Shown here: positions 1 to 64,000 of the stretch, piece by piece
Numbering within the stretch: position 1 is the first letter of the stretch
How the letters are laid out: every line of letters starts with the position of its first letter
Assembly: GCA_965205945.1 (NCBI GenBank)
Contig: CBDBIB010000001.1
Coordinates: 576,001-640,000, forward strand
DNA from: Bdellovibrionales bacterium
Lineage (GTDB): Bacteria; Bdellovibrionota; Bdellovibrionia; Bdellovibrionales; UBA1609
DNA length: 64,000 bases
Direction: 5' to 3'
Program-made: the position numbers and the translations under genes
The notes under the pieces: model-generated
Told to the model about the DNA's origin: nothing
Databases searched by the model: none
What the model saw: only the letters and a program-made list of their open reading frames with translations

Positions 1-1190
1 AAAATTCTATACTTGTCTCCGCCATTTATAGGATCTACAAGTTCTGTAGCAATCCCTATCCACGATAAAGACATAACAGAGTCTGCAGGAACTCCTCTAA
101 CCATATTTAAAATCCCACCAAAACTTGGAGGTGTAATATCTACTACATTAATTGTCTGAAAACTTGAGACTACAGATCTATTCCCCGTAGGATCTTCATC
201 TTGAACAATAATATTATATGTTTGACCTTCTTGAAGAGAACTCAGATCTAATTCTTGCGGAGGAGAATGTAAATCATCACCTGATAAAAGATATGTTTTT
301 TCTAATACGTAATCTCCAATGTTTGTTCCCCCTGTAGCACCTTTACGTACATATATATATCTTCTAGAAATTCCCCCTTGAACCTGTGTCCAAGGTGCTG
401 TTATTTTTAAAATTCCATTTTCAAGAGCTAATTTAGAGGCTCCGGTAGTAAGCGGAGCTCCACCATCAGAAGTAAACACTGTTTGTTGAACTGTATTAGT
501 TTCACAAGTGTCACCCTCTGAACAAGCCCTTACACCAAAAACATAATTAAGCTCATCACCCAGACCACTAAGTACCACCTCTGCTGGACTTCCTTGTAAA
601 ACAACAGCCCTTGGAGGGGCTGTCCAATCTAGATTGCTGCCTACATTCGCAAAAATTTTATATGAATAAGCCGACACTGGATCATCAGCAATAGATGACT
701 CCCATGTCACTTTTACTGAATGTGGATCTACTTCTACAGCTGCTGTAATTCCTATAAATACCGGAGCATTGATTGCAAGTGTAGACAATTGAAGATTATT
801 TGTTCCTTCAGACCACACACCATCAACTAAAGCCTCACATGTATATAAATATGTAGCACCCTCTCTAAGCCCATCATCATCTATATGAGAAGTTATAGCA
901 TTTGCTCTAGAAAACTCTGCAATTTGATTTCCGTTTCTTCTAAGTCTAATTCTTAAAGCTTCTTCTGGAAAAAGGAAATTTAATTCTATACTTTTTGTTC
1001 CAACACCCTGCCCATCTACACAACCAATATAATCAAACTTACCCTCACCTTCACCACCAGAACCCCCTACACCCCCACTACTACTTGTAGCCTGACCTGA
1101 GATGCTCTCTATAACACAACCCGTTTGCGCTACTAAAACCACAATAAAGCTAAATAAATATATTTTTTTTATGAAAGACTTAAAACTCAT
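1..1190 (-). CDS. Fibronectin type III-repeat surface lipoprotein, N-terminal part (runs off the left edge; absent from the ORF track)
   Basis: Hand translation from ATG at 1190 (SD AGGGGAG) is open to position 1. It starts MSFKSFIKKIYLFSFIVVLVAQTGC (lipobox-like), then a Gly-rich linker and Fn3-like units (GLREGATYLY; APVFIGI..SVKVTWE..YSYKIF..GLGDELNYVFGVRAC; DITPPSFGGI..MSLSW). Confidence 0.8.
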   Translation of the reverse strand, partial: MSFKSFIKKIYLFSFIVVLVAQTGCVIESISGQATSSSGGVGGSGGEGEGKFDYIGCVDGQGVGTKSIELNFLFPEEALRIRLRRNGNQIAEFSRANAITSHIDDDGLREGATYLYTCEALVDGVWSEGTNNLQLSTLAINAPVFIGITAAVEVDPHSVKVTWESSIADDPVSAYSYKIFANVGSNLDWTAPPRAVVLQGSPAEVVLSGLGDELNYVFGVRACSEGDTCETNTVQQTVFTSDGGAPLTTGASKLALENGILKITAPWTQVQGGISRRYIYVRKGATGGTNIGDYVLEKTYLLSGDDLHSPPQELDLSSLQEGQTYNIIVQDEDPTGNRSVVSSFQTINVVDITPPSFGGILNMVRGVPADSVMSLSWIGIATELVDPINGGDKYRI

Positions 1191-1229
1191 CTTCTCCCCT
1201 TAAAATTAAAAAGCATTCTTCTCTGTATA

Positions 1230-1257
1230 CTTTCGGCAAAAAATTCTATTCAGCTTA
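1230..1257 (-). promoter_or_regulatory. Sigma28 (FliA)-like promoter of the Fn3 lipoprotein gene
   Basis: TAAGCTGA-N12-GCCGAAAG about 40 nt upstream of the ATG; consensus is TAAAGTTT-N11-GCCGATAA. Confidence 0.5.
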
Positions 1258-1594
1258 AATACTTTAATAAGTTTAATTATTTATTTAGTCATAAGTCTAA
1301 AAAACAAAATTAAGTAACTTAAATTTAAGCCTTAGCAAGACTTAAATCTTAACTAAATTAAAAATCACTAATTTAAACAATGATACTTCTTAGTTTTCCA
1401 TCTTTTTTGTAGACCCTAAGAAGCAAAGCACCATTAAGGTTTAAATCACTGCTTATTAAATACAAAACACCTATTTGACACATTATCGTTTGCAAAAGTG
1501 TCAAAACCTTTAGTATCTACTGAAGAAATTTCAATTACTTTTATTCAAACGACTTAAACTTGACCCCAACATGCCTAAATTTTAAACATGTCTT

Positions 1595-2221
1595 ATGAGT
1601 AAGTTAAGATCAGTCACAGTAAAATCAGCTGTTTACGCTTGTTTAATGGGGGCTGTAGGGACCATAATATTATACGTTCCTTCTAATTGGTTTTTTAATG
1701 CCAAGAATAAACAAACTCTTATTCAGTCCACTGGCTTAGGAAAAACCTTAGATAATAAGATTTTTCCCATTGGAACAAAGCTTCCTCCCTTTAGTTTTAC
1801 AGATTTATTATCCGGAGAAATTTATCTTTTAGAAAAAGATTTAAAACCCATTAAGATTATAAATTTTTGGGCAAGTTGGTGTAAGCCTTGTGTGGAGGAG
1901 TTTTCATCCTTTGCCCGGTTAATTAAACAATTAAACAATCAAGTTTCTTTTATAGGAATAAATGAAGATAAAACCGTTGATACCGCAAAAGAGTTCTTAA
2001 AAGCTTTTAGTACAGATTTTAAAAATCTTAAGGGAACTTATTTTGGGTTTGATCAAGACAAGACCTTATTAAAAAAATATGGGGTTCTAGCTCTCCCAGA
2101 GAGTTTTTTAGTAGACCCTCATGGAAAACTTATTCAAAGAGTCTCAGGTTTTGAAAACTGGGACACTCCAGAGGCTATAAAGTATTTTAAAAATCTACTT
2201 AACAAATATAAGAAACGATGA
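1595..2221 (+). CDS. TlpA/ResA-family membrane-anchored thiol-disulfide oxidoreductase
   Basis: N-terminal TM segment, INFWASWCKPCVEE CxxC motif, cis-Pro loop YGVLALPESFLVD. Confidence 0.9.
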   Translation: MSKLRSVTVKSAVYACLMGAVGTIILYVPSNWFFNAKNKQTLIQSTGLGKTLDNKIFPIGTKLPPFSFTDLLSGEIYLLEKDLKPIKIINFWASWCKPCVEEFSSFARLIKQLNNQVSFIGINEDKTVDTAKEFLKAFSTDFKNLKGTYFGFDQDKTLLKKYGVLALPESFLVDPHGKLIQRVSGFENWDTPEAIKYFKNLLNKYKKR

Positions 2222-3195
2222 TCATGGGATTTTTTAAACCTTATTTTAAACTTAATAAAGTTCTACTACAAAGTATGAGTGGAATAGTGTTTCTTATCAA
2301 TCCAAGCATTGAAGTAATTAAGAATGATTATAACTTAACAGATAAAAAAATAATTCAGCTCCCTTTTGAAATGGACAATGAGTACTTTAAAACACCTAAA
2401 GAAATTGATACGTTTTTTTTATCAGCTAACAGGGTGAGTACTAAGAATATTAATAAGTATCTTACAATATATAAACCGTTAATTTTAAGTGCTTCTAATA
2501 TTTTTAAAATACCTTTTTCATTTCAATCCTGTTTAATTTTTAAAGAATCAAGATTCGATAAGAATGCCTTAAGTGCAGTGGGTGCTATGGGAATGGCCCA
2601 GTTTACAAAAGATACTTATCACTTCTTATCTAGAGCCTTACGCATAGGGCAAAATTCTTTAGAACATAAAAGAAAAAAAATACTAAATACAAGTGAATTC
2701 TTTTTTGTTGAATCTAATAGCAACAAACTTTCATACCCTAAGTATAATACAAGAATTTTCACTAAAATATATAGAATGTGGCTGGCATACTTAATAAGCA
2801 ATGACTTAAAAGAAATAAACTTAAGCTCTAAATCATTTAAAAATATATTATATAAACCAGAGTATTCAATAGGGTTATCTTCAATGTACTTGTACTACTT
2901 AAAGTATCGTGTACGGTATGGAATACGTAAACATATTGATGATGAAGATCCTAATGATCCAAATTTTATCCTCAGCATTGCAGGAGCTTATAATCAAGGC
3001 CCTAGACGAGTTCTTAAAGCTATAAAAAAAGATAGTACACCAAAATTTTTAACATTGATTGCATATCAATCTAAAATTAGAGAAACAAAAGACTACATCA
3101 GCTCAATTAGAAATTGTATGAGGAAAAATTCAAATACAGATTATGTGTTAAAAAAGCATCTAAATACTAAAAAAATAACTTTAATTAATCTTTAA
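2218..3195 (+). CDS. Lytic transglycosylase (SLT domain) protein
   Basis: KESRFD (catalytic Glu), SAVGAMGMAQF, AYNQGP and ETKDYI motifs; ATGA overlap with the upstream gene. Confidence 0.8.
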   Translation: MIMGFFKPYFKLNKVLLQSMSGIVFLINPSIEVIKNDYNLTDKKIIQLPFEMDNEYFKTPKEIDTFFLSANRVSTKNINKYLTIYKPLILSASNIFKIPFSFQSCLIFKESRFDKNALSAVGAMGMAQFTKDTYHFLSRALRIGQNSLEHKRKKILNTSEFFFVESNSNKLSYPKYNTRIFTKIYRMWLAYLISNDLKEINLSSKSFKNILYKPEYSIGLSSMYLYYLKYRVRYGIRKHIDDEDPNDPNFILSIAGAYNQGPRRVLKAIKKDSTPKFLTLIAYQSKIRETKDYISSIRNCMRKNSNTDYVLKKHLNTKKITLINL

Positions 3196-3241
3196 GGTTG
3201 AAAATTAAAACAAGTTAGTTTAATTTCGTTTTTTCTTAAAT

Positions 3242-3318
3242 GGTGGCATAGCTCAGCTGGATAGAGCAACAGCCTTCTAAGCTGTGGGTCCCAGGTTCGA
3301 ATCCTGGTGCCATCACCA
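3242..3318 (+). tRNA. tRNA-Arg(UCU)
   Basis: Acceptor stem GGTGGCA/TGCCATC, anticodon arm ACAGC-CTTCTAA-GCTGT, TTCGAAT T-loop, encoded CCA. Confidence 0.97.
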
Positions 3319-3350
3319 TTTTTTTAAAATCTATTTTAATCCAAAAATTT

Positions 3351-3585
3351 ATAAAACCCACTTTTTTCTATTTATTTAAGTGTTTAGACTACAGACCTTT
3401 TTTAATTAGTAGATTAGGTGGCGAAAAAAAAGAGGACAGAAAGTAAAGCCAAGCTTGCTTTAGGACTGGATATTAAAAACTCTTATCTTTCACGAGTCCT
3501 TAAAGGACACAGTGACCTTACTTCTAAGCAGGCATATAAGTGTTTAATTTTTTTTAAAGCTTCAGCGAGTTTAAATGAAATTTAG
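3351..3585 (+). pseudogene. Frameshifted, truncated remnant of a TIGR02147/DUF4423-like HTH protein
   Basis: One frame reads LFKCLDYRPFLISRLGGEK. After a +1 shift in the A8 run (3424-3431) it reads KRTESKAKLALGLDIKNSYLSRVLKGHSDLTSKQAYKCLIFF. This fits the DYRxFL...LA...SYLSxVLxG...L..QA N-terminal pattern of that family. No ATG; stop at 3583-3585. Confidence 0.55.
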
Positions 3586-3630
3586 TTATTAAAAAAAGCC
3601 GAGTCTAAACTACCGCACATTAACAGTGCC

Positions 3631-6600
3631 TTAAAATTTCCCAACTACGTTAAAAAACCACCCATAACTATTAAAACTAAAATTTATAAGATCATCATTA
3701 AACCTAGTAAAGTTAAAACCTGTTCCCACTTTTAAATTGCCACCAAGGTGATAATCTAAGCCTACTAAAAAACCTTTTTGCAGATCTTTTGACTCTTTAA
3801 CCTGAACAAGCCTGTATTCAAAAATACCATCCCATTTTTTAATAAAATGATATCTTAATCTAATCTGTTCGAATGTAAGAGTTGTATCAACCCACAAACC
3901 ACTGTTTCTATTCACTCTTTGAGAGCCGATTTTTTGAGCAAGCCTTGCTCCCAACTCCCAACGCCTATTTAAGTCATATGTTCCCTCAACCGATCCAATA
4001 TGAACCTTCTGACTACCGCGAGCATTTGCTTGTGCTTGTGAATCCAAATCATACAGATACGTATATCTAGCAAAAAAATTCCAACGGTCTCTAAAAATAG
4101 GTCTAAGTGCATAACCTAAGTTCCCCTCTATATACCTTGCTAAAGCCTGAGTTGTATCCGTTGGATCTTCAGACAAAGAATAGTCTGCCTCTAAAAACCA
4201 AGTACTAGACGGACTCACTTTAAATTTTAAAGAGTTCGTTAATAACAACTGATCCAAATTTGTAACACCTTTATTCTTAACCAAAGAAACCTTAGAAGAT
4301 GCTGTAATATCTGTGTCTTTTGTATAAACAAACCCTAAACTAACAGCATTTTTACTTGTAACATCTCCTGTTAAATCGCTTTTAAGATCTCCCATTTGAT
4401 ATGAAAATGTCATCGATAACATTCTATTTAAGTTATAATCTAAACCATATAATTGGTTAATTCCAACACTGTCTCCTGTTTCTTGAAACTGATTTTCCGT
4501 AGTCATTCTTATTCCATTTTTAAAACTCTTACTCTGCCCAAGAGTAATCCCATTAGTAACAGGGCCACTTAAACTATCTACAGATTTATCTAAATTAGCA
4601 TATACCTTATGACCTTCTGTCACATTATAGCCAAGACCTGCCACTACAGCCTCTCCCCTATCTCCATTAGAATACTCTGTTGCTCCATCCCATTTACGAT
4701 TAATCTTAAACTTAGATCCTAATGCTGCACGATCATTTTTTCCGTAGCCACCCTTATACTTAGTAGTTGTTTGCCCTTTGACATAAACACTTAAACCAGG
4801 TTCTAATTTTTGACTATACTTTAGCCCAATTAAATGCCCTTCTTTTTTAGGCACAGATAAAGCTTCACTACTATCAATACGATACTCTAGACTGCTGCTA
4901 GCAGCACCCTCTTTAAACCTTCTACCATAAGAAATTATAAACGTATTTTTATCTACCCCATCTATCTCTTTTAAAAGGGCCATTTTAGATTTAATGATAT
5001 CTTTTTTATTAACATCAATCTCAAAATCATAACCATATTCTTTTAAATCATTTTGTGCTTGCCTTCTTGCAGTAGAAAACCCCTCTTCGTAGTCTCTATA
5101 CCATGTAGAAAAAACACCTTCTACTTTTGATTCCACAAAATCATTTAAAAAAAACTGTGACTCTACACCCCATGCTTTAGCTTTTGTAATAGGAGTTGCT
5201 GCCACAGGCTTTGCAATAAAACTCAACCCTCCATCTGTTGATTCAAAATTAGACCCTGACTGAATATCTTTTGTTTCTGAAGTTTCAGCCTTAACAAAGC
5301 TCTCTTTACCTAATCTTAATGTTGCATCTAAACCTGAAAGGTTATACTCAGATTTAATCCTACTTTCTTTCACATGTGTTCCACCTATGGAAACATAATC
5401 ACCAACCCACTGTTCAAGCCTCCCCCCATAAGTAAGAGTATTTAAGCTACCTCCTGTATCACTATATTCATAATCTGCAATTAAATAGTATTTATTATTT
5501 CCTATTCCATCAGGATCTATAACTTCATTAGAAGACTGCATCACAAACGTTGTTAAAGGTTGTGTAAGAACAACTCTTCCAGCCAAATAATCAAACTCGT
5601 AATGCTCATAAGGTTTTAATACAATCTGCTCTTTTAAACGCCCTGAATCTCTATACCTAACCTCAATAACTAGTTTCTCAGAGCCCTGTACAATATCATT
5701 ATGCTTTAATATATATAATCTACTACCTGTTCCTAAAAACTCATTGTGACCGAAAAGTGTTTCTGGTTCAGAAATAAAACCTGTAATTTTTGTTTTTTCT
5801 TCACCAAATTTTGTTTGAGATCTAGATTTGTGTTTTATATGTCCTCCATATAAAGTTCTATTGTATTGTGAAAATAAAGTGCTGGTTAAACCAGAATTTG
5901 CGTTACCCCACATAGCATGAGATTTATCCACTTCAATTTTTATATAAATTTTTCCTAATGTTGGAGTTGTTTGAATTGTTGTTGAATTATCACCGTATAC
6001 AGGGTAATATCTATCCGGATCTAATCTTCTAAACAAAGCCTCAGAATTTTTACGATGTAAGCCTTTAAAAATATCTCTAACATCCCCTTCTGTTGTATCT
6101 AATTTTGAAGTGAGCAAATACTTTCCTTTAACTTTTCCTTTTAAAAAATATGCTAATCTACCATCTAAAAAAACCTTTCCATCATATTCATCCGTGCTTA
6201 CGATTCCTGCAACTTTCTCACTTAAGCGATTTTCTCCAACCCTCATGTCGGCAAGTCCAATCATAAAAAAATATTTTCCAGAAACATCTACACTAAAAGG
6301 CACAGTAAAAACCTCATTGTTTGTCTTATCTTGAATGTCAATTTTGATTTTATGTTTCCCTATTGGAAAGTGTTCTTCAATAACAAATTTACCTTGCTCA
6401 TCTACTCGAACAGACTGACCTCGATAAGAAATGAAATGATCTTTTGGTATATTATTACCCACAAGTCTTACACGGCTACCTTTTATTACAATGTTTTGTT
6501 TTTCAACACTAGAATGACCCCAAATCTCAGCAATAGCATTGGACTCAATAAAACTATCTTTTTCATCTAAATTCTGATTTACAGATTTTTTAATAAAGGT

Positions 6601-7308
6601 GATTTTTTTAACTCTTACAATATCAAAAACTCTCTTTGACTCAAAAACTTTAAATTCATAATATAAAGAATCTCCAATATTATATTCTTTTTCATCAAAC
6701 TTATACTCTATATCATAAATAGAATTTGAATCTCCCTTTAAAGTTTTAATATCTATTTGAGAACTAAGTTTTCCTTTTTTAAATATCCTAAGTTCCCAAT
6801 TTTTAATAAAGGGTAAATAATTTGTATAAACTCTAAATTTAAGGCTGCCTGGTTTAAGCTCTACTTCTTTTTCAGTAGTGATCTCTAGCTGTGGAGATGT
6901 TATACCAGAATCTTCCGTCGCCCATATGGCAGCACCGTTTCTTAAACGAACTCTCCCTTCATAAAAAACATCAACTCTTCTTTGAAGTTGAAGTTCATTA
7001 TCTAGGTCTTTTCTCATTTTAACTGTTGTCACATCTTTAGAATCTAAAGCTCCATCTTTTTTTTCTTCCCCAGATGCAGGGCCTCTCAATTTTTCAGGTT
7101 CAGGGTAATCCTCTCCAAAACCTTGCGCTTCAAACATCCCCTTAGTTTCTTTCGGGTAACCCTTTGTAAACGCTGCTGGCACTCGACCTTTTGCATTATC
7201 TAACTCTAGATTCCCCGGAGTAACCTCTGCATTTGAAACTCCTACTGAGAGAAACAACAGGCAGAAGACAAAAACTTTTTTATCTACTTTCCTCTTTATT
7301 TTTCCCAT
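3631..7308 (-). CDS. Large outer-membrane beta-barrel protein of the DUF11-protein-associated type, with periplasmic N-terminal domains
   Basis: Signal peptide (MGKIKRKVDKKVFVFCLLFLSVGVSNA|E), long amphipathic beta-strand region and C-terminal BAM-type signal YGWFFNVVGKF. Motifs IWATED, GRLAYFLKGKVKGKYLLT and LDPDRYYPVYGD are ones I recognise from uncharacterised barrels beside DUF11 genes. ATG 7308 (GGAG 6 nt upstream) preferred over the track's GTG 7320; overlaps the upstream stop. Confidence 0.8.
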   Translation of the reverse strand: MGKIKRKVDKKVFVFCLLFLSVGVSNAEVTPGNLELDNAKGRVPAAFTKGYPKETKGMFEAQGFGEDYPEPEKLRGPASGEEKKDGALDSKDVTTVKMRKDLDNELQLQRRVDVFYEGRVRLRNGAAIWATEDSGITSPQLEITTEKEVELKPGSLKFRVYTNYLPFIKNWELRIFKKGKLSSQIDIKTLKGDSNSIYDIEYKFDEKEYNIGDSLYYEFKVFESKRVFDIVRVKKITFIKKSVNQNLDEKDSFIESNAIAEIWGHSSVEKQNIVIKGSRVRLVGNNIPKDHFISYRGQSVRVDEQGKFVIEEHFPIGKHKIKIDIQDKTNNEVFTVPFSVDVSGKYFFMIGLADMRVGENRLSEKVAGIVSTDEYDGKVFLDGRLAYFLKGKVKGKYLLTSKLDTTEGDVRDIFKGLHRKNSEALFRRLDPDRYYPVYGDNSTTIQTTPTLGKIYIKIEVDKSHAMWGNANSGLTSTLFSQYNRTLYGGHIKHKSRSQTKFGEEKTKITGFISEPETLFGHNEFLGTGSRLYILKHNDIVQGSEKLVIEVRYRDSGRLKEQIVLKPYEHYEFDYLAGRVVLTQPLTTFVMQSSNEVIDPDGIGNNKYYLIADYEYSDTGGSLNTLTYGGRLEQWVGDYVSIGGTHVKESRIKSEYNLSGLDATLRLGKESFVKAETSETKDIQSGSNFESTDGGLSFIAKPVAATPITKAKAWGVESQFFLNDFVESKVEGVFSTWYRDYEEGFSTARRQAQNDLKEYGYDFEIDVNKKDIIKSKMALLKEIDGVDKNTFIISYGRRFKEGAASSSLEYRIDSSEALSVPKKEGHLIGLKYSQKLEPGLSVYVKGQTTTKYKGGYGKNDRAALGSKFKINRKWDGATEYSNGDRGEAVVAGLGYNVTEGHKVYANLDKSVDSLSGPVTNGITLGQSKSFKNGIRMTTENQFQETGDSVGINQLYGLDYNLNRMLSMTFSYQMGDLKSDLTGDVTSKNAVSLGFVYTKDTDITASSKVSLVKNKGVTNLDQLLLTNSLKFKVSPSSTWFLEADYSLSEDPTDTTQALARYIEGNLGYALRPIFRDRWNFFARYTYLYDLDSQAQANARGSQKVHIGSVEGTYDLNRRWELGARLAQKIGSQRVNRNSGLWVDTTLTFEQIRLRYHFIKKWDGIFEYRLVQVKESKDLQKGFLVGLDYHLGGNLKVGTGFNFTRFNDDLINFSFNSYGWFFNVVGKF

Positions 7309-10300
7309 CATATTCTCCACTTAACGTTCTAGTTATATTCTTTACCTTATATTTAAACTTCTTAAGTTTCTTTAAATTATAATAACTATTTTGCTCCATA
7401 GTAAAACTATCAATTGGATCAAAAAATTTAATATCTTCTTGAAGATCTCCAATAAATTTAACTGGAATCACAACCCTTGCAGTTTCACCAGCTCTTAACT
7501 TTTTAAGTTTCCAAACCCCGTTACTATAGTCTCCTTGAGAAGCCTTAGCAGCAGATGTAAAAATTAAATACTTTTTATCAATATAATCTTTAATTTCAAT
7601 ATTTGAAGCAATCTGTTTTCCTACATTTTGAATTTTAATAATGTAATTAAATAACTCTCCTTCATAAATATCTTTTCTTGATACTGATTTTTTCACCCTT
7701 ACTTTAGCAGTATTATTAACTTTTATTGCACTTTTTTGTACATCTAACGTTAACTCACTATCAACTTGATTCATTGAAAAATCTGTATAACCTGCAAGCT
7801 TTACTGGAGTAGTGAAATTATTTAATTCAAAAGTCCAAATCATATCTACGACCTGCTTCGGAAAAATTTCTTTAATGAACCAAATCCCTCTAGCACTATA
7901 ATCTGTATCTGTTGCAATATCTCTATTTATAGATTTTAATGAATTTTGATCAAATAAAGGTTTAATTTTAATATTTGTTGCCACAGCAGGGCCATTGTTT
8001 CTTATTGTATATTTATATGTGACGTATGGAACATTAATTTTCTTCTTTAAGGCTTTAATTTCAATATTAATATCTGATTTATTCTCAATCACATACTCTT
8101 TGCTATAAATATCAATTTGTTTATTCAAATCATCTTTATCAATCTTATGTCTTTTTATTCTAATAAAAGCTTTTGTATTAGAAGTTTTAAATTTTACTTT
8201 TACCCTAATCTTTAAAGTTTCAATATCTTTATATTTAATATCTTTAACTGTCCACGTTAAATCCTCTACATTACCTTTTGTAAGGTTTGTTTTAATCAAC
8301 TCTAAGGAAGGACTGATTTCAAAATCTAATTCTGATTTATTAACAAACGCTGGACCTAAATTAGATTGCGAAATAATAAACTCAACCTCCTCTCCTTCCT
8401 CTAACGTATCCTTAGATTCAGATATTACTACAGCATAATCAACTTCTTTATTTATTTTCACAGAAACAGTAGTCGTATTACCTTTATCAGAAATCTCGGT
8501 TTGCTTCATATCTATAATACCAAAAGCATTAATCAATTCATCCTTATTGCAATTGTATTTAGGCTTCACTCTTAACGTCATCGTTAACGATTCTTTAAAA
8601 CCCAATTTATCTACACTTAGAGTTTTCTTCCTAACATCACCAACAGTTGAACGAGATGAAACCAATATCAAGCACCTATGTAAAGGAGGATTTAATTTAA
8701 GATTTTTTACCATTGCAGGGCCCTGGTTGCTCACAAAATAACTTAACTCAAACTCTTCACCTAAGTTAACATTTTTAACATTAGAAGAGATTTTTGTTAA
8801 AAGATCAGTTTTGTTATTAATCCTAAGCTTAGGTGATAATGAATCTTTAGAGATGATTACAAAATCCTCTCTCATTTTAATTTCATCAATTTTATCCTCA
8901 ATAACAAAACCTCCAGATCCTGGAGTTATTTCTGATAGCCATGTAAGCTCAGCTTTTTCATGAACCTTAAGAGTTGGAATTAACCATGAATTACTAATAA
9001 GATTAGTATTTTTAGACACAGATACATATTTATGTTTAACTAAATGACTGTGAATAATATCTTTGATTCTAATATTGTTTGCCATAGCTGGGCCCATGTT
9101 TTTAATTCTAGTACTTGTTAAGATTTTATCTCCTTCATCAGCTCTAGATTTACTAAATTCTTTTACCAATATGATATTTGTCTGACTAGCTACTCTAATC
9201 TTAACTGTATCAATAGAATTTTTTAATAAATCTTTTTGCTCATGAGTAAATTTTTCTACTGGATCTAGAATCGTTGAGCCACCAGTTCCTTCTAATATTT
9301 TTACAGATACCTTCATTTTAGCAGATTCACCTTTTAACAATTCTAAAATAGTCCATTTTGCACCAGAAGCACTTCCTTTACTTACCTTAAGATCCCCTAA
9401 TTTAATAAGTGATGAATCAATAATATCTTCAAGCACCAGATCTTGCGCTACAGCTGGACCTTTATTTATAATCCTCCAAGTTATAAACACCTCATCGCCT
9501 TCTTCAGGATAAGTATCAGAAACTGTTTTTGTTAGAATAATATCAGTATTATTTAGAATTTGTATTTCATCTTCAAAAATATCTTTTGTTAACTCTAAAT
9601 CAATTTGATCTAAAGAAACATCATAAACCATTCCTTTTAAAATGGAAGATCCTGATCTAGGTTTAGGTGTCAATACAAATACAATCTCCTCTGAGTTTCC
9701 ATAATCAATAAAGTTAATGCTCCATATATTGTCCTTAAAACTTCCTTTTGTAGCTTTTGTTGATAGCAGCTTAAACTCTTCATCAAATGATATGGCCACC
9801 CCTACATTAGTAGCCTTAATTGGTCCTTTATTATAAGCCTTTACTAAAAATCTAATTTGATCACCTTCATTAGCTGCTTTAACATTAAATGATGATGCAA
9901 TTACAAGATCTAAATTGTTCCTAACCTGAATAGACAACGTTTCAATATCTTTTGTTTTATCTATATCTACCTGTTCTGCATATACAGTTGCTACTCCTAC
10001 TACCATTTCTTTAGTAGCAGATCCCACCTTACTGTTAGCATTAATTTTTGCCACCGCTTTTTCACCACTCATCAATGTTCCAATAATCCATTGATCTTTA
10101 GTAACTACACCATGTGATACAGATATATTTTGTATGTTAATAGATTTATCTTGAATAAGATCTACCACTAATTTAGTCGCTGCAGCAGGACCATTATTAA
10201 CCCCAGTAATCACATAGTTAAAGTTTTCACGCTCATCTACTTCAGTATGACTTAAATTTGTAGTAATATTAAAATCTAACTCATTCTTAATTCTACCAAT

Positions 10301-13300
10301 GGCAGCAATATCTTTAACACCTATTTGAGCCTGTAAACCTTCATAAATATAATGAGCTACTGGCAGCATAAATTCTTCATTACTTGTTAATACTTTAACT
10401 TTAGCGCTGAATTCTAATTTTGCTCCAGACTTCCCCTCTAAATTTTTGATGAACCACCTATTTCCGTTATAGTTACCTAAACTTGATTTAATTCTACCAT
10501 GCAATTTAAATTGCTCCGGTAATGGAAGATTAATCTCTAAATTAGATACACTAGATAACCCTTTATTTTTAACCTGTGCTACGAATTTGACAATATCTTG
10601 TTCATGAGGGGCTGTGTTATCTACGTCCACTAAAAATTTTAAATCAGCAGTAACATCTTGTATTTTATTCATGATAGTTTTAGCCCTATTCATTGACAAT
10701 ATTTTATTTTTTTCAGCCAAACCCCTAAAATCAGCAAAGCCTTGAACAAAAACCTTTCCGTCATTTAAGTCTAGTGGTAAATTACTTAATTCTTTTGTTA
10801 GTTTTTCAACCTTATTAACTTCAGATTCTCTAATATTTGATTTAGCAACGTTAAAAAGAATACTTTCTGAAATCTTTTTTGACTGAAAGACCTTACCTTC
10901 TGATAAAATTGGGATTTTCACTCCAAAATTAAACTTTGTAAATAATCCGCCTGTTAATTTTATAACTCTTGGATTTTCAGTAGTAAATGTTGAATTCTTA
11001 GGTAACGTTTTAGGATCTACTTTTAATATATAGTTATGACCTCTATTATGCTTAAACTCAATATCTGGAATATGGAATCTACCAAATCCATCTGTTTCAT
11101 GAGCTAATCCATTAACTCCATATATTCTCACCCCTGGAATTCCTTCTTCATCAACACCCATATTGTTAATTGTCACTAGTAAGAATTTTTCTTTTTCCTC
11201 TTCAATGATAGTGTGCGACACTAAAATATCTTGAGAGCTCATTCCTTTACGACGAAGTCCTGTTAACTCCTCTATAACCCTACCATCACTCTTAAAAAGA
11301 AGAGCTGTTCCTTCGGATGTAACAACCCCTAAATCTTTTTTAATAGACTCTTTTATTGGAATCTTTAATTTAACATATGTAGTTTTAGAATAATCATTTC
11401 TCGATGACCTTCCACTTAAGGCTCCTAATCTATAACCTTTTTTAACATCTCCACTAATTTTCTTAAATCCATTTCCTCTATCTATCATAGAATCTGTATC
11501 TCTTACGTTCTCAAGACTTGTTCCACCATAAACCTTTAAACCCCTAACTATAGATTCATCTTGATAACCATCACCATCTCTATCATGAAACACTTTACCT
11601 ATAATACTAGTAATATCAAAAATTACGCTCTTTTGGATTACAATCAAAGCTCGGACTTCAGAAGTAACTTTAAAATTTTCAAATTCAGCAAATGCCCCTA
11701 TAGATACTCCATTTCCAACAATGGAAGAACCAACTCTAGTTTGAAAAATAATTTTATATTTTTCTAAACCCGTTGTAGACATTAAAAAACTTAACTCTTT
11801 TCCATCAACTGCAAGCTTTTCACTTGTACTTAAGCTCTTAACTGTTTCTATATCTAAATCTAAAAAGACATCATCTTCTGTCTCAAAAATACCATCATCT
11901 CCAGCCCTTAATACTTTCGTAGTCCCCTTAATATATGATAAACCCTGTGGTAAATTAGCTACTACTTTTAATGGCTCAAAAACATCTGTCACTAAACTTT
12001 CTACTTCTAATTCAACACCTAGTAGGTCACCCATAGAAGCCACATCTTTATCTGTCTTAATCCTAATTATTACCGAACTATTACCTAATATATTTAACTC
12101 AGCTATTAAATCATCTGGAGTAGTATTGCTATCTAACTTATCAGATTCTATTCTAGAAATTTTATTTATAATCTTTGTATTTTGAGCATCTTCATTAGGA
12201 CGAACCTCTAAGTTTAACGTAGCCTTCTCACCAACTAATAGCGAGCCTACGGACCAGACTGGCTCTAAAAAACTTCCCTTTGAAGCCGTAGAACTAATTA
12301 ATATAAATCTATCATCTAAATCATCATCAATTTCTAAACCATTTACTGCTAAAGGTCCTTTATTCTCAACTGTAATGGTAAATATAGCTGTTGCACTCTC
12401 ACCATATACAACTCCTGTATTAATATTTTTTGTTACATAAATATCAGATTCATTTCTAATATCTATCTGCTCAGATAAATCATCCGGTGAAAGATTTATA
12501 TCTGTTTGATCTAAAGTTATATCTGAAATAGTATTGATTACCGTTTGACCTGATGTTCCTGAGTTTACCCTAGCAACAATACTTAATTCAACAACATCAC
12601 CTGCATCAAGCTGTGGAATTACCCAATCTGGATAAGAAAAAGTGTTTCCAGAAAAAGCCGTGGCTGATACAAACGTAAGTTGTGCTGGCAATATATCTTT
12701 CATGAAAATGTTTGTCGCTCTTGCAGGGCCGTTATTTTCTACTATAATAGTAAATATAATCTCCTCATCTTCATTTGGCCTAGCATTATTTACTGTTTTA
12801 AAAATAACTAAATCTAAATCACTATTAACAGTTACATCTGCTGATAAAGTATCACCAACTGTGCTATCTATCTGATCTAAAGTGTAAGAAATTGTATTTG
12901 ATATTATTTGCCCTGATGTTCCCTTCAAAGCCCTTGCTTTAATATTTAAAGCAACAGTCTCTCCTGAGGCTAAATCCCCAATATTCCACGTCCTAGTACT
13001 AACTATAAAATTTAAAGAGTCGGCACTAATAAGCTCTAGCTGTGAAGGCCAATCATCTATAATTTTAAAATTCGAAGCTTGATTTGGTCCATTATTTCTA
13101 ACTACAATTGTATACGTAAACTCTTCACCTTCATCGATTATAGTTTTATCAACTGACAAGTTAATATCTAGATCAAGATCATTTTCAACAGTAATTGACT
13201 CCTCTAAGTCATCCCCTGCAGGGTTTAAATCTATCTGATCCAAGTCTACAGTTAAAATTTGATTTACAATAGTATTCCCAGATTGACCAATATCTATAGA

Positions 13301-16300
13301 AACTATTAATGTTAAAGTTTCTGTTTGAGCATTTTCAAGCGTACCTACAGACCAAAGATTTGCAGTATAAATTCCCTGACTTGCCGTAGAGCTTAATAAA
13401 GTTAGACCTGCAGGAATCACGTCTTCTATTGTAACGTTTGTTGCCCTTGCAGGACCGTTATTATAAACTGTAATTGTATAACTAATTAAAGACTGTTCGT
13501 AAGGAGTTGGGTTGTCTACAATCTTAGTAACTATAAGATCAGTCCCATTATCAATATTCACAGATTCTTCAAGATCATCCGTATCAGTTGAATCAAACTG
13601 ATCCATTGTGTAATTACTAATTATATTTGTAATTCTCGTGTTTGTAGTTCCCGCATCCACAGTTGCTGAGATTTCTAGATTTGCTATTTCTCCAATATTA
13701 AGTCGTGGAATTATCCATTGTGGTTTTACAAATGTTCCATGACTTGGTATAGAGGCTGATGAAAATGTTAATCCTGTGGGCAAAGTATCATCAATAACAA
13801 GATTATCAATTGCAATCGGTCCATTATTTGTTGCTTGAATTGTAAATTCAATCAAATCTCCTTCAAATGAATTTGAATCATCTACAGTTTTTGTAATCAT
13901 TAAATCCACCTGCTTATCTACAACAATTACTTCTTCTAAATCATCGCCTAAAGGATCTATATCTGTTCCACTTTGCAAAACATTTGTAATAATATTAGTA
14001 ATTATTTGTCCATTTGTTTCCTTATCCACTGTTGCAAGAATTTGAATAGAAGCTGTTTCACCCATTGAAAGGTTTCCAACAATCCACTTGTTTACTAAGT
14101 AGCTACCGTGCGTTGCTGCAGCTGAAGAAGCAAATGTCAAACCTGCTGGCATAGCATCTATGATTTCAAGATTTCGTGCTTGCGCAGGACCTTGGTTTTC
14201 AACTGTTAATGTGAATGTAACAACCTCCCCTTCACGTGGAGTGTTATTGTCTACTATTTTAGTTAAGATTAAATTATTATTATTATTAATAAACACATCA
14301 GTAGTATCTATATCATTACTTGTTTCAAGTTCTTCTTGGTCTACCAATAATACTTGAGCTTGAGTAGTTGCCGTTTGCCCACCAGATCCTTCTAGGGCTT
14401 TAGCTGTAATTTCTAACGTAAAAAATTCATTTCTATCTATAGTTGGTATAGACCAGATCCTAGTATTACTATCAAAAGATCCGCCTGTTATATTATAAGA
14501 TTCAAAGTTAAACAAAACAGGAAGAGCGATTAAGACGCCTACATTTGTTCCTCTTGCTGGTCCTATATTTGAAACCACAACAGTAAATGTTACATCATCC
14601 TGCTCATTAAGAAAAACCTGATCTGAAATAATAGATACCACTAAATCAAGTTCATTAACAATTTGAATTGTTTCATCTAAATCATCATTTGAATGATTTA
14701 AATCAGTTTCATCTAAAGTTATATTGCTTACTGTATTTGTAATAAATTGACCTTTGGTACCCACATTAGCTGTGGCATCAATTGTTAAAGTTTTACTCTC
14801 ATCCACAGCAATATCGCCAAGAGTCCACACTCCATTACTTATACTGTAGGCCGTTCCATCTGATTCGTTATGAGCCAAATATGTTAGCCCTGCAGGAATT
14901 TGATCTTGAACACTAACATTCTCAGCTAGTGCAGGACCATTGTTTGTAACATTAATAGTGAATCTAACCATTTCACCTTCTGAATAAATAGACTCATCTG
15001 TAATTTTTGTGATAAAAAGATCTGTCTCATGTTTAACTAAAATATCTGCAAATAAAATATCATTAGAAGCGCCAATAGAATCATTCTGATCAAAAGTGAC
15101 TGATGAAATCTCATTTCTAATGACACTCCCACCTTGACCATAATCAACTTCAGTTTCAATCTCTAAAGTACTAATAAATCCATTTGGTATTACCCTTATT
15201 GACCAAACATCATCTTGAAAACTTCCTAAGTTAGCCCGGGCACTGATAAATGTAACCCCTGCTGGTAAAATATCTGTTAAGCTAAAATTAGTTGCTCCTG
15301 AAGGACCATTGTTTCTAACCGTAATGGTGTATGTAATCAGCTCACCTTCATTTGGAGTTCGATTTGAAACGGTTTTAGAAATTTCAAGGTTAGTATTATT
15401 ACCGACACTTAAAACCTCTGATAAATCATCTGGCGTAATATTACTATCTGTTTGATCAAAACTATTTAATTGAACAGTATTTATAATATCAATACCACCA
15501 GCCTCTAATTCAACACGGGATCGAAGATTTAATACAGCAGTATCATTAACAGGCAAAGAGCTAATATCCCAAAGCATTGTGTTCGAATCAAATATTCCTT
15601 TAGTTGAAAAATAAGACTCTAAACTAAGTAATGTTGAAGGAAATATATCTTGAATTTGAATTCCTGTTGCATTTGCTGGGCCTTTATTCTCTACTCGCAC
15701 AGTAAATGTAACTTCATCACCCTCTTGTGGTGCTTGAACATCTACAGTTTTAGTAATATGTAAATCTACTTTATCATCAACAGTGAAAACTTCTGTTAAA
15801 TCATCCGGGGTTTTATTAGAATCAAACTGATCCAGTGTAAAACCTATTACTTGAGCCGTTATAACTTGATTAAATATTCCAGTTTTTACTTTAGATTGAA
15901 TTTTTAATGTTGCACTACTTCCTGAATTAACGGCAGGAATACTCCAGGTTGGAAAAAAGTACGTACCTGCAGATGCAACGACTCCATTATTTATAAAATC
16001 CACTTGAGGTGGCGCAAAAAAGTCCATCGATAAATTCTCAGCCCTATTTGGACCATTATTTACAACCTCAATCTGATATGTGAAAACTTGATTCTCTTCT
16101 AATATTTCATCAGCACCAGGATCATCTATAATAGTAACTAATATCTGTAAATCTGTATTTGTACCAACAACTACCGTTTCCTCTAAATCGTCTGCCTCAA
16201 TATTTAAATCTATTTGATCTTGGCTCTGATTATCAAGTCTATTAACAATAACTTGCCCTGAAGCGCCTGGGTTAACATCAACAGTTAATATTAATGTTTC

Positions 16301-19300
16301 TACTTGCCCCATATTTAATGTGCCTATGGACCATTTAGATCCAGCATAAGCACCCTGTGTTGGAACCTGAGAATTTAATGTAAAGAACGTTGATAAAATG
16401 TCATAAATTTCAACGTTTTTAGCTTGTGCTGGACCATTATTTGTGACCTGAATTGTAAAGACAACTTGATCTCCCTCATCAACAGCATTTAAATTAGCTG
16501 TTTTACTAAAGAAAATATCAGCCTCATTTTTAATAATTAGACTTAATTCATTATTATCTACAACTTGTGTATCTTCCGTTTGATCTATTGCTGTAATATC
16601 TAAAACTGTTGAAAGTGTGCTTCCCCCAGATCCAACATCTACACTAACCTGAAAACTTATAGTTTCTGTCACACCCACTGCAAGAGTGTTTATATCCCAA
16701 GTTAAAGTCGCCCCTATATTATTAACATTATCTGCCCCAACCATAGTCCCAGGAATAAACGTTAACCCCTCAGGAACTATTGTCTGAAGAGTCATATTGG
16801 TTGCAACCTTTGGACCGTTATTTGTTACATTATAAGTAAGCGTAACAAAATCACCTTCCTCAGGGTTTGAGTTCACAACTATACCATCAATATAAACATC
16901 TATTTTCTCAATAACTCTTATATCTTCAGTATAATCATCACTTGTTAGATTTGTATCTATTACATCTAAGATAAAATTTGTAACCGTATTAGTAATTATG
17001 CTCCCACCAGTACCTGGAAGTGGGCTAGCAGAAATTTCAAGTGAAATTGATGCCCCCACTGGTAAAAATGATGTGACACCCCAATTTCCTGTCACAGAAT
17101 CATATGTACCTAAGGAGTTATCCGATATATATGTAAGTCCAGCAGGAAGTAAATCATTAAGTTGAATACTCTCAACTGTGACGGGTCCATTATTTGTAAC
17201 TGTTATAATATATTTAAAAATTTCCCCAATACTTGGAGTCGAATTGTCTACTACTTTAGAAATTTGAACATCTGATCTACTCTCTAGATTAACCGTAACA
17301 CTTAATGTATCATTACTCTGAGTATCTAAATACGAGTGGGTATAACTTACGGTATTTGTAATAGATAAGTTTTTAGCCCCTAAACCTGAAATTACTTTAA
17401 ATGTAAGAGTTTTAGTAGCTCCTATTGCAATTTCATTTATTATCCACACAAGACCTGTTCCTGCAGGATCTAATTCATTTCGATCATCAGCACCCGTCAT
17501 AGAACCCAAAACATAATCCATAAAATCAGGCACAATATCTGTTATTTGAATATTTTCACCAACTGATGGCCCAAAGTTTTCAACAGTAATTGTATACGTC
17601 ATTTCTGATAATAAAGCTGGCTGTAGACTACTTGCAGTCTTTATAACCTGAAGATCTATAACATTTTGAACTGTAACTGCTTCAGATAAATCGTCAGGCG
17701 TTGTATTTGTGTCAACCTGATCTAGTGCAACTCTGGTTAATGTATTTACAATAACATCACCTGCAGTCTTTGCATTCACTATAACTTGAAAAATTAATGT
17801 TTCAGTTTGCAATGGACCTAGCTGTATAATAGTCCAATTAAGACCTGCTTGAGCAGGATCTGCATCAAGACGTGTAGAGCCTCCGTTAATTGAACCCGTT
17901 ACATATGTTAAACCTGGTGGTATAATATCTGTAATAGTAATATTTGAAGCTCTTGTTTTTAAACTCTTATTACTAACATTAATCGTATAAGTAAGCGTTT
18001 CTAATTCTAAAGGATTGTTCTTATCCACTTGCTTTTCAATAAAAAGATCTAATGTATTATCTACAGTCACATCTATTCTTGACGTGTTGTTAGCAAAATC
18101 TACTTCCGTACTTATAAATGATGTAATATTTGAAACAGTTGATATAACTTCTCCTGCAAAGCCAGAATCCACTGTTACCTCATAAGTTAAAATACTCACC
18201 TCACCGCTTAGAATTTGATGGACCGTCCACTCAAGTCCCGAAGCTGTAGATGGAGTAAGATCATTCTGTATGTGACCTCCACTAATTGAATTTTCTACAT
18301 AAGTTAATCCTGTCGGAACTAAATTACTAACCACAACATCTCTAGATGTAGTTGGCCCATTATTTCTAAGAGTTAATGTATATGTTAGTGTATCTGTTTC
18401 TGACGGTGTTGTTGATGTTACAGCTTGAATAATTTCAAGGTCAGCATCATTTCTAACGTCAATACTAACTAAAGAAGTGTCATTACTATTATCTATATCT
18501 AACTGAGCAGAAGAGAGTAAATTACCAGTATTAACAATTGCCCTTCCTGAAGTTCCTTCCTTAGGAGCTGCTCGAAATATCAAATCAAGGTTCTCGCCTT
18601 TTAACAACTGATTGATTGTCCACTTTAACCCATCTCCAGAGCCAGGAGTCCTGTCATCTTGATGATCTCCTCCCACCATTGAACCTGCAATATACGATAA
18701 GTTAGAGTCTAGTAAATCAACAACTTTAATATCTGATGCCGCTGCGGGTCCGTTGTTCTTAACATTAACAGTATAAACTACCTCCTCTAGCTCAAAAGGA
18801 AGAATATTACTTACTGTTTTTGTAATTTGAATATCAAGATCTGAATTTACATTTAAATCAACATTTCCTGAATTATTTAAATCATTTATATCTGTTTGAG
18901 CAGAGCTAGATAATTGCGCCGTATTTGTAATAGGATTGTGTAAATTAGAAGACTCTAACACCATCACATCAAATGTAATGTTTTTAGTTTGACCTGAACT
19001 AATTTTACCAATAGAAAAATCAACTCCTGTACCTGATGGATCAGTACTATTTACTGAATCTACGCCACTATCTGTTCTAGGCATATAGAATAATCCTGTA
19101 GGAATAATATCATTGATCACAACTGAACTTGCCTGTGTTGGACCTGCATTTGTAACACCAATTGTATATGTAACTATCTCACCTATATTAGGCGTTGTAT
19201 TAGAAACTGCTTTAGTTAATGAAATATCTAAGTTATTTAGGATATTAATATCTCTTGTACCCACATTGTTTACAGGATTTATCTCTGTTTGATCAACACT

Positions 19301-22300
19301 TGTGTATGAAGCACTATTTGTAATAAGAGTATTTAAATTCGCTCCGGCACCAACCACACCTTTAAATGTTAAATCTACTGAATTTAAAGGACCTACTGAA
19401 GTTAACGAATTGATTGTCCACTTTAAGCCTGTTCCATAAGGGGAGCTTTCAATCTGAGCATCCCCTCCAAGCATAGAGGCCGTAGTATATATAATATCTA
19501 AAGGAACAATATCTTTAATTACTAAACCAGTAGCACGTGATGGTCCATGATTTGTAACAGTAATTGTATATGTAACCTCTTCACCTTCTTCATAATTTGA
19601 CTTATTCGAAGTCTTTGCTACTTGAATATCTAAATCTGTTGTAACAGTCACAGTGACTGAGTCTGTGTTATTTGTTAAATTCTCTTCTGTTTGATCAATG
19701 GAGAAAATATCACTCGTATTTGTAATACTCATTCCGCCTGCACCTGAGTCAATTTGAGCATTAAAAGTAACTGTTTTACTTTCACCACTAAGTAGTGAAT
19801 TAATTGTCCACCTCAACCCTGCACCCGTTGGATCAGATTCATTTTTTAAATCTCCACCTATCATCGTACCTACTTGATAAGTTAAACCTGGTGGTAAAAT
19901 ATCTCTTACAACAATATTTGTTGCATCTGCAGGACCAGAATTTGTAACAACCAATGAATACGTAATGACTTGAGTCTCATTCGGCATACTTTCATTAACT
20001 TGTTTATTTATTACAATATCTACACCACGTGCTAAGAAATCAGCAGTATCACTATCATTGTCTAAATTAGAATCGGTTTGATCTAAAGAAGTTATTGTAC
20101 CGGTATTTATAACAGACCCTAATCCCCTAGCACCCACATCTACCGTAGCTTGAAATGTTAAGCTTGCTATATTTTCTGGACCTACACCTGATAAAGATTC
20201 AATTAACCAAGTTAAGCCTGTTGTATCTGGATTTATATCATTATACAATGCTTGACCTGCAATTGAACCTGGTACATACGTCACTCCATCTGGAACTATA
20301 TCCGTAATATTAATATTTGTTGCCGTAGCACCACTAAAATTTTTAACTAAAAGAGTATACGTAACAATTTGACCTTCAATGGGTTCTGTATTAGATATTT
20401 GTTTTTCTATTTCAATATCTAAAGCCTGAACAATTATATCTACTGCTCCTACATTATTACCTAAATTATCTTCTGATTGATCCGCCGAAGAAAACTCTGC
20501 GCTATTTGTAATTGTTCCATATTCATTATAAGCACCCGCATTTACTTGTGCATTAAACATTACATCTACAATTTGATTTGGAGCCAATGTATTGATTGTC
20601 CACGTTAAGCCGGTTATATCATCTGGAGTCAGATCATTTTGTATATCTCCTCCTGCTATTGTTCCTTGCCTATAAGTAATACCTGCCGGCACTAAATCTT
20701 TTAACACAACATTTGTTGCTGGCTGACTGCTTAAGTTCTTTACAGAAATTGTATAGGTAACTGTTTCAAATTCGACAGGTGTTGGGTTGTTGACAACTTT
20801 AAGAACTTCTAAATCAAGTCCTCGTACAGTGATATCTACTAAGCCTTCATTATTTACCTGATTTGAATCAACCTGATTAAGATTAATCAATCTTGCAGTA
20901 TTTGTGATAGTCCCACCGGAATTAACTTTTGCACCTATATCAACCCTAGCTTTAAAACGAAGACTTACACTATCTCCCCCAGCAAGAGTATTGATATGCC
21001 AAACAAGACCATCTCCTAAGGTAGGAGTAGTATCATCTTGTAAACTTCCACCACGCATCGAAAAGTCCACATAAGTTATACCCTCTGGAACAATATCACC
21101 AATAACTATACCTGTTCCCACCTCATCATCTATTTTATTTGTAACGGTAATTATATATTCAATCTCTTCACCCTCTTCAGGACTAAAGTTACTCACTGTT
21201 TTTAAAACACTTAAATCAAATGCTTTAATTGTAATAAGAGCTGAACTAATATTATTAGACACATTGTCTTCTGATTGATCCGCCGAAGAAAATTCTGCAC
21301 TATTTATAATTGCTCCGTATGTTGCTTGTGAGCCAGCATCTACCTGAGCTCTAAATGTTACTGATTTTGTTTCTCCGGCTAAAAGGCTTGCATGAGTCCA
21401 AGTCAGCCCATCTCCAGAAGTTGGAGTTGAATCATTTCTTGATGTTCCTCCTCTAATTGAATTTTGTACATATGTTACACCTGCTGGCACCAAATCTTTT
21501 AACACAACATTTGTTGCTTCTTGCTGGCTTAGGTTTGCAACACTAATCTTATAAATTACCTCACTTCTTTCAAGAGGATTGGCATTATCTACAGTTTTTA
21601 TAACTTCTAAATCAAGGCCACTAACCGTAATCATAGCCCCGTCTGTGTTATTTGTATTGTCCTCTTCTGATTGATCTGATAACTTTAAATTAACTGTATT
21701 AGTAATTGTTCCATAATCATCTTTTGCTCGAGGATCCACTGTCGCCTGAAAACTCAGAGTCTCTACAGCACCCACACTTAATGTGGGAAAAACCCATACT
21801 AAACCTGTTGTATCATGGTTCTCATCATTTCTCTGTGTTCCACCCTTAATTGAATTCAACACATATGTTACACCATCAGGAACTATATCCTCTACCACTA
21901 TATTTGTAGCGGTTTGTCCACTTAAATTACTCACTATAATTGTATACGTAATCTTAGCCCCTTCTTCTGGACTTTGATTATCAACAGTTTTTACTATGCT
22001 TAAATCTATTCCTCTAACAGTAATATCTACTGATCCTTGATCATTTTCTGGAGTAGAATCTGCTTGATCAACATTGGTCATCTGTGCTGTATTTGTAATT
22101 ATTCCATAATTATCTTTTGCTCTAGCGTTCACAACTGCATCAAAAGTTAGAATAATATCTGTTTCACTTGCAATGGAGTTAATATTCCAAGTTAAACCTC
22201 CTGTGATTGTATAAGGATCTAAATCATTTCTTTCTGTTCCTCCTCTAATTGAACCTTGCACATATGTTACACCTTCTGGAACAACATCCGTAATTTCTAA

Positions 22301-25300
22301 ACCTGTTCCTATCGTGTCAATAGCATTATTTGTAACTGTAATCGTGTATGTTATAACTTCGCCCTCTTCAGGGTTACTTTCACTAACTGTTTTAACAATT
22401 CCAATATCAAAAATTCTTGCTTCTATATTAGCAGCATCAATATTATTTAACGGATTTTCTTCAGTCTCGTTAAAACTTAATACTTTTGCAGTGTTTGTAA
22501 TTACTCCTAAAGCATGAGCTCCAGCATTTACTCTTGACCTAAAAGTTAATGTACTTGTTACTCCAGCTCCTATAGATCCAATAGTCCAAGTTAAACCCCC
22601 TGTAACTGTACCAGGATCTAAATCATTTCTTTCTGTTCCTCCTCTAATTGAATCTTGAACATATGTTACACCTGCTGGAACAACATCCCCTATGACTACA
22701 TCTGTTGCAACTTGTGTACTTAAGTTTTCTACCGTAATTGTGTATGTGATTTCTTCACCCTCTGCTGGTGTCGCATTACTTACAGTTTTAATTAATTCTA
22801 AATCTATTCCTTTTATTGTAATAACAACTGAATCTCTATCATTAGCCGCTTGATCATCTGTTTGATCCAAAGACGTAATCTCACTCGTATTTGTGATGTC
22901 TCCTTCAGATGCTTTAGCACCTGGATCTACCTTAACTCTAAAAGTTAGCTCCGTAGTAACTCCACCTGCTATTGTATCAATTGTCCATGTAAGCCCTGAA
23001 CCTAAAACATTCTGGTTGTCGCCTCCAAAAATAGAACCTTGAACATATGTTAAACCTGCTGGAACTAGATTCGTTACCTCTACCCCTGTAGCATCTTGTG
23101 TACTTAAATTTCTTACTCTTAATGTATATGTAATCTCTTCACCTTCTGTCGGTGTCGTATTGTTTACACTTGTTTCTATACTTAAATCTAATCCTACTAC
23201 CGCAACCGTCACTTCTCCTGTATCATTTAACGAATCTGAATCTATTTGATCCGAACTTATTCTAGATGCACTATTAATTATTTCTCTATAAAATGCTTGA
23301 GCACCTAAATCCACCGTTGCTTGAAATGTTAAATCTATATCCGAATTTGGTGCTAAACTTGAAATCCTCCACTCTAACCCTGCTGTAACAGGATCTGACT
23401 CATCTACTAATGCTACACCTCCAATGGAACCTTGAACATATGTTAAACCTGCTGGAACTACATCTTTAATTACTATATTTGTTCCAACTGCCACACTAGA
23501 TCTGTTGTCAACATTTATTGTATACGTAAATGTTTCACCTTCTTGAACACTTGTTTTACTTGATCTTTTTGTAACCGCTACATCAAATTCTTGAGCTGTA
23601 ATATTTCGACTTCCATTATTATTTAACGGATTTTCTTCAGTCTCGTTAAAACTTAATACTTTTGCAGTGTTTGTAATTACTCCTAAAGCATGAGCTCCAG
23701 CATTTACTCTTGACCTAAAAGTTAATGTACTTGTTACTCCAGCTCCTATAGATCCAATAGTCCAAGTTAAACCCCCCGTAACTGTACCAGGATCTAAATC
23801 ATTTCTTTCTGTTCCTCCTCTAATTGAATCTTGAACATATGTTACACCTGCTGGAACAACATCCCCTATGACTACATCTGTTGCAACTTGTGTACTTAAG
23901 TTTTCTACCGTAATTGTGTATGTGATTTCTTCACCTTCTGCTGGTGTCGCATTACTTACAGTTTTAATTAATTCTAAATCTATTCCTTTTATTGTAATAA
24001 CAACTGAATCTCTATCATTAGCCGCTTGATCATCTGTTTGATCCAAAGACGTAATCTCACTCGTATTTGTGATGTCTCCTTCAGATGCTTTAGCACCTGG
24101 ATCTACCTTAACTCTAAAAGTTAGCTCCGTAGTAACTCCACCTGCTATTGTATCAATTGTCCATGTAAGCCCTGAACCTAAAACATTCTGGTTGTCGCCT
24201 CCAAAAATAGAACCTTGAACATATGTTAAACCTGCTGGAACTAGATTCGTTACCTCTACCCCTGTAGCATCTTGTGTACTTAAATTTCTTACTCTTAATG
24301 TATATGTAATCTCTTCACCTTCTGTCGGTGTCGTATTGTTTACACTTGTTTCTATACTTAAATCTAATCCTACTACCGCAACCGTCACTTCTCCTGTATC
24401 ATTTAACGAATCTGAATCTATTTGATCCGAACTTATTCTAGATGCACTATTAATTATTTCTCTATAAAATGCTTGAGCACCTAAATCCACCGTTGCTTGA
24501 AATGTTAAATCTATATCCGAATTTGGTGCTAAACTTGAAATCCTCCACTCTAACCCTGCTGTAACAGGATCTGACTCATCTACTAATGCTACACCTCCAA
24601 TGGAACCTTGAACATATGTTAAACCTGCTGGAACTACATCTTTAATTACTATATTTGTTCCAACTGCCACACTAGATCTGTTGTCAACATTTATTGTATA
24701 CGTAAATGTTTCACCTTCTTGAACACTTGTTTTACTTGATCTTTTTGTAACCGCTACATCAAATTCTTGAGCTGTAATATTTCGACTTCCATTATTATTT
24801 AACGGATTTTCTTCAGTCTCGTTAAAACTTAATACTTTTGCAGTGTTTGTAATTACTCCTAAAGCATGAGCTCCAGCATTTACTCTTGACCTAAAAGTTA
24901 ATGTACTTGTTACTCCAGCTCCTATAGATCCAATAGTCCAAGTTAAACCCCCTGTAACTGTACCAGGATCTAAATCATTTCTTTCTGTTCCTCCTCTAAT
25001 TGAATCTTGAACATATGTTACACCTGCTGGAACAACATCCCCTATGACTACATCTGTTGCAACTTGTGTACTTAAGTTTTCTACCGTAATTGTGTATGTG
25101 ATTTCTTCACCCTCTGCTGGTGTCGCATTACTTACAGTTTTAATTAATTCTAAATCTATTCCTTTTATTGTAATAACAACTGAATCTCTATCATTAGCCG
25201 CTTGATCATCTGTTTGATCCAAAGACGTAATCTCACTCGTATTTGTGATGTCTCCTTCAGATGCTTTAGCACCTGGATCTACCTTAACTCTAAAAGTTAG

Positions 25301-28300
25301 CTCCGTAGTAACTCCACCTGCTATTGTATCAATTGTCCATGTAAGCCCTGAACCTAAAACATTCTGGTTGTCGCCTCCAAAAATAGAACCTTGAACATAT
25401 GTTAAACCTGCTGGAACTAGATTCGTTACCTCTACCCCTGTAGCATCTTGTGTACTTAAATTTCTTACTCTTAATGTATATGTAATCTCTTCACCTTCTG
25501 TCGGTGTCGTATTGTTTACACTTGTTTCTATACTTAAATCTAATCCTACTACCGCAACCGTCACTTCTCCTGTATCATTTAACGAATCTGAATCTATTTG
25601 ATCCGAACTTATTCTAGATGCACTATTAATTATTTCTCTATAAAATGCTTGAGCACCTAAATCCACCGTTGCTTGAAATGTTAAATCTATATCCGAATTT
25701 GGTGCTAAACTTGAAATCCTCCACTCTAACCCTGCTGTAACAGGATCTGACTCATCTACTAATGCTACACCTCCAATGGAACCTTGAACATATGTTAAAC
25801 CTGCTGGAACTACATCTTTAATTACTATATTTGTTCCAACTGCCACACTAGATCTGTTGTCAACATTTATTGTATACGTAAATGTTTCACCTTCTTGAAC
25901 ACTTGTTTTACTTGATCTTTTTGTAACCGCTACATCAAATTCTTGAGCTGTAATATTTCGACTTCCATTATTATTTAACGGATTTTCTTCAGTCTCGTTA
26001 AAACTTAATACTTTTGCAGTGTTTGTAATTACTCCTAAAGCATGAGCTCCAGCATTTACTCTTGACCTAAAAGTTAATGTACTTGTTACTCCAGCTCCTA
26101 TAGATCCAATAGTCCAAGTTAAACCCCCTGTAACTGTACCAGGATCTAAATCATTTCTTTCTGTTCCTCCTCTAATTGAATCTTGAACATATGTTACACC
26201 TGCTGGAACAACATCCCCTATGACTACATCTGTTGCAACTTGTGTACTTAAGTTTTCTACCGTAATTGTGTATGTGATTTCTTCACCCTCTGCTGGTGTC
26301 GCATTACTTACAGTTTTAATTAATTCTAAATCTATTCCTTTTATTGTAATAACAACTGAATCTCTATCATTAGCCGCTTGATCATCTGTTTGATCCAAAG
26401 ACGTAATCTCACTCGTATTTGTGATGTCTCCTTCAGATGCTTTAGCACCTGGATCTACCTTAACTCTAAAAGTTAGCTCCGTAGTAACTCCACCTGCTAT
26501 TGTATCAATTGTCCATGTAAGCCCTGAACCTAAAACATTCTGGTTGTCGCCTCCAAAAATAGAACCTTGAACATATGTTAAACCTGCTGGAACTAGATTC
26601 GTTACCTCTACCCCTGTAGCATCTTGTGTACTTAAACTTCTTACTCTTAATGTATATGTAATCTCTTCACCTTCTGTCGGTGTCGTATTGTTTACACTTG
26701 TTTCTATACTTAAATCTAATCCTGCAATCGTTAATATCTGTTCAACACTATTATTTGCGATAACAGAATCGATTTGATCTAATGACTGAATCATTGCAAC
26801 ATTTGTGATTGTTTCGGATATAGCCCTAGCCCCTATATCAACAGTAGCTCGAAAAATTAAATTTGTACTGCTTGCATTTGGAAGAGAGTTTATTGTCCAA
26901 TTTAAACCTGTTAAAGGTGTTAAATCATTATTGCTGTCACCACCTTCAATTGAATCTGGTACATAAGTTAGGCCTACAGGAACTATATTGTTTACAATAA
27001 TATTAGTTCCTTCTACAAGCGCATTATTGTTCGTAAGTGTTAAAGTTACTACTACCTCTTCTCCCTCTTCTAGGGTGCTTTCAGACACCTCCTGTGAAAT
27101 GCCTATATCAAAAGTAATTGGAGTTATAGAAGCCACTGAAGTATCGTTTGTAGTATTTGTATCATTTTCCATTAAAGAAATAATACTTGCTCTGTTTTCA
27201 ATGTTTCTTAAGCTCGCAGCTCCAGCATCCACAGTTACATCAAATGTAATGATGGCTTGATTAAAAGGCGCTTCACTAACAGGCCTTAATTGCGGAATAG
27301 TAAATTCTAACCCCGTGGCTGGAGAAGACTCATCTACAGTAGTTCCTGCAATACTTGATTCCCATGAGTCTGCCACATATGTTACACCATCTGGTACGAT
27401 ATCCCTTACTAAAATAGTATTTAATGTATTTTCTTGTGCGTTGTTTACCGTAAGAGTATAAGAGGCTGTTCCACCTTCTATGACAATCATTGGATTAACT
27501 GTTTTCGTAATACTTGCATCAAAATTAACAATAGTAATTGTAGTATCTGAGGCGTTGTTAGAAAGGTTTTCATCTACTGGATTACTTGCCTGTAAATGCC
27601 CTTCTATCCTTCTAGTTCCATAATTTAAAGCAGCCCCTGGATTCACTATAACTTTATAAGTCATCGTTATAACTTCACCCACCTCAATAGTACCTATGGA
27701 GAATATAATTCCATTATTACCTGGATCAGTATCATCCGGAGTAACACCCTCACCTAAAGCACTAGATGGAACATAGTTTAGCCCAATTGGAACGACAGAT
27801 ATTATTTCAGCACTTGTTAGTTCTTGAGCGCTAACATTTTCTACACTAATTGTAAGTGTAACCGTATCACCTTCATTTACTACTGTTGTGCTTGGTTGAA
27901 TCTGAACCTTTAAATCAGCAGCAGCTACAATAATATCGACTGAATCTGTATTATTAGATACATTACTCTCAGCCTGATCCACAGCTGTTATTGTTGCTGA
28001 ATTTGGAATTGTTGCAATTACATTTGGTATTGCTGAAAAAGTTAATGTTATTACTTGATTAGAATTTATAGTTCCTAATGTCCAAATGATTCCTGTCCCT
28101 GGGTTACTATCATTTACTAAAACCCCTCCCTTTGCAGAAGATGAAACATACGTTAACCTCGGATCTAAAATATCTGTTAATTCAACCCCTGTAGCAGAAT
28201 TTGTACCTAAATTTGAAACTGTAATAGTGTAATCAACTTGCTGACCTAATCCCGGTGCTACTGTATTTGCTGTTTTTAAAACCTTTAAATCAATACCTTG

Positions 28301-29545
28301 AGCTCTTATTTGCCCTGTGCCTGTATTATTAGTCTCATCAACATCTACACCCAAATAACTTTTAGTCTCCGCAGTAGATACGATTAACCTTCCATCTGTT
28401 CCTGTATCTAGCATAGCTTTAAAAATTAGAGTCACGCTCTCCCCCGCTAAAAGAGGGCCTATATTCCAGCTTAATCCCACGCCTACAGGATCAGAATCAT
28501 TCCTACTCTGACCACCGGTAATACTTTCAAGCATATAAGTTAAACCATTTGGTATAACAGATGAAATAACTATCTCGGATGTTCCATTAGGCCCTCTGTT
28601 AGAAACATTTACCGTATAAGTAACGATATCACCTATGTTAGGCTCCATAACCGATGGACTAATTGTAACCTGAAGATCCATATCATCATTTACCGTTCCC
28701 CACTTACAGTTTAAGTAGTCAGCTAAATCTGAAAAGTTTGTCGCAGCAAAGTTAAGCATTCCAAACTCATATATATTAGCTTCCTGATAATTTATGTCAT
28801 TCCTATTTACCCACAGTTTTATCCTATCAATATTGAGTTCATTAACTATACTTCTTGAATCATGAAGCAATCCATCTATAAAAAATTTTGCTTCTTTAGT
28901 TGATGCATCATAAGTTAAATAAAAAGAGTGAGGTTTATTATCAAGAGATCGACCACAAAGACGATGTGCACTAGATCCATCTCTCACCAACCAAGAAAAT
29001 TGGTTTCTCTTAGGACAATCCCTTGAACTAGCTCCTCTTGTGGACAGGTCAAACTGCCAAGATCCAGCATCAGAACTATTGTCCCCTCCACTCATAAAAG
29101 CTCTGAAATCTTGATTAATTTGTGGATCTAGAAATGACTTAAATACAAAATAAACTGTAAAACTTTGATCACGTAACCCTGCACTATATTGAAGGGTATC
29201 ATCAACGCCATCCGCTCGTAAATAATTCTCCGCTAGCCCACCAGTGCTTCCGCTTTCAAAACGAGGTCTTGCGTCAGATGTTGGAGCAATTAACTCAGGC
29301 CCATTCTCTAAATTTTCAGCGTTTATCCATTTGTTAACATAATTTGAAAAATTACTACTTGTTGCATCATTACCATCCCCATCTATAATGGATTTTTTTA
29401 CATTTGCGTCTAAGTTTAAAATCACATCGCTTGAAGAGTAAATATCCGGGGTTAAACTATCACAAGATTGCGCAAGAGCAGTACCACTACTAACACTTAA
29501 TGCTAATAAAAATACCCCTATATATGTGTATCGAATAAGATCCAA
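7280..29545 (-). CDS. Giant (7421 aa) DUF11-repeat adhesin-like surface protein
   Basis: TTG start with AGGT SD; signal peptide ending TALA|Q; LamG/ConA-like N-terminal domain. About 53 DUF11-type repeats by my count (DLxIxKTV..PxEG..xTYTITVxNxGP). Also a SIIGKVFHDRDGDGYQD..EEGIPGVRI linker domain and an OmpA-like half domain (VQGFADFRG..NKILSMNRA). Confidence 0.9.
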   Translation of the reverse strand: MDLIRYTYIGVFLLALSVSSGTALAQSCDSLTPDIYSSSDVILNLDANVKKSIIDGDGNDATSSNFSNYVNKWINAENLENGPELIAPTSDARPRFESGSTGGLAENYLRADGVDDTLQYSAGLRDQSFTVYFVFKSFLDPQINQDFRAFMSGGDNSSDAGSWQFDLSTRGASSRDCPKRNQFSWLVRDGSSAHRLCGRSLDNKPHSFYLTYDASTKEAKFFIDGLLHDSRSIVNELNIDRIKLWVNRNDINYQEANIYEFGMLNFAATNFSDLADYLNCKWGTVNDDMDLQVTISPSVMEPNIGDIVTYTVNVSNRGPNGTSEIVISSVIPNGLTYMLESITGGQSRNDSDPVGVGLSWNIGPLLAGESVTLIFKAMLDTGTDGRLIVSTAETKSYLGVDVDETNNTGTGQIRAQGIDLKVLKTANTVAPGLGQQVDYTITVSNLGTNSATGVELTDILDPRLTYVSSSAKGGVLVNDSNPGTGIIWTLGTINSNQVITLTFSAIPNVIATIPNSATITAVDQAESNVSNNTDSVDIIVAAADLKVQIQPSTTVVNEGDTVTLTISVENVSAQELTSAEIISVVPIGLNYVPSSALGEGVTPDDTDPGNNGIIFSIGTIEVGEVITMTYKVIVNPGAALNYGTRRIEGHLQASNPVDENLSNNASDTTITIVNFDASITKTVNPMIVIEGGTASYTLTVNNAQENTLNTILVRDIVPDGVTYVADSWESSIAGTTVDESSPATGLEFTIPQLRPVSEAPFNQAIITFDVTVDAGAASLRNIENRASIISLMENDTNTTNDTSVASITPITFDIGISQEVSESTLEEGEEVVVTLTLTNNNALVEGTNIIVNNIVPVGLTYVPDSIEGGDSNNDLTPLTGLNWTINSLPNASSTNLIFRATVDIGARAISETITNVAMIQSLDQIDSVIANNSVEQILTIAGLDLSIETSVNNTTPTEGEEITYTLRVRSLSTQDATGVEVTNLVPAGLTYVQGSIFGGDNQNVLGSGLTWTIDTIAGGVTTELTFRVKVDPGAKASEGDITNTSEITSLDQTDDQAANDRDSVVITIKGIDLELIKTVSNATPAEGEEITYTITVENLSTQVATDVVIGDVVPAGVTYVQDSIRGGTERNDLDPGTVTGGLTWTIGSIGAGVTSTLTFRSRVNAGAHALGVITNTAKVLSFNETEENPLNNNGSRNITAQEFDVAVTKRSSKTSVQEGETFTYTINVDNRSSVAVGTNIVIKDVVPAGLTYVQGSIGGVALVDESDPVTAGLEWRISSLAPNSDIDLTFQATVDLGAQAFYREIINSASRISSDQIDSDSLNDTGEVTVAVVGLDLSIETSVNNTTPTEGEEITYTLRVRNLSTQDATGVEVTNLVPAGLTYVQGSIFGGDNQNVLGSGLTWTIDTIAGGVTTELTFRVKVDPGAKASEGDITNTSEITSLDQTDDQAANDRDSVVITIKGIDLELIKTVSNATPAEGEEITYTITVENLSTQVATDVVIGDVVPAGVTYVQDSIRGGTERNDLDPGTVTGGLTWTIGSIGAGVTSTLTFRSRVNAGAHALGVITNTAKVLSFNETEENPLNNNGSRNITAQEFDVAVTKRSSKTSVQEGETFTYTINVDNRSSVAVGTNIVIKDVVPAGLTYVQGSIGGVALVDESDPVTAGLEWRISSLAPNSDIDLTFQATVDLGAQAFYREIINSASRISSDQIDSDSLNDTGEVTVAVVGLDLSIETSVNNTTPTEGEEITYTLRVRNLSTQDATGVEVTNLVPAGLTYVQGSIFGGDNQNVLGSGLTWTIDTIAGGVTTELTFRVKVDPGAKASEGDITNTSEITSLDQTDDQAANDRDSVVITIKGIDLELIKTVSNATPAEGEEITYTITVENLSTQVATDVVIGDVVPAGVTYVQDSIRGGTERNDLDPGTVTGGLTWTIGSIGAGVTSTLTFRSRVNAGAHALGVITNTAKVLSFNETEENPLNNNGSRNITAQEFDVAVTKRSSKTSVQEGETFTYTINVDNRSSVAVGTNIVIKDVVPAGLTYVQGSIGGVALVDESDPVTAGLEWRISSLAPNSDIDLTFQATVDLGAQAFYREIINSASRISSDQIDSDSLNDTGEVTVAVVGLDLSIETSVNNTTPTEGEEITYTLRVRNLSTQDATGVEVTNLVPAGLTYVQGSIFGGDNQNVLGSGLTWTIDTIAGGVTTELTFRVKVDPGAKASEGDITNTSEITSLDQTDDQAANDRDSVVITIKGIDLELIKTVSNATPAEGEEITYTITVENLSTQVATDVVIGDVVPAGVTYVQDSIRGGTERNDLDPGTVTGGLTWTIGSIGAGVTSTLTFRSRVNAGAHALGVITNTAKVLSFNETEENPLNNIDAANIEARIFDIGIVKTVSESNPEEGEVITYTITVTNNAIDTIGTGLEITDVVPEGVTYVQGSIRGGTERNDLDPYTITGGLTWNINSIASETDIILTFDAVVNARAKDNYGIITNTAQMTNVDQADSTPENDQGSVDITVRGIDLSIVKTVDNQSPEEGAKITYTIIVSNLSGQTATNIVVEDIVPDGVTYVLNSIKGGTQRNDENHDTTGLVWVFPTLSVGAVETLSFQATVDPRAKDDYGTITNTVNLKLSDQSEEDNTNNTDGAMITVSGLDLEVIKTVDNANPLERSEVIYKISVANLSQQEATNVVLKDLVPAGVTYVQNSIRGGTSRNDSTPTSGDGLTWTHASLLAGETKSVTFRAQVDAGSQATYGAIINSAEFSSADQSEDNVSNNISSALITIKAFDLSVLKTVSNFSPEEGEEIEYIITVTNKIDDEVGTGIVIGDIVPEGITYVDFSMRGGSLQDDTTPTLGDGLVWHINTLAGGDSVSLRFKARVDIGAKVNSGGTITNTARLINLNQVDSNQVNNEGLVDITVRGLDLEVLKVVNNPTPVEFETVTYTISVKNLSSQPATNVVLKDLVPAGITYRQGTIAGGDIQNDLTPDDITGLTWTINTLAPNQIVDVMFNAQVNAGAYNEYGTITNSAEFSSADQSEDNLGNNVGAVDIIVQALDIEIEKQISNTEPIEGQIVTYTLLVKNFSGATATNINITDIVPDGVTYVPGSIAGQALYNDINPDTTGLTWLIESLSGVGPENIASLTFQATVDVGARGLGSVINTGTITSLDQTDSNLDNDSDTADFLARGVDIVINKQVNESMPNETQVITYSLVVTNSGPADATNIVVRDILPPGLTYQVGTMIGGDLKNESDPTGAGLRWTINSLLSGESKTVTFNAQIDSGAGGMSITNTSDIFSIDQTEENLTNNTDSVTVTVTTDLDIQVAKTSNKSNYEEGEEVTYTITVTNHGPSRATGLVIKDIVPLDIIYTTASMLGGDAQIESSPYGTGLKWTINSLTSVGPLNSVDLTFKGVVGAGANLNTLITNSASYTSVDQTEINPVNNVGTRDINILNNLDISLTKAVSNTTPNIGEIVTYTIGVTNAGPTQASSVVINDIIPTGLFYMPRTDSGVDSVNSTDPSGTGVDFSIGKISSGQTKNITFDVMVLESSNLHNPITNTAQLSSSAQTDINDLNNSGNVDLNVNSDLDIQITKTVSNILPFELEEVVYTVNVKNNGPAAASDIKVVDLLDSNLSYIAGSMVGGDHQDDRTPGSGDGLKWTINQLLKGENLDLIFRAAPKEGTSGRAIVNTGNLLSSAQLDIDNSNDTSLVSIDVRNDADLEIIQAVTSTTPSETDTLTYTLTLRNNGPTTSRDVVVSNLVPTGLTYVENSISGGHIQNDLTPSTASGLEWTVHQILSGEVSILTYEVTVDSGFAGEVISTVSNITSFISTEVDFANNTSRIDVTVDNTLDLFIEKQVDKNNPLELETLTYTINVSNKSLKTRASNITITDIIPPGLTYVTGSINGGSTRLDADPAQAGLNWTIIQLGPLQTETLIFQVIVNAKTAGDVIVNTLTRVALDQVDTNTTPDDLSEAVTVQNVIDLQVIKTASSLQPALLSEMTYTITVENFGPSVGENIQITDIVPDFMDYVLGSMTGADDRNELDPAGTGLVWIINEIAIGATKTLTFKVISGLGAKNLSITNTVSYTHSYLDTQSNDTLSVTVNLESRSDVQISKVVDNSTPSIGEIFKYIITVTNNGPVTVESIQLNDLLPAGLTYISDNSLGTYDSVTGNWGVTSFLPVGASISLEISASPLPGTGGSIITNTVTNFILDVIDTNLTSDDYTEDIRVIEKIDVYIDGIVVNSNPEEGDFVTLTYNVTNNGPKVATNMTLQTIVPEGLTFIPGTMVGADNVNNIGATLTWDINTLAVGVTETISFQVSVDVGSGGSTLSTVLDITAIDQTEDTQVVDNNELSLIIKNEADIFFSKTANLNAVDEGDQVVFTIQVTNNGPAQAKNVEIYDILSTFFTLNSQVPTQGAYAGSKWSIGTLNMGQVETLILTVDVNPGASGQVIVNRLDNQSQDQIDLNIEADDLEETVVVGTNTDLQILVTIIDDPGADEILEENQVFTYQIEVVNNGPNRAENLSMDFFAPPQVDFINNGVVASAGTYFFPTWSIPAVNSGSSATLKIQSKVKTGIFNQVITAQVIGFTLDQFDSNKTPDDLTEVFTVDDKVDLHITKTVDVQAPQEGDEVTFTVRVENKGPANATGIQIQDIFPSTLLSLESYFSTKGIFDSNTMLWDISSLPVNDTAVLNLRSRVELEAGGIDIINTVQLNSFDQTDSNITPDDLSEVLSVGNNTNLEISKTVSNRTPNEGELITYTITVRNNGPSGATNFSLTDILPAGVTFISARANLGSFQDDVWSIRVIPNGFISTLEIETEVDYGQGGSVIRNEISSVTFDQNDSIGASNDILFADILVKHETDLFITKITDESIYSEGEMVRFTINVTNNGPALAENVSVQDQIPAGLTYLAHNESDGTAYSISNGVWTLGDIAVDESKTLTIDATANVGTKGQFITNTVSNITLDETDLNHSNDDLDETIQIVNELDLVVSIISDQVFLNEQDDVTFTVVVSNIGPARGTNVGVLIALPVLFNFESYNITGGSFDSNTRIWSIPTIDRNEFFTLEITAKALEGSGGQTATTQAQVLLVDQEELETSNDIDTTDVFINNNNNLILTKIVDNNTPREGEVVTFTLTVENQGPAQARNLEIIDAMPAGLTFASSAAATHGSYLVNKWIVGNLSMGETASIQILATVDKETNGQIITNIITNVLQSGTDIDPLGDDLEEVIVVDKQVDLMITKTVDDSNSFEGDLIEFTIQATNNGPIAIDNLVIDDTLPTGLTFSSASIPSHGTFVKPQWIIPRLNIGEIANLEISATVDAGTTNTRITNIISNYTMDQFDSTDTDDLEESVNIDNGTDLIVTKIVDNPTPYEQSLISYTITVYNNGPARATNVTIEDVIPAGLTLLSSTASQGIYTANLWSVGTLENAQTETLTLIVSIDIGQSGNTIVNQILTVDLDQIDLNPAGDDLEESITVENDLDLDINLSVDKTIIDEGEEFTYTIVVRNNGPNQASNFKIIDDWPSQLELISADSLNFIVSTRTWNIGDLASGETVALNIKARALKGTSGQIISNTISYTLDQIDSTVGDTLSADVTVNSDLDLVIFKTVNNARPNEDEEIIFTIIVENNGPARATNIFMKDILPAQLTFVSATAFSGNTFSYPDWVIPQLDAGDVVELSIVARVNSGTSGQTVINTISDITLDQTDINLSPDDLSEQIDIRNESDIYVTKNINTGVVYGESATAIFTITVENKGPLAVNGLEIDDDLDDRFILISSTASKGSFLEPVWSVGSLLVGEKATLNLEVRPNEDAQNTKIINKISRIESDKLDSNTTPDDLIAELNILGNSSVIIRIKTDKDVASMGDLLGVELEVESLVTDVFEPLKVVANLPQGLSYIKGTTKVLRAGDDGIFETEDDVFLDLDIETVKSLSTSEKLAVDGKELSFLMSTTGLEKYKIIFQTRVGSSIVGNGVSIGAFAEFENFKVTSEVRALIVIQKSVIFDITSIIGKVFHDRDGDGYQDESIVRGLKVYGGTSLENVRDTDSMIDRGNGFKKISGDVKKGYRLGALSGRSSRNDYSKTTYVKLKIPIKESIKKDLGVVTSEGTALLFKSDGRVIEELTGLRRKGMSSQDILVSHTIIEEEKEKFLLVTINNMGVDEEGIPGVRIYGVNGLAHETDGFGRFHIPDIEFKHNRGHNYILKVDPKTLPKNSTFTTENPRVIKLTGGLFTKFNFGVKIPILSEGKVFQSKKISESILFNVAKSNIRESEVNKVEKLTKELSNLPLDLNDGKVFVQGFADFRGLAEKNKILSMNRAKTIMNKIQDVTADLKFLVDVDNTAPHEQDIVKFVAQVKNKGLSSVSNLEINLPLPEQFKLHGRIKSSLGNYNGNRWFIKNLEGKSGAKLEFSAKVKVLTSNEEFMLPVAHYIYEGLQAQIGVKDIAAIGRIKNELDFNITTNLSHTEVDERENFNYVITGVNNGPAAATKLVVDLIQDKSINIQNISVSHGVVTKDQWIIGTLMSGEKAVAKINANSKVGSATKEMVVGVATVYAEQVDIDKTKDIETLSIQVRNNLDLVIASSFNVKAANEGDQIRFLVKAYNKGPIKATNVGVAISFDEEFKLLSTKATKGSFKDNIWSINFIDYGNSEEIVFVLTPKPRSGSSILKGMVYDVSLDQIDLELTKDIFEDEIQILNNTDIILTKTVSDTYPEEGDEVFITWRIINKGPAVAQDLVLEDIIDSSLIKLGDLKVSKGSASGAKWTILELLKGESAKMKVSVKILEGTGGSTILDPVEKFTHEQKDLLKNSIDTVKIRVASQTNIILVKEFSKSRADEGDKILTSTRIKNMGPAMANNIRIKDIIHSHLVKHKYVSVSKNTNLISNSWLIPTLKVHEKAELTWLSEITPGSGGFVIEDKIDEIKMREDFVIISKDSLSPKLRINNKTDLLTKISSNVKNVNLGEEFELSYFVSNQGPAMVKNLKLNPPLHRCLILVSSRSTVGDVRKKTLSVDKLGFKESLTMTLRVKPKYNCNKDELINAFGIIDMKQTEISDKGNTTTVSVKINKEVDYAVVISESKDTLEEGEEVEFIISQSNLGPAFVNKSELDFEISPSLELIKTNLTKGNVEDLTWTVKDIKYKDIETLKIRVKVKFKTSNTKAFIRIKRHKIDKDDLNKQIDIYSKEYVIENKSDINIEIKALKKKINVPYVTYKYTIRNNGPAVATNIKIKPLFDQNSLKSINRDIATDTDYSARGIWFIKEIFPKQVVDMIWTFELNNFTTPVKLAGYTDFSMNQVDSELTLDVQKSAIKVNNTAKVRVKKSVSRKDIYEGELFNYIIKIQNVGKQIASNIEIKDYIDKKYLIFTSAAKASQGDYSNGVWKLKKLRAGETARVVIPVKFIGDLQEDIKFFDPIDSFTMEQNSYYNLKKLKKFKYKVKNITRTLSGEYDGKNKEESR
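22441..26723. repeat. Intragenic tandem repeat, 1176-bp unit (392 aa, three DUF11 domains), about 3.6 copies
   Basis: Marker CTTAAATCTAATCCT recurs at 23181, 24357, 25533 and 26709 (period 1176). I spotted only three substitutions between copies (about 23777, 23936, 26637). Confidence 0.97.
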
Positions 29546-29580
29546 ATATAACCTACTTTTTTACACTTTATTCAGTAGTT

Positions 29581-29608
29581 TTATCGGTTTTATATAAATA
29601 CAAATTCA
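29581..29608 (-). promoter_or_regulatory. Sigma28 (FliA)-like promoter of the giant adhesin/barrel operon
   Basis: TGAATTTG-N12-ACCGATAA about 35 nt upstream of the TTG start. Confidence 0.55.
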
Positions 29609-30347
29609 TATTCTCTTTAGTTTTTATGACTAAAGATGGTACTTTTAAGACTTAAGTTTATAAAAATATTTTACTTTAAAACTAGCCTATTAGTTAGTTT
29701 TAAAAACTTTAAGTAATTCTGTACTTTAATACAACAAAAGACGCTTTTATTCAGACTTAATCTCAAACTGATACTTTTTAACGGTAAATTTTAAGAGCTT
29801 TTTACTAAAGAAAAAATATTGAATATCATCTCATCTGTGCTCAACCATACCTATAAATTCTCATTATTAGATATAATCTATACGAAAAAAATAAAATCAT
29901 CATTATCAACAACAAATAATTTTATATTCACTTTGTAATAATAAAATTATTAAATCCTTTTAATGCCAATTACATCAAATAATTCTTAAACAAAATTCTA
30001 TGAAAGTTTTTATTTAAAAAATAATTTTAATCTTAAAAAGATTCTTATAAGATAGATATAACCATAAATCATAATCTAACGCTTTACCCTCAAGCTTTAA
30101 AATTTAGTTCCACAGTTTGCTCAAATATTTGAAATACTCCTTATCATCAATATTATTACTACATGTAAGATAGAATTCTTTTCTCATTTAAAAACTAAGA
30201 AATAAAACGACATTCTTAAAGAGTTCACATCTTAAGCACTCCAAAAATAATTTAGTTTTTTTATCACTTGCGGCACCACATAAAAGGCAATTCTTCTTTT
30301 CTTCGTTCATTTATTCACAGTAAGGTACTAAAATACGGGAGGTTAAT

Positions 30348-32189
30348 TTGGAAAGCCACAAATCAAGCTTGAACTGGATAATTGCAGCAGGTGTAGTTGG
30401 TGCAGATATTGGAACATCTGTTTTTTATGGAACAGGAATTTTATTTCCTATTGTTGGCTATCTTGCGCCCTTAATAATTCTTGCTGTTTGCCTTATGATG
30501 TGGGCTCTTAAAAAAACTTACGAAGAAGGCTTGGCACTTTCACCATATAATGGTGGAGCATATTCTATGATACTTCGTTCTTTAGGAAGACAAGCCGCCG
30601 TACTTGCTGGATCACTAACCGTTGTTTCATACCTTGCAACAGCGGCAGTAAGTTCATTATCAGGAGCTCATTATCTTTCTTCTATGTGGAAGCATGGACT
30701 ATCCAACTCAACAATAGTTTTACTCGCCTTTATTCCAATAGTTTTTTTCGCTTTACTAAACATCAAAGGAATTAAAGAACCTGCAAAACTTGTGACTATT
30801 ATTGCAACATTTCACTTTGCTCTTCTCATCTTAATATCTCTTTGGGGATTTGGGTTTTTAATTTGGAACTGGGGAGCTATTGATCTGTCAGGCTTTACAG
30901 AGTTTAAAACACCAAACAGCCACCTTTCTTTTAACCTTCTTATATATGGTTTTGCTGCAGGGTTTTTAGGGATTACAGGTTTTGAATCTGCTGCACAAAT
31001 CGTTGAAGAGCTTGAAGCACCTGCACTAGAGACCGTTAGAAAACTATATAAAACTGTTATAATTTTAGTTTCTCTAACAGCTCCCGCAATTTCTTTTCTC
31101 TGCTTAGCGCTTCTTACTCAAGATGAGGTTATGAAAAATACAGACGCTCTACTTTCAGTTTTAAGCAACAAGCTTGGCGGGCGCTTTTTATTAACTGTCA
31201 TTGTAATTGATGCCACCTTAACTTTATTTGCAGCAACCAACACTGCATTTGTAGGGTTTATTGGCTTAGCTACTACAATGGCAAAACAAGGAAATCTTCC
31301 AAAATTCATGCTTACACGAGTAGCCCATAAGTACCCTCAGCTTCAAGGCTACCCTCTTATTGCAGTGCCCTTTATGATTATTGCGCTTATGATGTGTGCC
31401 CTTGTTGCTGGAGAAGTTGGAATTTTAGCAAAGGTTTATGAAATCGCCTTCCTTGGAGTTATGGTGAGTTTTTGTGTAGGTGTTGTTCTTTTAAGAAACA
31501 GACCTTTAAGAAAAGACACTCCAAATAATTTTTTAAGCTCTTGGCTTTTTGTAACAAAAAAAAACAGTATCCCTGTTATCCCTCTTCTTTCAGGGTGTGT
31601 TCTTCTTTTTGCTCAGCTCACCTTATTCCTACACTCAAACGGTGAAGAAAGGTCTATGCTAATCCAACTCTTAGCTATGATACTTTTAGTTATGGCCTTT
31701 TATCGCTGGGGAATCTTAGAAAATAGACTTGAAACAAGATCTGATTTAAGGCTTGGGACTGGTAAGTTTGCTAAAAAAACTGACCTTCCTGAAGATCTTA
31801 AAAAATATATCCTCTGTACAGGTGGAACTGGAGCCAGAAGACTTATAAATGCCTCTATCAAACATATTCACAACAGCACACTTAAAGTATCCGAACCTTT
31901 TGAGCTTGTTATTTTCCATGCTGAAAACGGCCAAGACCCTGAAGGATATTTTTATGAACTCTTACAACGAGTTGTTTCCCAACAGATTGTCCCAATTTAT
32001 CAAGATGTTGATATGGTTTTAAGAGTTAAAATTCTACCTGGAGGTCTTACAGAAGGCCTGCAAACTCTAAGAAAAACTGTAAATTTTAAATCTATTTTCC
32101 TTGGAGGCTTATCCCACTCATATGGAAAAAAATCAGAAATTGAAGAACTTCTAACTCATGAATTAGAAGTTAATGTGGTGCATATTTAA
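30348..32189 (+). CDS. APC-superfamily permease with C-terminal cytoplasmic domain (YdaO/KimA-like)
   Basis: About 12 hydrophobic segments, GADIGTSVFYG, GGAY, GITGFESAA, soluble C-terminal domain of about 150 aa; TTG start with GGGAGG SD. Confidence 0.75.
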   Translation: MESHKSSLNWIIAAGVVGADIGTSVFYGTGILFPIVGYLAPLIILAVCLMMWALKKTYEEGLALSPYNGGAYSMILRSLGRQAAVLAGSLTVVSYLATAAVSSLSGAHYLSSMWKHGLSNSTIVLLAFIPIVFFALLNIKGIKEPAKLVTIIATFHFALLILISLWGFGFLIWNWGAIDLSGFTEFKTPNSHLSFNLLIYGFAAGFLGITGFESAAQIVEELEAPALETVRKLYKTVIILVSLTAPAISFLCLALLTQDEVMKNTDALLSVLSNKLGGRFLLTVIVIDATLTLFAATNTAFVGFIGLATTMAKQGNLPKFMLTRVAHKYPQLQGYPLIAVPFMIIALMMCALVAGEVGILAKVYEIAFLGVMVSFCVGVVLLRNRPLRKDTPNNFLSSWLFVTKKNSIPVIPLLSGCVLLFAQLTLFLHSNGEERSMLIQLLAMILLVMAFYRWGILENRLETRSDLRLGTGKFAKKTDLPEDLKKYILCTGGTGARRLINASIKHIHNSTLKVSEPFELVIFHAENGQDPEGYFYELLQRVVSQQIVPIYQDVDMVLRVKILPGGLTEGLQTLRKTVNFKSIFLGGLSHSYGKKSEIEELLTHELEVNVVHI

Positions 32190-32378
32190 ACACATACTTT
32201 ATACTAATAAATCACTCCACTAAATTTTCTAATATTTCCTTTAAATCACAAAATCACTTTTTACATTGACATAGCTTAATTAAAGTTTAATCTTACATAA
32301 ACTAGATCACTATTGTTTTATTAGCCCACTCTTTTCATATGTATATAATTTAAGAATTACGTTAGAAAGGTTTTTTTT

Positions 32379-32618
32379 ATGTCTAAAAAAATTGAAATTT
32401 ACACTTGGAACTACTGCCCATCTTGTGTAAGAGCTAAAAACCTTCTTACTCAAAAAGGAATAAAATTCATTGAATACTCTTTAGATGATAAAAACGATGA
32501 ACTTATAGCTCTTCGTGAGCGCACCGGTCAAAAAACTGTGCCACAAATTTTTATTGATGATGTTTTCATTGGTGGCTTCTTAGAGCTTTCTGCATTAAAC
32601 GCTTCTGGCAAACTTTAA
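32379..32618 (+). CDS. grxC: Glutaredoxin 3-like protein
   Basis: CPSC active site, TVPQIFI, IGGF; 79 aa. Confidence 0.85.
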   Translation: MSKKIEIYTWNYCPSCVRAKNLLTQKGIKFIEYSLDDKNDELIALRERTGQKTVPQIFIDDVFIGGFLELSALNASGKL

Positions 32619-33044
32619 TTTAAAAAGGCAAGAAAAAACAATTAAATTCTAACAGCCTTCTTAAGATTTACATATAATAAATTTTCTTACTAAATCATAA
32701 CACTTCTACAACTCATATGTATTAAAAGCTTTTTTTAAAAAAACCTTAAATAATAAAAAATCTGCTATAAAATGCTTGTAAAATAGAAAATATAATAAAA
32801 ATATATCCAAAGCTCAACACCCTCTTTATAGCAATCTTTTTAAGCCTTTTTAATTCTAAAAAACCCATGATCCTACCATTAACGCTCTACCTACTCCAAT
32901 GATACCTTTTTCATTTAAAAACTTAACTGCTTTTCAAACAAACAATCCCTTATTTTCTAAAGCCTAAAGAACCCCATCATAGGAGTTAAGCAAAGTATAA
33001 GAAATTTAATTTGACAAGTCTCCTCTCTCTATTAGGTTAATAAA

Positions 33045-34127
33045 ATGAGCTTTATCAACACAAAATCCATAGGAATCATTGGCGGAGGGCAGCTAGCAAA
33101 AATGCTTGCACAGTCAGCCCAAAAAATGGGAGCCACTGCTCATATTTATTCTGAGAACACATCAGACCCTGCTGCCACAATTACGTCCTTACATACAAAA
33201 GGTAAATTTACTAATTATAAAAAAATTAAAGCTTGGGCTAAGAATTTAAATGTTATTACCTTTGAAAATGAATTTATAGAAATTGATAAAATTAAACTTA
33301 AAAAATATTCACTAAACCCTAAAAGTATGATGCTTTTAAGAGATCGTTTAAGCCAAAAAACATTACTAGAAAAATTTAAAATTTCTACATCAAAGTTCAT
33401 ACAACTAAATAAAAATCCTTTTTTTAAAAACCCTGTAGTTTTAAAAAAACGTCTTTTTGGTTATGATGGTTATGGCACGGTAATATGTAAAAACAAGAAA
33501 TCTTATATTGATTTTATATTAAAAGAACAAAATATATCTGATTGGATTAAAGAAGATTTTATCTCTTTTAAAAGAGAATTAGCTTTTAGCATTGCACGAA
33601 CGAAAGATAAAGACTTCACCCTTCTTCCTCTTGTTGAAACTTTTCAAAAAAATTCAAAATGCTTATGGGTTAAAGGACCTATAAAAAACAAAAAATTAAA
33701 CTCTCTTATCTTAAAAGCTAAAAAGCTTCTTACACATTTAGATTATACCGGAATTATTACCTTTGAACTTTTTGAAACAAAATCTGGAGAACTTCTTGTT
33801 AATGAAATTGCTCCAAGAGTTCATAATTCAGCACACTACTCTATTGAAGCCTTGTCACTTTCACAGTTTGACGTGCATATACTCTCAATACTAAATCAAA
33901 AGCTTCCTTCTAAAATCACACCACACAAAGCCTTTGCAATGGTTAATCTTATTGGAAGCACTAATGCAAAACCAAAACTTCAGGCTGTTAAAATAGGATC
34001 CCTTCATTGGTACAGCAAGCTTGATAATAGACCCGGAAGAAAAATGGGTCATTTAACTGTTATGGACAACACACCTAATAAAGCTTTAAAATTAGCCCTT
34101 AAAGCAGTAAAAGGACAAAAACTATGA
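33045..34127 (+). CDS. purK: N5-carboxyaminoimidazole ribonucleotide synthase
   Basis: [42 protein letters not shown]; coupled to purE. Confidence 0.95.
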
Positions 34128-34600
34128 GTAAACCAATAATTGGAATTATTATGGGAAGCACTAGTGACCTTCCTGTCATGAAAAAAACTCTCTCTTTTTT
34201 AAATGATTTTAAAATTTCTTATGAAGTAAAAACTGTATCTGCTCATAGAACTCCTGATTTTATGGCTTCATATGCTAAAAACGCTAAAAAAAATGGACTT
34301 AAAGTTATTATTGCTGGTGCAGGTGGCGCAGCTCACTTACCAGGTATGATCGCCGCCTATACAACACTTCCTGTAATTGGTGTTCCTATTAATATTACAA
34401 GCTTAAATGGCCTAGATTCTTTTCTCTCGATCTTACAAATGCCAAAAGGTGTTCCTGTTGCCACAGTTGCAATTGATAACTATGAAAATGCAGCTCTACT
34501 AGCTATTAGAATGTTAAGTATTAGCTCTAAAAGACTTTCTAAAGCTTTAGACGAATTTGCAAAATCACAAAAAACCAAAGTTTTAAATAGTAATCGCTAG
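34124..34600 (+). CDS. purE: N5-carboxyaminoimidazole ribonucleotide mutase
   Basis: [38 protein letters not shown]. Confidence 0.97.
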
Positions 34601-34852
34601 TTGTGTATATTTACTATTTATATGGAATAATATTACTAAGATCTTTACAATTTGTAAGAATAAATACTAAACGATGATTTTACTTGCTTAGGATTTAAAA
34701 AATTTAACAAAAAAAGTTAATTTTTATAAGTCTATAAGCTATTATCAAGCTTAAAATAAACGCTTCCCATATCTTCATTCCTAATATGCTTAAGAAGAAT
34801 GGCCTAAATAAAAATAGTATGAGAGTGTGATTTACAAGCTACCTACATAAGC

Positions 34853-36004
34853 CTAGTTTATAAAACTATCCTTGCCCATTTTCTCTAAATCAAAAGAATA
34901 GGTTTTATATATATGGGGGGAAACACCTTTTCTTTCTATGTAAGCACCAGATAAACTTTTATAAAATGCGTAAGGGTATGAAAAATAAAATCCATCTGGG
35001 AAATTAAAAATTGGCTCCCAGCTTGAAAGCACTACCCTGCCTGAAGTTCGCTCTCCTATTACCTTTCCTCTATTGGTGTCTATAAATGCTTGAGCAACAA
35101 TTTCTGCAGTAGATGAGGTTATGGAGTTAACTAACACAAAAATTTTCTTATTTGTACAATAGTTTGCTTTAGGAACTCTTAAAAAAACTTTCCCATATTT
35201 TTTAAGGTAAGGAACCTGAATAGATTGTTTAACTGATAATGGATAATCTGAGCTTCCAAACTCTTTTTTACTTGGAATACTAAATTCCCCCACTACTATT
35301 TCTTCACACAAAAATATCGATAAAAATCTTAAACCTGCTGCAATATTTCCACCATAATTGTCCCTAAGGTCGATATATATTTTATTGCCTTTAATTTTTC
35401 TTACCCCATTCATCACATCTACAATAGCTTTATCATTAAAAAACTCCCCTCTAAAAGACAAAACTTTAATGATATTATCTACAATCTGAACCCTATCATT
35501 CCAAATATACTTTTGAACTTTTACTTTTAATATTTTTATTTTCCCTTTACGCTTAACTATATAATTTCCACCAGAGTGTAGAATACCATACCTTAAAGGG
35601 AGTTTTTCTTTATTTATTTTAACAAGTACATCGCCTCTTTTAAAAACTGAATCTGGATGAGCTCGATACACAAGATATTTACCTTTAAAATACTTAAATT
35701 TAACTCCAATATTTTTGGTTTCAGACTTCCAAATTTCATTTGATTCGAAAGGACTATAGACTGCAAAATGTGACCATCCCCAGTTTTTAAACCACGAATT
35801 CATATTAGCCTTCCACGCTCTAAAAGAACCTGATCTAGTATAAATACTCTTACAATGCTCAAACTCATTAGCATTAAATTTCTCTACAAATTCTTCTGTA
35901 ATTTTTTTACACATTTTTATGTGACCAGCCTTAAGACCTTTATCTCTTTGAATAGAGAAAAAAACTAAAGCGACTAAGAACATCCAGAGTACATAAAGTT
36001 TCAT
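34853..36004 (-). CDS. S41-family peptidase with PDZ-like segment
   Basis: IDLRDNYGGN, VLVNSITSSTAE (catalytic Ser region), IGERTSG, IERKGVSP; N-terminal signal/anchor. Confidence 0.8.
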   Translation of the reverse strand: MKLYVLWMFLVALVFFSIQRDKGLKAGHIKMCKKITEEFVEKFNANEFEHCKSIYTRSGSFRAWKANMNSWFKNWGWSHFAVYSPFESNEIWKSETKNIGVKFKYFKGKYLVYRAHPDSVFKRGDVLVKINKEKLPLRYGILHSGGNYIVKRKGKIKILKVKVQKYIWNDRVQIVDNIIKVLSFRGEFFNDKAIVDVMNGVRKIKGNKIYIDLRDNYGGNIAAGLRFLSIFLCEEIVVGEFSIPSKKEFGSSDYPLSVKQSIQVPYLKKYGKVFLRVPKANYCTNKKIFVLVNSITSSTAEIVAQAFIDTNRGKVIGERTSGRVVLSSWEPIFNFPDGFYFSYPYAFYKSLSGAYIERKGVSPHIYKTYSFDLEKMGKDSFIN

Positions 36005-36073
36005 AGAAAAAAACTCTCCTGTATTTAACCAGAGGACTTTTAAACATTTTCTTCATAATGTAATGTTAAACTT

Positions 36074-36466
36074 TTATGCCGCTCTTTTCCTTCTAACTAC
36101 AGAAACATCAATGCCGTACTGCTTAACCTTTCTATATAAAGTGGCTCTCCCAATACCTAAGGCTTTTGCTGCCTCAGTTAAATTCCCCTGATATTGATGT
36201 ATGGCATTTACAATTGCTATACTCTCTAATTCGCTAATAGTCTGCACTGAGCCCTTTCCCTGAGTACTTGGAAACGGTATAATATTTTTTGAACCACCTG
36301 AACTAAGTATTTGCACTGAAGAATCAAAGGCATTTTTTCTTTCTTGTTCCTTCCACTGAAAGATAGAATAAATTTCTAGATTAACACCCATACTATACGC
36401 AAAATTTCTTGCCTTCTGTATCACCTCTTGATCATCGGAAATAACAAGCACTTTTGATCTTGACAT
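36074..36466 (-). CDS. Small Fis-type HTH regulator with no AAA+ domain
   Basis: C-terminal ELESIAIVNAI..YQGNLTEAAKALGIGRATLYRK; short receiver-like N-terminal strand KVLVISDD; SD AGGGAG. Confidence 0.85.
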   Translation of the reverse strand: MSRSKVLVISDDQEVIQKARNFAYSMGVNLEIYSIFQWKEQERKNAFDSSVQILSSGGSKNIIPFPSTQGKGSVQTISELESIAIVNAIHQYQGNLTEAAKALGIGRATLYRKVKQYGIDVSVVRRKRAA

Positions 36467-36508
36467 TTAAATATCTCCCTTGCTTAGTTTAATAAGTTGA
36501 ACATATTT

Positions 36509-36536
36509 TTATCGGTCAAAAAATAAATTAAGATGA
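36509..36536 (-). promoter_or_regulatory. Sigma28-like promoter of the Fis-type regulator
   Basis: TCATCTTA-N12-ACCGATAA about 42 nt upstream of the ATG. Confidence 0.5.
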
Positions 36537-37281
36537 ACTTTTTTAAAGTTTTAATTCAATAAGATGCCTCTAGCACCTAAAATATGAATACAATACACTC
36601 ATTTTGCAACATATTTGCAACACAATGCTCTTTTAAAACACTTTTAAAAAATAATACCCTTTCCTTAGCGATTCTAATTTGTTGGTAATATTTTTTGTAT
36701 TCATTAGGGATTTTTTGATTTCTCTAGAATAGCTTTTTTTTCGCCCCTCTAAGATTTTGTGTACAATATGTGTTAATTTCTCTTTAAACTACTGAAATAA
36801 CTTCGTTATCCTCTCTATATTTATTGCCACAAACTCCTCTACTATAAACTTTAAATTAGCTTTTTTTGTACTCTCTTTTAAGCAAATCTTTGCTTTTAGT
36901 CTCTTTTTCTAAAAGTGCTGCTCTTAAAAAGTTCATCAACCAAAACTTTAAATATAATTCTTAAAAAAGACCGTTTGTAGTGATTGAGTATAGGAATGGA
37001 AACTGTAAATATAACACTACAATCAATGATTTTAAACACTTAGCAGGACAAGTCTGTCTTATACGAATTATGTTAATAGTGAAGAAAATGACTTACAAAA
37101 AAAAGTCTTATATGAAAAAGGCTATAATACTCTGCAACACTACCTTAGTAAGCTGATCTTTCTTTGATCTCCATATTTGCCACAGGATTATAAGGAAGCA
37201 CTTTAAAAATAGTAACTATTTTTTTAATCAAATGTCGAGGTGGTATACTTTAAAAAAATAGAGGTTTTCCTAGATTTGCTC

Positions 37282-37689
37282 TTATCTTCGACCTGACTTA
37301 ATCTTAATCTGCATTTTAGTAATCAACTGAACGGCCATTTTTTCCTGAACTTTACACATTTTAAGCTCATCTTTCTTATACGATCTTTGACTAGGAGTTA
37401 AAGTTCCAGCTTGAAGCTCCATCTCATAATCAAGCTTATTGGCCCTAATACCTTCAAGCTCTTTAGTTTGATTTTTAAAAAGCCTATTAACACCACTCAT
37501 AGGAGCAACATCAAGCCATTCTCTCTTGTTTTTATACCATGTAAGCATTCTTAAAAATCTAGCCTTATTCTTAGCTAGTGTAAATTGTGGATACTGAACC
37601 TCTTTTAGGTCCAGTATATTTTCCGTTTCACTTAAATCTACTTCCTGAGAAGCGGTCCCTATAGTATTTTTAATTTCTATAACATCCAT
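37282..37689 (-). CDS. Hypothetical helical protein (about 135 aa)
   Basis: ATG 37689 (MDVIEIK) with AAGGA SD preferred over the track's TTG start; no recognisable motif. Confidence 0.65.
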   Translation of the reverse strand: MDVIEIKNTIGTASQEVDLSETENILDLKEVQYPQFTLAKNKARFLRMLTWYKNKREWLDVAPMSGVNRLFKNQTKELEGIRANKLDYEMELQAGTLTPSQRSYKKDELKMCKVQEKMAVQLITKMQIKIKSGRR

Positions 37690-38053
37690 ATTGTCCTTAC
37701 CCACATAGGTCTTATCCCAGATTTTAAAAAATAGCAATTTTTGTTATCTAGAATAAAAATATTTTTATTACAATTAAAGATTTTACAATTTAAATCAACT
37801 TTATACCTATCAAATAAAAAAAAACCCAGTACATTATTAAGAGGAATAATATATAACGGCAGTAAGCATATAAAAATCTGACTGCCCTATAAAACCTGTA
37901 TCATTAAAAAAGGTTATAAAACTTAAAAAAACCTATAACTATTAAAATTTTAAAGCTTGATAAAAAGTTTATGGGCCAAGTTCTTAAATAGATTACACAC
38001 CTTAAAATAGACTCTAAACCTGCGCCTAGTAAATACCAAAAAAACCTCCATTA

Positions 38054-39307
38054 TTAGGTTATCCTTTGAACAATTGCTGCTCCAACAGAATCAGACCATA
38101 CATTTACTGTTGTTCTTCCCATATCCACAACTCTATCTACAGCTAAGATCATACCTGTAGCCTCTAACGGTAAGCCCACTGTTTCTAAAATTACTACCAT
38201 CATAGCAAGCCCTGCATGAGGAATTCCCGCCGCTCCTACTGAAGCTAATAGTGCTGTGATCAATACTAAAAATTGTTGAAAAAATGACAAATCAACATTC
38301 ATTACCTGAGCTATAAACAAAACTGCAACACCTTCATATAAAGCTGTGCCATCCATATTAATGGTCGCCCCTAATGGCAAAACTATACTTGAAACCTTTG
38401 ATGAAACTTTTTTATTCTTTTTAGAGCACTCCATGGTAAGAGATAATGTTGCTGCACTTGAGGCAGATGAAAAGGCTGTAAGTAACGCCGGAGACATTTG
38501 CCGCATGTACTTAAACGGGTTCTCTTTTCTTAGTAAAAAATATAAAACCGGAACAACCACAAAAAAATGAAACCCTAAAGCAAGCATTACAGTCACTAAA
38601 TACCACGCAAGAGAACTAAATACCTGAACACCAACCTCTAAAATCAGCTTTGCCACTAAACAAAAAACACCTATTGGAGCAACCGCTAAAACCCCATGAA
38701 CCATTTTAAGCATGATTTCATTTAATGAATCTGCGAAATCTACCATTGGTTTTCTTTTATTTGGAACAACTTGAAGAGCAAAGATTCCAAAAAGAATAGT
38801 AAAAAATAAAACACCTAGCATATCAAAGGGAACAGCTGCCATAGAACCAATTGGATTTTCTGGAACCATACGTATAAAAATCTCGGACAAAGAGCTTGGT
38901 GAAGACATAGTTTTTGCTGCCATATCGCCTAAATCTAAATCTACCCTTGTACCTGGAGAAATCAAATTCACAAAAAACAAACCCACAGTAATGGCAATTA
39001 TACTTGTAAAAATATAATAAATTAAAGTTTTACTACCAATTCGAGAAAGATCTTTAGAACTTCCAACCCCTAAGACTCCTAAAAGAAGTGATGCAATTAC
39101 CAGTGGTAGCACTACCATTTTTAAAAGCCTTAAAAAAACCTTCCCCCCTAAATCCACTGCTGGAAGAATCACATTTAATGCTACTTGACTATCTTTTAAA
39201 AAGATACCCACCAATACGCCTAAAAACATTCCAATTGCAATCTGCCAATGAAGCTCTTTATACCACTTATTCTTTTTCTCTACTTGAAGATTTTTTTCTG
39301 AATCCAT
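38054..39307 (-). CDS. Dicarboxylate/amino acid:cation symporter (DAACS, GltP-like)
   Basis: FLRLLKMVVLPLV, AFSSASSAATL, LPLGATINMDGTALY, AVDRVVDMGRTTVNVWSD. Confidence 0.95.
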   Translation of the reverse strand: MDSEKNLQVEKKNKWYKELHWQIAIGMFLGVLVGIFLKDSQVALNVILPAVDLGGKVFLRLLKMVVLPLVIASLLLGVLGVGSSKDLSRIGSKTLIYYIFTSIIAITVGLFFVNLISPGTRVDLDLGDMAAKTMSSPSSLSEIFIRMVPENPIGSMAAVPFDMLGVLFFTILFGIFALQVVPNKRKPMVDFADSLNEIMLKMVHGVLAVAPIGVFCLVAKLILEVGVQVFSSLAWYLVTVMLALGFHFFVVVPVLYFLLRKENPFKYMRQMSPALLTAFSSASSAATLSLTMECSKKNKKVSSKVSSIVLPLGATINMDGTALYEGVAVLFIAQVMNVDLSFFQQFLVLITALLASVGAAGIPHAGLAMMVVILETVGLPLEATGMILAVDRVVDMGRTTVNVWSDSVGAAIVQRIT

Positions 39308-39313
39308 ATAAAT

Positions 39314-39769
39314 CTAATTCCCTTTCTGTATTTTTTTCTTTTCAACTATCAACCTACCTACCATAGTTTCTCTAGGAAAATTTGAAACTCCAACATATGC
39401 ATAAATACCTTCTTTAGTTGGCGCTTTAAAAGAAACTTCTAAACTTGTATTTGGCTCGATATCCTTAGATTCAAAAAGAAAATATTCCCTAGGAACCTGC
39501 CCTTGCTGAGCCTTAATATGCTGAACTAGTATAGGATCTTCACCATTTTTAAGAAGATAAAACTTTAATTTTTCTTTCTTTAAACCATTAAATAAATCAA
39601 AAGAAACTCTTTTCCCTGGATCAGTCTTTAGCTCTTCTACTGAAAAAGCCATATCTCCATTTGAGACCCTAATCTTACTAATTTCGCTAATAACACTTTT
39701 TTTGGGCATACATGCAGATAAAAAAATTAACGTTAAACAACCTAAAACTAAGTTTCTATATTTCCTCAA
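39314..39769 (-). CDS. Cupredoxin (azurin/auracyanin-like) fold lipoprotein lacking most copper ligands
   Basis: Likely TTG start at 39769 (GAGGGG SD), lipobox FLSAC. Pattern AFSVEELKTDPGKRVSFDLFN..IEPNTSLEVSFKAPTKEGIYAYV..MVGRLIV. Confidence 0.6.
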   Translation of the reverse strand: MRKYRNLVLGCLTLIFLSACMPKKSVISEISKIRVSNGDMAFSVEELKTDPGKRVSFDLFNGLKKEKLKFYLLKNGEDPILVQHIKAQQGQVPREYFLFESKDIEPNTSLEVSFKAPTKEGIYAYVGVSNFPRETMVGRLIVEKKKIQKGN

Positions 39770-39871
39770 TTGGAACCCCTCATTAAATGTTGTATTTATA
39801 TATTCTCTCAGATAAGGATTACAATTAATTTTATAAAAACGCAATAAACTTAAAAAAAAGGAACGGCTTTT

Positions 39872-41134
39872 ATGAAAAATTTTATTCTAATTGCATTGTT
39901 ATTTTGCTTTACTAACTCAGCTTGGGGTTCTGGCTATCAATTGCGCTACCAGGGCGCTGAATCCATGGGAACAGCTTTTGCATCGGCAGGCTCTAATGGA
40001 GCATCACTTTCAAGCATTTACTACAATCCTGCACTTTTTCTACTCCAGGACAAAAACAAATCTGTGGCCTTAGAATTTTTAGCCATACATCCAACAAAGG
40101 CTAAGTTTACATCATCAACAGATCAAGTTTCTAATAACTATGTAAGCAGCTCATTTTCCGGCAGCCTTTATTATGGCCACAAAGTTAGTGATGAAACTGC
40201 TATTACAGTTGCTATAACTGCCCCTTGGGCAACAGCATCTGACTACAATGCAAAATGGGAAGGCCGATACCACGCCTTAAAAACCAGCCTTAAAACCATT
40301 AATATGCAACCTATAATAACCCAAAAAGTTTCTAATAAATTCATGTTTTCTATTGGGCCACAAATTCAATACATGACAAGTAGACTTTCAAAAGCTACAA
40401 ATTTTGGTCCTAACGGAGATCTAATTTCTGATTTTAATGGTAGTAATTTAAATATTGGTGGGATTTTAGCCCTTACTTATATACCTACAGAAAAAACCAC
40501 ATTAGCTTTTAACTATACTTCTTATATCAAGCACAATCTACGTGGTGATTTAAAGTTTTCTCCTACAGAATTGGCTTCAGTGGGCGGCCTTGTAAATTCT
40601 AGTGACGCAAATAGTAAAATCACAACTCCAGATGTTTTTACTTTAAGTGCATCTCATATAGTGTCTGAGCAGCTCATTAGTCATTTTTCTGTAAGCTACA
40701 CCAACTGGAGTATATTTAAAGATATCAAGCTTACAGGAAACAAGGCTCTTAATGGAACTCTACCTTTGATAAACACCACAGATCAAAACTGGAACGACAC
40801 CTATATGTTAGCCCTAGGTTCAACTTACTACATAAATGGCAAAACTACCCTTCGCGGAGGAGTTTCTTATGAAACTGGAGCTGTAGACAACAAATATAGA
40901 ACACCAAGAACTCAAGACACAGATAGAATTGGGCTTGGCTTAGGTGCAAGCTTTACTTTAAACACTGTGGTGCTTGATTTAGGTTTAAACCACATAATTT
41001 ATACAGGTGACATTGACCTAGATATTGCAACAGCTAAACCTACCCCTACGACTCCAGCAGGAACCCCTGGTGTTACTGGTACTTATGATAGCTCAGCTAC
41101 TCTTTTAAGACTTGGCGTTGAATACAAATTCTAA
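39872..41134 (+). CDS. fadL: FadL/OmpP1-family outer-membrane transporter
   Basis: AWG|SGYQLRYQGAESMGTAFA, SIYYNPA motif, W.GRY, C-terminal VEYKF. Confidence 0.85.
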   Translation: MKNFILIALLFCFTNSAWGSGYQLRYQGAESMGTAFASAGSNGASLSSIYYNPALFLLQDKNKSVALEFLAIHPTKAKFTSSTDQVSNNYVSSSFSGSLYYGHKVSDETAITVAITAPWATASDYNAKWEGRYHALKTSLKTINMQPIITQKVSNKFMFSIGPQIQYMTSRLSKATNFGPNGDLISDFNGSNLNIGGILALTYIPTEKTTLAFNYTSYIKHNLRGDLKFSPTELASVGGLVNSSDANSKITTPDVFTLSASHIVSEQLISHFSVSYTNWSIFKDIKLTGNKALNGTLPLINTTDQNWNDTYMLALGSTYYINGKTTLRGGVSYETGAVDNKYRTPRTQDTDRIGLGLGASFTLNTVVLDLGLNHIIYTGDIDLDIATAKPTPTTPAGTPGVTGTYDSSATLLRLGVEYKF

Positions 41135-41250
41135 ATCTTACATAAAATCATGGTTATTCTCTGGCTCAAAGCGCTCTTAGTATTGTTTATTCACAAGTAA
41201 ACTTGGTCTAAGTAGTTGCTTTTTAACGCAATTCATTTAAATACTAATTT

Positions 41251-41643
41251 ATGAAACTTATTATTTTAAGGCAAAACTCTATAGATTTCTTTAAAAAAGC
41301 TTGCAAACTTGAATCTTCTTTACCAAAAGGCCAATGGCGTTATTTTAAATTTGAATCTAAAGAAGAAGTTTTAGGCTTATATGAAAACTCAAATGAAGGC
41401 ATTAATCTGCACCCTGACTTTTTTAAATATTTTTTAGGTCAGTTTACTCCCACACTTAATGATCATATTTTAATTTCGCAGTTTAAGAATTTTACAGATT
41501 TTTGCCTTTACCTCAACGATTTACTACACAAAAATGTTAAAATATTTGACCTTTCAGTTTCTAGTTTTTGGATTTGGACTAATGAAGAAAAAAATATCTT
41601 AGTACCTAAAAAACTAAAAAACTACCTAAACTTTAATAATTAA
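41251..41643 (+). CDS. Hypothetical protein
   Basis: 130-aa ORF filling the gap between genes; no motif recognised. Confidence 0.5.
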   Translation: MKLIILRQNSIDFFKKACKLESSLPKGQWRYFKFESKEEVLGLYENSNEGINLHPDFFKYFLGQFTPTLNDHILISQFKNFTDFCLYLNDLLHKNVKIFDLSVSSFWIWTNEEKNILVPKKLKNYLNFNN

Positions 41644-41673
41644 TTTTTAACATAAAAGCCATCTAAAAAATCT

Positions 41674-42765
41674 TTAAATATTTTTTTTATGTGGTCTATA
41701 AGTATATTTACATTTTTTCATCTCATGCTTATATTTAAGCTTATGGTCTAAAGAAAAATCAAGTTTTTTTACTGCAGCCCTCATTTTATTTAGTAACAAT
41801 CTTCTTGGTTCTTTATGCTGTTTACACGCAACAATAAAAACATCTAGTGCTTCATCATATTTCTTCAAACTAAATAAAGTCTCAGCTTTTAAAACCAAAG
41901 CTTCATCAGTTTTATCTATACTAAGATATTTTTCTAGATAGTAGAGGCCTTCTATTGTTTTCCCCTCTACAATTAAAGCCTTTCCAATTTCATATTGAAT
42001 ATCGTTATTTGCAGGAAATCTGCCTGAGATTTTTTTAAATGATTCACGCGCTGCTTTAGCTTCTCCATTCTTTTCTAATGATTTTCCATAGTAAAAATGA
42101 CCTTTTCCTACTTGTGGAAAGCTTACAGTAAGTTTTCCACAAATCTGTATAGCTGTTAAATACATTCTTAAGTTATACTGAGCCTCACAAAGGTATGTAT
42201 AATAAATTCGTCCTTTTAAATTAGTTCTTCCATAAAGCTCTAACAGCCCTACAGTCTCAGTATAGTCACCTTCTCTATTATAAAACTTTATTAAAGCCGT
42301 AAAATTTTCTTTGCCTGGATTCTTTTTATAAAGATCACTAAGAATTTTAAAAGCCTTAAGCTTTAAATCCTTTTTAAGGATATCATAGGATTTATTATTA
42401 GCATACGAATTTGATTTTTCCTCTAAAGCCTTTGAAAGTTCTCTTTTTAAAATATCTTTTCTAGGAAATTTTATAATAGCTTTTTTTAAGCCTTTAATTC
42501 TACCATCTAAATCACCTAAATATTTATATGAAGAGATTAAAAACACATAATCCTTATACGCTAGCTCACCTTTATTCTTAATACTTTTATCTTGAATTAA
42601 ATCAATTACTTTTTGATACTCTTTTGCCTCATAATTTTTAAACACCTCTACACTAGCCTTAGTGCTAAAAAATGAAAAAACTACAACAATTACGATTGTA
42701 TTCCGAAGAGTCTTTATGAAATTAGCACTTAACCCTTCTTTCCTAAAAATAATCTTTTGTTTCAT
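41674..42765 (-). CDS. TPR-repeat exported protein
   Basis: TPR-like helices (HFYYGKSLEKNGEAKAARESF; YEIGKALIVEGKTIEG); hydrophobic N-terminal stretch; ATG at 42765. Confidence 0.7.
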   Translation of the reverse strand: MKQKIIFRKEGLSANFIKTLRNTIVIVVVFSFFSTKASVEVFKNYEAKEYQKVIDLIQDKSIKNKGELAYKDYVFLISSYKYLGDLDGRIKGLKKAIIKFPRKDILKRELSKALEEKSNSYANNKSYDILKKDLKLKAFKILSDLYKKNPGKENFTALIKFYNREGDYTETVGLLELYGRTNLKGRIYYTYLCEAQYNLRMYLTAIQICGKLTVSFPQVGKGHFYYGKSLEKNGEAKAARESFKKISGRFPANNDIQYEIGKALIVEGKTIEGLYYLEKYLSIDKTDEALVLKAETLFSLKKYDEALDVFIVACKQHKEPRRLLLNKMRAAVKKLDFSLDHKLKYKHEMKKCKYTYRPHKKNI

Positions 42766-43627
42766 ACAAAGACTATATCGACCCAATATTTTAAAAACTT
42801 CAATTTTAAATCAAGCAGGTCAAGGAATAGTTGAATATCTATTAATTCTAGTTTTTACTTTTGCAATAATTATGGCCTTAAGTAAAGGGGTTGGAAGACC
42901 ACTTAAAGACTATATCCAAAATAATATTTTATCCGTTGTAGGCTGCATGCTTCGAGTGGGTCAATTTCCAACAAAATCTTTTGGCCTCTGTAACAAGGCT
43001 GTTAAATTAAAATTTAATGTTAAAGGTAGTTTTTCTACATCTAGCTCATCATCCTCAAATTCTAATAACAAAACTCAGGATTCAAGTGAAGAGAATAAAA
43101 CAGCACCCCAGAGCGAAAGTAAAAATTCTACAAAAACAACCCGTTACAAACCTTTAAATTCAACAGGATCTTTAGATAGCTCAAATCAACTTAAAGATTC
43201 CTCTAACAGCCCCCAAATTATTAAAATCAATAATGATTCAGATTCAATAAATTCTAGTAAGCTTGCCACAAGTGACCTGCAAAATAATCAAAGACGAACC
43301 GTTATAATTAGAAGAATTAATCGAAATAATCGTATCGGAGGAAGCTTTTTCATATCCGAAAATGAAAGAAAAATTCAAAATCCCACTCCTTTAACAAATC
43401 AAGTCAAAAGTCTTCCTGTTTCTTTAATTCAAAACAAGATCATTGAAAGTTCTTTTGCTATTTCAAAACCTAAGAATAAAGATCTTAAAAATACTACTCT
43501 CAATAATGAAATAAAGTTTTCTTTCTTTGGCATAATAAAGTGGGGAATTATACTTGCTATTCTTGCAGTCTTTGGTTTTTTCACAATATCTCAACTTAAT
43601 AGTATACGAAAGGGTTGGACTAATTAG
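42716..43627 (+). CDS. Tad/Flp-type pilin-like protein with Ser/Asn-rich linker and C-terminal TM helix
   Basis: NQAG|QGIVEYLLILVFTFAIIMAL prepilin-like motif (G at -1, E at +5, EY); low-complexity middle; C-terminal WGIILAILAVFGFF. Start uncertain. Confidence 0.6.
   Translation: MKLALNPSFLKIIFCFIQRLYRPNILKTSILNQAGQGIVEYLLILVFTFAIIMALSKGVGRPLKDYIQNNILSVVGCMLRVGQFPTKSFGLCNKAVKLKFNVKGSFSTSSSSSSNSNNKTQDSSEENKTAPQSESKNSTKTTRYKPLNSTGSLDSSNQLKDSSNSPQIIKINNDSDSINSSKLATSDLQNNQRRTVIIRRINRNNRIGGSFFISENERKIQNPTPLTNQVKSLPVSLIQNKIIESSFAISKPKNKDLKNTTLNNEIKFSFFGIIKWGIILAILAVFGFFTISQLNSIRKGWTN
42775..42802 (-). promoter_or_regulatory. Sigma28-like promoter of the TPR gene (near-leaderless)
   Basis: TGAAGTTT-N12-GTCGATAT ending 9 nt before ATG 42765. 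Confidence 0.45.
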
Positions 43628-43649
43628 CGTTCTTAAGGCATAAAAGGCT

Positions 43650-45230
43650 ATGAACATAGCTATAGCGCAAATAAACTCTCACCTTGGAAATTTAGAGTTA
43701 AACTCTAAAACTATAGTTAGTTATTGTAACAAAGCCTTTGAATCTGGCTCAGACCTTATTGTCTTTCCCGAGCTTTCTTTAATCGGTTATTCACCAAATG
43801 ATCTACTTAAACGCCCAGAGTTTTTAATAGAACAAAAAAAAGTTTTAAGTACCATTGCAAAGAAAATACCTAAAAATATAACTGCTCTTATTGGCTGTCT
43901 TAATAAGAAGGATTACAAACTTTTTAATTCTGCTGCACTTATTCAAAACAACACTATTAAAAAATATTTTAACAAAGATCTTTTACCAAACTATGATGTT
44001 TTTAATGAGTCTAGATATTTTCACCATGGAAACCTTAACCGTAATTTTTTCACATTCAACGGCAAAAAAATTCTTGTCACTATATGCGAAGACCTCTGGT
44101 TTACAAAAGTTAATAAATACAACAAAAACCCCCTTAGTGCTTTAAAGAAAAAACCTGATCATATAATAAGTTTAAACGCATCTCCTTTTGAAGTTGGAAA
44201 ACAAAAAAAACGAGAAATCCTTCTTAAACAAATCTCTCAAAAATTCTCCTGCCCTATCACCTATGTAAATTTAATCGGAGCCCAAGATGAACTTATATTT
44301 GATGGTCAATCCTTTCAAGTGGATTCAAAAGGCAAAATAATTCTAAAACTTCCTGCTTTTAGCGAACATCTTTACACTTTTAAAAAACCGCTTTCTTTAA
44401 AACTTTCAAAATTTGCATTAATTGAAAAAGCCCTCACCCTTGGAATTAAAGATTATTTTTTAAAAACTGGATTTAAAAAAGCCCATTTAGGTTTAAGTGG
44501 TGGAATTGACTCTGCACTTGTAGCCTACCTTGCTGCAAAAGCACTTGGACCTAAAAATATTACAACAATCGCACTCCCAGGCCCCTATAATTTAAAACTT
44601 AGTTTTAATCTTGCAAAAAAACTCTCTAAAAACCTTGGAGTTAATTTTTTAAGCTATGATTTAAATGTGCTTTATTTAAAGTTTATTAATGATTTTAACA
44701 AAAACTTTGGAAAATCCTCTTTTAACCTTATGCACGAAAATACCCAAGTAAGGCTTAGAGCGCTTGTGCTCATGGCTTTTTCCAATAAAGAAAACTCATT
44801 ACTCCTTGCAACTTCTAATAAATCTGAACTTACGATTGGTTATAGCACTCTTTATGGCGATCAATGTGGCGCCATTTTGCCCATTGGAGATCTTTTTAAA
44901 ACTGATATTTTTAAATTTTGCCAATGGATTAATAAAAAAAATGACTATGCAATAATTCCAAATCGTATCCTTACTCGCTCGCCCTCTGCTGAGCTTCGCT
45001 TAAATCAAAAAGATTCAGATTCGCTGCCTGACTACAATAAGCTTGATGTCAGTATTCGAAAAATAATCTTTCAAAAAAAAATACCTAAAACAAAATTAGA
45101 CCGCTGGGTTTTAAATAAAAGCTATATATCAGAGTTTAAACGGTGGCAAACTGCACCCATATTAAGAATATCAGAGCACACCTATGGTATTGGAAGACGT
45201 ATGCCTATTGCACACAAATTTAAACCTTAA
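43650..45230 (+). CDS. nadE: Glutamine-dependent NAD+ synthetase
   Basis: Nitrilase domain (VFPEL, K..LPNYDVFNE.RYF, ICEDLW) plus synthetase domain (GLSGGIDSA, NKSE, GYSTLYGD, PSAEL). Confidence 0.95.
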   Translation: MNIAIAQINSHLGNLELNSKTIVSYCNKAFESGSDLIVFPELSLIGYSPNDLLKRPEFLIEQKKVLSTIAKKIPKNITALIGCLNKKDYKLFNSAALIQNNTIKKYFNKDLLPNYDVFNESRYFHHGNLNRNFFTFNGKKILVTICEDLWFTKVNKYNKNPLSALKKKPDHIISLNASPFEVGKQKKREILLKQISQKFSCPITYVNLIGAQDELIFDGQSFQVDSKGKIILKLPAFSEHLYTFKKPLSLKLSKFALIEKALTLGIKDYFLKTGFKKAHLGLSGGIDSALVAYLAAKALGPKNITTIALPGPYNLKLSFNLAKKLSKNLGVNFLSYDLNVLYLKFINDFNKNFGKSSFNLMHENTQVRLRALVLMAFSNKENSLLLATSNKSELTIGYSTLYGDQCGAILPIGDLFKTDIFKFCQWINKKNDYAIIPNRILTRSPSAELRLNQKDSDSLPDYNKLDVSIRKIIFQKKIPKTKLDRWVLNKSYISEFKRWQTAPILRISEHTYGIGRRMPIAHKFKP

Positions 45231-45832
45231 ATTAAGGTTAACTGCTCGCTTTTTTCTTCTATGTATGGAAATTTTAACGGCGATTTACCTTGAAGTGTCT
45301 CTAATGTTCTTTTATCAAGATATTTATTTGGCAAGGCTCTACCCATTAACTCCATAAAAACTTTACCACAAAGCTTTGCATCTTCATGTGCTCTGTGTAA
45401 TGCTCCAAACTTAAACTTAAGATGTTGAGCAATTGTTCCTAGCCTATAATTACTAAGCCCAGGAATAATTCTTTTTGATAATGCTAAAGTATCAAATACA
45501 TAGCCTGATGGTGCTAAAAACTTATACTTTCTATAATCATTTAAAAGAAATTGAAAATCAAAAGAGGCATTATGCGCTACTAACGGGTCTTGACCACAAA
45601 ACTGTGTAAAAGATTCTAGACAATCTTTAACCTTTGGCTTTCCAACCAACATATCATCAGTAATTCCATTTACTCTTGAAGCCCCTTCAGGCATCTTCAT
45701 TGATGGATCTATTAATGTAGAATAAATGTCTTCAGTCTTTCCATTTACAAAACGCACAGCTCCAATTTCAGCAATTCTATCAATTCCAGCTAAAGTTCCT
45801 GTTGTTTCTAAGTCAAATGCGATAAAGTTCAT
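45227..45832 (-). CDS. DEDDh 3'-5' exonuclease (DnaQ/PolC-like)
   Basis: FDLETTG, VAHNASFD, DTL, HRAHEDA. Confidence 0.9.
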   Translation of the reverse strand: MNFIAFDLETTGTLAGIDRIAEIGAVRFVNGKTEDIYSTLIDPSMKMPEGASRVNGITDDMLVGKPKVKDCLESFTQFCGQDPLVAHNASFDFQFLLNDYRKYKFLAPSGYVFDTLALSKRIIPGLSNYRLGTIAQHLKFKFGALHRAHEDAKLCGKVFMELMGRALPNKYLDKRTLETLQGKSPLKFPYIEEKSEQLTLI

Positions 45833-45877
45833 AAATAGAATTTAACCAATCTAAGAAGATGAGACAAATTATAAATA

Positions 45878-46165
45878 ATGAAGACTAAATGTACAGTGCG
45901 TTATAACGGATCTCGTCAAACTTTCACAATCTTAAAAGATACGTCTTTACTTAATGAACTTCGAGCTCATAAAATCCCTGTCTCTTTTTCTTGCAACGGT
46001 GAAGGGATTTGTACAACATGTAGGATTATTTTAATTAAGGGTAAACTCAGCCCTCAAACCTTTTTAGAAAAACAACGTGCAGATGAAAGGGGCTATGCTC
46101 AAAACGAACGGCTCTCCTGCCAATGTCATCCAACTTCAAATGAAATTGAAATTAAGGTTCCATAA
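45878..46165 (+). CDS. 2Fe-2S ferredoxin
   Basis: SCNGEGICTTC...RLSCQ. Confidence 0.9.
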   Translation: MKTKCTVRYNGSRQTFTILKDTSLLNELRAHKIPVSFSCNGEGICTTCRIILIKGKLSPQTFLEKQRADERGYAQNERLSCQCHPTSNEIEIKVP

Positions 46166-47345
46166 CAAAGATAGGATTTGAAAAAATCCATGAGATCCAT
46201 TTTTGATTACGAATTAAAGGAAAAAACGGATTAGTCTTTACAACAACCCTATAATGTCCCGATTCTAAAGGCTTATAATTAAAAGACTGCGAAAATGTTT
46301 TTATTAAATCTCCATTATGATAAAGTTCAATCTTTACTTTATCATTTAATTCAGGGAGCGAGACATAAACCATTTTAAGGTCTTTAAGCTTAACTTTTTC
46401 TCCCATAAAAACTCTTTGCCCTTTTCTTGTAATTCCCCAAAAAGCAAATCCTTTAGGATCTCCTAAAATATCAATGGAAAAATACGAACTTCCTTTACTT
46501 AAAGCATCCACAATAAGTTTTTGATCACCAATACCCACAAGCTCTTCAGCTAATAAAATATGATTTTTAGCCATTTGAAAAATATTTTTATACCGTGGAA
46601 AATTTAAACTCAATGCCTTAGTCAGTCGTAGCTTTGAAGAAGCATCTGAACCTACATAGCCCATTATAGGTTGTTTTTTATTCCATTTATCCCATAATTG
46701 TATTGACAATGCTTCATCTAAATAAATATCTAAAAAAAATAATTGTGGATTAAACGGATAAAAAATCAACGAACTTAAAAATAAAAACTTTCTTTTCTCC
46801 CAAGATTTACGCCAAACTTCTCTTAAATTTAAAACCTCAATACCTGTTACAAATTCAGGAATTTTCTCCTGATCCCATTCATAACTTGGTTTATCAGGAT
46901 GTGATATCACAACAACACCTTCACCACCTGTTTCTAAAAAATTAGATAAGAAAATCTGTGCCTCTGAATGTGAACTAAAAACTGGACTTTTTTCGCTTGT
47001 AAAATATAAAAACCTAGAATTTAAAAAACTCAACTCCAATCCATAAAGAACACTTAAATTTCCATATTGAATTGAAGGGGGTTGCTGCTGATCTATGGGG
47101 TTTGTTTCATTAAAAATGATAAAATCTAAATTTGCTGCAGTTGCTGAACTTATAATATCAGAAACACTACCACTACCGCTACTTTTTTTAGAATGAACGT
47201 TTAAAACACCCGCATAATCATAAAAATTATAATTAGATTCTCTTATAGAATTTTTAATAGATGCTGAATATCTAATTCTTGAAAAAAAAACTCCAGAGCC
47301 AATATATATAGCTCCAAGTACAAAAAAAATTAATGAAACCTTCAT
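46152..47345 (-). CDS. Membrane-anchored PHP-fold protein with degenerate metal ligands
   Basis: GVLNVHS..SSGSG, A..ANLDFIIFNE, GLELS, SHP, GIEVLN, GSDAS; C-terminal Ig-like segment ending WIFSNPI. Confidence 0.7.
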   Translation of the reverse strand: MKVSLIFFVLGAIYIGSGVFFSRIRYSASIKNSIRESNYNFYDYAGVLNVHSKKSSGSGSVSDIISSATAANLDFIIFNETNPIDQQQPPSIQYGNLSVLYGLELSFLNSRFLYFTSEKSPVFSSHSEAQIFLSNFLETGGEGVVVISHPDKPSYEWDQEKIPEFVTGIEVLNLREVWRKSWEKRKFLFLSSLIFYPFNPQLFFLDIYLDEALSIQLWDKWNKKQPIMGYVGSDASSKLRLTKALSLNFPRYKNIFQMAKNHILLAEELVGIGDQKLIVDALSKGSSYFSIDILGDPKGFAFWGITRKGQRVFMGEKVKLKDLKMVYVSLPELNDKVKIELYHNGDLIKTFSQSFNYKPLESGHYRVVVKTNPFFPLIRNQKWISWIFSNPIFVMEP

Positions 47346-48172
47346 AGCTCTTTCATTGAAGGAAACTGAATTGTTTTTTCCTCACCAAAAACCCCTAGAG
47401 TTCCAATATCTTTACCATTTATAATTAAATTAACAGCCCCAGCATCAAGAAATCTAATTTTTGCCTCTTTAAATTTAAAAACTCTTCTCTGATCTGGCTT
47501 AAGACTTGCCATTATAGGCTTACTATCTAAATTTGTTTGAATATACAGTCTTGTTTCAGCAAGAGGCTCTACAACTAGCGTGTTTTTAAAAACAATCAAT
47601 GTAGGTTTTTTAACTACTTTATCTTTAGCCCCATCATAAACTGTTGCAACCTTTGAAAACTCTAATGGTTTTAAAACTTTCTTAGCTTCTTTAATTGCTA
47701 TAGTTTTTCCTAACTGTTTTTCTTTATTTTCTAAGACTACTGGAGTATTTACAGATTCAATCATAGCTACGTCTAAAAACTTTTCATCAAATTGAGAATA
47801 AATTACCGCCACTCCCAAAATAGTTGTTAATAAAATTACTATTGGTAAAAATTGATTTTTTAAAAAATCAAAAGCAAAAAAATACTTTGCTTTTTCATCT
47901 TCTCTTAAAATACCTTTCTTTAACTTATTAATAGGTTCATTAAGAGTCTGTTCATATTCTTTAATAATAGGATCTGGGTTTAAACCTAAGTGAGTACAAT
48001 ACATTCTAATAAAACCTTTTGTAAAAGGAGGTTTAGGCAGTTCTTCTATCTTAGAGTTTTCTATTCTCTTTAAAGTTTTTAAATTGATCTTAAGATCATA
48101 CGATATATCTTCTAACCTTAAGCCTTGTTTATTTCTAGCATTTTTTAATTTTTCACCGTATTCAAATTTCAC
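47342..48172 (-). CDS. rodZ: RodZ-like protein (HTH, TM helix, DUF4115-like domain)
   Basis: GEKLKNAR..GLRLEDI..LKI..L..IE..LP..FTKGFIRMYC..LGL; single TM; C-terminal DAGAVNLIING. Confidence 0.8.
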   Translation of the reverse strand: MKFEYGEKLKNARNKQGLRLEDISYDLKINLKTLKRIENSKIEELPKPPFTKGFIRMYCTHLGLNPDPIIKEYEQTLNEPINKLKKGILREDEKAKYFFAFDFLKNQFLPIVILLTTILGVAVIYSQFDEKFLDVAMIESVNTPVVLENKEKQLGKTIAIKEAKKVLKPLEFSKVATVYDGAKDKVVKKPTLIVFKNTLVVEPLAETRLYIQTNLDSKPIMASLKPDQRRVFKFKEAKIRFLDAGAVNLIINGKDIGTLGVFGEEKTIQFPSMKEL

Positions 48173-48174
48173 AA

Positions 48175-48966
48175 TTATATTCCTAAATCAATTCTTTTTC
48201 TTACAGCTGTTTTCACTCTATTTAACATCTTGTGAAATTTTTCATTTTTAGAAGAAATATTTTTAAAAATCTGTTCTGCTACTAGATAATCATTTTTTTT
48301 AATAAAAATTAAGCCCTTTAAAAAAGCAGCTCTATTTTTTTCTTCTAATTCAAAACACATTCTATCAATCATTCTTGCAGATTTTAAAGCATTTTCATAA
48401 AGTGACATTTTATATAATGTATAAGCAATATCTAAACGATGTTCACACACCTTAGGCTTTAAAGCTAAAACCTTACGAAGAGTTTGCTTTAAAGCCTTTC
48501 CGCTCAAAAACTGCTGATCTAATTTTAACTTTAAACTCCAAGATTCTTCCTGATTTTGATATGTTAAATCCTTAACAGACTCATCTACTAATTCCTGGGC
48601 TTTTTTGTAATTTTTAAATCTTGTATAGTTTAAATTCGCTAAAAAATTCCTTGCTTCTGTATATCTTGAATTGACTAAAATAGCTTTTTCAACCTCCCTA
48701 ACACCTTCACTTATAAAACCTTTCTCTAATAAAAGTTTTCCTAAATAAAAATGAGCCTGATAGTTATTAAAATCTATCTTAATCGCTTCTTGATAATTAT
48801 TAATAGCATCTTCTAAACGCTGATGATCCTGATAACTTTTGCCAATGGAAAAATACAGATTTGATTTTTCTTTTGTTAAATCAATATTACCTTTTAAAAA
48901 ATCCTCTTTTATTTGAGTATTCACACAACCTGATAAAACTAATAATACTATTAAACTAAACTTCAT
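48175..48966 (-). CDS. TPR lipoprotein, PilF/PilW/Tgl pilotin-like
   Basis: Lipobox LSGC, TPR repeats, YTEARNFLA and DLTY motifs; lies between ndk and rodZ. Confidence 0.7.
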   Translation of the reverse strand: MKFSLIVLLVLSGCVNTQIKEDFLKGNIDLTKEKSNLYFSIGKSYQDHQRLEDAINNYQEAIKIDFNNYQAHFYLGKLLLEKGFISEGVREVEKAILVNSRYTEARNFLANLNYTRFKNYKKAQELVDESVKDLTYQNQEESWSLKLKLDQQFLSGKALKQTLRKVLALKPKVCEHRLDIAYTLYKMSLYENALKSARMIDRMCFELEEKNRAAFLKGLIFIKKNDYLVAEQIFKNISSKNEKFHKMLNRVKTAVRKRIDLGI

Positions 48967-49031
48967 TCCTATATCTTAACAAACCTTTAAAAGAATATTC
49001 AATCAAATCACCTCATACATGATTTTTAAAC

Positions 49032-49057
49032 AAAAAACTCCTATTACTAGGGTTTTT
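49032..49057 (-). terminator. Possible intrinsic terminator after ndk
   Basis: AAAAACTCCTA-TTAC-TAGGGTTTTT imperfect hairpin (one bulge) flanked by A/T tracts. Confidence 0.4.
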
Positions 49058-49083
49058 GTATCCTAAGCCTTTAAAAACCTAAT

Positions 49084-49509
49084 TTATGGGTTTACAATTT
49101 CATTTTGATCAAAAAATAACGCCACTTCTCTTTCTGCACTTTTAAGAGAATCACTTCCATGAACAGCATTCTCACCCATGCTATCTCCAAAAATTTTTCT
49201 CAAAGTACCCTCAGCAGCTTCTGCTGGGTTTGTAGCACCCATAATTTCACGATTCCTCATAATAGCATTTTCACCTGATAAAACCATAAGCATAACTGGG
49301 CCTGAAGTCATAAAATCCACCAGCTCACCAAAAAAAGGCCTTTTACTGTGCTCAGCATAAAATACTCTACACTTTTCACGTGAAATCTTAACTAACTTAG
49401 ATGCAGCAATTTTTAATCCATTTTCTTCAAATTTTGTAATCATCTTGCCAATTACATTTTTATTAATAGCATTTGGCTTAATGATACTAAAGGTTCTTTG
49501 AATTCCCAT
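49084..49509 (-). CDS. ndk: Nucleoside diphosphate kinase
   Basis: [35 protein letters not shown]. Confidence 0.98.
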
Positions 49510-49530
49510 TTTAACTCTCCTTAAAACTCT

Positions 49531-50406
49531 TTATTGTTTATTTAATGCTTTCTTCATCATAACTCCAAGTTCAGCAGGACTTCTTGCTATAAAGCAACCA
49601 GCTGTTTTTAAAGCTTTAAACTTTGCCTCAGCAGTTCCTTTGCCACCACTCACAATTGCTCCAGCATGCCCCATGCGCTTACCTTTTGGTGCTGTAGATC
49701 CAGCAATAAAAGCAACCACAGGTTTAGTAAAGTTATCTTTAATCCAAGCAGCAGCGTCTTCTTCAGCCGTTCCACCGATTTCGCCAATCATAATAACTGC
49801 TTTAGTTTTTTCATCTTTTTCAAACATTTTTAAAATATCAATAAAATTTGTTCCATTTACCGGATCTCCACCAATACCTACACATGTAGATTGACCAAAG
49901 CCAGCCTCACTTAATTGAGCAACAGCTTCATATGTTAGTGTCCCTGACTTAGAAACCACACCAATTAAACCTGCTTTATGAATATACCCTGGCATAATAC
50001 CAATTTTACACTCACCAGGAGTAATTACACCTGGACAGTTGGGACCGATTAAGCGAGTTCTTCTACCTTTAAGATAGCTTTTAACTTTAATCATATCCAT
50101 CACAGGAATTCCTTCAGTAATGCAAATCACTAAATCCAAATCTGCATCCGCAGCCTCCATAATTGCGTCAGCTGCAAAAGAAGGTGGAACATAAATTACA
50201 GACGTATCACATCCTGTTTCCTTTTTTGCTTCTTTAACCGTGTTAAATATTCGAAGTCCTATATGTGTTTGACCACCTTTACCAGGAGTCACACCACCAA
50301 CCATTTGAGTGCCATAAGCCATAGCCTGCTCAGAGTGAAACATCCCTTGAAAACCCGTTAACCCCTGGCAAATTACTTTCGTATCTTTTCCTACTAAGAT
50401 TGACAT
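49531..50406 (-). CDS. sucD: Succinyl-CoA synthetase alpha subunit
   Basis: [37 protein letters not shown]. Confidence 0.98.
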
Positions 50407-50408
50407 TA

Positions 50409-51575
50409 TTAAACCCCTTTAACTGCTGATACAACTTTTAAAGCTGCATCCTGAAGGTTAACCGCTGACATAATATTTAAACCACTATTTTCTAAAATTT
50501 TTCTACCTTTTTTAACATTAGTTCCAGCAAGCCGCACAACTAAAGGAACTTTTAAACCCATCTCCTTAGATGCTGCAACAACACCTTCTGCGATAATATC
50601 ACATTTCATAATTCCACCAAAAATATTCACCAAAATTGCTTTAACACCAGGGTCTTTTAAAATAATTTTAAAGGCTTCCATTACTTTTTCCTTATTAGCC
50701 CCCCCACCTACATCTAAAAAATTTGCTGGACTCTCACCATGAAGTTTAATAATATCCATTGTAGACATTGCAAGACCGGCCCCATTTACTAAACAACCAA
50801 TATTTCCATCAAGTTTAATAAACGTAAGATCAAATTTTTGAGCTTGAACTTCAGCAGGGTCTTCTTCTGAAAAATCTCTTAACTCCATAATTTCTGGGTG
50901 TCTATATAATGCATTTGAATCAAAACTTACTTTTGCGTCTAACACTAAAACATCACCCTCAACTGTTTCTACCAAAGGATTTACTTCAATCATTTCAGCA
51001 TCCTTGTCTACAAATACTTGGTAGAGTTTTTGAAAAACTAAGGCCGCTTTAATAGCTACTTTCCCCTTAAAACCCATATCAAAGGCTAAATTTCTTGCTT
51101 GAAAAGCTGTAAAGCCCACTCCAAAAGGAATCTGTATTGAGATTATTTTTTCAGGATTTTTTTCTAAAACCTCTTCAATATCCACACCACCTTCTTCACT
51201 CCCAATAAATGAAACTAAACTTGTAGAACGATCAACTAAACAAGCAACATAGTATTCTTTTTTAATACTACAGCCTGTTTCAATATAAACTCTTTGAATT
51301 TCTTTTCCTTTAAGGCCTGTTTGATGAGTTACTAAAGTCTTGCCCAAGAGCTCCCCAACTGTTGACCCCACCTTAGCTGCAGTTTTGACAAGTTTAACGC
51401 CCCCAGCTTTGCCTCTACCACCTGCATGAATTTGAGCTTTAACAACCCAAAGGTTTGTATCTAATTTTTTTAATGCCTTAGCAACTTCACCCACTGATTG
51501 AACCATTACACCCTTTAAAACAGGTATTTTATAATCCTTAAAAATTTGTTTCGCCTGATATTCGTGAATGTTCAT
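50409..51575 (-). CDS. sucC: Succinyl-CoA synthetase beta subunit
   Basis: [46 protein letters not shown]. Confidence 0.98.
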
Positions 51576-52528
51576 TAATACTCCTGTTTTTTTAAATCAG
51601 CCATTAAACTTCTAACTGCCAAAACAGAATTATCTAAGCCGGCTTTTTCTTCTTCATTTAAGCTAATTTCAATAACCTTTTCCATTCCATTTCCTCCAAG
51701 CTGACATAAAACACCAACAAAAAGGTCTTTATAACCATACTCACCTTGAAGATAAACAGCACATGGTAGAATTCTATTTTGATCTTTTAAAATAGCCTCG
51801 GCCATTTCAACCACACTAGCTGATGGAGCATAATAAGCAGAGCCTGTTTTAAGATACGCCACAATTTCAGCTCCACCTTTTCTGGTTCTTTGAATAAGAG
51901 CATCAATTTTCTTCTTTGAAAGCATTTCGGTTAAAAAAGCTCCACCAATTGAACAATGTCGAGGCATTGGGACCATTGTATCACCATGGCCACCCAGTAC
52001 AAAAGCATGGATATCTTTAACTGAAAAACCTGTTTCTTCTGCAATAAATGATCTAAACCTAGCACTATCTAAAACACCCGCCATTCCAATAACTCTATTC
52101 CTCGGAAAGCCTAATGTTTGTTTAGCAACATAAGCCATCGCGTCTAAGGGATTTGAAACAACAATCACCACAGTATTAGGAGCGTACTTTTTAACCCCAT
52201 TACATACTGTTTTCATAATTTTTGCATTAGTTTTAAGCAAGTCATCTCGACTCATACCAGGTTTTCTTGGAATACCTGCCGTAATTATAATAATATCTGA
52301 CTCACTAATATCTTCATAGGAAGATGTTCCGGTAACTTTACTATCAAAACCTTTAACCGGAGAAGCCTCAAACAAATCTAAAGCCTTTCCCTTAGCTGAA
52401 CCCTCATTAACATCTAATAAAACAACATCACCTAATTCTTTTTGAGCTGCCCAGTGAGCACACGTCGAACCCACAAAACCTGCACCTACTACCGATATTT
52501 TTTTTCTACTATACTGCTTTTTTAACAT
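51575..52528 (-). CDS. mdh: Malate dehydrogenase (LDH-like)
   Basis: [40 protein letters not shown] 52528 with GGAGAG SD. Confidence 0.97.
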
Positions 52529-53181
52529 ATTTCTCTCCAAATCTTTAAAAAATTGTAATTAAAGCTTTTCTTAAACCACCTCAAGCTAAATATTAAATTA
52601 TTATTAACCTATGGATGAAATCAGAGCCTGACAACCTGTTAAAAAAATACCTCCTAAAGTGCCACCAGTACTATTAAGAAAGGGTTATTTAACACTATAA
52701 ACATCAACAAATCTTTTAAGTTGAAAAAAACTCGACCATAAGCTCTTACTATTACCCACATCTTTTAAGTGTAAGTTTTTTTTACACTAATGTATTAAGG
52801 TTGCATCTGGTACATGGAGGATCAAATTTGTAAAAAAGCAGGCCATAAATAAAAGAAGATCTGTTTACTACTTTTTAAAATAATAACCCAAAAAAAATAG
52901 AACCACATATTATCAATACACAGACTAAAGTTGCCAACTACAATAAAGTTATTACAGTTCCAGACACAAGTACTGTTAATGTTAGAAGAAACATTACTTA
53001 AACATATAAGTATATGTAAAAGTGCTTATCTAAAAACTAAAATCATTCACGAAACAAAAAATTATTGCTATTTAGAATGAGAAAGACCCCATAAGCAAAG
53101 ATGAGTGCAAAAGGTATTTTCAGATAAAAGAGATTCAGAAGAATAAAAGGAGCCTGTAAATTAAATTAGGCTCAAAAAGAA

Positions 53182-53204
53182 ACCCACACCTAAAAGGTGT
53201 GGGT
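53182..53204 (-). terminator. Intrinsic terminator downstream of the histone H1-like gene
   Basis: Perfect hairpin ACCCACACCT-AAA-AGGTGTGGGT followed on the minus strand by TTCTTTTT. Confidence 0.8.
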
Positions 53205-53252
53205 AACAGTAAGATCATAAACTTAAACTCTAAGCATGTAATCTATTATTTA

Positions 53253-53528
53253 TTACCTTCTTCTTACAGCTCGTTTTTTAGCTGCTTTCTTCCTTGTAGT
53301 TGCTTTTCTAGCAACCTTTTTTCTTGTTGTTTTCTTTCTAGTAACTTTTTTCTTTGCTACTTTCTTCCTTGTAGTTGCTTTTCTAGCAACCTTTTTTCTT
53401 GTTGTTTTCTTTCTAGTAACTTTTTTCTTTGCTACTTTCTTCCTTGTAGTTGCTTTTCTAACAACTTTTTTTCTTGTTGTTTTCTTTTTAGCAACCTTTT
53501 TTCTTGTTGTTTTCTTTTTAGCAGCCAT
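53253..53528 (-). CDS. Lys/Arg-rich histone H1-like (Hc2-type) repeat protein
   Basis: Strong SD AGGAGG; 91 aa built of pentapeptides ([15 protein letters not shown]); no acidic residues; own terminator. Confidence 0.85.
53285..53460. repeat. 75-bp tandem repeat (25 aa unit), about 2.3 copies, with a 30-bp near-duplication at 53461-53520
   Basis: CTTTCTTCCTTGTAGTTGC recurs at 53285, 53360 and 53435. Confidence 0.9.
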
Positions 53529-53596
53529 GATGTCCTCCTAATTAAATTGTCATCGTTTGCTTTTTTGTTTCATCTTTAATTCTAACTTCATGACTC

Positions 53597-53624
53597 TAAT
53601 CGTCAATATAAAATTTATACTAAA
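53597..53624 (-). promoter_or_regulatory. Sigma28-like promoter of the H1-like gene
   Basis: TTTAGTAT-N12-GACGATTA about 68 nt upstream of the ATG. Confidence 0.4.
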
Positions 53625-53647
53625 TCTTTTTTTGCATACTAAAGTTT

Positions 53648-54385
53648 ATGATTTTTCTCTATTTTCTAGCTTTATCTTCAAGTTTGTATACCGGATTTTT
53701 AATTTTTAATATTTTTTCCCGTACATATTCAAACTTTTTCTTTAAAATTAGTTTTATTGTTCTCTTCTGTGAAGTTTTACTCCTTTTAAGCTTTCATCAG
53801 CTCGATTATCTAATGAATTTAATTCTCTACACTCCTTTATTTATAGGCTTCTTCCCTTTTCTACTTTCCTTTTTAACTGTTTTTAAAAGACGCTCTAAAA
53901 GTTACCAAACAACCCTTACTTTACTCGAATGTATTAGTATTCACTTGCAAATAGGACAGTCTTTCATAAACTCTTTAACCCTAGCTTTAAAAAATCTCCC
54001 TCCAAATTCAAGTATTGATATTTCTTTTAAAAAAAATGTCATTGTGCAACAACTAAAGTCGAGAAATTGTACAATTTTTAATGAATTAACTCGAGATTTA
54101 AATACACTTTCACAGCAAAATTTAGGTAAGCAAGAACTTTTAAGCTTTATTAAATATAAATTTCAACTCAATTCAGAGCTTGAACAAAAGATAAACTTAT
54201 CTTCAATACAATATAAAACTCAGTCCTGTGCTCTTATTTTCTTTTGGCTCGCCTCATTTTCATCCTTATTTCTTCAAAACCAATTTTTTCTACACTTAAA
54301 TATTATTTTAATAAGCCTACTCATGATGACCCTAGGACTTCTTCTTGCAAAAAAAATGATTGTTAAAGTCAATTTTCGAATATGA
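53648..54385 (+). CDS. Divergent TadB-like (T2SS F family) membrane protein
   Basis: TM helices, then LLECISIHLQIGQSFINSL (cf. L..LRAG.SL..AL), ELEQKINLSSIQYKTQ and two terminal TMs. Confidence 0.5.
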   Translation: MIFLYFLALSSSLYTGFLIFNIFSRTYSNFFFKISFIVLFCEVLLLLSFHQLDYLMNLILYTPLFIGFFPFLLSFLTVFKRRSKSYQTTLTLLECISIHLQIGQSFINSLTLALKNLPPNSSIDISFKKNVIVQQLKSRNCTIFNELTRDLNTLSQQNLGKQELLSFIKYKFQLNSELEQKINLSSIQYKTQSCALIFFWLASFSSLFLQNQFFLHLNIILISLLMMTLGLLLAKKMIVKVNFRI

Positions 54386-54439
54386 TAAGCCTTTTAAAGG
54401 CACTTTAAATCTCTTAATTCTTTTGCACTTTATTTTAAT

Positions 54440-54811
54440 ATGTCAAACCCTACAATAAAATTTATTCAACACCTTATTCTTTGCATAAAATCTGGAAAAT
54501 CAATTTTATATGGAAAAAACTCCTGGAATGACCCATTCATCCTTAATATCCTAAATCGTAACTCCAACCTTACAAACATAGAGTATGAATTAAAAATTTT
54601 AATAGATAAAGGCCTATGCGGTTTTCCCATCCTCAAACTTCTTGAAAATCTTCACTTAAAAGCCAAAAATAAGCTTCTCTTTGAAATGGAGGGTCACTCT
54701 AAGAAAATACCTTTTTTATCCCTTATTCCCCTTTTTTTATTTCAAGTCCCCAGCCTTATTCTTATTTTCTTATACCCAATGATCTTTAATTTCATAAAGG
54801 AACTAAGTTGA
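54440..54811 (+). CDS. Short divergent TadC-like protein
   Basis: FIQHLILCIKSGKSI and EGHSKKIPFLSLIPLFLFQVPSLILIFLYP (cf. EE.AAK.P.KM..PL.LFI.P). Confidence 0.55.
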   Translation: MSNPTIKFIQHLILCIKSGKSILYGKNSWNDPFILNILNRNSNLTNIEYELKILIDKGLCGFPILKLLENLHLKAKNKLLFEMEGHSKKIPFLSLIPLFLFQVPSLILIFLYPMIFNFIKELS

Positions 54812-55140
54812 AAAAAATCTTATTCAACCTATTTATTTTACTTGTTTGCCAACGTCTCCTAGCAAATATGGCTTGTGATATGAAGCTTAAAGAGAAGAAA
54901 TGGCCTCTAGATTGCTTTGTGCTCCTTCAAGTCAACTCAACTAAGAAACTAGATAAAAAATACATTAATTTAGACCAATGGTGTAAAATTTATGCCCCAG
55001 AACTTTTAAATCAACCCCCTCCAAAAGCCCTTTTCACTCTTTATATGCCTAAAAACTGCTTACATATCTCTTTAAAGGCACAAGCTTATTTTAACTCCCA
55101 ATCTGTCTTAAATAGTACGTTTTTGAATTCTTTTCTATAG
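54808..55140 (+). CDS. Small exported Cys-containing hypothetical protein
   Basis: TTG start overlapping the upstream stop, AAGGA SD, signal peptide, four Cys in the mature part. Confidence 0.55.
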   Translation: MKKILFNLFILLVCQRLLANMACDMKLKEKKWPLDCFVLLQVNSTKKLDKKYINLDQWCKIYAPELLNQPPPKALFTLYMPKNCLHISLKAQAYFNSQSVLNSTFLNSFL

Positions 55141-55171
55141 ACCTTTTTTCTTCATAAAGTTAAAAACGCTT

Positions 55172-56167
55172 ATGTTTTTAACTAAAAATTCGCCTAAAGT
55201 TATCGGTTTTCTTGGAGAAGGACTCAACGCCAACGTTTATAAAGTTACAAAATATCAACCCAACCTTAAAGTTACAAAAATATTTGCTTTAAAAGTCTTA
55301 AAAAGACCTGAAGATTTAAATCATTTTAAAACTGAATTTGAATCTTTATTAAAAGCAAGTGGAAAACACCTTGTTAAATACCGCGGATGGGAAACTTATA
55401 AGTCCAAACCAGCACTGCTTTTAGAGTATATTAACGGTATAACCCTACAAAGTTTACTAAAACAACAAACACTAACACCTCAAGAAGCCTTATGGATTTA
55501 TCAAGAAGCACACTCAGGGCTTATTGAACTCAACGATTCAGACCTTTATCATGGTGATTTAAGCCCTCAAAACATAATGATTGACCTTGATGGCAACATT
55601 AAACTTATTGATTTTGGTTTAACACATTGGCGAACTAAAAAAATCGAACTCACACCTGAATTTGCTGCCGCATCAGTTTTAAATGGCGCAAAACCCTCCT
55701 TAAAGTCAGATCTAGTCTCTTTAAAACGCATTTTTGATCCATTTAACCTTACTCACTTTAAACCCTTAACTAATAAACCTGAAAGCCTTGTAAAAAAAGT
55801 TTTAATTCTACAAAACCTCTCTTCATCTCAAACAAAAAGTCTTAAACTTATCAAACTTAAAAAACATTCTATAAATTTAAATCTTAGAAAAATACTTGCT
55901 ACTATGGCTTGTTGCTTTATGATTTCTCCTGTTCCAGCTCAAAATAACATCTTTATTGAACACGAAATTTTAGTAAGAAGTACAAAATGGCTCTCTATTA
56001 AAACTTATAAAGGAGATCAGTGGTGCTTTACACCCTGCTCACTAAAGTTTAAACGAACAGGCCTTCAAACAATACAATGGAAAAGCAAAACTAAAGCAGA
56101 AACTATAAATGTTTATATAGATAAGAACCAAAAACTCCTTACTCTAAATTCAATAAATTCTTTATAA
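55172..56167 (+). CDS. Hanks-type Ser/Thr protein kinase with TM segment and PEGA-like C-terminal domain
   Basis: LGEGLNANVY, ALKVLK, LLEYING, HGDLSPQNIMI, LIDFGL; degenerate APE region (TPEFAAAS); C-terminal WCFTPCSL..TGLQTIQW. Confidence 0.85.
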   Translation: MFLTKNSPKVIGFLGEGLNANVYKVTKYQPNLKVTKIFALKVLKRPEDLNHFKTEFESLLKASGKHLVKYRGWETYKSKPALLLEYINGITLQSLLKQQTLTPQEALWIYQEAHSGLIELNDSDLYHGDLSPQNIMIDLDGNIKLIDFGLTHWRTKKIELTPEFAAASVLNGAKPSLKSDLVSLKRIFDPFNLTHFKPLTNKPESLVKKVLILQNLSSSQTKSLKLIKLKKHSINLNLRKILATMACCFMISPVPAQNNIFIEHEILVRSTKWLSIKTYKGDQWCFTPCSLKFKRTGLQTIQWKSKTKAETINVYIDKNQKLLTLNSINSL

Positions 56168-56471
56168 CCTATAGTTGGATACATTAAAGATGTTCATACT
56201 TATAATCTAGAATTTTTTACTCTGTTTTAAAGTTTCTTTCCCTAAAAAGTATATACCATAAATTCAGCAATCAAATTAGCCATAGTATTTACAAAAATTT
56301 GATGTTTTAAATACTCTGTATTAAAAATGTTTTAAAATTCGCTTCAATCTTATTCTATACAAATTTTTAAGCTTTACATCAAAAGATTATAGAAAAAACC
56401 TCTAATACCTAAGAACACTTAAAATACACCCATATCTTGTGATTTCTTATTTTATATTAGAAACTTTATTT

Positions 56472-57278
56472 ATGTTTGATTTTTTATATTTTATACTCGG
56501 CCTTATTCAAGGGCTCACTGAATTTTTACCTATTTCAAGCTCTGGACATCTTGCCCTAATTCAAGCTTTCTTCTCCAATGTAGAAAAAGAAAGCCTCTTA
56601 GTTGAAATCACAGCCCACCTTGGAAGCCTTTTTGCCATTGGTGTATATTACAGACAATCCCTTTTTTTACAAATCATAAGCTTTAAAAAAATTTCATTAA
56701 ACCGACTTTATCCTTTATATATTCTTTTTATCTCAACTCTGCCAGCGGGCATTGTCGGATTGTTCTTAAAAAAATATATCACCCCTCTTTTTTCTAATAC
56801 AAACACCATTGCATACGGATTTTTATTTACAAGTTTTGCTCTTATTTTCACTTATTTCTTTTCAAAAAAAAATACTCCTAAAAAAAATTTGCTTAACTGG
56901 CCAACACCCTTAGGAGCGCTTTTTATTGGATTTGCACAAGCCTTTGCTCTACTTCCTGGTGTATCACGCTCTGGCTTTACTATTACCGCAGGTATTTTAA
57001 TGGGCTTAAAGCCTAAACAATCAGCATTCTTTTCTTTTTGTAGTGTTGCTCCACTAATATTTACAGCAGCCCTCCTTTCCTTTTACAAACTAATCTCTCA
57101 TGCAGAGCGTTTAACACAGTCTGAAAATCTTTTAAATTTAGGCGTTTTACTAATTTCTTCTTTTTTCTTTGGCTGGTTAGGATTAAACTTAGTTCTTAGA
57201 TTTTTAGAGAGGAATAAGCTCCATTATTTTGCTTTATACCTTATTCCACTCGCAGGTGTACTACTTATCAGGGGATGA
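56472..57278 (+). CDS. uppP: Undecaprenyl-diphosphate phosphatase
   Basis: LGLIQGLTEFLPISSSGHL, AHLGS, LLPGVSRSGFTI; ATG 56472 preferred. Confidence 0.95.
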   Translation: MFDFLYFILGLIQGLTEFLPISSSGHLALIQAFFSNVEKESLLVEITAHLGSLFAIGVYYRQSLFLQIISFKKISLNRLYPLYILFISTLPAGIVGLFLKKYITPLFSNTNTIAYGFLFTSFALIFTYFFSKKNTPKKNLLNWPTPLGALFIGFAQAFALLPGVSRSGFTITAGILMGLKPKQSAFFSFCSVAPLIFTAALLSFYKLISHAERLTQSENLLNLGVLLISSFFFGWLGLNLVLRFLERNKLHYFALYLIPLAGVLLIRG

Positions 57279-57279
57279 T

Positions 57280-57504
57280 ATGAACCACGAATATGCTAAA
57301 AATTTAAAAGCTTTTGCCAATGCATTAGCATCTGACAAATTCAAATCTAATAAAGAAATAAAAGAAGAAATGGATAGACTTGGTTTGATCTATTCTGATA
57401 ATGAAATAGAACGATTAAACCGTGTTCTTTTAGCTCTTCATCCTTTTGCTGATAAAATTAGATCTAAACAGAATAAAGCTAATCAAAAGGAGCTTTGTCA
57501 TTAA
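57280..57504 (+). CDS. Hypothetical protein (74 aa)
   Basis: ATG 57280 with GGGGA SD immediately after the uppP stop. Confidence 0.6.
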   Translation: MNHEYAKNLKAFANALASDKFKSNKEIKEEMDRLGLIYSDNEIERLNRVLLALHPFADKIRSKQNKANQKELCH

Positions 57505-58474
57505 AACGAAGAAAAATATTTTAGAACTAATCGGCAATACGCCTATTGTTGAACTTACAAAAACTGTACCTAAAAACAAACATCGCTTTTTTGCAAAACT
57601 TGAATATCTAAACCCCGGCTTAAGTGTAAAAGATAGAGTTGCCCTTGCTATTATTCAAGGTGCTGAAGCTCGTGGTGATTTAAAACCTGGTGGAACTATT
57701 GTAGAAGCTACATCTGGCAATACTGGAGTAGGTCTTGCAATGGTTGCAGCACTTAAAAACTACAAAGCTATTTTTATTATGCCTGAAAAAATGTCTATGG
57801 AAAAAAGAGCTACACTCACAGGCTATGGAGCTAAACTTGTTCTCACCCCCAACGAAGTAGCCCCCGATGATCCAAGGTCTCATTATTCTGTTGCTAAAAA
57901 AATTGCAGCCCAAACTCCTGGAAGCTTTTATACAAATCAATTTCACAATATGGACAACCCTACACAACATTATAAAACCACAGGCCCTGAAATTTGGGAT
58001 CAAATGGAGGGCAATGTTGATCTTTTTGTAAGTGGCGCTGGAACAGGCGGAACTATCTCAGGCGTTGGTAAATTTTTAAAAGAAAAAAATCCTAATATTA
58101 AAATTGTATGTAATGATCCTGTGGGAAGTATTCTGTATGATTTATTCTATCATAAAAAAATCCGAACTCCTCCTAGCCCTTATCAGGTTGAGGGAATTGG
58201 TGAAGACATAATGCCTAGTTGTTTACAGTTTAATTACATTGATGATTTTATACAGGTAAACGACAAAGAGGCCTTTACATTATGTCGAAAGCTTACAAGA
58301 AAAGAAGGTATGATGGTTGGCCCATCTTCTGCTTCAGCTCTTGCTGGAGCTATTAAGTATTCAGAAAAATTAGAAAAATCCTCAAATATTATAGTAATGT
58401 TTGCTGATAATGGAGCAAAGTACTTAAGCAAAACTTTCAATGATGAGTGGTTAAAAGAACATAGGATTATTTAG
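57500..58474 (+). CDS. PLP-dependent cystathionine beta-synthase / cysteine synthase family enzyme
   Basis: IGNTP, KLEYLNPGLSVKDR, EATSGNTG, GAGTGGT, DPVGS, YQVEGIG; adjacent to a gamma-lyase. Probable ATT start at 57500 (SD AAGGAG 7 nt upstream). Confidence 0.9.
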   Translation: MKTKKNILELIGNTPIVELTKTVPKNKHRFFAKLEYLNPGLSVKDRVALAIIQGAEARGDLKPGGTIVEATSGNTGVGLAMVAALKNYKAIFIMPEKMSMEKRATLTGYGAKLVLTPNEVAPDDPRSHYSVAKKIAAQTPGSFYTNQFHNMDNPTQHYKTTGPEIWDQMEGNVDLFVSGAGTGGTISGVGKFLKEKNPNIKIVCNDPVGSILYDLFYHKKIRTPPSPYQVEGIGEDIMPSCLQFNYIDDFIQVNDKEAFTLCRKLTRKEGMMVGPSSASALAGAIKYSEKLEKSSNIIVMFADNGAKYLSKTFNDEWLKEHRII

Positions 58475-58475
58475 T

Positions 58476-59654
58476 ATGAAGAAAACGCCCAATACATGGA
58501 ATTTAAAAAACTTTGGTTTCTCAACTCGAGCTATTCATGCAGGACAAGAGCCAGATCCTACAACCGGCGCTATTATGACACCTCTTTATCTTACATCTAC
58601 ATATGTTCAGTCTTCTCCTGGCGTTTTTAAAGATTATGAATACTCCCGAACATCTAACCCAACTAGACGTGCTTATGAAGATTGTCTTACAAATCTTGAA
58701 GAAGGTTTTAAAGGATTTGCTTTTGCTTCAGGTTGTGCGGCAATGACTACTACTATGCATTTACTCAAATCTGGCGATCATGTTGTTGCTGGTGATGATA
58801 TGTATGGTGGAACATTCAGGCTTTTTGATAAGGTTATTAGAAATAATGGAATCGATTTTTCTTTTATCGATTTAACTAACCTTTCTAATTTAGAAAGGTA
58901 TGTAACTTCAAAAACAAAAATGATCTGGATTGAAACTCCAACAAATCCAACTTTAAAACTTGTAGATATTAGCGCAGTAAGTGCTTTTGCAAAATCAAAA
59001 AATATTTTAGTCGTAGTAGACAATACTTTTATGAGCCCCTATTATCAAAAACCTTTAACACTTGGTGCTCATATCAGTCTTCACTCAACAACAAAGTTTA
59101 TTGGCGGTCATAGTGATTTAATTGGTGGTGCTGTTGTTGTTAAATCCGAAGAGCTAGCCGATCACTATCAATTTCTTACAAATTCTTTAGGAGGCATAGC
59201 TTCTCCATTTGATAGCTATATGGCCATGCGATCTTTAAAAACCTTGCCCCTTAGAATGGATGCTCACCAAAAAAATAGCATTCAAATTGCTAAATTCTTA
59301 AGCTCTCATGATAAAGTTGATAAAGTTATTTATCCAGGTCTTGAGTCTCACCCACAACACACTCTAGCGAAAAAACAAATGACCGGTTTTGGTGGGATGA
59401 TCACTTTTTTTCTAAAGGGCAATTTAACCGAAGCTAGAATAGTCTTAGAATCTATGCAAGTCTTTAGTCTTGCTGAAAGCTTAGGTGGAGTTGAATCTCT
59501 AATTGAACATCCTTCAATTATGACCCATGCATCCGTTCCTTTAAGTACAAGAACAAAGCTTGGAATCACTGACTCTTTAATAAGATTATCTGTTGGCACT
59601 GAGGATTTAAAAGATCTTTTAAATGACCTTAAGACTTCTCTTAATAAAATTTAA
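58476..59654 (+). CDS. Cystathionine gamma-lyase/gamma-synthase
   Basis: YEYSRTSNPTR, FASGCAA, ETPTNP, VDNTF, HSTTKFIGGHSD, LAESLGGVESL. Confidence 0.95.
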   Translation: MKKTPNTWNLKNFGFSTRAIHAGQEPDPTTGAIMTPLYLTSTYVQSSPGVFKDYEYSRTSNPTRRAYEDCLTNLEEGFKGFAFASGCAAMTTTMHLLKSGDHVVAGDDMYGGTFRLFDKVIRNNGIDFSFIDLTNLSNLERYVTSKTKMIWIETPTNPTLKLVDISAVSAFAKSKNILVVVDNTFMSPYYQKPLTLGAHISLHSTTKFIGGHSDLIGGAVVVKSEELADHYQFLTNSLGGIASPFDSYMAMRSLKTLPLRMDAHQKNSIQIAKFLSSHDKVDKVIYPGLESHPQHTLAKKQMTGFGGMITFFLKGNLTEARIVLESMQVFSLAESLGGVESLIEHPSIMTHASVPLSTRTKLGITDSLIRLSVGTEDLKDLLNDLKTSLNKI

Positions 59655-59762
59655 TTATCGCCTATACCCTTAGCAGCTTTATAGATTCAAGTTTGACATT
59701 AAGTTTTCAAACTTGATATGACTTTACCTTCTTAATCTTGTTTATTATTGCAAACAACCCAT

Positions 59763-59838
<76 letters not shown>

Positions 59839-59905
59839 CTTTTCCCATTGGTCTAAATAAGAAAGCTTTTAAAAAATCAACATAACCTGGTTTTTAATTT
59901 AATAG

Positions 59906-60670
59906 CTATCTAGATTTTATATTAATAAATGGCATAGAGTTTCCAAACATTTGTTGTGGAAGTTTACCATCCCATTTTTGAACAGCCTCATAGTCAACTA
60001 AGCCTTTATTTTGACTTAAAGCTTTTGAACGGATGGTCATACTCTGTGCTTCAGCTTTAGCTGCAATAATTTTTTGAGTAGCTTCTTCTTTAACCTTCAC
60101 AGTTCTATTCTGAGCTTCTTTAGCCTGCTCAACCGCAATAACTTTTAATTTTACAGCTTTTTCAAACTGATCATCAAAATCCATATCATTTAATTCAATA
60201 GACATAAGCTCTATTCTCTTTTTACCTAACTCAGACGTAAGTTTTTTAGAAACTTCATCTGTAACTCTTTGCCTTTCTTCAATTAACTGAACAGCAGTAT
60301 ACTTTCCAGTAACTTCTTTAATATTTCCTTCTAAAACTTGTTTTACAAGAACCGCCACCCAATAAGGACCAACATCTTTATAGATATTATGAATTTCATG
60401 AGCTACAGGCCTAATATTTACAGTATAAATAATCTCAACCACCTGAGCATCTTTGGAGTAACAGCTTGAACGCCCTTCAAATTTTACCTCTCTAACGCTA
60501 AGCACTTTCATTTTTGTAGTAAGAGGGTTGTAAAAATAAACACCCTCCTCTAAGGGCTCTCCAACAACCTTACCAAATCTTGTTTTCACACCACGATTAC
60601 CTGTGTCCACAACTTTAAACCCACACGATGTTAAAAAAAATGTTAGCGCTATTACCAATATTAACTTCAT
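59906..60670 (-). CDS. SPFH/prohibitin-family protein (possible lipoprotein)
   Basis: LTSC, VDTGNRGVKTRFGKV, SKDAQ, F.KAV..K..A.EQA coiled coil, KWDGKLP; SD GGGAGG. Confidence 0.9.
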   Translation of the reverse strand: MKLILVIALTFFLTSCGFKVVDTGNRGVKTRFGKVVGEPLEEGVYFYNPLTTKMKVLSVREVKFEGRSSCYSKDAQVVEIIYTVNIRPVAHEIHNIYKDVGPYWVAVLVKQVLEGNIKEVTGKYTAVQLIEERQRVTDEVSKKLTSELGKKRIELMSIELNDMDFDDQFEKAVKLKVIAVEQAKEAQNRTVKVKEEATQKIIAAKAEAQSMTIRSKALSQNKGLVDYEAVQKWDGKLPQQMFGNSMPFINIKSR

Positions 60671-60727
60671 AATTCCTCCCAGTAAAAAAGCTCATCTTAC
60701 ATAAATTTAATCAATTGCAAAGGGGAC

Positions 60728-60756
60728 TTGCGCTGCATAAGATATAGCCTTACACT
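60728..60756 (+). promoter_or_regulatory. Sigma70-like promoter
   Basis: TTGCGC-17-TACACT, 26 nt upstream of ATG 60783. Confidence 0.45.
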
Positions 60757-60782
60757 CAAACTACCTTTAGATTGCCCTTAAT

Positions 60783-61142
60783 ATGATAAATTCATCACAA
60801 CTTATTCCCATTCTGCTGAATCTTACAGCTGCTTTTATAAGTGCTTTTGGGCAGTATCTTTACAAAATAGGCTCAACTAAGCTTGGAATAGAACCTATTT
60901 ATAAAAATTATCATATCTTTTCTGGAATTTTCCTCTTTACTATTGTTATGGTTTTATTCCTAACAGCATTTAAACTTGGAGGTAGACTTTCTATAACCTA
61001 CCCCATTTACGCCACCACCTTTGTTTGGGGCAGTTTACTTGGCGTGTGTTTTGATAAAGAACCCTGGAATTATGGACAAGCCTCAGGTTTGTTTTTGATT
61101 TTCCTAGGGATTTTATTAATTGCAACCTTAAGTCCTGAGTAA
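60783..61142 (+). CDS. Small 4-TM DMT/EamA-like transporter
   Basis: AFGQYLYKIG, GRLSITYP, DKEP..GLFLIFLGI. Confidence 0.75.
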   Translation: MINSSQLIPILLNLTAAFISAFGQYLYKIGSTKLGIEPIYKNYHIFSGIFLFTIVMVLFLTAFKLGGRLSITYPIYATTFVWGSLLGVCFDKEPWNYGQASGLFLIFLGILLIATLSPE

Positions 61143-61268
61143 TCTAAAAAATTCTAAACTGCTTTCTTTAAAATACCCTTCCTTTAGTAGTATGTTTTTT
61201 TTAAAGCACATAAAAGAGTCTTATGATTTTAAGATAAACTTATATCACCACCAAATTTAAATTTATAA

Positions 61269-63239
61269 TTACCAAATTTTCACTCTATCTTTTTTAGCTA
61301 AAAACATTTTATCCCCAGTTTTACAAGAAAAAGCCTCCATAAATCCAACCTGATGCTTAACCTGTTCATTGACTCTTGCCTTAGGAAGTGAATGAGTATC
61401 TGTTTTAATTCTTAATTTTTTAGCCCCAGGAGTTGCAACGCTACACCATGAACGCCCATACTGTATAAAAAATTCCCTTTTCTTTTTAACATCACCTTCT
61501 CCCCTTGGAAAAGCTGCATTATATGAAGTTGTTAGGCCAACAAGATCGCCAATATTTTCCCCTAATGTAAGTCTACCATTATGACCTATTTTATCAAATT
61601 GAGCGACAAGCTTATCCCCCCTTTTCTTAAATTCATTTAAATCTTGTTTAGTCATCCAGGGTCTTAAACGACCTTTATAATCAAATTTAGAACCTTGATC
61701 ATCTATACCATGACCAAGCTCATGACCTATTACCATTCCAATTGCACCAAGGTTTATATGATCCTCTAAATTTTGATCGTAAAAAGGATACTGTAAAATC
61801 CCAACTGGCATTACAAATTTGTTTGCGCTTGAAGAATAGTAGGCATTCACCATTAACGGCCCCCAGCCCCAGGTTTTATTGCTTTTTTTCTTACTAAAAC
61901 TTTTTATAGCTTTTTTATTCTCTAAACTTGTTCTAAGCTTTTTATTTGCTATATAATCTGTAGCAGAATAATCACCAGCAGGAACAAAATCCCATTCTTT
62001 TTTATTATTTGGTCTAACTACCTGCAAAAAAGCTTTCTTCATTTTATATTTAGCATTTTTTTTCCCCTCAAAACTTAACCATGTGTTTTTAGTAAGACTA
62101 TCTTTTAAAGATTTTCTTATTTTACTAACCAATTTTAAGAATTTCTTTTTAGAAAACTTCCCAAATAATTTTGAATACAGCTCATAATCAAGCTCTTTCA
62201 TAAAAGAACTTTTAACATAATTAGTGCATACTTCCTTAAGTTCAGGCCTTGTCTTTGGTCCTCCTAAAAATTTATTATTAAATGCAAATTTTTTCTTATA
62301 GTATTTAACATAACCATAATCCATTTCCTTAGATAAGGCCTGATATAAATAAACTGATTTTAACTGCTTAAGACTATACTTAGATAAAGCTTTTTTCATA
62401 AAATTATAGTTTTTAGGAATCATATTTCTAATTAAAGTTTTTTTAGGTATTTTGTTTAAAAAAGGTTCTAACTTAAATTCTGGATATTTAGATAACAACT
62501 CTTCTTTAGAGATCTTACTAGGCGTTGTCCAAATAACTCTCCACTCTTTTGGTGTTGGATATGTTTGATCAAATTCTTTTTCAAAAGAAATCACTAAATC
62601 CGCTCTAACTACAGCAGTATCCACATTAATCTCTTTAAAAAACCTTATTAAAAGCTGCCTATAGTTTTTTATTAATTTCTTATTTTGATAATAACTTCTT
62701 TCTGGCAACCCTCTTAAATCTTGCACTAAAAACAAATCTTTCACTTTTGGATTCTGCTGATTGCTACCAGAACCAAAGTCTAAAAAAGCAAACTCACTTG
62801 TTCCTACTTTTGAACCTAAAAATTTTTGAAACTCATCATGCGTCTTAATCTTTAAAACTTCATCAACAACACGTTTAACTTCATTTTTTTCAGCTAAAGC
62901 CCTTGCCTGAGTGTTCATACATGCTGAAAAAATATCACTAAGTTCAACCTCACCTTTTGTTTTATTTTCTTGATTTAAAAGCCCTATTAAATATTTTTTT
63001 TTACTCTCCAACAACCGCTCTGCAGAATCAGAAAAAGAAAATGTATGAGATGTCCTGTCATCTCTTAGTTTAAAAGACTCTCTAACCTTAGAACAGGTGT
63101 ATTTATAAAAATCATCACAAGGATTTACTTTTTTATTTACAAGAAACTCTCTACGCTCAGGAATCTTGCTTGATGGAACAACCCCAGCTCTTGCCAATAA
63201 GGATATAAATACAAATATAAAAAATACTATTTGAATCAT
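61269..63239 (-). CDS. M13-family (neprilysin/PepO-like) zinc metallopeptidase, exported
   Basis: VNPCDDFYKYTC, VNAYY, IGHELGHG, GENIGD, DTHS. Confidence 0.95.
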   Translation of the reverse strand: MIQIVFFIFVFISLLARAGVVPSSKIPERREFLVNKKVNPCDDFYKYTCSKVRESFKLRDDRTSHTFSFSDSAERLLESKKKYLIGLLNQENKTKGEVELSDIFSACMNTQARALAEKNEVKRVVDEVLKIKTHDEFQKFLGSKVGTSEFAFLDFGSGSNQQNPKVKDLFLVQDLRGLPERSYYQNKKLIKNYRQLLIRFFKEINVDTAVVRADLVISFEKEFDQTYPTPKEWRVIWTTPSKISKEELLSKYPEFKLEPFLNKIPKKTLIRNMIPKNYNFMKKALSKYSLKQLKSVYLYQALSKEMDYGYVKYYKKKFAFNNKFLGGPKTRPELKEVCTNYVKSSFMKELDYELYSKLFGKFSKKKFLKLVSKIRKSLKDSLTKNTWLSFEGKKNAKYKMKKAFLQVVRPNNKKEWDFVPAGDYSATDYIANKKLRTSLENKKAIKSFSKKKSNKTWGWGPLMVNAYYSSSANKFVMPVGILQYPFYDQNLEDHINLGAIGMVIGHELGHGIDDQGSKFDYKGRLRPWMTKQDLNEFKKRGDKLVAQFDKIGHNGRLTLGENIGDLVGLTTSYNAAFPRGEGDVKKKREFFIQYGRSWCSVATPGAKKLRIKTDTHSLPKARVNEQVKHQVGFMEAFSCKTGDKMFLAKKDRVKIW

Positions 63240-63404
63240 TAAAACTCTCTCCTTTTTAACAAAAACACTACCCTAACAAAAGTTATTTCACAAAAACTTA
63301 ACAAAAAAATATACCTTATCAGCCAACAACAATTGCTCTAAAAACATACGTGGGTTTTTAATATAAAAAGCCCTTTATATAATTTGATCACAAACAACTA
63401 AAAT

Positions 63405-64000
63405 CTAGACTGTTCTTTGAGCACACCCCGTATACTCACTTAAAGGTCTAACTATTCTATTATCTAAAGCCTGCTCCATAATATGTGCTGACCAACCCGT
63501 AATTCTACTCATTACAAAAATTGGAGTAAACATATCAATTTCAAAACCCATCATATAATATGCCGGCCCTGCAGGAAAATCTAAATTTGGATAAATATTT
63601 TTTTTAGAAATCATGACATCTTCTAAAACTTGAGAAATTTCAATCCATTTAGGTTCTCCCACAAAATCAGCCATTTTCTTAGCATATTTTTTCATTGTAG
63701 GAACCCTTGAGTCACCACTTTTATAAACTCTGTGACCAAAACCCATCACTTTACGTTTTTGAACCAATGCTTTTTCCATCCACTCTTTAGCACTAGAAAT
63801 TTCGCCTACTTCTTTTAAAACATACATAACCTGCTCATTTGCCCCACCATGTAGTGGACCTTTAAGAGCACCAATTCCACCCACCACTGCAGAATAAATA
63901 TCTGATGTTGTTGATGTGATCACACGTGCTGCAAAGGTTGATGCGTTAAAAGAATGTTCAGCATATAAAATCAAAGACACATCAAAAGCCTTAACAACTT
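63405..64000 (-). CDS. prpC: 2-methylcitrate synthase / citrate synthase, C-terminal part (runs off the right edge)
   Basis: Frame is open to 64000. LYAEHSFNASTF, GPLHGGANE, GFGHRVYKSGDSRVPTM and PNLDFPAGPAY are more PrpC-like than GltA-like. Confidence 0.75.
   Translation of the reverse strand, partial: VVKAFDVSLILYAEHSFNASTFAARVITSTTSDIYSAVVGGIGALKGPLHGGANEQVMYVLKEVGEISSAKEWMEKALVQKRKVMGFGHRVYKSGDSRVPTMKKYAKKMADFVGEPKWIEISQVLEDVMISKKNIYPNLDFPAGPAYYMMGFEIDMFTPIFVMSRITGWSAHIMEQALDNRIVRPLSEYTGCAQRTV

Follow-up and report, generated by a model that had tools for sequence, protein, structure and literature searches.

A giant CLIPPER-stalk protein and a predicted ~40-strand barrel as candidate partners in a split OmpA-like domain

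Two overlapping genes on the minus strand of a Bdellovibrionales contig raise the question of how a repeat protein of 7421 residues could reach the cell surface by means of a barrel encoded beside it. The window, meaning the whole 64,000-nucleotide stretch that was analyzed, covers positions 576,001 to 640,000 of contig CBDBIB010000001.1, and all features of the pair given below lie on its minus strand.

Gene pair and giant protein

ORF calls agree with the first-pass annotation of two overlapping, co-directional genes for a 7421-aa giant and a barrel protein of ~1225 aa. The giant fibre gene (7280..29545) starts at TTG. The barrel gene (3631..7308) was started at ATG 7308, which has GGAG six bases 5′ and makes the overlap with the giant gene 29 bases; the product is then as long, at 1225 aa, as the closest relative, P0001. 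The ORF from GTG (3631-7320) encodes 1229 aa, and barrel residues are numbered from GTG 7320. Both N-termini were read by eye as Sec/SPI signal peptides, as annotated earlier, that of the giant at residues 1-25 (29471..29545, TALA followed by Q) and that of the barrel protein at 7228..7308 (VSNA followed by E). No promoter-like site was found on the minus strand upstream of the pair, no terminator on the minus strand downstream and no riboswitch at the locus. Two genomes from the same genus contain giant orthologues, in open frames 7296 and 8919 codons long; given orthologues of equal size, an assembly artifact was rejected as an explanation for the giant ORF.

For the N-terminal tip (residues 26-287, 28685..29470), Atlas matches of 0.97–0.98 carrying PF13385 suggest a LamG/concanavalin A-like jelly roll. 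The tip of an orthologue matched Laminin_G_3 at E = 0.0014, below the acceptance cut-off, and the window's own tip gave no Pfam match and no significant PDB sequence match; the lectin-like tip proposed at first pass is kept tentatively, as a LamG-like fold that is likely adhesive. The stalk (residues 288-5819, 12089..28684) was delimited by Pfam and motif count as 43 DUF11/CLIPPER domains, all acidic, with Lys at 2.3%. The giant as a whole has 52 PF01345 matches, which assigns these repeats to the CLIPPER (DUF11) domains, and one divergent domain, with 43 before the linker and nine after an OmpA-like half domain, and this count supersedes the earlier figure of about 44. With the CLIPPER triad taken as Lys on strand 1, Asp ~33 residues on and Asn ~90 on (reference positions from PMC12617251), the isopeptide K-D-N set was found in 31/43 stalk domains versus 0/9 tail domains, a split repeated in genomes G172 (30/36 stalk, 0/9 tail) and G232 (31/36, 0/9). 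Lys-Asn isopeptide bonds are predicted in the stalk from these residues. A PDB sequence search with one repeat returned nothing significant and missed the solved CLIPPER domain itself.

Stalks of CLIPPER domains characteristically belong to fibrillar adhesins of the cell surface (PMC12617251). Relatives in which stalk and barrel are fused carry SdrD_B, Calx-beta, cadherin or DUF11 stalks in precomputed Pfam lists, and stalks expand and contract among relatives. Repeat comparison and contig depth point to a recent tandem expansion at 22442..26725, where a 1176-base (three-domain) unit is present in ~3.6 copies at >99% identity; the expansion pattern differs in G172. Summed contig depth was 15–23 at 25608-26941, part of the array, versus ~5.5–5.9 alongside (two runs from a single sample that may itself be the source). 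This excess fits a real multi-copy array, yet the array was spanned by no contig and 23607-24940 was uncovered.

The linker begins with a divergent DUF11-type domain (residues 5821-5975, 11621..12085), recognized by profile and model comparison, whose triad is present in 229/239 relatives and lost in the window's clade. It continues with an SdrD_B-like domain (residues 5976-6212, 10910..11620) that has a 150-residue insertion and the family signature TENPR. A linker model from 12 sequences (pLDDT 72, pTM 0.45) gave only a partial fold match to SdrD and pilin domains. An OmpA-like N-part (beta1-alpha1-beta2-alpha2; residues 6213-6298, 10652..10909), with GFAD and LS..RA motifs, precedes a tail of nine Lys-rich DUF11 domains without the triad (residues 6299-7392, 7370..10651; Pfam, motif count). 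This nine-domain tail is clade-specific, being found in 2/266 stored linker proteins and in G172 and G232. In 117 of the 120 fused proteins, K+R made up a smaller share of the stalk than of the segment between linker and barrel (means 3.2% versus 11.0%), although charge is no strict rule, the first domains being Lys-rich in two fused Gammaproteobacterial proteins (L002 and L003). The last fifth of the giant, on the side of the Lys-rich, triad-free tail, is probably periplasmic, so that the giant as passenger, as first described, holds for the stalk side and not for the entire chain. Against this, nine domains (~35–40 nm) are long relative to the width of the periplasm. The idea that giant and barrel exchange a DUF11 donor strand was rejected, since the last tail domain looks complete.

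Barrel protein

After its signal peptide, the barrel protein carries an OmpA-like C-part (6961..7134) made up of beta3 (residues 63-73), a variable spacer and alpha3-beta4 (residues 105-120, RRVDV). Next come an unnamed periplasmic beta-rich domain 1 (residues 126-244, 6589..6945), present in 116/120 fused relatives and without a Pfam match, and a periplasmic Ig-like domain 2 (residues 271-349, 6274..6510), present in 105/120, with a weak Big_13 match in one relative. The structure prediction proposed at first pass was carried out and modeled the core (residues 350-1229, 3634..6273; pLDDT 83, pTM 0.77) as a barrel of ~40 strands, a number counted from DSSP elements with 8/48 set aside as insert or loop strands. 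The C-terminus reads VVGKF, in keeping with the BAM-type Phe noted before. A long loop after strand 3 (5947..6096) holds the most conserved family motif, FRRLDPDxYYPVYGD, and has low model confidence without a partner, while an insert between strands 7 and 8 (5464..5757) forms a folded domain that is a candidate plug or collar. All seven loops longer than 11 residues come after odd-numbered strands. The first and last strands were the top covarying pair, most other top pairs resembling lineage noise, and core conservation peaks in the first 270 and last 40 residues, around the seam of strands 1 and 40. At ~7.5 nm across at the backbone of the model, the barrel would be wide enough for folded isopeptide-locked DUF11 domains.

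Searches against Pfam, NCBIfam and PDB sequences gave no family match for the barrel, and the absence of POTRA/Omp85 motifs recorded earlier held in the Pfam and NCBIfam scans. None of the 240 listed relatives has a TonB-receptor, usher, ShlB/POTRA, Omp85 or autotransporter Pfam accession in precomputed lists, and 6/26 plasmid-collection records of the family are annotated 'TonB-dependent receptor'. The best Foldseek TM-score by query was 0.26, SlpA being among the better ones (0.23–0.26), and the fold search reached a best Z of 13.9 (16-strand porins, 253 residues) with no family standing out. By sequence, strand number and fold search, the barrel thus falls outside TpsB, ushers and TonB-dependent receptors, as proposed at first pass. 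SprA (36 strands) is the largest known barrel in a 2026 survey that left out barrels of >26 strands.

Pairing and the split OmpA-like domain

In 120/120 of the best long relatives a single chain carries both linker and barrel, with the linker on the N-terminal side and 18 to ~900 residues away. Of the stored linker proteins, 136/266 are fused linker-barrel proteins, a lower bound for relatives of this form. In a sample of the window's phylum, the barrel was found in 8/401 genomes, seven of the eight having been rows of the query alignment; strong linker matches occurred in the same eight genomes, and two more had weak linker matches only. Among 390 Gammaproteobacteria genomes, 48 had the barrel, 40 the linker and 39 both. 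Neighborhoods of barrel homologs, a check named in the first-pass annotation, were examined in this sample, and the linker was found ≤7 kb upstream on the same strand in 29/32 strong places (11 fused, 18 split); it was absent upstream in 3/32 and unmatched in 9/48 barrel genomes, to which contig ends may contribute. Two-gene loci are also present in cultured, harmless bacteria, among them Croceibacterium atlanticum 26DY36, Sulfitobacter guttiformis and Sinorhizobium meliloti T073. Adjacency or fusion, co-occurrence and a domain shared by both proteins support the earlier view of the barrel as a dedicated partner. Covariation on the 120 fused proteins recovered the K-D-N triad as a control and gave a weak linker-barrel signal centred on one hub column.

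An OmpA-like domain, recognized by an Asp after beta2 and an Arg in alpha2, is complete in the order beta1-alpha1-beta2-alpha2-beta3-alpha3-beta4 only when both proteins are taken together, D6272 and R6287 being in the giant and beta3 and beta4 in the barrel protein. The N-part of the giant matched Pfam OmpA at positions 1-65 of 98 (E 3.8e-5, below the acceptance cut-off) and aligned to positions 4-82 of 123 of a profile. In P0137 and P0144 a whole OmpA domain sits inserted within the SdrD-like domain. After the linker, 80/101 stand-alone passengers have the OmpA N-part only; the last OmpA match reaches the final strand in 0/91 passengers, and 0/44 OmpA-profile matches in barrels start before position 61. 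The last-strand motif RRx[DE][VI] was found in 73/105 stand-alone barrels versus 2/101 passengers (shuffled barrels: mean 0.6, maximum 3), and 27/27 nearest relatives keep it across spacers of 45–258 residues. At two loci where the passenger ends without the OmpA N-part, the barrel motif is missing too. The motif is absent in 32/105 barrels and the beta3 pattern in 8/27 nearest relatives, and the C-part of the window's barrel scored 2.5 bits against the OmpA profile, under the best shuffle (7.3).

A complex model of the two halves scored 0.67 versus 0.00 for the best of three controls, perhaps owing to resemblance to OmpA domains of solved structure; among solved complexes 51/78 passed the mark, as did 2/108 mismatched pairs. 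Contacts agreed between runs at ≥87%, partner pLDDT was ≥57, and beta4 was placed between beta1 and beta2, the arrangement seen in OmpA domains. Judged from these sequence patterns, the OmpA-like domain is split between passenger and barrel family-wide, and the joined domain is a predicted peptidoglycan binder. The giant and the barrel each contain one portion of a single predicted cell-wall-binding domain, and the two proteins therefore probably interlock beneath the membrane.

Known secretion systems, proposed mechanism and alternatives

Fused relatives share with type Va systems the order of signal peptide, extracellular passenger and C-terminal barrel with a terminal aromatic residue. The type Va barrel, however, is a 12-strand PF03797 domain, whereas PF03797 is absent from both the ~40-strand barrel and the giant (the earlier note likewise found no autotransporter barrel on the passenger), an OmpA-like and two beta domains stand between passenger and barrel, and a two-gene form also exists. 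Type Vb systems resemble the pair in that a large passenger and its own barrel are encoded side by side and both exported by Sec, but TpsB has two POTRA domains and a 16-strand Omp85 barrel (CdiB: Z 10.5, rmsd 13.1), and TpsA has a TPS domain with NPNG and a beta-helix. The giant has instead a LamG-like tip and a DUF11 stalk, with zero GGxGxD and zero NPNG as stated at first pass, and recognition here apparently proceeds via the split OmpA-like domain near the passenger C-terminus. TonB-dependent receptors have an N-terminal plug and 22 strands, whereas here the insert follows strand 7 and no plug or receptor Pfam was matched (rmsd >20). Chaperone-usher systems also combine a large barrel and an inserted domain, pass folded Ig-like domains and use donor-strand complementation, but they have 24 strands, a chaperone and pilins; the fibre here is a single chain without chaperone or pilins, and the donated strands would complete a periplasmic OmpA-like domain rather than a pilin. 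PF00577 was absent from the barrel and the genome (97% complete; E. coli control matched), and PapC gave Z 11.2, rmsd 14.1.

SprA of type IX is likewise a single chain forming a very large barrel through which folded domains can pass, and T9SS also exports DUF11 adhesins (co-occurring CHU_C, Por_secre_tail; PMC12617251). It differs from the barrel here in sequence (no match; Z 10.3, rmsd 9.3 over 395 residues) and size (>2,000 residues versus an 880-residue core), and the cargo here is one dedicated protein. The giant's C-terminal part was free of type A/B T9SS domains in Pfam and NCBIfam scans, in agreement with the first-pass annotation. Genome profile searches for SprA_N and PorP/SprF gave no match, nor did their positive controls, and the positive controls of the ShlB search were also without a match. 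The earlier statement that T1SS ABC/MFP genes are lacking in the window was borne out by family scans of 12 + 24 other ORFs, which left out only a 107-aa ORF nested on the opposite strand (57680-58003). The window likewise has no motor operon, and in G172 and G232 none was recognized among the ORFs listed over 20 kb downstream of the barrel, to judge by the ends of these ORFs. Type I further differs in that the giant has a Sec signal and no RTX GGxGxD, and no type I MFP scored above the cut-off. LapA-type type I giant adhesins have a periplasmic retention domain; the likeness lies in an acidic Ig-repeat fibre held in the pore by a periplasmic part, and the difference in the opposite orientation here (C-part inside), the Sec signal peptide and the lack of ABC, MFP and TolC. 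Acinetobacter silvestris B9T28_05395 (PMC12617251) has an adhesive tip, a tandem CLIPPER stalk with the Lys-Asp-Asn triad and a C-terminal OmpA-like 'anchoring' domain; that paper names no export route, its main text containing neither 'barrel' nor 'outer membrane'. No paper on the barrel family was found in a literature of mostly open-access texts without supplements, and it could be among the barrel types left without a name in the IsItABarrel supplement (PMC10629564). The widespread split-domain arrangement matches no secretion system described in that literature.

At a probability of roughly 0.6, we propose that the two proteins latch onto each other in the periplasm and bind peptidoglycan, and that the acidic stalk would be displayed through the barrel. 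Both proteins would cross the inner membrane by Sec, as their signal peptides suggest, and BAM would insert the barrel, as suggested by its C-terminal Phe and two genomic Omp85 genes. The N-terminus of the barrel protein, once in the periplasm, would supply the beta3 and beta4 that the giant's OmpA-like domain lacks, and this, to go by the sequence pattern and the model, would create a 1:1 latch and a peptidoglycan-binding anchor. The tip and 43 acidic domains may exit through the barrel until the linker halts at or in the pore, which would keep the OmpA domain and the nine Lys-rich domains inside. At ~4–4.5 nm per domain, the product would be a tethered, protease-resistant fibre of very roughly 170–200 nm, tipped by the adhesive LamG-like domain. 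The neighboring genes encode no energy source, and direction might, speculatively, come from folding, Ca binding or the negative charge of the stalk. Charge-dependent secretion has reportedly been described for autotransporters.

It is unlikely, though to be taken seriously, that the barrel only holds a fibre moved by another machine, either a BAM/TAM hybrid barrel during assembly, the route of autotransporters, or a type II secretin, with the fibre in the barrel afterwards. The genome has three secretin genes besides the two for Omp85, no energy-coupling gene adjoins the pair, and the conservation around the seam of strands 1 and 40 fits lateral loading. A secretin, however, is poorly suited to a chain latched in the periplasm at the C-part or fused to the barrel, and a 40-strand pore far exceeds the need of a pure anchor; 12 strands are enough in type Va.

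There is a small chance that the giant is wholly periplasmic, a connector or scaffold between outer membrane and peptidoglycan like Deinococcus SlpA, with the barrel a large pore for something else. The link of the split OmpA domain to peptidoglycan and the SlpA TM-scores fit this arrangement, but it sits poorly with a 43-domain stalk bearing a LamG-like tip, with a triad and a Lys depletion that are restricted to the N-terminal side, and with the varied, expanding and contracting stalks of fused relatives, such CLIPPER stalks typically belonging to surface adhesins (PMC12617251). Very improbable is an ordinary variant whose barrel belongs, as a distant relative, to an established family (TonB-dependent receptor, usher, TpsB or SprA). 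The plasmid-record labels point that way, the insert could serve as a plug, and VIA alignments with TonB-dependent receptors begin at model residue 181-185, within the insert; against it stand the missing Pfam, NCBIfam and PDB sequence matches, the absence of accessions of known barrel families from the Pfam lists of the 240 listed relatives, the low TM-score and Z and the ~40 strands.

Whether periplasmic latching and display through the barrel amount to a new secretion class is, in our judgment, an even call. Such a class would occur in ~1/8 of the sampled Gammaproteobacteria genomes and several other groups, with the largest predicted single-chain outer membrane barrel. It would pass folded, isopeptide-locked domains; completion of a split OmpA-like domain would serve both to recognize and to retain the cargo, making capture and wall anchoring one event, and the fused and two-gene forms of the system would interconvert at the split. 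If true, this would provide a barrel larger than SprA and add a candidate secretion class. A barrel displaying folded, cross-linked domains could serve surface-display engineering. It would also account for the surface export of many Gram-negative CLIPPER/SdrD-type adhesins ending in an 'OmpA-like anchor', which was left open by PMC12617251.

Architecture and composition of the giant protein

Giant and barrel are tied at the level of sequence by an operon, a shared domain, fusion, co-occurrence and a two-sided composition. Open reading frames bear out the two genes of the first-pass annotation: the giant gene (7280-29545, minus strand) encodes 7421 amino acids, and the overlapping barrel gene (3631-7320, minus strand) encodes 1229 from a GTG, or 1225 from an ATG at 7308 with a ribosome-binding site upstream. 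Both N-termini, inspected by eye, read as the Sec signal peptides it had described. The pair makes up 1.4% of the genome (1.87 Mb, 32.5% G+C, 97% complete), and the giant gene accounts for every one of the genome's 52 DUF11 matches. Two close relatives with adjoining genes carry the source label Bdellovibrionales. The giant consists of a tip (residues 26-287), a stalk of 43 DUF11 domains (288-5819), the linker (5821-6212; a divergent DUF11-type domain, then an SdrD_B-like domain interrupted by 150 inserted residues), an OmpA-like piece (6213-6298) and a tail of 9 DUF11 domains. The lectin-like tip proposed earlier survives as a LamG-like region, on weak evidence.

The two DUF11 arrays differ sharply. 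All 43 stalk domains are acidic, with a net charge per 100 residues between -5 and -14. Their Lys share is 2.3%, and only 0.5% of 944 long genomic frames have less; the 9 tail domains contain 11.8% Lys (genome median 10) and have a net charge of about zero. DUF11 is described in PMC12617251 as the CLIPPER domain, in which an Asp-catalysed Lys-Asn bond confers resistance to heat and proteases. The isopeptide triad is carried by 31 of the giant's 43 stalk domains and by none (0 of 9) in its tail. For the orthologues from two genomes of the same genus, G172 and G232, it was found in 30/36 and 31/36 domains of the fetched part of the stalk and in 0/9 tail domains each; 31 of the 34 lysines in the fetched G232 stalk are the triad lysine. 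The linker occurs in 266 of 382 stored proteins, and among domains of stored linker proteins matching the window's repeat profile, the triad was present in 127/161 before the linker and 0/18 after it, the latter derived from two proteins, both of the window's clade. The triad of the linker's own DUF11-type domain is retained by 229 of 239 relatives and lost in the window's clade. We infer that the stalk is extracellular and that everything C-terminal of the linker is periplasmic. Lys-rich first domains at two relatives' loci (L002 and L003) run counter to a strict charge rule.

A three-domain unit is present in the giant in ~3.6 near-identical tandem copies, and the G172 orthologue contains other expansions. 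Contig depth over the unit is consistent with several copies, and no contig spans the array. One loose contig end at window 11804 (run X2) resembles a library adapter, pointing to a technical end rather than biology. At L034 (genome G053) and L003, passenger genes are split into several frames, reflecting lesions or assembly errors in the repeat arrays.

The barrel and its partnership with the linker

The barrel ends in Phe and had no sequence match in Pfam, NCBIfam or PDB. Structure prediction, a check proposed in the first-pass annotation, was performed with AlphaFold2 on residues 350-1229 (121 sequences; pLDDT 83, pTM 0.77). Of the 48 strand elements in the model, we count 8 as belonging to a loop (one strand) or to an insert domain separating strands 7 and 8; the other 40 are predicted to form the barrel. 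All seven long loops (over 11 residues) come after odd-numbered strands, as would be expected of a barrel that has an even number of strands and both termini in the periplasm. A single closed barrel fits both the top covarying pair (233 sequences), which joins first and last strands, and the alignment of closed porins to the model, which spans the range 1-880. If round, a 40-strand barrel would measure 73-78 Å across the backbone. A 2026 survey (bioRxiv 10.64898/2026.03.07.710327) names SprA, with 36 strands, as the largest known barrel; it excludes barrels of more than 26 strands.

The family is large: 901 matches came from 7999 scored candidates of about the barrel's length and 262 from 7527 longer ones. 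A second, distant subfamily of ~1830 amino acids matches core residues 3-340 only (L030-L032; G053:C5:327056-327979, G113:C44:3667-4644, G318:C35:3544-4461); its operons also contain three small DUF11-like genes, and the linker is inside the barrel protein. A stand-alone stretch of 53 residues (L016, G172:C5:412146-412304) copies the barrel's C-terminal end at 83% identity, ~67 kb from the intact gene, and is probably a remnant.

In the best 120 long relatives, the linker lies N-terminal to the barrel within one chain in every case, and K+R content is lower in the stalk than in the linker-to-barrel stretch in 117. Among 401 genomes of the window's phylum, the barrel was found in 8, and these same 8 have a strong linker match on the contig that carries it; 7 of them were already in the query alignment, and kin are not independent. 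Two further genomes contained weak linker matches. In the Gammaproteobacteria sample (390 genomes; the class of one genome, with one genome unscored), 48 contained the barrel, 40 the linker and 39 both. At 29 of the 32 strong barrel places (E under 1e-70) of this sample, the neighbourhood analysis suggested earlier showed a linker, matched at E up to 1e-10, no more than 7 kb upstream; 11 are fused and 18 split.

Other arrangements were also seen. The open frame of one fused relative (G557:C2:459805-463992) runs to 11,777 codons. In three minimal fused forms (P0137, P0144, P0151), linker and barrel are 18-25 residues apart and both periplasmic beta domains are absent; P0137 and P0144 have a complete OmpA domain inserted inside the SdrD-like domain. 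In G113 (L035 474-10829 with L028 16519-19962) and also G318, the order is reversed, with the barrel upstream of a passenger bearing two more OmpA domains at its C-terminus.

A midpoint-rooted tree of 94 barrels (the window's, every third of 239 stored and 13 from loci) implies that fused and split states interchanged no fewer than 7 times. A signal-peptide-like stretch ahead of the barrel part in 10 of 131 fused proteins is a sign that some fusions derived from two-gene forms. The window's clade groups with proteobacterial barrels and not with the five further barrels sampled from its phylum, which suggests separate acquisition. Together with the positions of tRNA-Arg(TCT) (3242-3318, 313 bases beyond the barrel stop) and tRNA-Phe(GAA) (59763-59838), the tree hints at an acquired island. 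Genes for a TlpA-like thioredoxin and an SLT lytic transglycosylase (1595-3195) are convergent toward the barrel gene; in G172 and G232, neither was observed next to that gene. Elsewhere the window encodes a stand-alone 130-aa Fis-type HTH protein with an unnamed 151-aa protein (36074-37737), and a run of four unnamed small ORFs with a Ser/Thr protein kinase gene after it (53199-56167).

A putative split OmpA-like latch

The giant's OmpA piece corresponds to Pfam positions 1-65 of 98, ending past the second helix; two unrelated passengers match positions 1-66. The missing strands lie at the barrel N-terminus (FEAQGFGE and RRVDV, 50 residues between). Using a profile of 123 positions built from 86 complete domains, the N-part only was detected in 80 of 101 stand-alone passengers, a full domain in 8 and none in 13 (29 of 130 passengers, with 60 or fewer residues past the linker, were excluded, and some entries may be fragments); the C-part was detected in 47 of 105 stand-alone barrels. 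Passenger matches end at median position 86 and barrel matches begin at 88. The last-strand motif occurs in 73/105 stand-alone barrels (shuffles 0.6, maximum 3) versus 2/101 passengers; the window barrel's nearest relatives have it in 27/27 and the beta3 pattern in 19/27. At both loci where the passenger ends directly past the linker, the barrel is without the motif. The window barrel's own C-part scores 2.5 bits (shuffle maximum 7.3), not exceeding shuffles because of the spacer between its strands.

Co-folding of the two window halves, run without alignments, gave a score of 0.67 (best of three controls, 0.00); the mark used is attained by 51/78 solved complexes and 2/108 mismatched pairs. 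At least 87% of contacts agreed between runs, with partner pLDDT at least 57. Barrel V116-V118 is sandwiched by giant I6229 and V6267, and F63-G67 pair at the far side of beta2, giving the sheet order of OmpA. Halves of a known domain may pass through likeness to solved structures, so the co-fold shows that they fit rather than bind in cells. Sequence and model point to the split domain as a latch between giant and barrel. In OmpA domains, an Asp and an Arg bind peptidoglycan; both are located on the giant.

Proposed route and alternatives

Both proteins would be exported by Sec, the barrel would be inserted by BAM, and the two would latch in the periplasm. Tip and stalk would traverse the pore, probably in the folded state because isopeptide locking makes the domains resistant to unfolding; the linker would be positioned at or in the pore, and the reconstituted OmpA domain, as modelled, would hold on to peptidoglycan. 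Where the two proteins are fused, the chain must connect strand 1, at its periplasmic side, with the stalk, so an external stalk would cross the membrane in or beside the barrel. We favour passage through the barrel's own lumen (probability roughly 0.6), for which the modelled 40-strand closed barrel would provide the pore. That BAM, TAM or a secretin loads the fibre and the barrel acts as its holder is, in our view, a good deal less probable. A wholly periplasmic connector is improbable: the latch would suit it, and the composition on the two sides of the linker argues for an external stalk.

Membership of the barrel in a known family is very unlikely. Six of the barrel family's 26 records in a plasmid collection are labelled TonB-dependent receptor, and structural Z was 13.9 for porins, 11.2 for PapC, 10.5 for CdiB and 10.3 for SprA; in the fold search of solved structures, the best TM-score by query was 0.26 and nothing stood out. 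The fused form works like an autotransporter and the split form like two-partner secretion, but the pair lacks the defining features of either, as well as those of ushers, TonB-dependent receptors and type I systems, in agreement with the route outside the usual type I and type V schemes proposed at first pass. For type IX, genome searches for SprA and PorP/SprF gave no match, and their controls gave none either.

No description of the giant-barrel system was found in the papers searched, PMC10629564 among them and few of them subscription titles. The system is real, widespread and, within that literature, undescribed; it is a candidate for a categorically new one, whose function we infer. To this the window's locus adds a putative family-wide split OmpA latch, and an isopeptide and charge boundary that would map the membrane side of each part.

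Follow-up and report, generated by a model that had tools for sequence, protein, structure and literature searches.

An OmpA-like peptidoglycan-binding domain apparently split between a giant DUF11 protein and a neighbouring outer-membrane barrel protein

The locus described here raises the question of whether a peptidoglycan-binding domain of the OmpA type can be encoded in two pieces by two neighbouring genes, one for a giant DUF11 protein and the other for a predicted outer-membrane barrel protein, both of which lie on the minus strand of the 64,000-nucleotide stretch of DNA analysed as a whole (the window; see Table 1 for features). A preliminary description had proposed that the giant holds only the first part of such a domain and runs on into nine more DUF11 repeats, and both statements are borne out by Pfam, in which the OmpA profile (PF00691) covers only positions 1–65 of 98 in the giant. 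The missing motifs had been placed just after the signal peptide of the next gene, and they are found exactly there, with FEAQGFGEDYP at 7134–7102 and QRRVDVF at 6984–6964. On balance we favour the reading that a single OmpA-like peptidoglycan-binding domain is divided over the products of the two genes, and that it links fibre, barrel and wall. The pieces are referred to below as the N-part (giant) and the C-part (barrel protein), and no second copy of either was found elsewhere in the window.

Table 1. Features of the giant and barrel-protein genes, with positions in the window.
Feature	Position	Strand	Basis
Giant gene	7280..29545	-	ORF, 7,421 aa
Predicted signal peptide of the giant (..IGVFLLALSVSSGTALA / QS)	29471..29545	-	Translation; cleavage site judged by eye, without a predictor
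OmpA-like N-part: beta1 ILFNV, alpha1, beta2 KVFVQGF, alpha2 LSMNRAKTIMNKI	10655..10873	-	Pfam OmpA 1-65 of 98; hhalign
Conserved Asp of N-part	codon 10730-10732	-	Putative wall-binding residue
Conserved Arg of N-part	codon 10685-10687	-	Putative wall-binding residue
Nine DUF11 repeats C-terminal to N-part	7283..10654	-	Pfam
Stop codon TAA of the giant gene	7282-7280	-	Sequence
GGAG ribosome-binding site of the barrel-protein gene, within the end of the giant gene	7315..7318	-	Sequence
Barrel-protein gene	3631..7308	-	1,225 aa from ATG 7308
Signal peptide of the barrel protein (MGKIKRKVDKKVFVFCLLFLSVGVSNA / EV)	7228..7308	-	Translation; cleavage site judged by eye
First strand and turn of C-part, MFEAQGFGEDYP (canonical beta3, G.GE..P)	7102..7137	-	hhalign: canonical columns 82-92
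Charged, low-complexity insert between the C-part strands, ~39 residues	6985..7101	-	Alignment slices
Second strand of C-part, QRRVDVFY (canonical beta4, NRRVEI)	6961..6984	-	Conservation, complex model, profile match
Three beta-sandwich regions, then a very large predicted outer-membrane beta-barrel (~34 long strands)	3634..6960	-	AlphaFold2

The giant is composed of a Sec signal peptide, approximately 50 DUF11 (CLIPPER) repeats, one SdrD-B-like region and the OmpA-like N-part, with 31 + 11 + 10 DUF11 stretches recognised when the protein was scanned against Pfam in three pieces. Ten of these stretches lie in the last 1,706 amino acids, one before the N-part and nine after it, and on visual inspection the final repeat appears to be whole. 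Among the loci examined, DUF11 repeats after the N-part are restricted to the genus of the window, where the distance from the N-part to the stop codon is 1,122 aa in the window and 1,106–1,122 aa in four congeners; outside the genus the giant ends 1–30 aa past the N-part. We count it against a two-chain domain that the window N-part is internal, with some 1,100 aa of repeats attached at its C-terminal side.

The half domain, earlier estimated to span about 10870–10660, begins with ILFNV at 10861 and ends with ..NRAKTI at 10673. Against a Pfam OmpA gathering score of 27.2 bits, it reaches 23.3 bits when the last 1,706 aa are searched and 29.0 bits when a fragment of 87 aa is searched by itself. 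It is divergent, with GFAD instead of GHTD and 32 bits compared with 100+ in most relatives. The Asp of GHTD and the Arg of LS..RA, which we take to be the peptidoglycan-contacting residues of OmpA-like domains (as in A. baumannii OmpA / Pal), are both present as GFAD and MNRA, and the earlier statement that they are retained is correct; in an alignment of 45 N-parts the Asp (D65) is conserved in at least 90% of sequences and the Arg (R80) is invariant. The N-part carries an additional tail strand, which we count as a reservation about a two-chain domain, and its model superposes on the Pal/OmpA C-domains 5n2c, 2hqs_C and 3td5 (Foldseek, E down to 5.5e-5).

The longest ORF for the barrel protein (3631..7320; 1,229 aa) starts from GTG 7320, and the true start is likely to be ATG 7308 (or 7311), preceded by a GGAG motif; from ATG 7308, the gene overlaps the last 29 nt of the giant gene. 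AlphaFold2 modelled the protein with a mean pLDDT of 75.8 and a pTM of 0.67, and the model resembles only large outer-membrane barrels (SprA, LptD, SlpA and FimD/PapC; Foldseek, VIA). We did not accept a family assignment on this basis, as these are generic large barrels matched with low TM-scores or high rmsd. Searches of Pfam and NCBIfam returned a weak BBP2_2 match alone (E 0.015) and no NCBIfam family, and 548 homologues of the barrel protein were found at E ≤ 0.001.

The two pieces fall on complementary halves of the OmpA-like domain. When aligned by hhalign with complete OmpA domains, the N-part alignment (A2) matched columns 3–77 (probability 98.3%, E 2e-14) and the C-part slice columns 82–110 (probability 75%, E 2.5e-5), and together they span the canonical profile without overlap; two control slices from the barrel protein gave probabilities of 0.2 and 0.1%. 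A profile of 53 positions built from 40 C-parts and searched against all PDB sequences produced 48 matches at E ≤ 10 (best E 2.7e-6), of which 46 were OmpA/Pal/MotB/TssL/YfiB-type chains in which the matching region was always the C-terminal ~30 residues; the other two were a chain of a photosystem and a miniprotein made by design. In the C-part itself G69, R114 and R115 are each conserved in at least 90% of 48 homologues, and the insert between its two strands differs in length among relatives. We regard these profile comparisons as establishing that both pieces are homologous to the corresponding halves of the canonical domain.

Neither chain of the window alone matches the full Pfam OmpA model at the gathering score, and for the 87-aa window C-part Pfam returns no family at a cutoff as loose as E ≤ 10, so that by itself it is only a motif. 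It is the conservation among relatives and the PDB matches of the family profile that raise this motif above chance. The concatenated halves had been expected to outscore the first half, and this prediction failed: with a self-built profile of 17 complete OmpA domains from fused relatives, the joined window halves scored 13.1 bits, whereas the N-part by itself scored 15.0 bits and 30 shuffles 12.9 ± 0.4 bits, and there was no gain. Of 44 joined pairs, 12 outscored all of their shuffles. The 45-residue insert between the C-part strands probably costs the joined halves their gain in score. The result is nonetheless what might be seen if the pieces were a relic of gene fission, in which a single-chain ancestor was cut inside the OmpA domain and the remnants persist unassembled, any contact between giant and barrel protein then being through other surfaces. 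The weakness of the window N-part is in keeping with such a relic, which we nevertheless consider unlikely in view of the comparison with related loci.

In this comparison we examined 80 related loci, with barrel ORFs identified by HMM. A separate upstream ORF ending 1–30 aa past a truncated OmpA N-part was found in 42, and a further 25 have the N-part, C-part and barrel within one ORF (this fused class was set with an N-part HMM and leaves out L056, L060 and L072, which have long spurious ORFs in high-GC DNA). Canonical parts are carried by Lysobacter, Arenimonas oryziterrae and Kangiella, for example, and L069 (Granulosicoccaceae) has a compact pair. Such natural single-chain forms, which retain an internal signal-peptide-like segment, support the reading of the pieces as one domain, and are also in favour of fission. 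In the split tails the Pfam OmpA match runs from position 1 to 64–84 of 98 and never reaches 98 (33 of the 37 tails scanned), and the barrel gene of the split relatives overlaps or abuts the upstream gene and opens with a signal peptide and C-part. The four congeners keep this arrangement at 54–88% barrel identity, and in Gammaproteobacteria the break and signal peptide are at the same place, with no DUF11 after the N-part. The split is family-wide and no local accident. The earlier suggestion that an ancestral fusion was broken by a DUF11 insertion together with a new signal peptide is only partly right: a break with a signal peptide characterises the family as a whole, and the DUF11 insertion is a separate matter confined, among the loci examined, to the window's genus.

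Fission remnants would be expected to decay independently, yet the N-part Asp and Arg and the C-part G69, R114 and R115 are conserved across phyla. The motifs GxGE..P and RRV had been predicted to be conserved where the partner has a canonical half domain, and the strand RRx[DSTEA][VI] is indeed kept in all 40 loci with a canonical N-part (L039 has RQV) and in none of 10 loci whose N-part has degenerated or is missing (L001, L049 and L039 were judged by eye). The presence of the N-part and C-part was concordant in all 50 loci compared, and this joint retention or loss also speaks against unassembled remnants. A FastTree phylogeny (which excludes the rows L026 and L074, with modules of <900 aa) placed the 10 loci without both parts in three separate clades, and showed the split state to be uniform through clades of 37 and 9 rows, a constancy not anticipated for a relic. 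The three clades lost both parts yet retain the giant and the barrel, and the OmpA-like domain is therefore not essential to the pair; this can again be read in favour of fission.

An inter-chain β-sheet had been anticipated in a model of the two fragments, and one forms. The complex model of the window's two pieces scored 0.65 (the best of three controls scored 0.00), passing a mark that 116 of 157 solved complexes attain, as do 2 of 215 mismatched pairs; this calibration is only rough here because the alignments were self-made. The runs share at least 94% of contacts, with a partner pLDDT of at least 57, and the contacts match the OmpA-like sheet, in that beta4 separates beta1 from beta2 and beta3 lies next to beta2. 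Residues 63–65 of the barrel protein contact beta2 of the giant, residues 116–120 pair with the same strand (chain 1 residues 58–63), and residue 116 contacts beta1 (chain 1 residue 22). This pass may reflect memory of, or likeness to, solved single-chain OmpA-like folds, and is silent on affinity. The earlier suggestion that the halves fold together in trans is partly supported, by the predicted sheet and by motif conservation, and not by the concatenation score.

A different view of the N-part is that it is a self-sufficient, shortened wall-binding module which uses its own tail strand, with GFGE and RRVDV belonging to an N-terminal domain of the barrel protein. AlphaFold2 offers some encouragement for this, as the N-part of a natural fused form is folded with high confidence, with a third strand at residues 90–95 in which the C-part is not involved, and with the linker and C-part undocked at pLDDT 35–50, which also counts against a two-chain domain (all with a 10-row alignment only); the Pfam match also extends to positions 75–84 of 98 in seven split tails. 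Against it, the profiles assign the canonical beta3 and beta4 to the C-part and not to the tail, Foldseek aligns only ~86 columns of the N-part model with Pal/OmpA domains of 107–122 residues, and beta4 lies between beta1 and beta2 in the complex model, so that the sheet would be split without the C-part. We judge such a module to be slightly less likely even than a fission relic.

A two-chain domain might be assembled as follows. The giant and the barrel protein would each be exported by their own signal peptide, with synthesis of the two perhaps coupled by the gene overlap. The giant DUF11 fibre would contribute beta1-alpha1-beta2-alpha2 with the putative wall-site Asp and Arg, and the mature N-terminus of the barrel protein the final two strands; in the periplasm beta4 (RRVDVFY) would slot into the giant's sheet with beta1 on one side and beta2 on the other, and beta3 (MFEAQGFGE) would take the opposite side of beta2. 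With beta4 in the middle of the sheet and beta3 beyond beta2, neither piece would be expected to fold on its own. The completed domain would tie together the fibre, barrel protein and cell wall, and the very large barrel would give the remainder of the fibre a way to the surface, either through it or alongside it. Pairing of the two chains, attachment to the wall and this exit route are what we infer.

The overlap could alternatively allow the pieces to be joined in cis, with a +1 frameshift within its 29 nt yielding a single fusion protein. The barrel frame is the +1 frame of the giant, the overlap is A-rich, and fused ORFs are common in relatives; however, we recognise no shift site in the overlap, the barrel gene carries a GGAG, an ATG and a complete signal peptide of its own, and a fusion in the window's genus would keep 1,100 aa of repeats between the parts. 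We consider a frameshift of this kind to be very improbable.

To our knowledge, the outer-membrane retention of giant Gram-negative fibrillar adhesins is understood mainly for the type V and LapA systems. If the two-chain domain is real, a textbook wall-binding domain serves as a clasp between an adhesin and its barrel protein, with a concrete interface formed by about 60 residues of one partner and 75 of the other, in a gene pair for which a single scan of species genomes gave 590 relatives. It would explain the truncated look of the adhesins' 'OmpA-like anchors' in domain scans, and would provide a natural alpha/beta domain rebuilt from separately exported chains, with possible use in protein-ligation tools. 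It is conceivable, though we would put the chances at somewhat below even, that strand insertion by the barrel protein, completing the wall-binding domain of giant DUF11 fibrillar adhesins, is the general anchoring and assembly checkpoint in an undescribed display pathway of hundreds of Gram-negative species. The 'OmpA-like anchor' of the literature would then be half a domain only, and fused ORFs would be read or processed into the same two-piece state.

The giant is the same type of protein as the Gram-negative DUF11/CLIPPER fibrillar adhesins, in which a DUF11 stalk bears an adhesive head and ends in a C-terminal match to OmpA-like domains, and in which the 'OmpA-like anchoring domain' (e.g. 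Acinetobacter silvestris B9T28_05395) is treated as an ordinary anchor, with no mention of a truncation or of any partner gene in the portions of these sources considered here (bioRxiv 10.1101/2025.04.25.650565; PMC10952558). No description of a split OmpA-like anchor or of the barrel family was found in the literature outside subscription journals and closed supplements. The single-chain OmpA_C domain (PF00691) of Pal, OmpA, OprF, MotB, TssL and YfiB covers the whole profile as do the window pieces combined, but here the domain is on two polypeptides, each with a signal peptide, and is cut after alpha2.

Classical (type Va) autotransporters carry the passenger and a 12-strand Autotransporter barrel (PF03797) on one chain, with the barrel at its C-terminus, and were rejected as a model since neither protein matches PF03797 and the predicted ~34-strand barrel is in a separate chain. 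Two-partner secretion (type Vb), in which an Omp85-type TpsB with POTRA domains acts with a TPS domain at the cargo N-terminus, was also rejected, as no POTRA, ShlB or Haemagg_act match was found in either protein at E ≤ 1 to 10. Inverse autotransporters (intimin/invasin) have a periplasmic LysM domain and tie adhesin, barrel and peptidoglycan together, and LapA-type retention modules plug a TolC-like pore. Both resemble the pair proposed here in linking a surface adhesin to peptidoglycan and to a barrel in the outer membrane, but they use one chain or a TolC-like pore plug, a complete wall-binding domain, and barrels which are small compared with the ~34 strands predicted for the window.

In the donor-strand complementation of chaperone-usher pili, an incomplete β-sheet domain is finished in the periplasm by a strand from another chain, and these systems include a large barrel protein. 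The window pair has no usher Pfam match and no chaperone gene among the neighbours scanned. VIA ranks FimD first among the structures resembling the barrel model, but the two superpose poorly (Z 16.2; 388 residues aligned at an rmsd of 14.7). The likeness is that a sheet domain would be completed by another chain with a large barrel involved; in contrast to the Ig-like pilin, the fold here is alpha/beta and OmpA-like, two strands would be donated, and the donor would be the barrel protein itself.

The OmpA-like domain encoded in the window is divided between two co-directional genes, as the preliminary description had recognised; the peptides it quoted are present in both ORFs and its positions for the two barrel-side motifs are exact. 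The first gene encodes a giant fibre protein with a Sec-type signal peptide and about 50 DUF11 repeats in total (Pfam), in which the Pfam OmpA profile is matched over positions 1–65 of 98 only (23.3 bits when the last 1,706 aa are scanned, 29.0 bits for an isolated 87-aa fragment; the gathering score is 27.2), followed by nine further DUF11 stretches. The NCBIfam YfiB, YiaD, OmpA, Pal and TssL models pick out the same ~75 residues, all far under their cut-offs. Across 45 examples of this N-part (β1-α1-β2-α2), the RRA Arg never varies and the GH.D Asp reaches at least 90% conservation. The second gene encodes the barrel protein, in which the signal peptide is followed by MFEAQGFGEDYP, a charged insert and QRRVDVFY, these last strands (β3/β4) forming the C-part. 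Its start is likely to be the ATG at 7308, with GGAG upstream at 7315–7318, and from there the gene overlaps the TAA of the giant (7282–7280) by 29 nt. No other N-part or C-part was found anywhere in the window.

Coordinates of the split-domain gene pair and adjoining features in the window
Feature	Position	Strand	Basis or remark
Giant fibre protein gene, 7,421 aa	7280..29545	-	ORF call
Barrel protein gene, 1,229 aa from GTG	3631..7320	-	ORF call
FEAQGFGEDYP (barrel protein)	7134-7102	-	
Charged insert between C-part strands, ~39 residues	6985-7101	-	
QRRVDVF (barrel protein)	6984-6964	-	
Thioredoxin/AhpC-like and SLT lytic-transglycosylase genes	1595-3195	+	Converge on the barrel gene end

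The presence of a wall-cutting enzyme next to a putatively wall-anchored machine may be a coincidence. In certain relatives from the same clade (P0020–P0022), the charged insert expands to low-complexity stretches of well over 200 residues.

At the family level, sequence comparison shows the barrel-side piece to be the remainder of the OmpA domain. The C-part from the window has no Pfam match when searched alone, even at E ≤ 10. A search of all PDB sequences with a 53-position profile built from 40 C-parts returned 48 matches at E ≤ 10 (best E 2.7e-6), of which 46 are OmpA-like chains, each aligned at the C-terminal ~30 residues (the OmpA family, TssL, MotB/PomB/MotY, OprF, Pal, YfiB, YiaD and Rv0899), with a photosystem chain and a designed miniprotein making up the rest. 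In a profile–profile comparison with 17 complete OmpA domains from fused relatives, the N-part occupies columns 3–77 with a probability of 98.3%, the C-part occupies columns 82–110 (probability 75%, E 2.5e-5), and two slices taken from elsewhere in the barrel protein as controls give 0.2% and 0.1%. Residues G69, R114 and R115 of the barrel protein are at least 90% conserved among 48 homologues.

The split is family-wide. Homologues of the barrel protein numbered 548 at E ≤ 0.001 among 7,999 candidates scored, and a scan of species genomes gave 590 relatives, from which the best 80 loci were kept and sorted with two HMMs, one for the barrel module and one for the truncated OmpA part. Among these best 80 of 590, a separate upstream ORF stops 1–30 aa past the N-part in 42 loci (the N-part being weak in five), 25 have N-part and barrel in one ORF, two have a complete OmpA domain within the barrel protein, and ten gave no N-part (a contig end truncates three of them). 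The remaining locus, L001 from a Bdellovibrionales MAG, resembles the window, with its N-part 1,109 aa before the stop (1,122 aa in the window). In 33 of the 37 split tails scanned, the Pfam OmpA match runs from position 1–2 to 64–84 of 98, never 98, and ends ~10–35 residues ahead of the stop; the exceptions are L001, where the N-part is internal, and L048, L052 and L080, which are degenerate. The downstream barrel gene of split loci begins with a signal peptide, after which the gammaproteobacterial proteins have a CxxxC pair and then '..lfrvrtRGE..P....LQPDRRVtV'. This pair, conserved in the Gammaproteobacteria directly before the first C-part strand (alignment A6), is missing from the window's genus.

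The two parts are also lost together. Among 50 unfused loci, RRx[DSTEA][VI] is kept in the C-part wherever a canonical N-part is present (40/40; 37 by regular expression, two more, L001 and L049, on visual inspection, and L039 with an RQV variant) and nowhere that the N-part is degenerate or absent (0/10). No locus is discordant (0/50), and the ten loci without the motif fall within three distinct clades of the barrel phylogeny (Cocleimonas, 1 row; Ralstonia, 3; Stenotrophomonas, 6), a small number of events.

Several arrangements were seen around the split site. In fused relatives the linker between N-part and C-part is still signal-peptide-like, with a basic residue followed by a hydrophobic stretch in which one Asp is frequent, an AxA motif, and then acidic residues and CxxxC (L015:52-594, L018:9473-10153, L025:7761-8384, L032, L037, L051, L053, L066, L067 and L004; alignment A4). 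It aligns with the true signal peptides of split relatives (MKMKLLDY..), and some linkers have an in-frame Met immediately upstream; internal initiation or cleavage here is possible. In L007:4568-5587, L075:9047-10066 and L023:2489-3508, a complete canonical OmpA domain (Pfam positions 1/2–98 of 98) is nested between β2 and α2 of a split-type N-part, which is followed by a signal-peptide-like linker and the C-part. Upstream ORFs in Kangiella and Lysobacteraceae (L005:2-3064, L017:1-2808) have a second, weaker N-part-like unit (27–58 bits) directly before the terminal one, ending 105–117 aa ahead of the stop, so that each of these giants terminates in a tandem pair of truncated OmpA-like units.

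It had been suggested as an alternative to assembly in trans that a DUF11 insertion, together with a new signal peptide, broke an ancestral fused gene. Among 41 related genomes, the barrel gene was found in all five that belong to the window's genus; the other 36, from different genera within that family and order, yielded no copy. Four congeners have the N-part 1,106–1,122 aa ahead of the giant's stop, and as this layout is retained at 54–88% barrel identity, the nine trailing DUF11 repeats are a stable trait of the genus and no recent disruption. Other phyla share both the OmpA domain break and the signal peptide, which are older, and the insertion scenario therefore merges two separate events. 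On a FastTree phylogeny of 79 barrel modules (midpoint-rooted for drawing only), split and fused states require at least five to six changes, and the split clades (Bdellovibrionota, 2 rows; Thiotrichaceae/Granulosicoccaceae, 9; Kangiella plus Lysobacteraceae, 37) are interleaved with fused ones, which indicates repeated fission or fusion at a single site. The nearest tree relatives of the barrel gene of the window's genus are in other phyla, a hint that the gene may have been acquired horizontally. One congener, G003, has a stray 64-aa copy of the barrel C-terminal end (83% identity) ~66 kb away (barrel locus L086, G003:C5:410646-413804). The barrel module of L060, labelled as a Chitinophaga pinensis MAG, lies deep within the Lysobacteraceae clade, and this contig is probably mis-binned.

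The proposal that the two halves fold in trans is partly supported, with strong comparative evidence and one passing model in its favour and one failing model and one failed sequence test against it. Modelled as a complex, the giant N-part (107 aa, 45-row alignment) and barrel protein residues 32–124 (48-row alignment) scored 0.65, 0.64 and 0.65 (best control 0.00), with at least 94% of contacts shared between runs and partner pLDDT of at least 57. Of 157 solved complexes 116 attain that mark, as do 2 of 215 mismatched pairs, counts which are only a rough guide because our own alignments were used here. The tightest contacts place VDVFY (116–120) against β2 (chain 1 residues 58–63), with V116 against β1 (I22) and the α2 Arg/Ala (80, 81), and FEA (63–65) on the opposite face of β2. 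This gives the order β1-β4-β2-β3, which we take to be that of OmpA-like sheets. Since the pieces are halves of a well-known fold, the pass may reflect memory of solved single-chain structures, and the model shows likeness to the OmpA fold and not binding. For the naturally fused L015 (10-row alignment), AlphaFold2 gave an N-part with pLDDT >90 and a third strand at residues 90–95, matching Pal and OmpA C-domains over ~86 columns, and left the linker and C-part undocked at pLDDT 35–50, which counts against assembly. The check by concatenation also failed, as the joined halves from the window scored 13.1 bits versus 15.0 for the N-part alone (shuffles 12.9 ± 0.4) and only 12 of 44 pairs exceeded all their own shuffles; gains were clearest in Granulosicoccaceae, whose C-parts reach 15–24 bits by themselves.

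The rest of the barrel protein (residues 121–1229; mean pLDDT 75.8, pTM 0.67, 45-row alignment) is modelled as three β-sandwich regions followed by ~34 long strands. Foldseek/VIA matches are exclusively to outer-membrane barrels of very large size, namely the type 9 system protein SprA, LptD, SlpA from Deinococcus and the ushers FimD and PapC, with low TM-scores or high rmsd, and no family could be assigned from them. Autotransporter, Omp85/POTRA and usher Pfam models match neither the giant nor the barrel protein.

We consider it reasonably probable that the two proteins are exported separately, that the N-terminal strands of the barrel protein complete the OmpA-like domain of the giant in the periplasm, and that the finished domain ties fibre, barrel protein and peptidoglycan together. 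As β4 would lie between β1 and β2, neither piece should fold alone. The fibre would pass through or beside the barrel; the domain is periplasmic in this proposal, yet in the window's genus a 1,100-aa array trails the N-part. Full-text searches of the openly accessible literature turned up no account of an OmpA-like domain divided in this way, nor of this family of barrels. The portions of two accounts of Gram-negative DUF11 (CLIPPER) fibrillar adhesins that we draw on, which make no mention of domain truncation or of a completing partner gene, describe a C-terminal 'OmpA-like anchoring domain' (PMC10952558; bioRxiv 10.1101/2025.04.25.650565).
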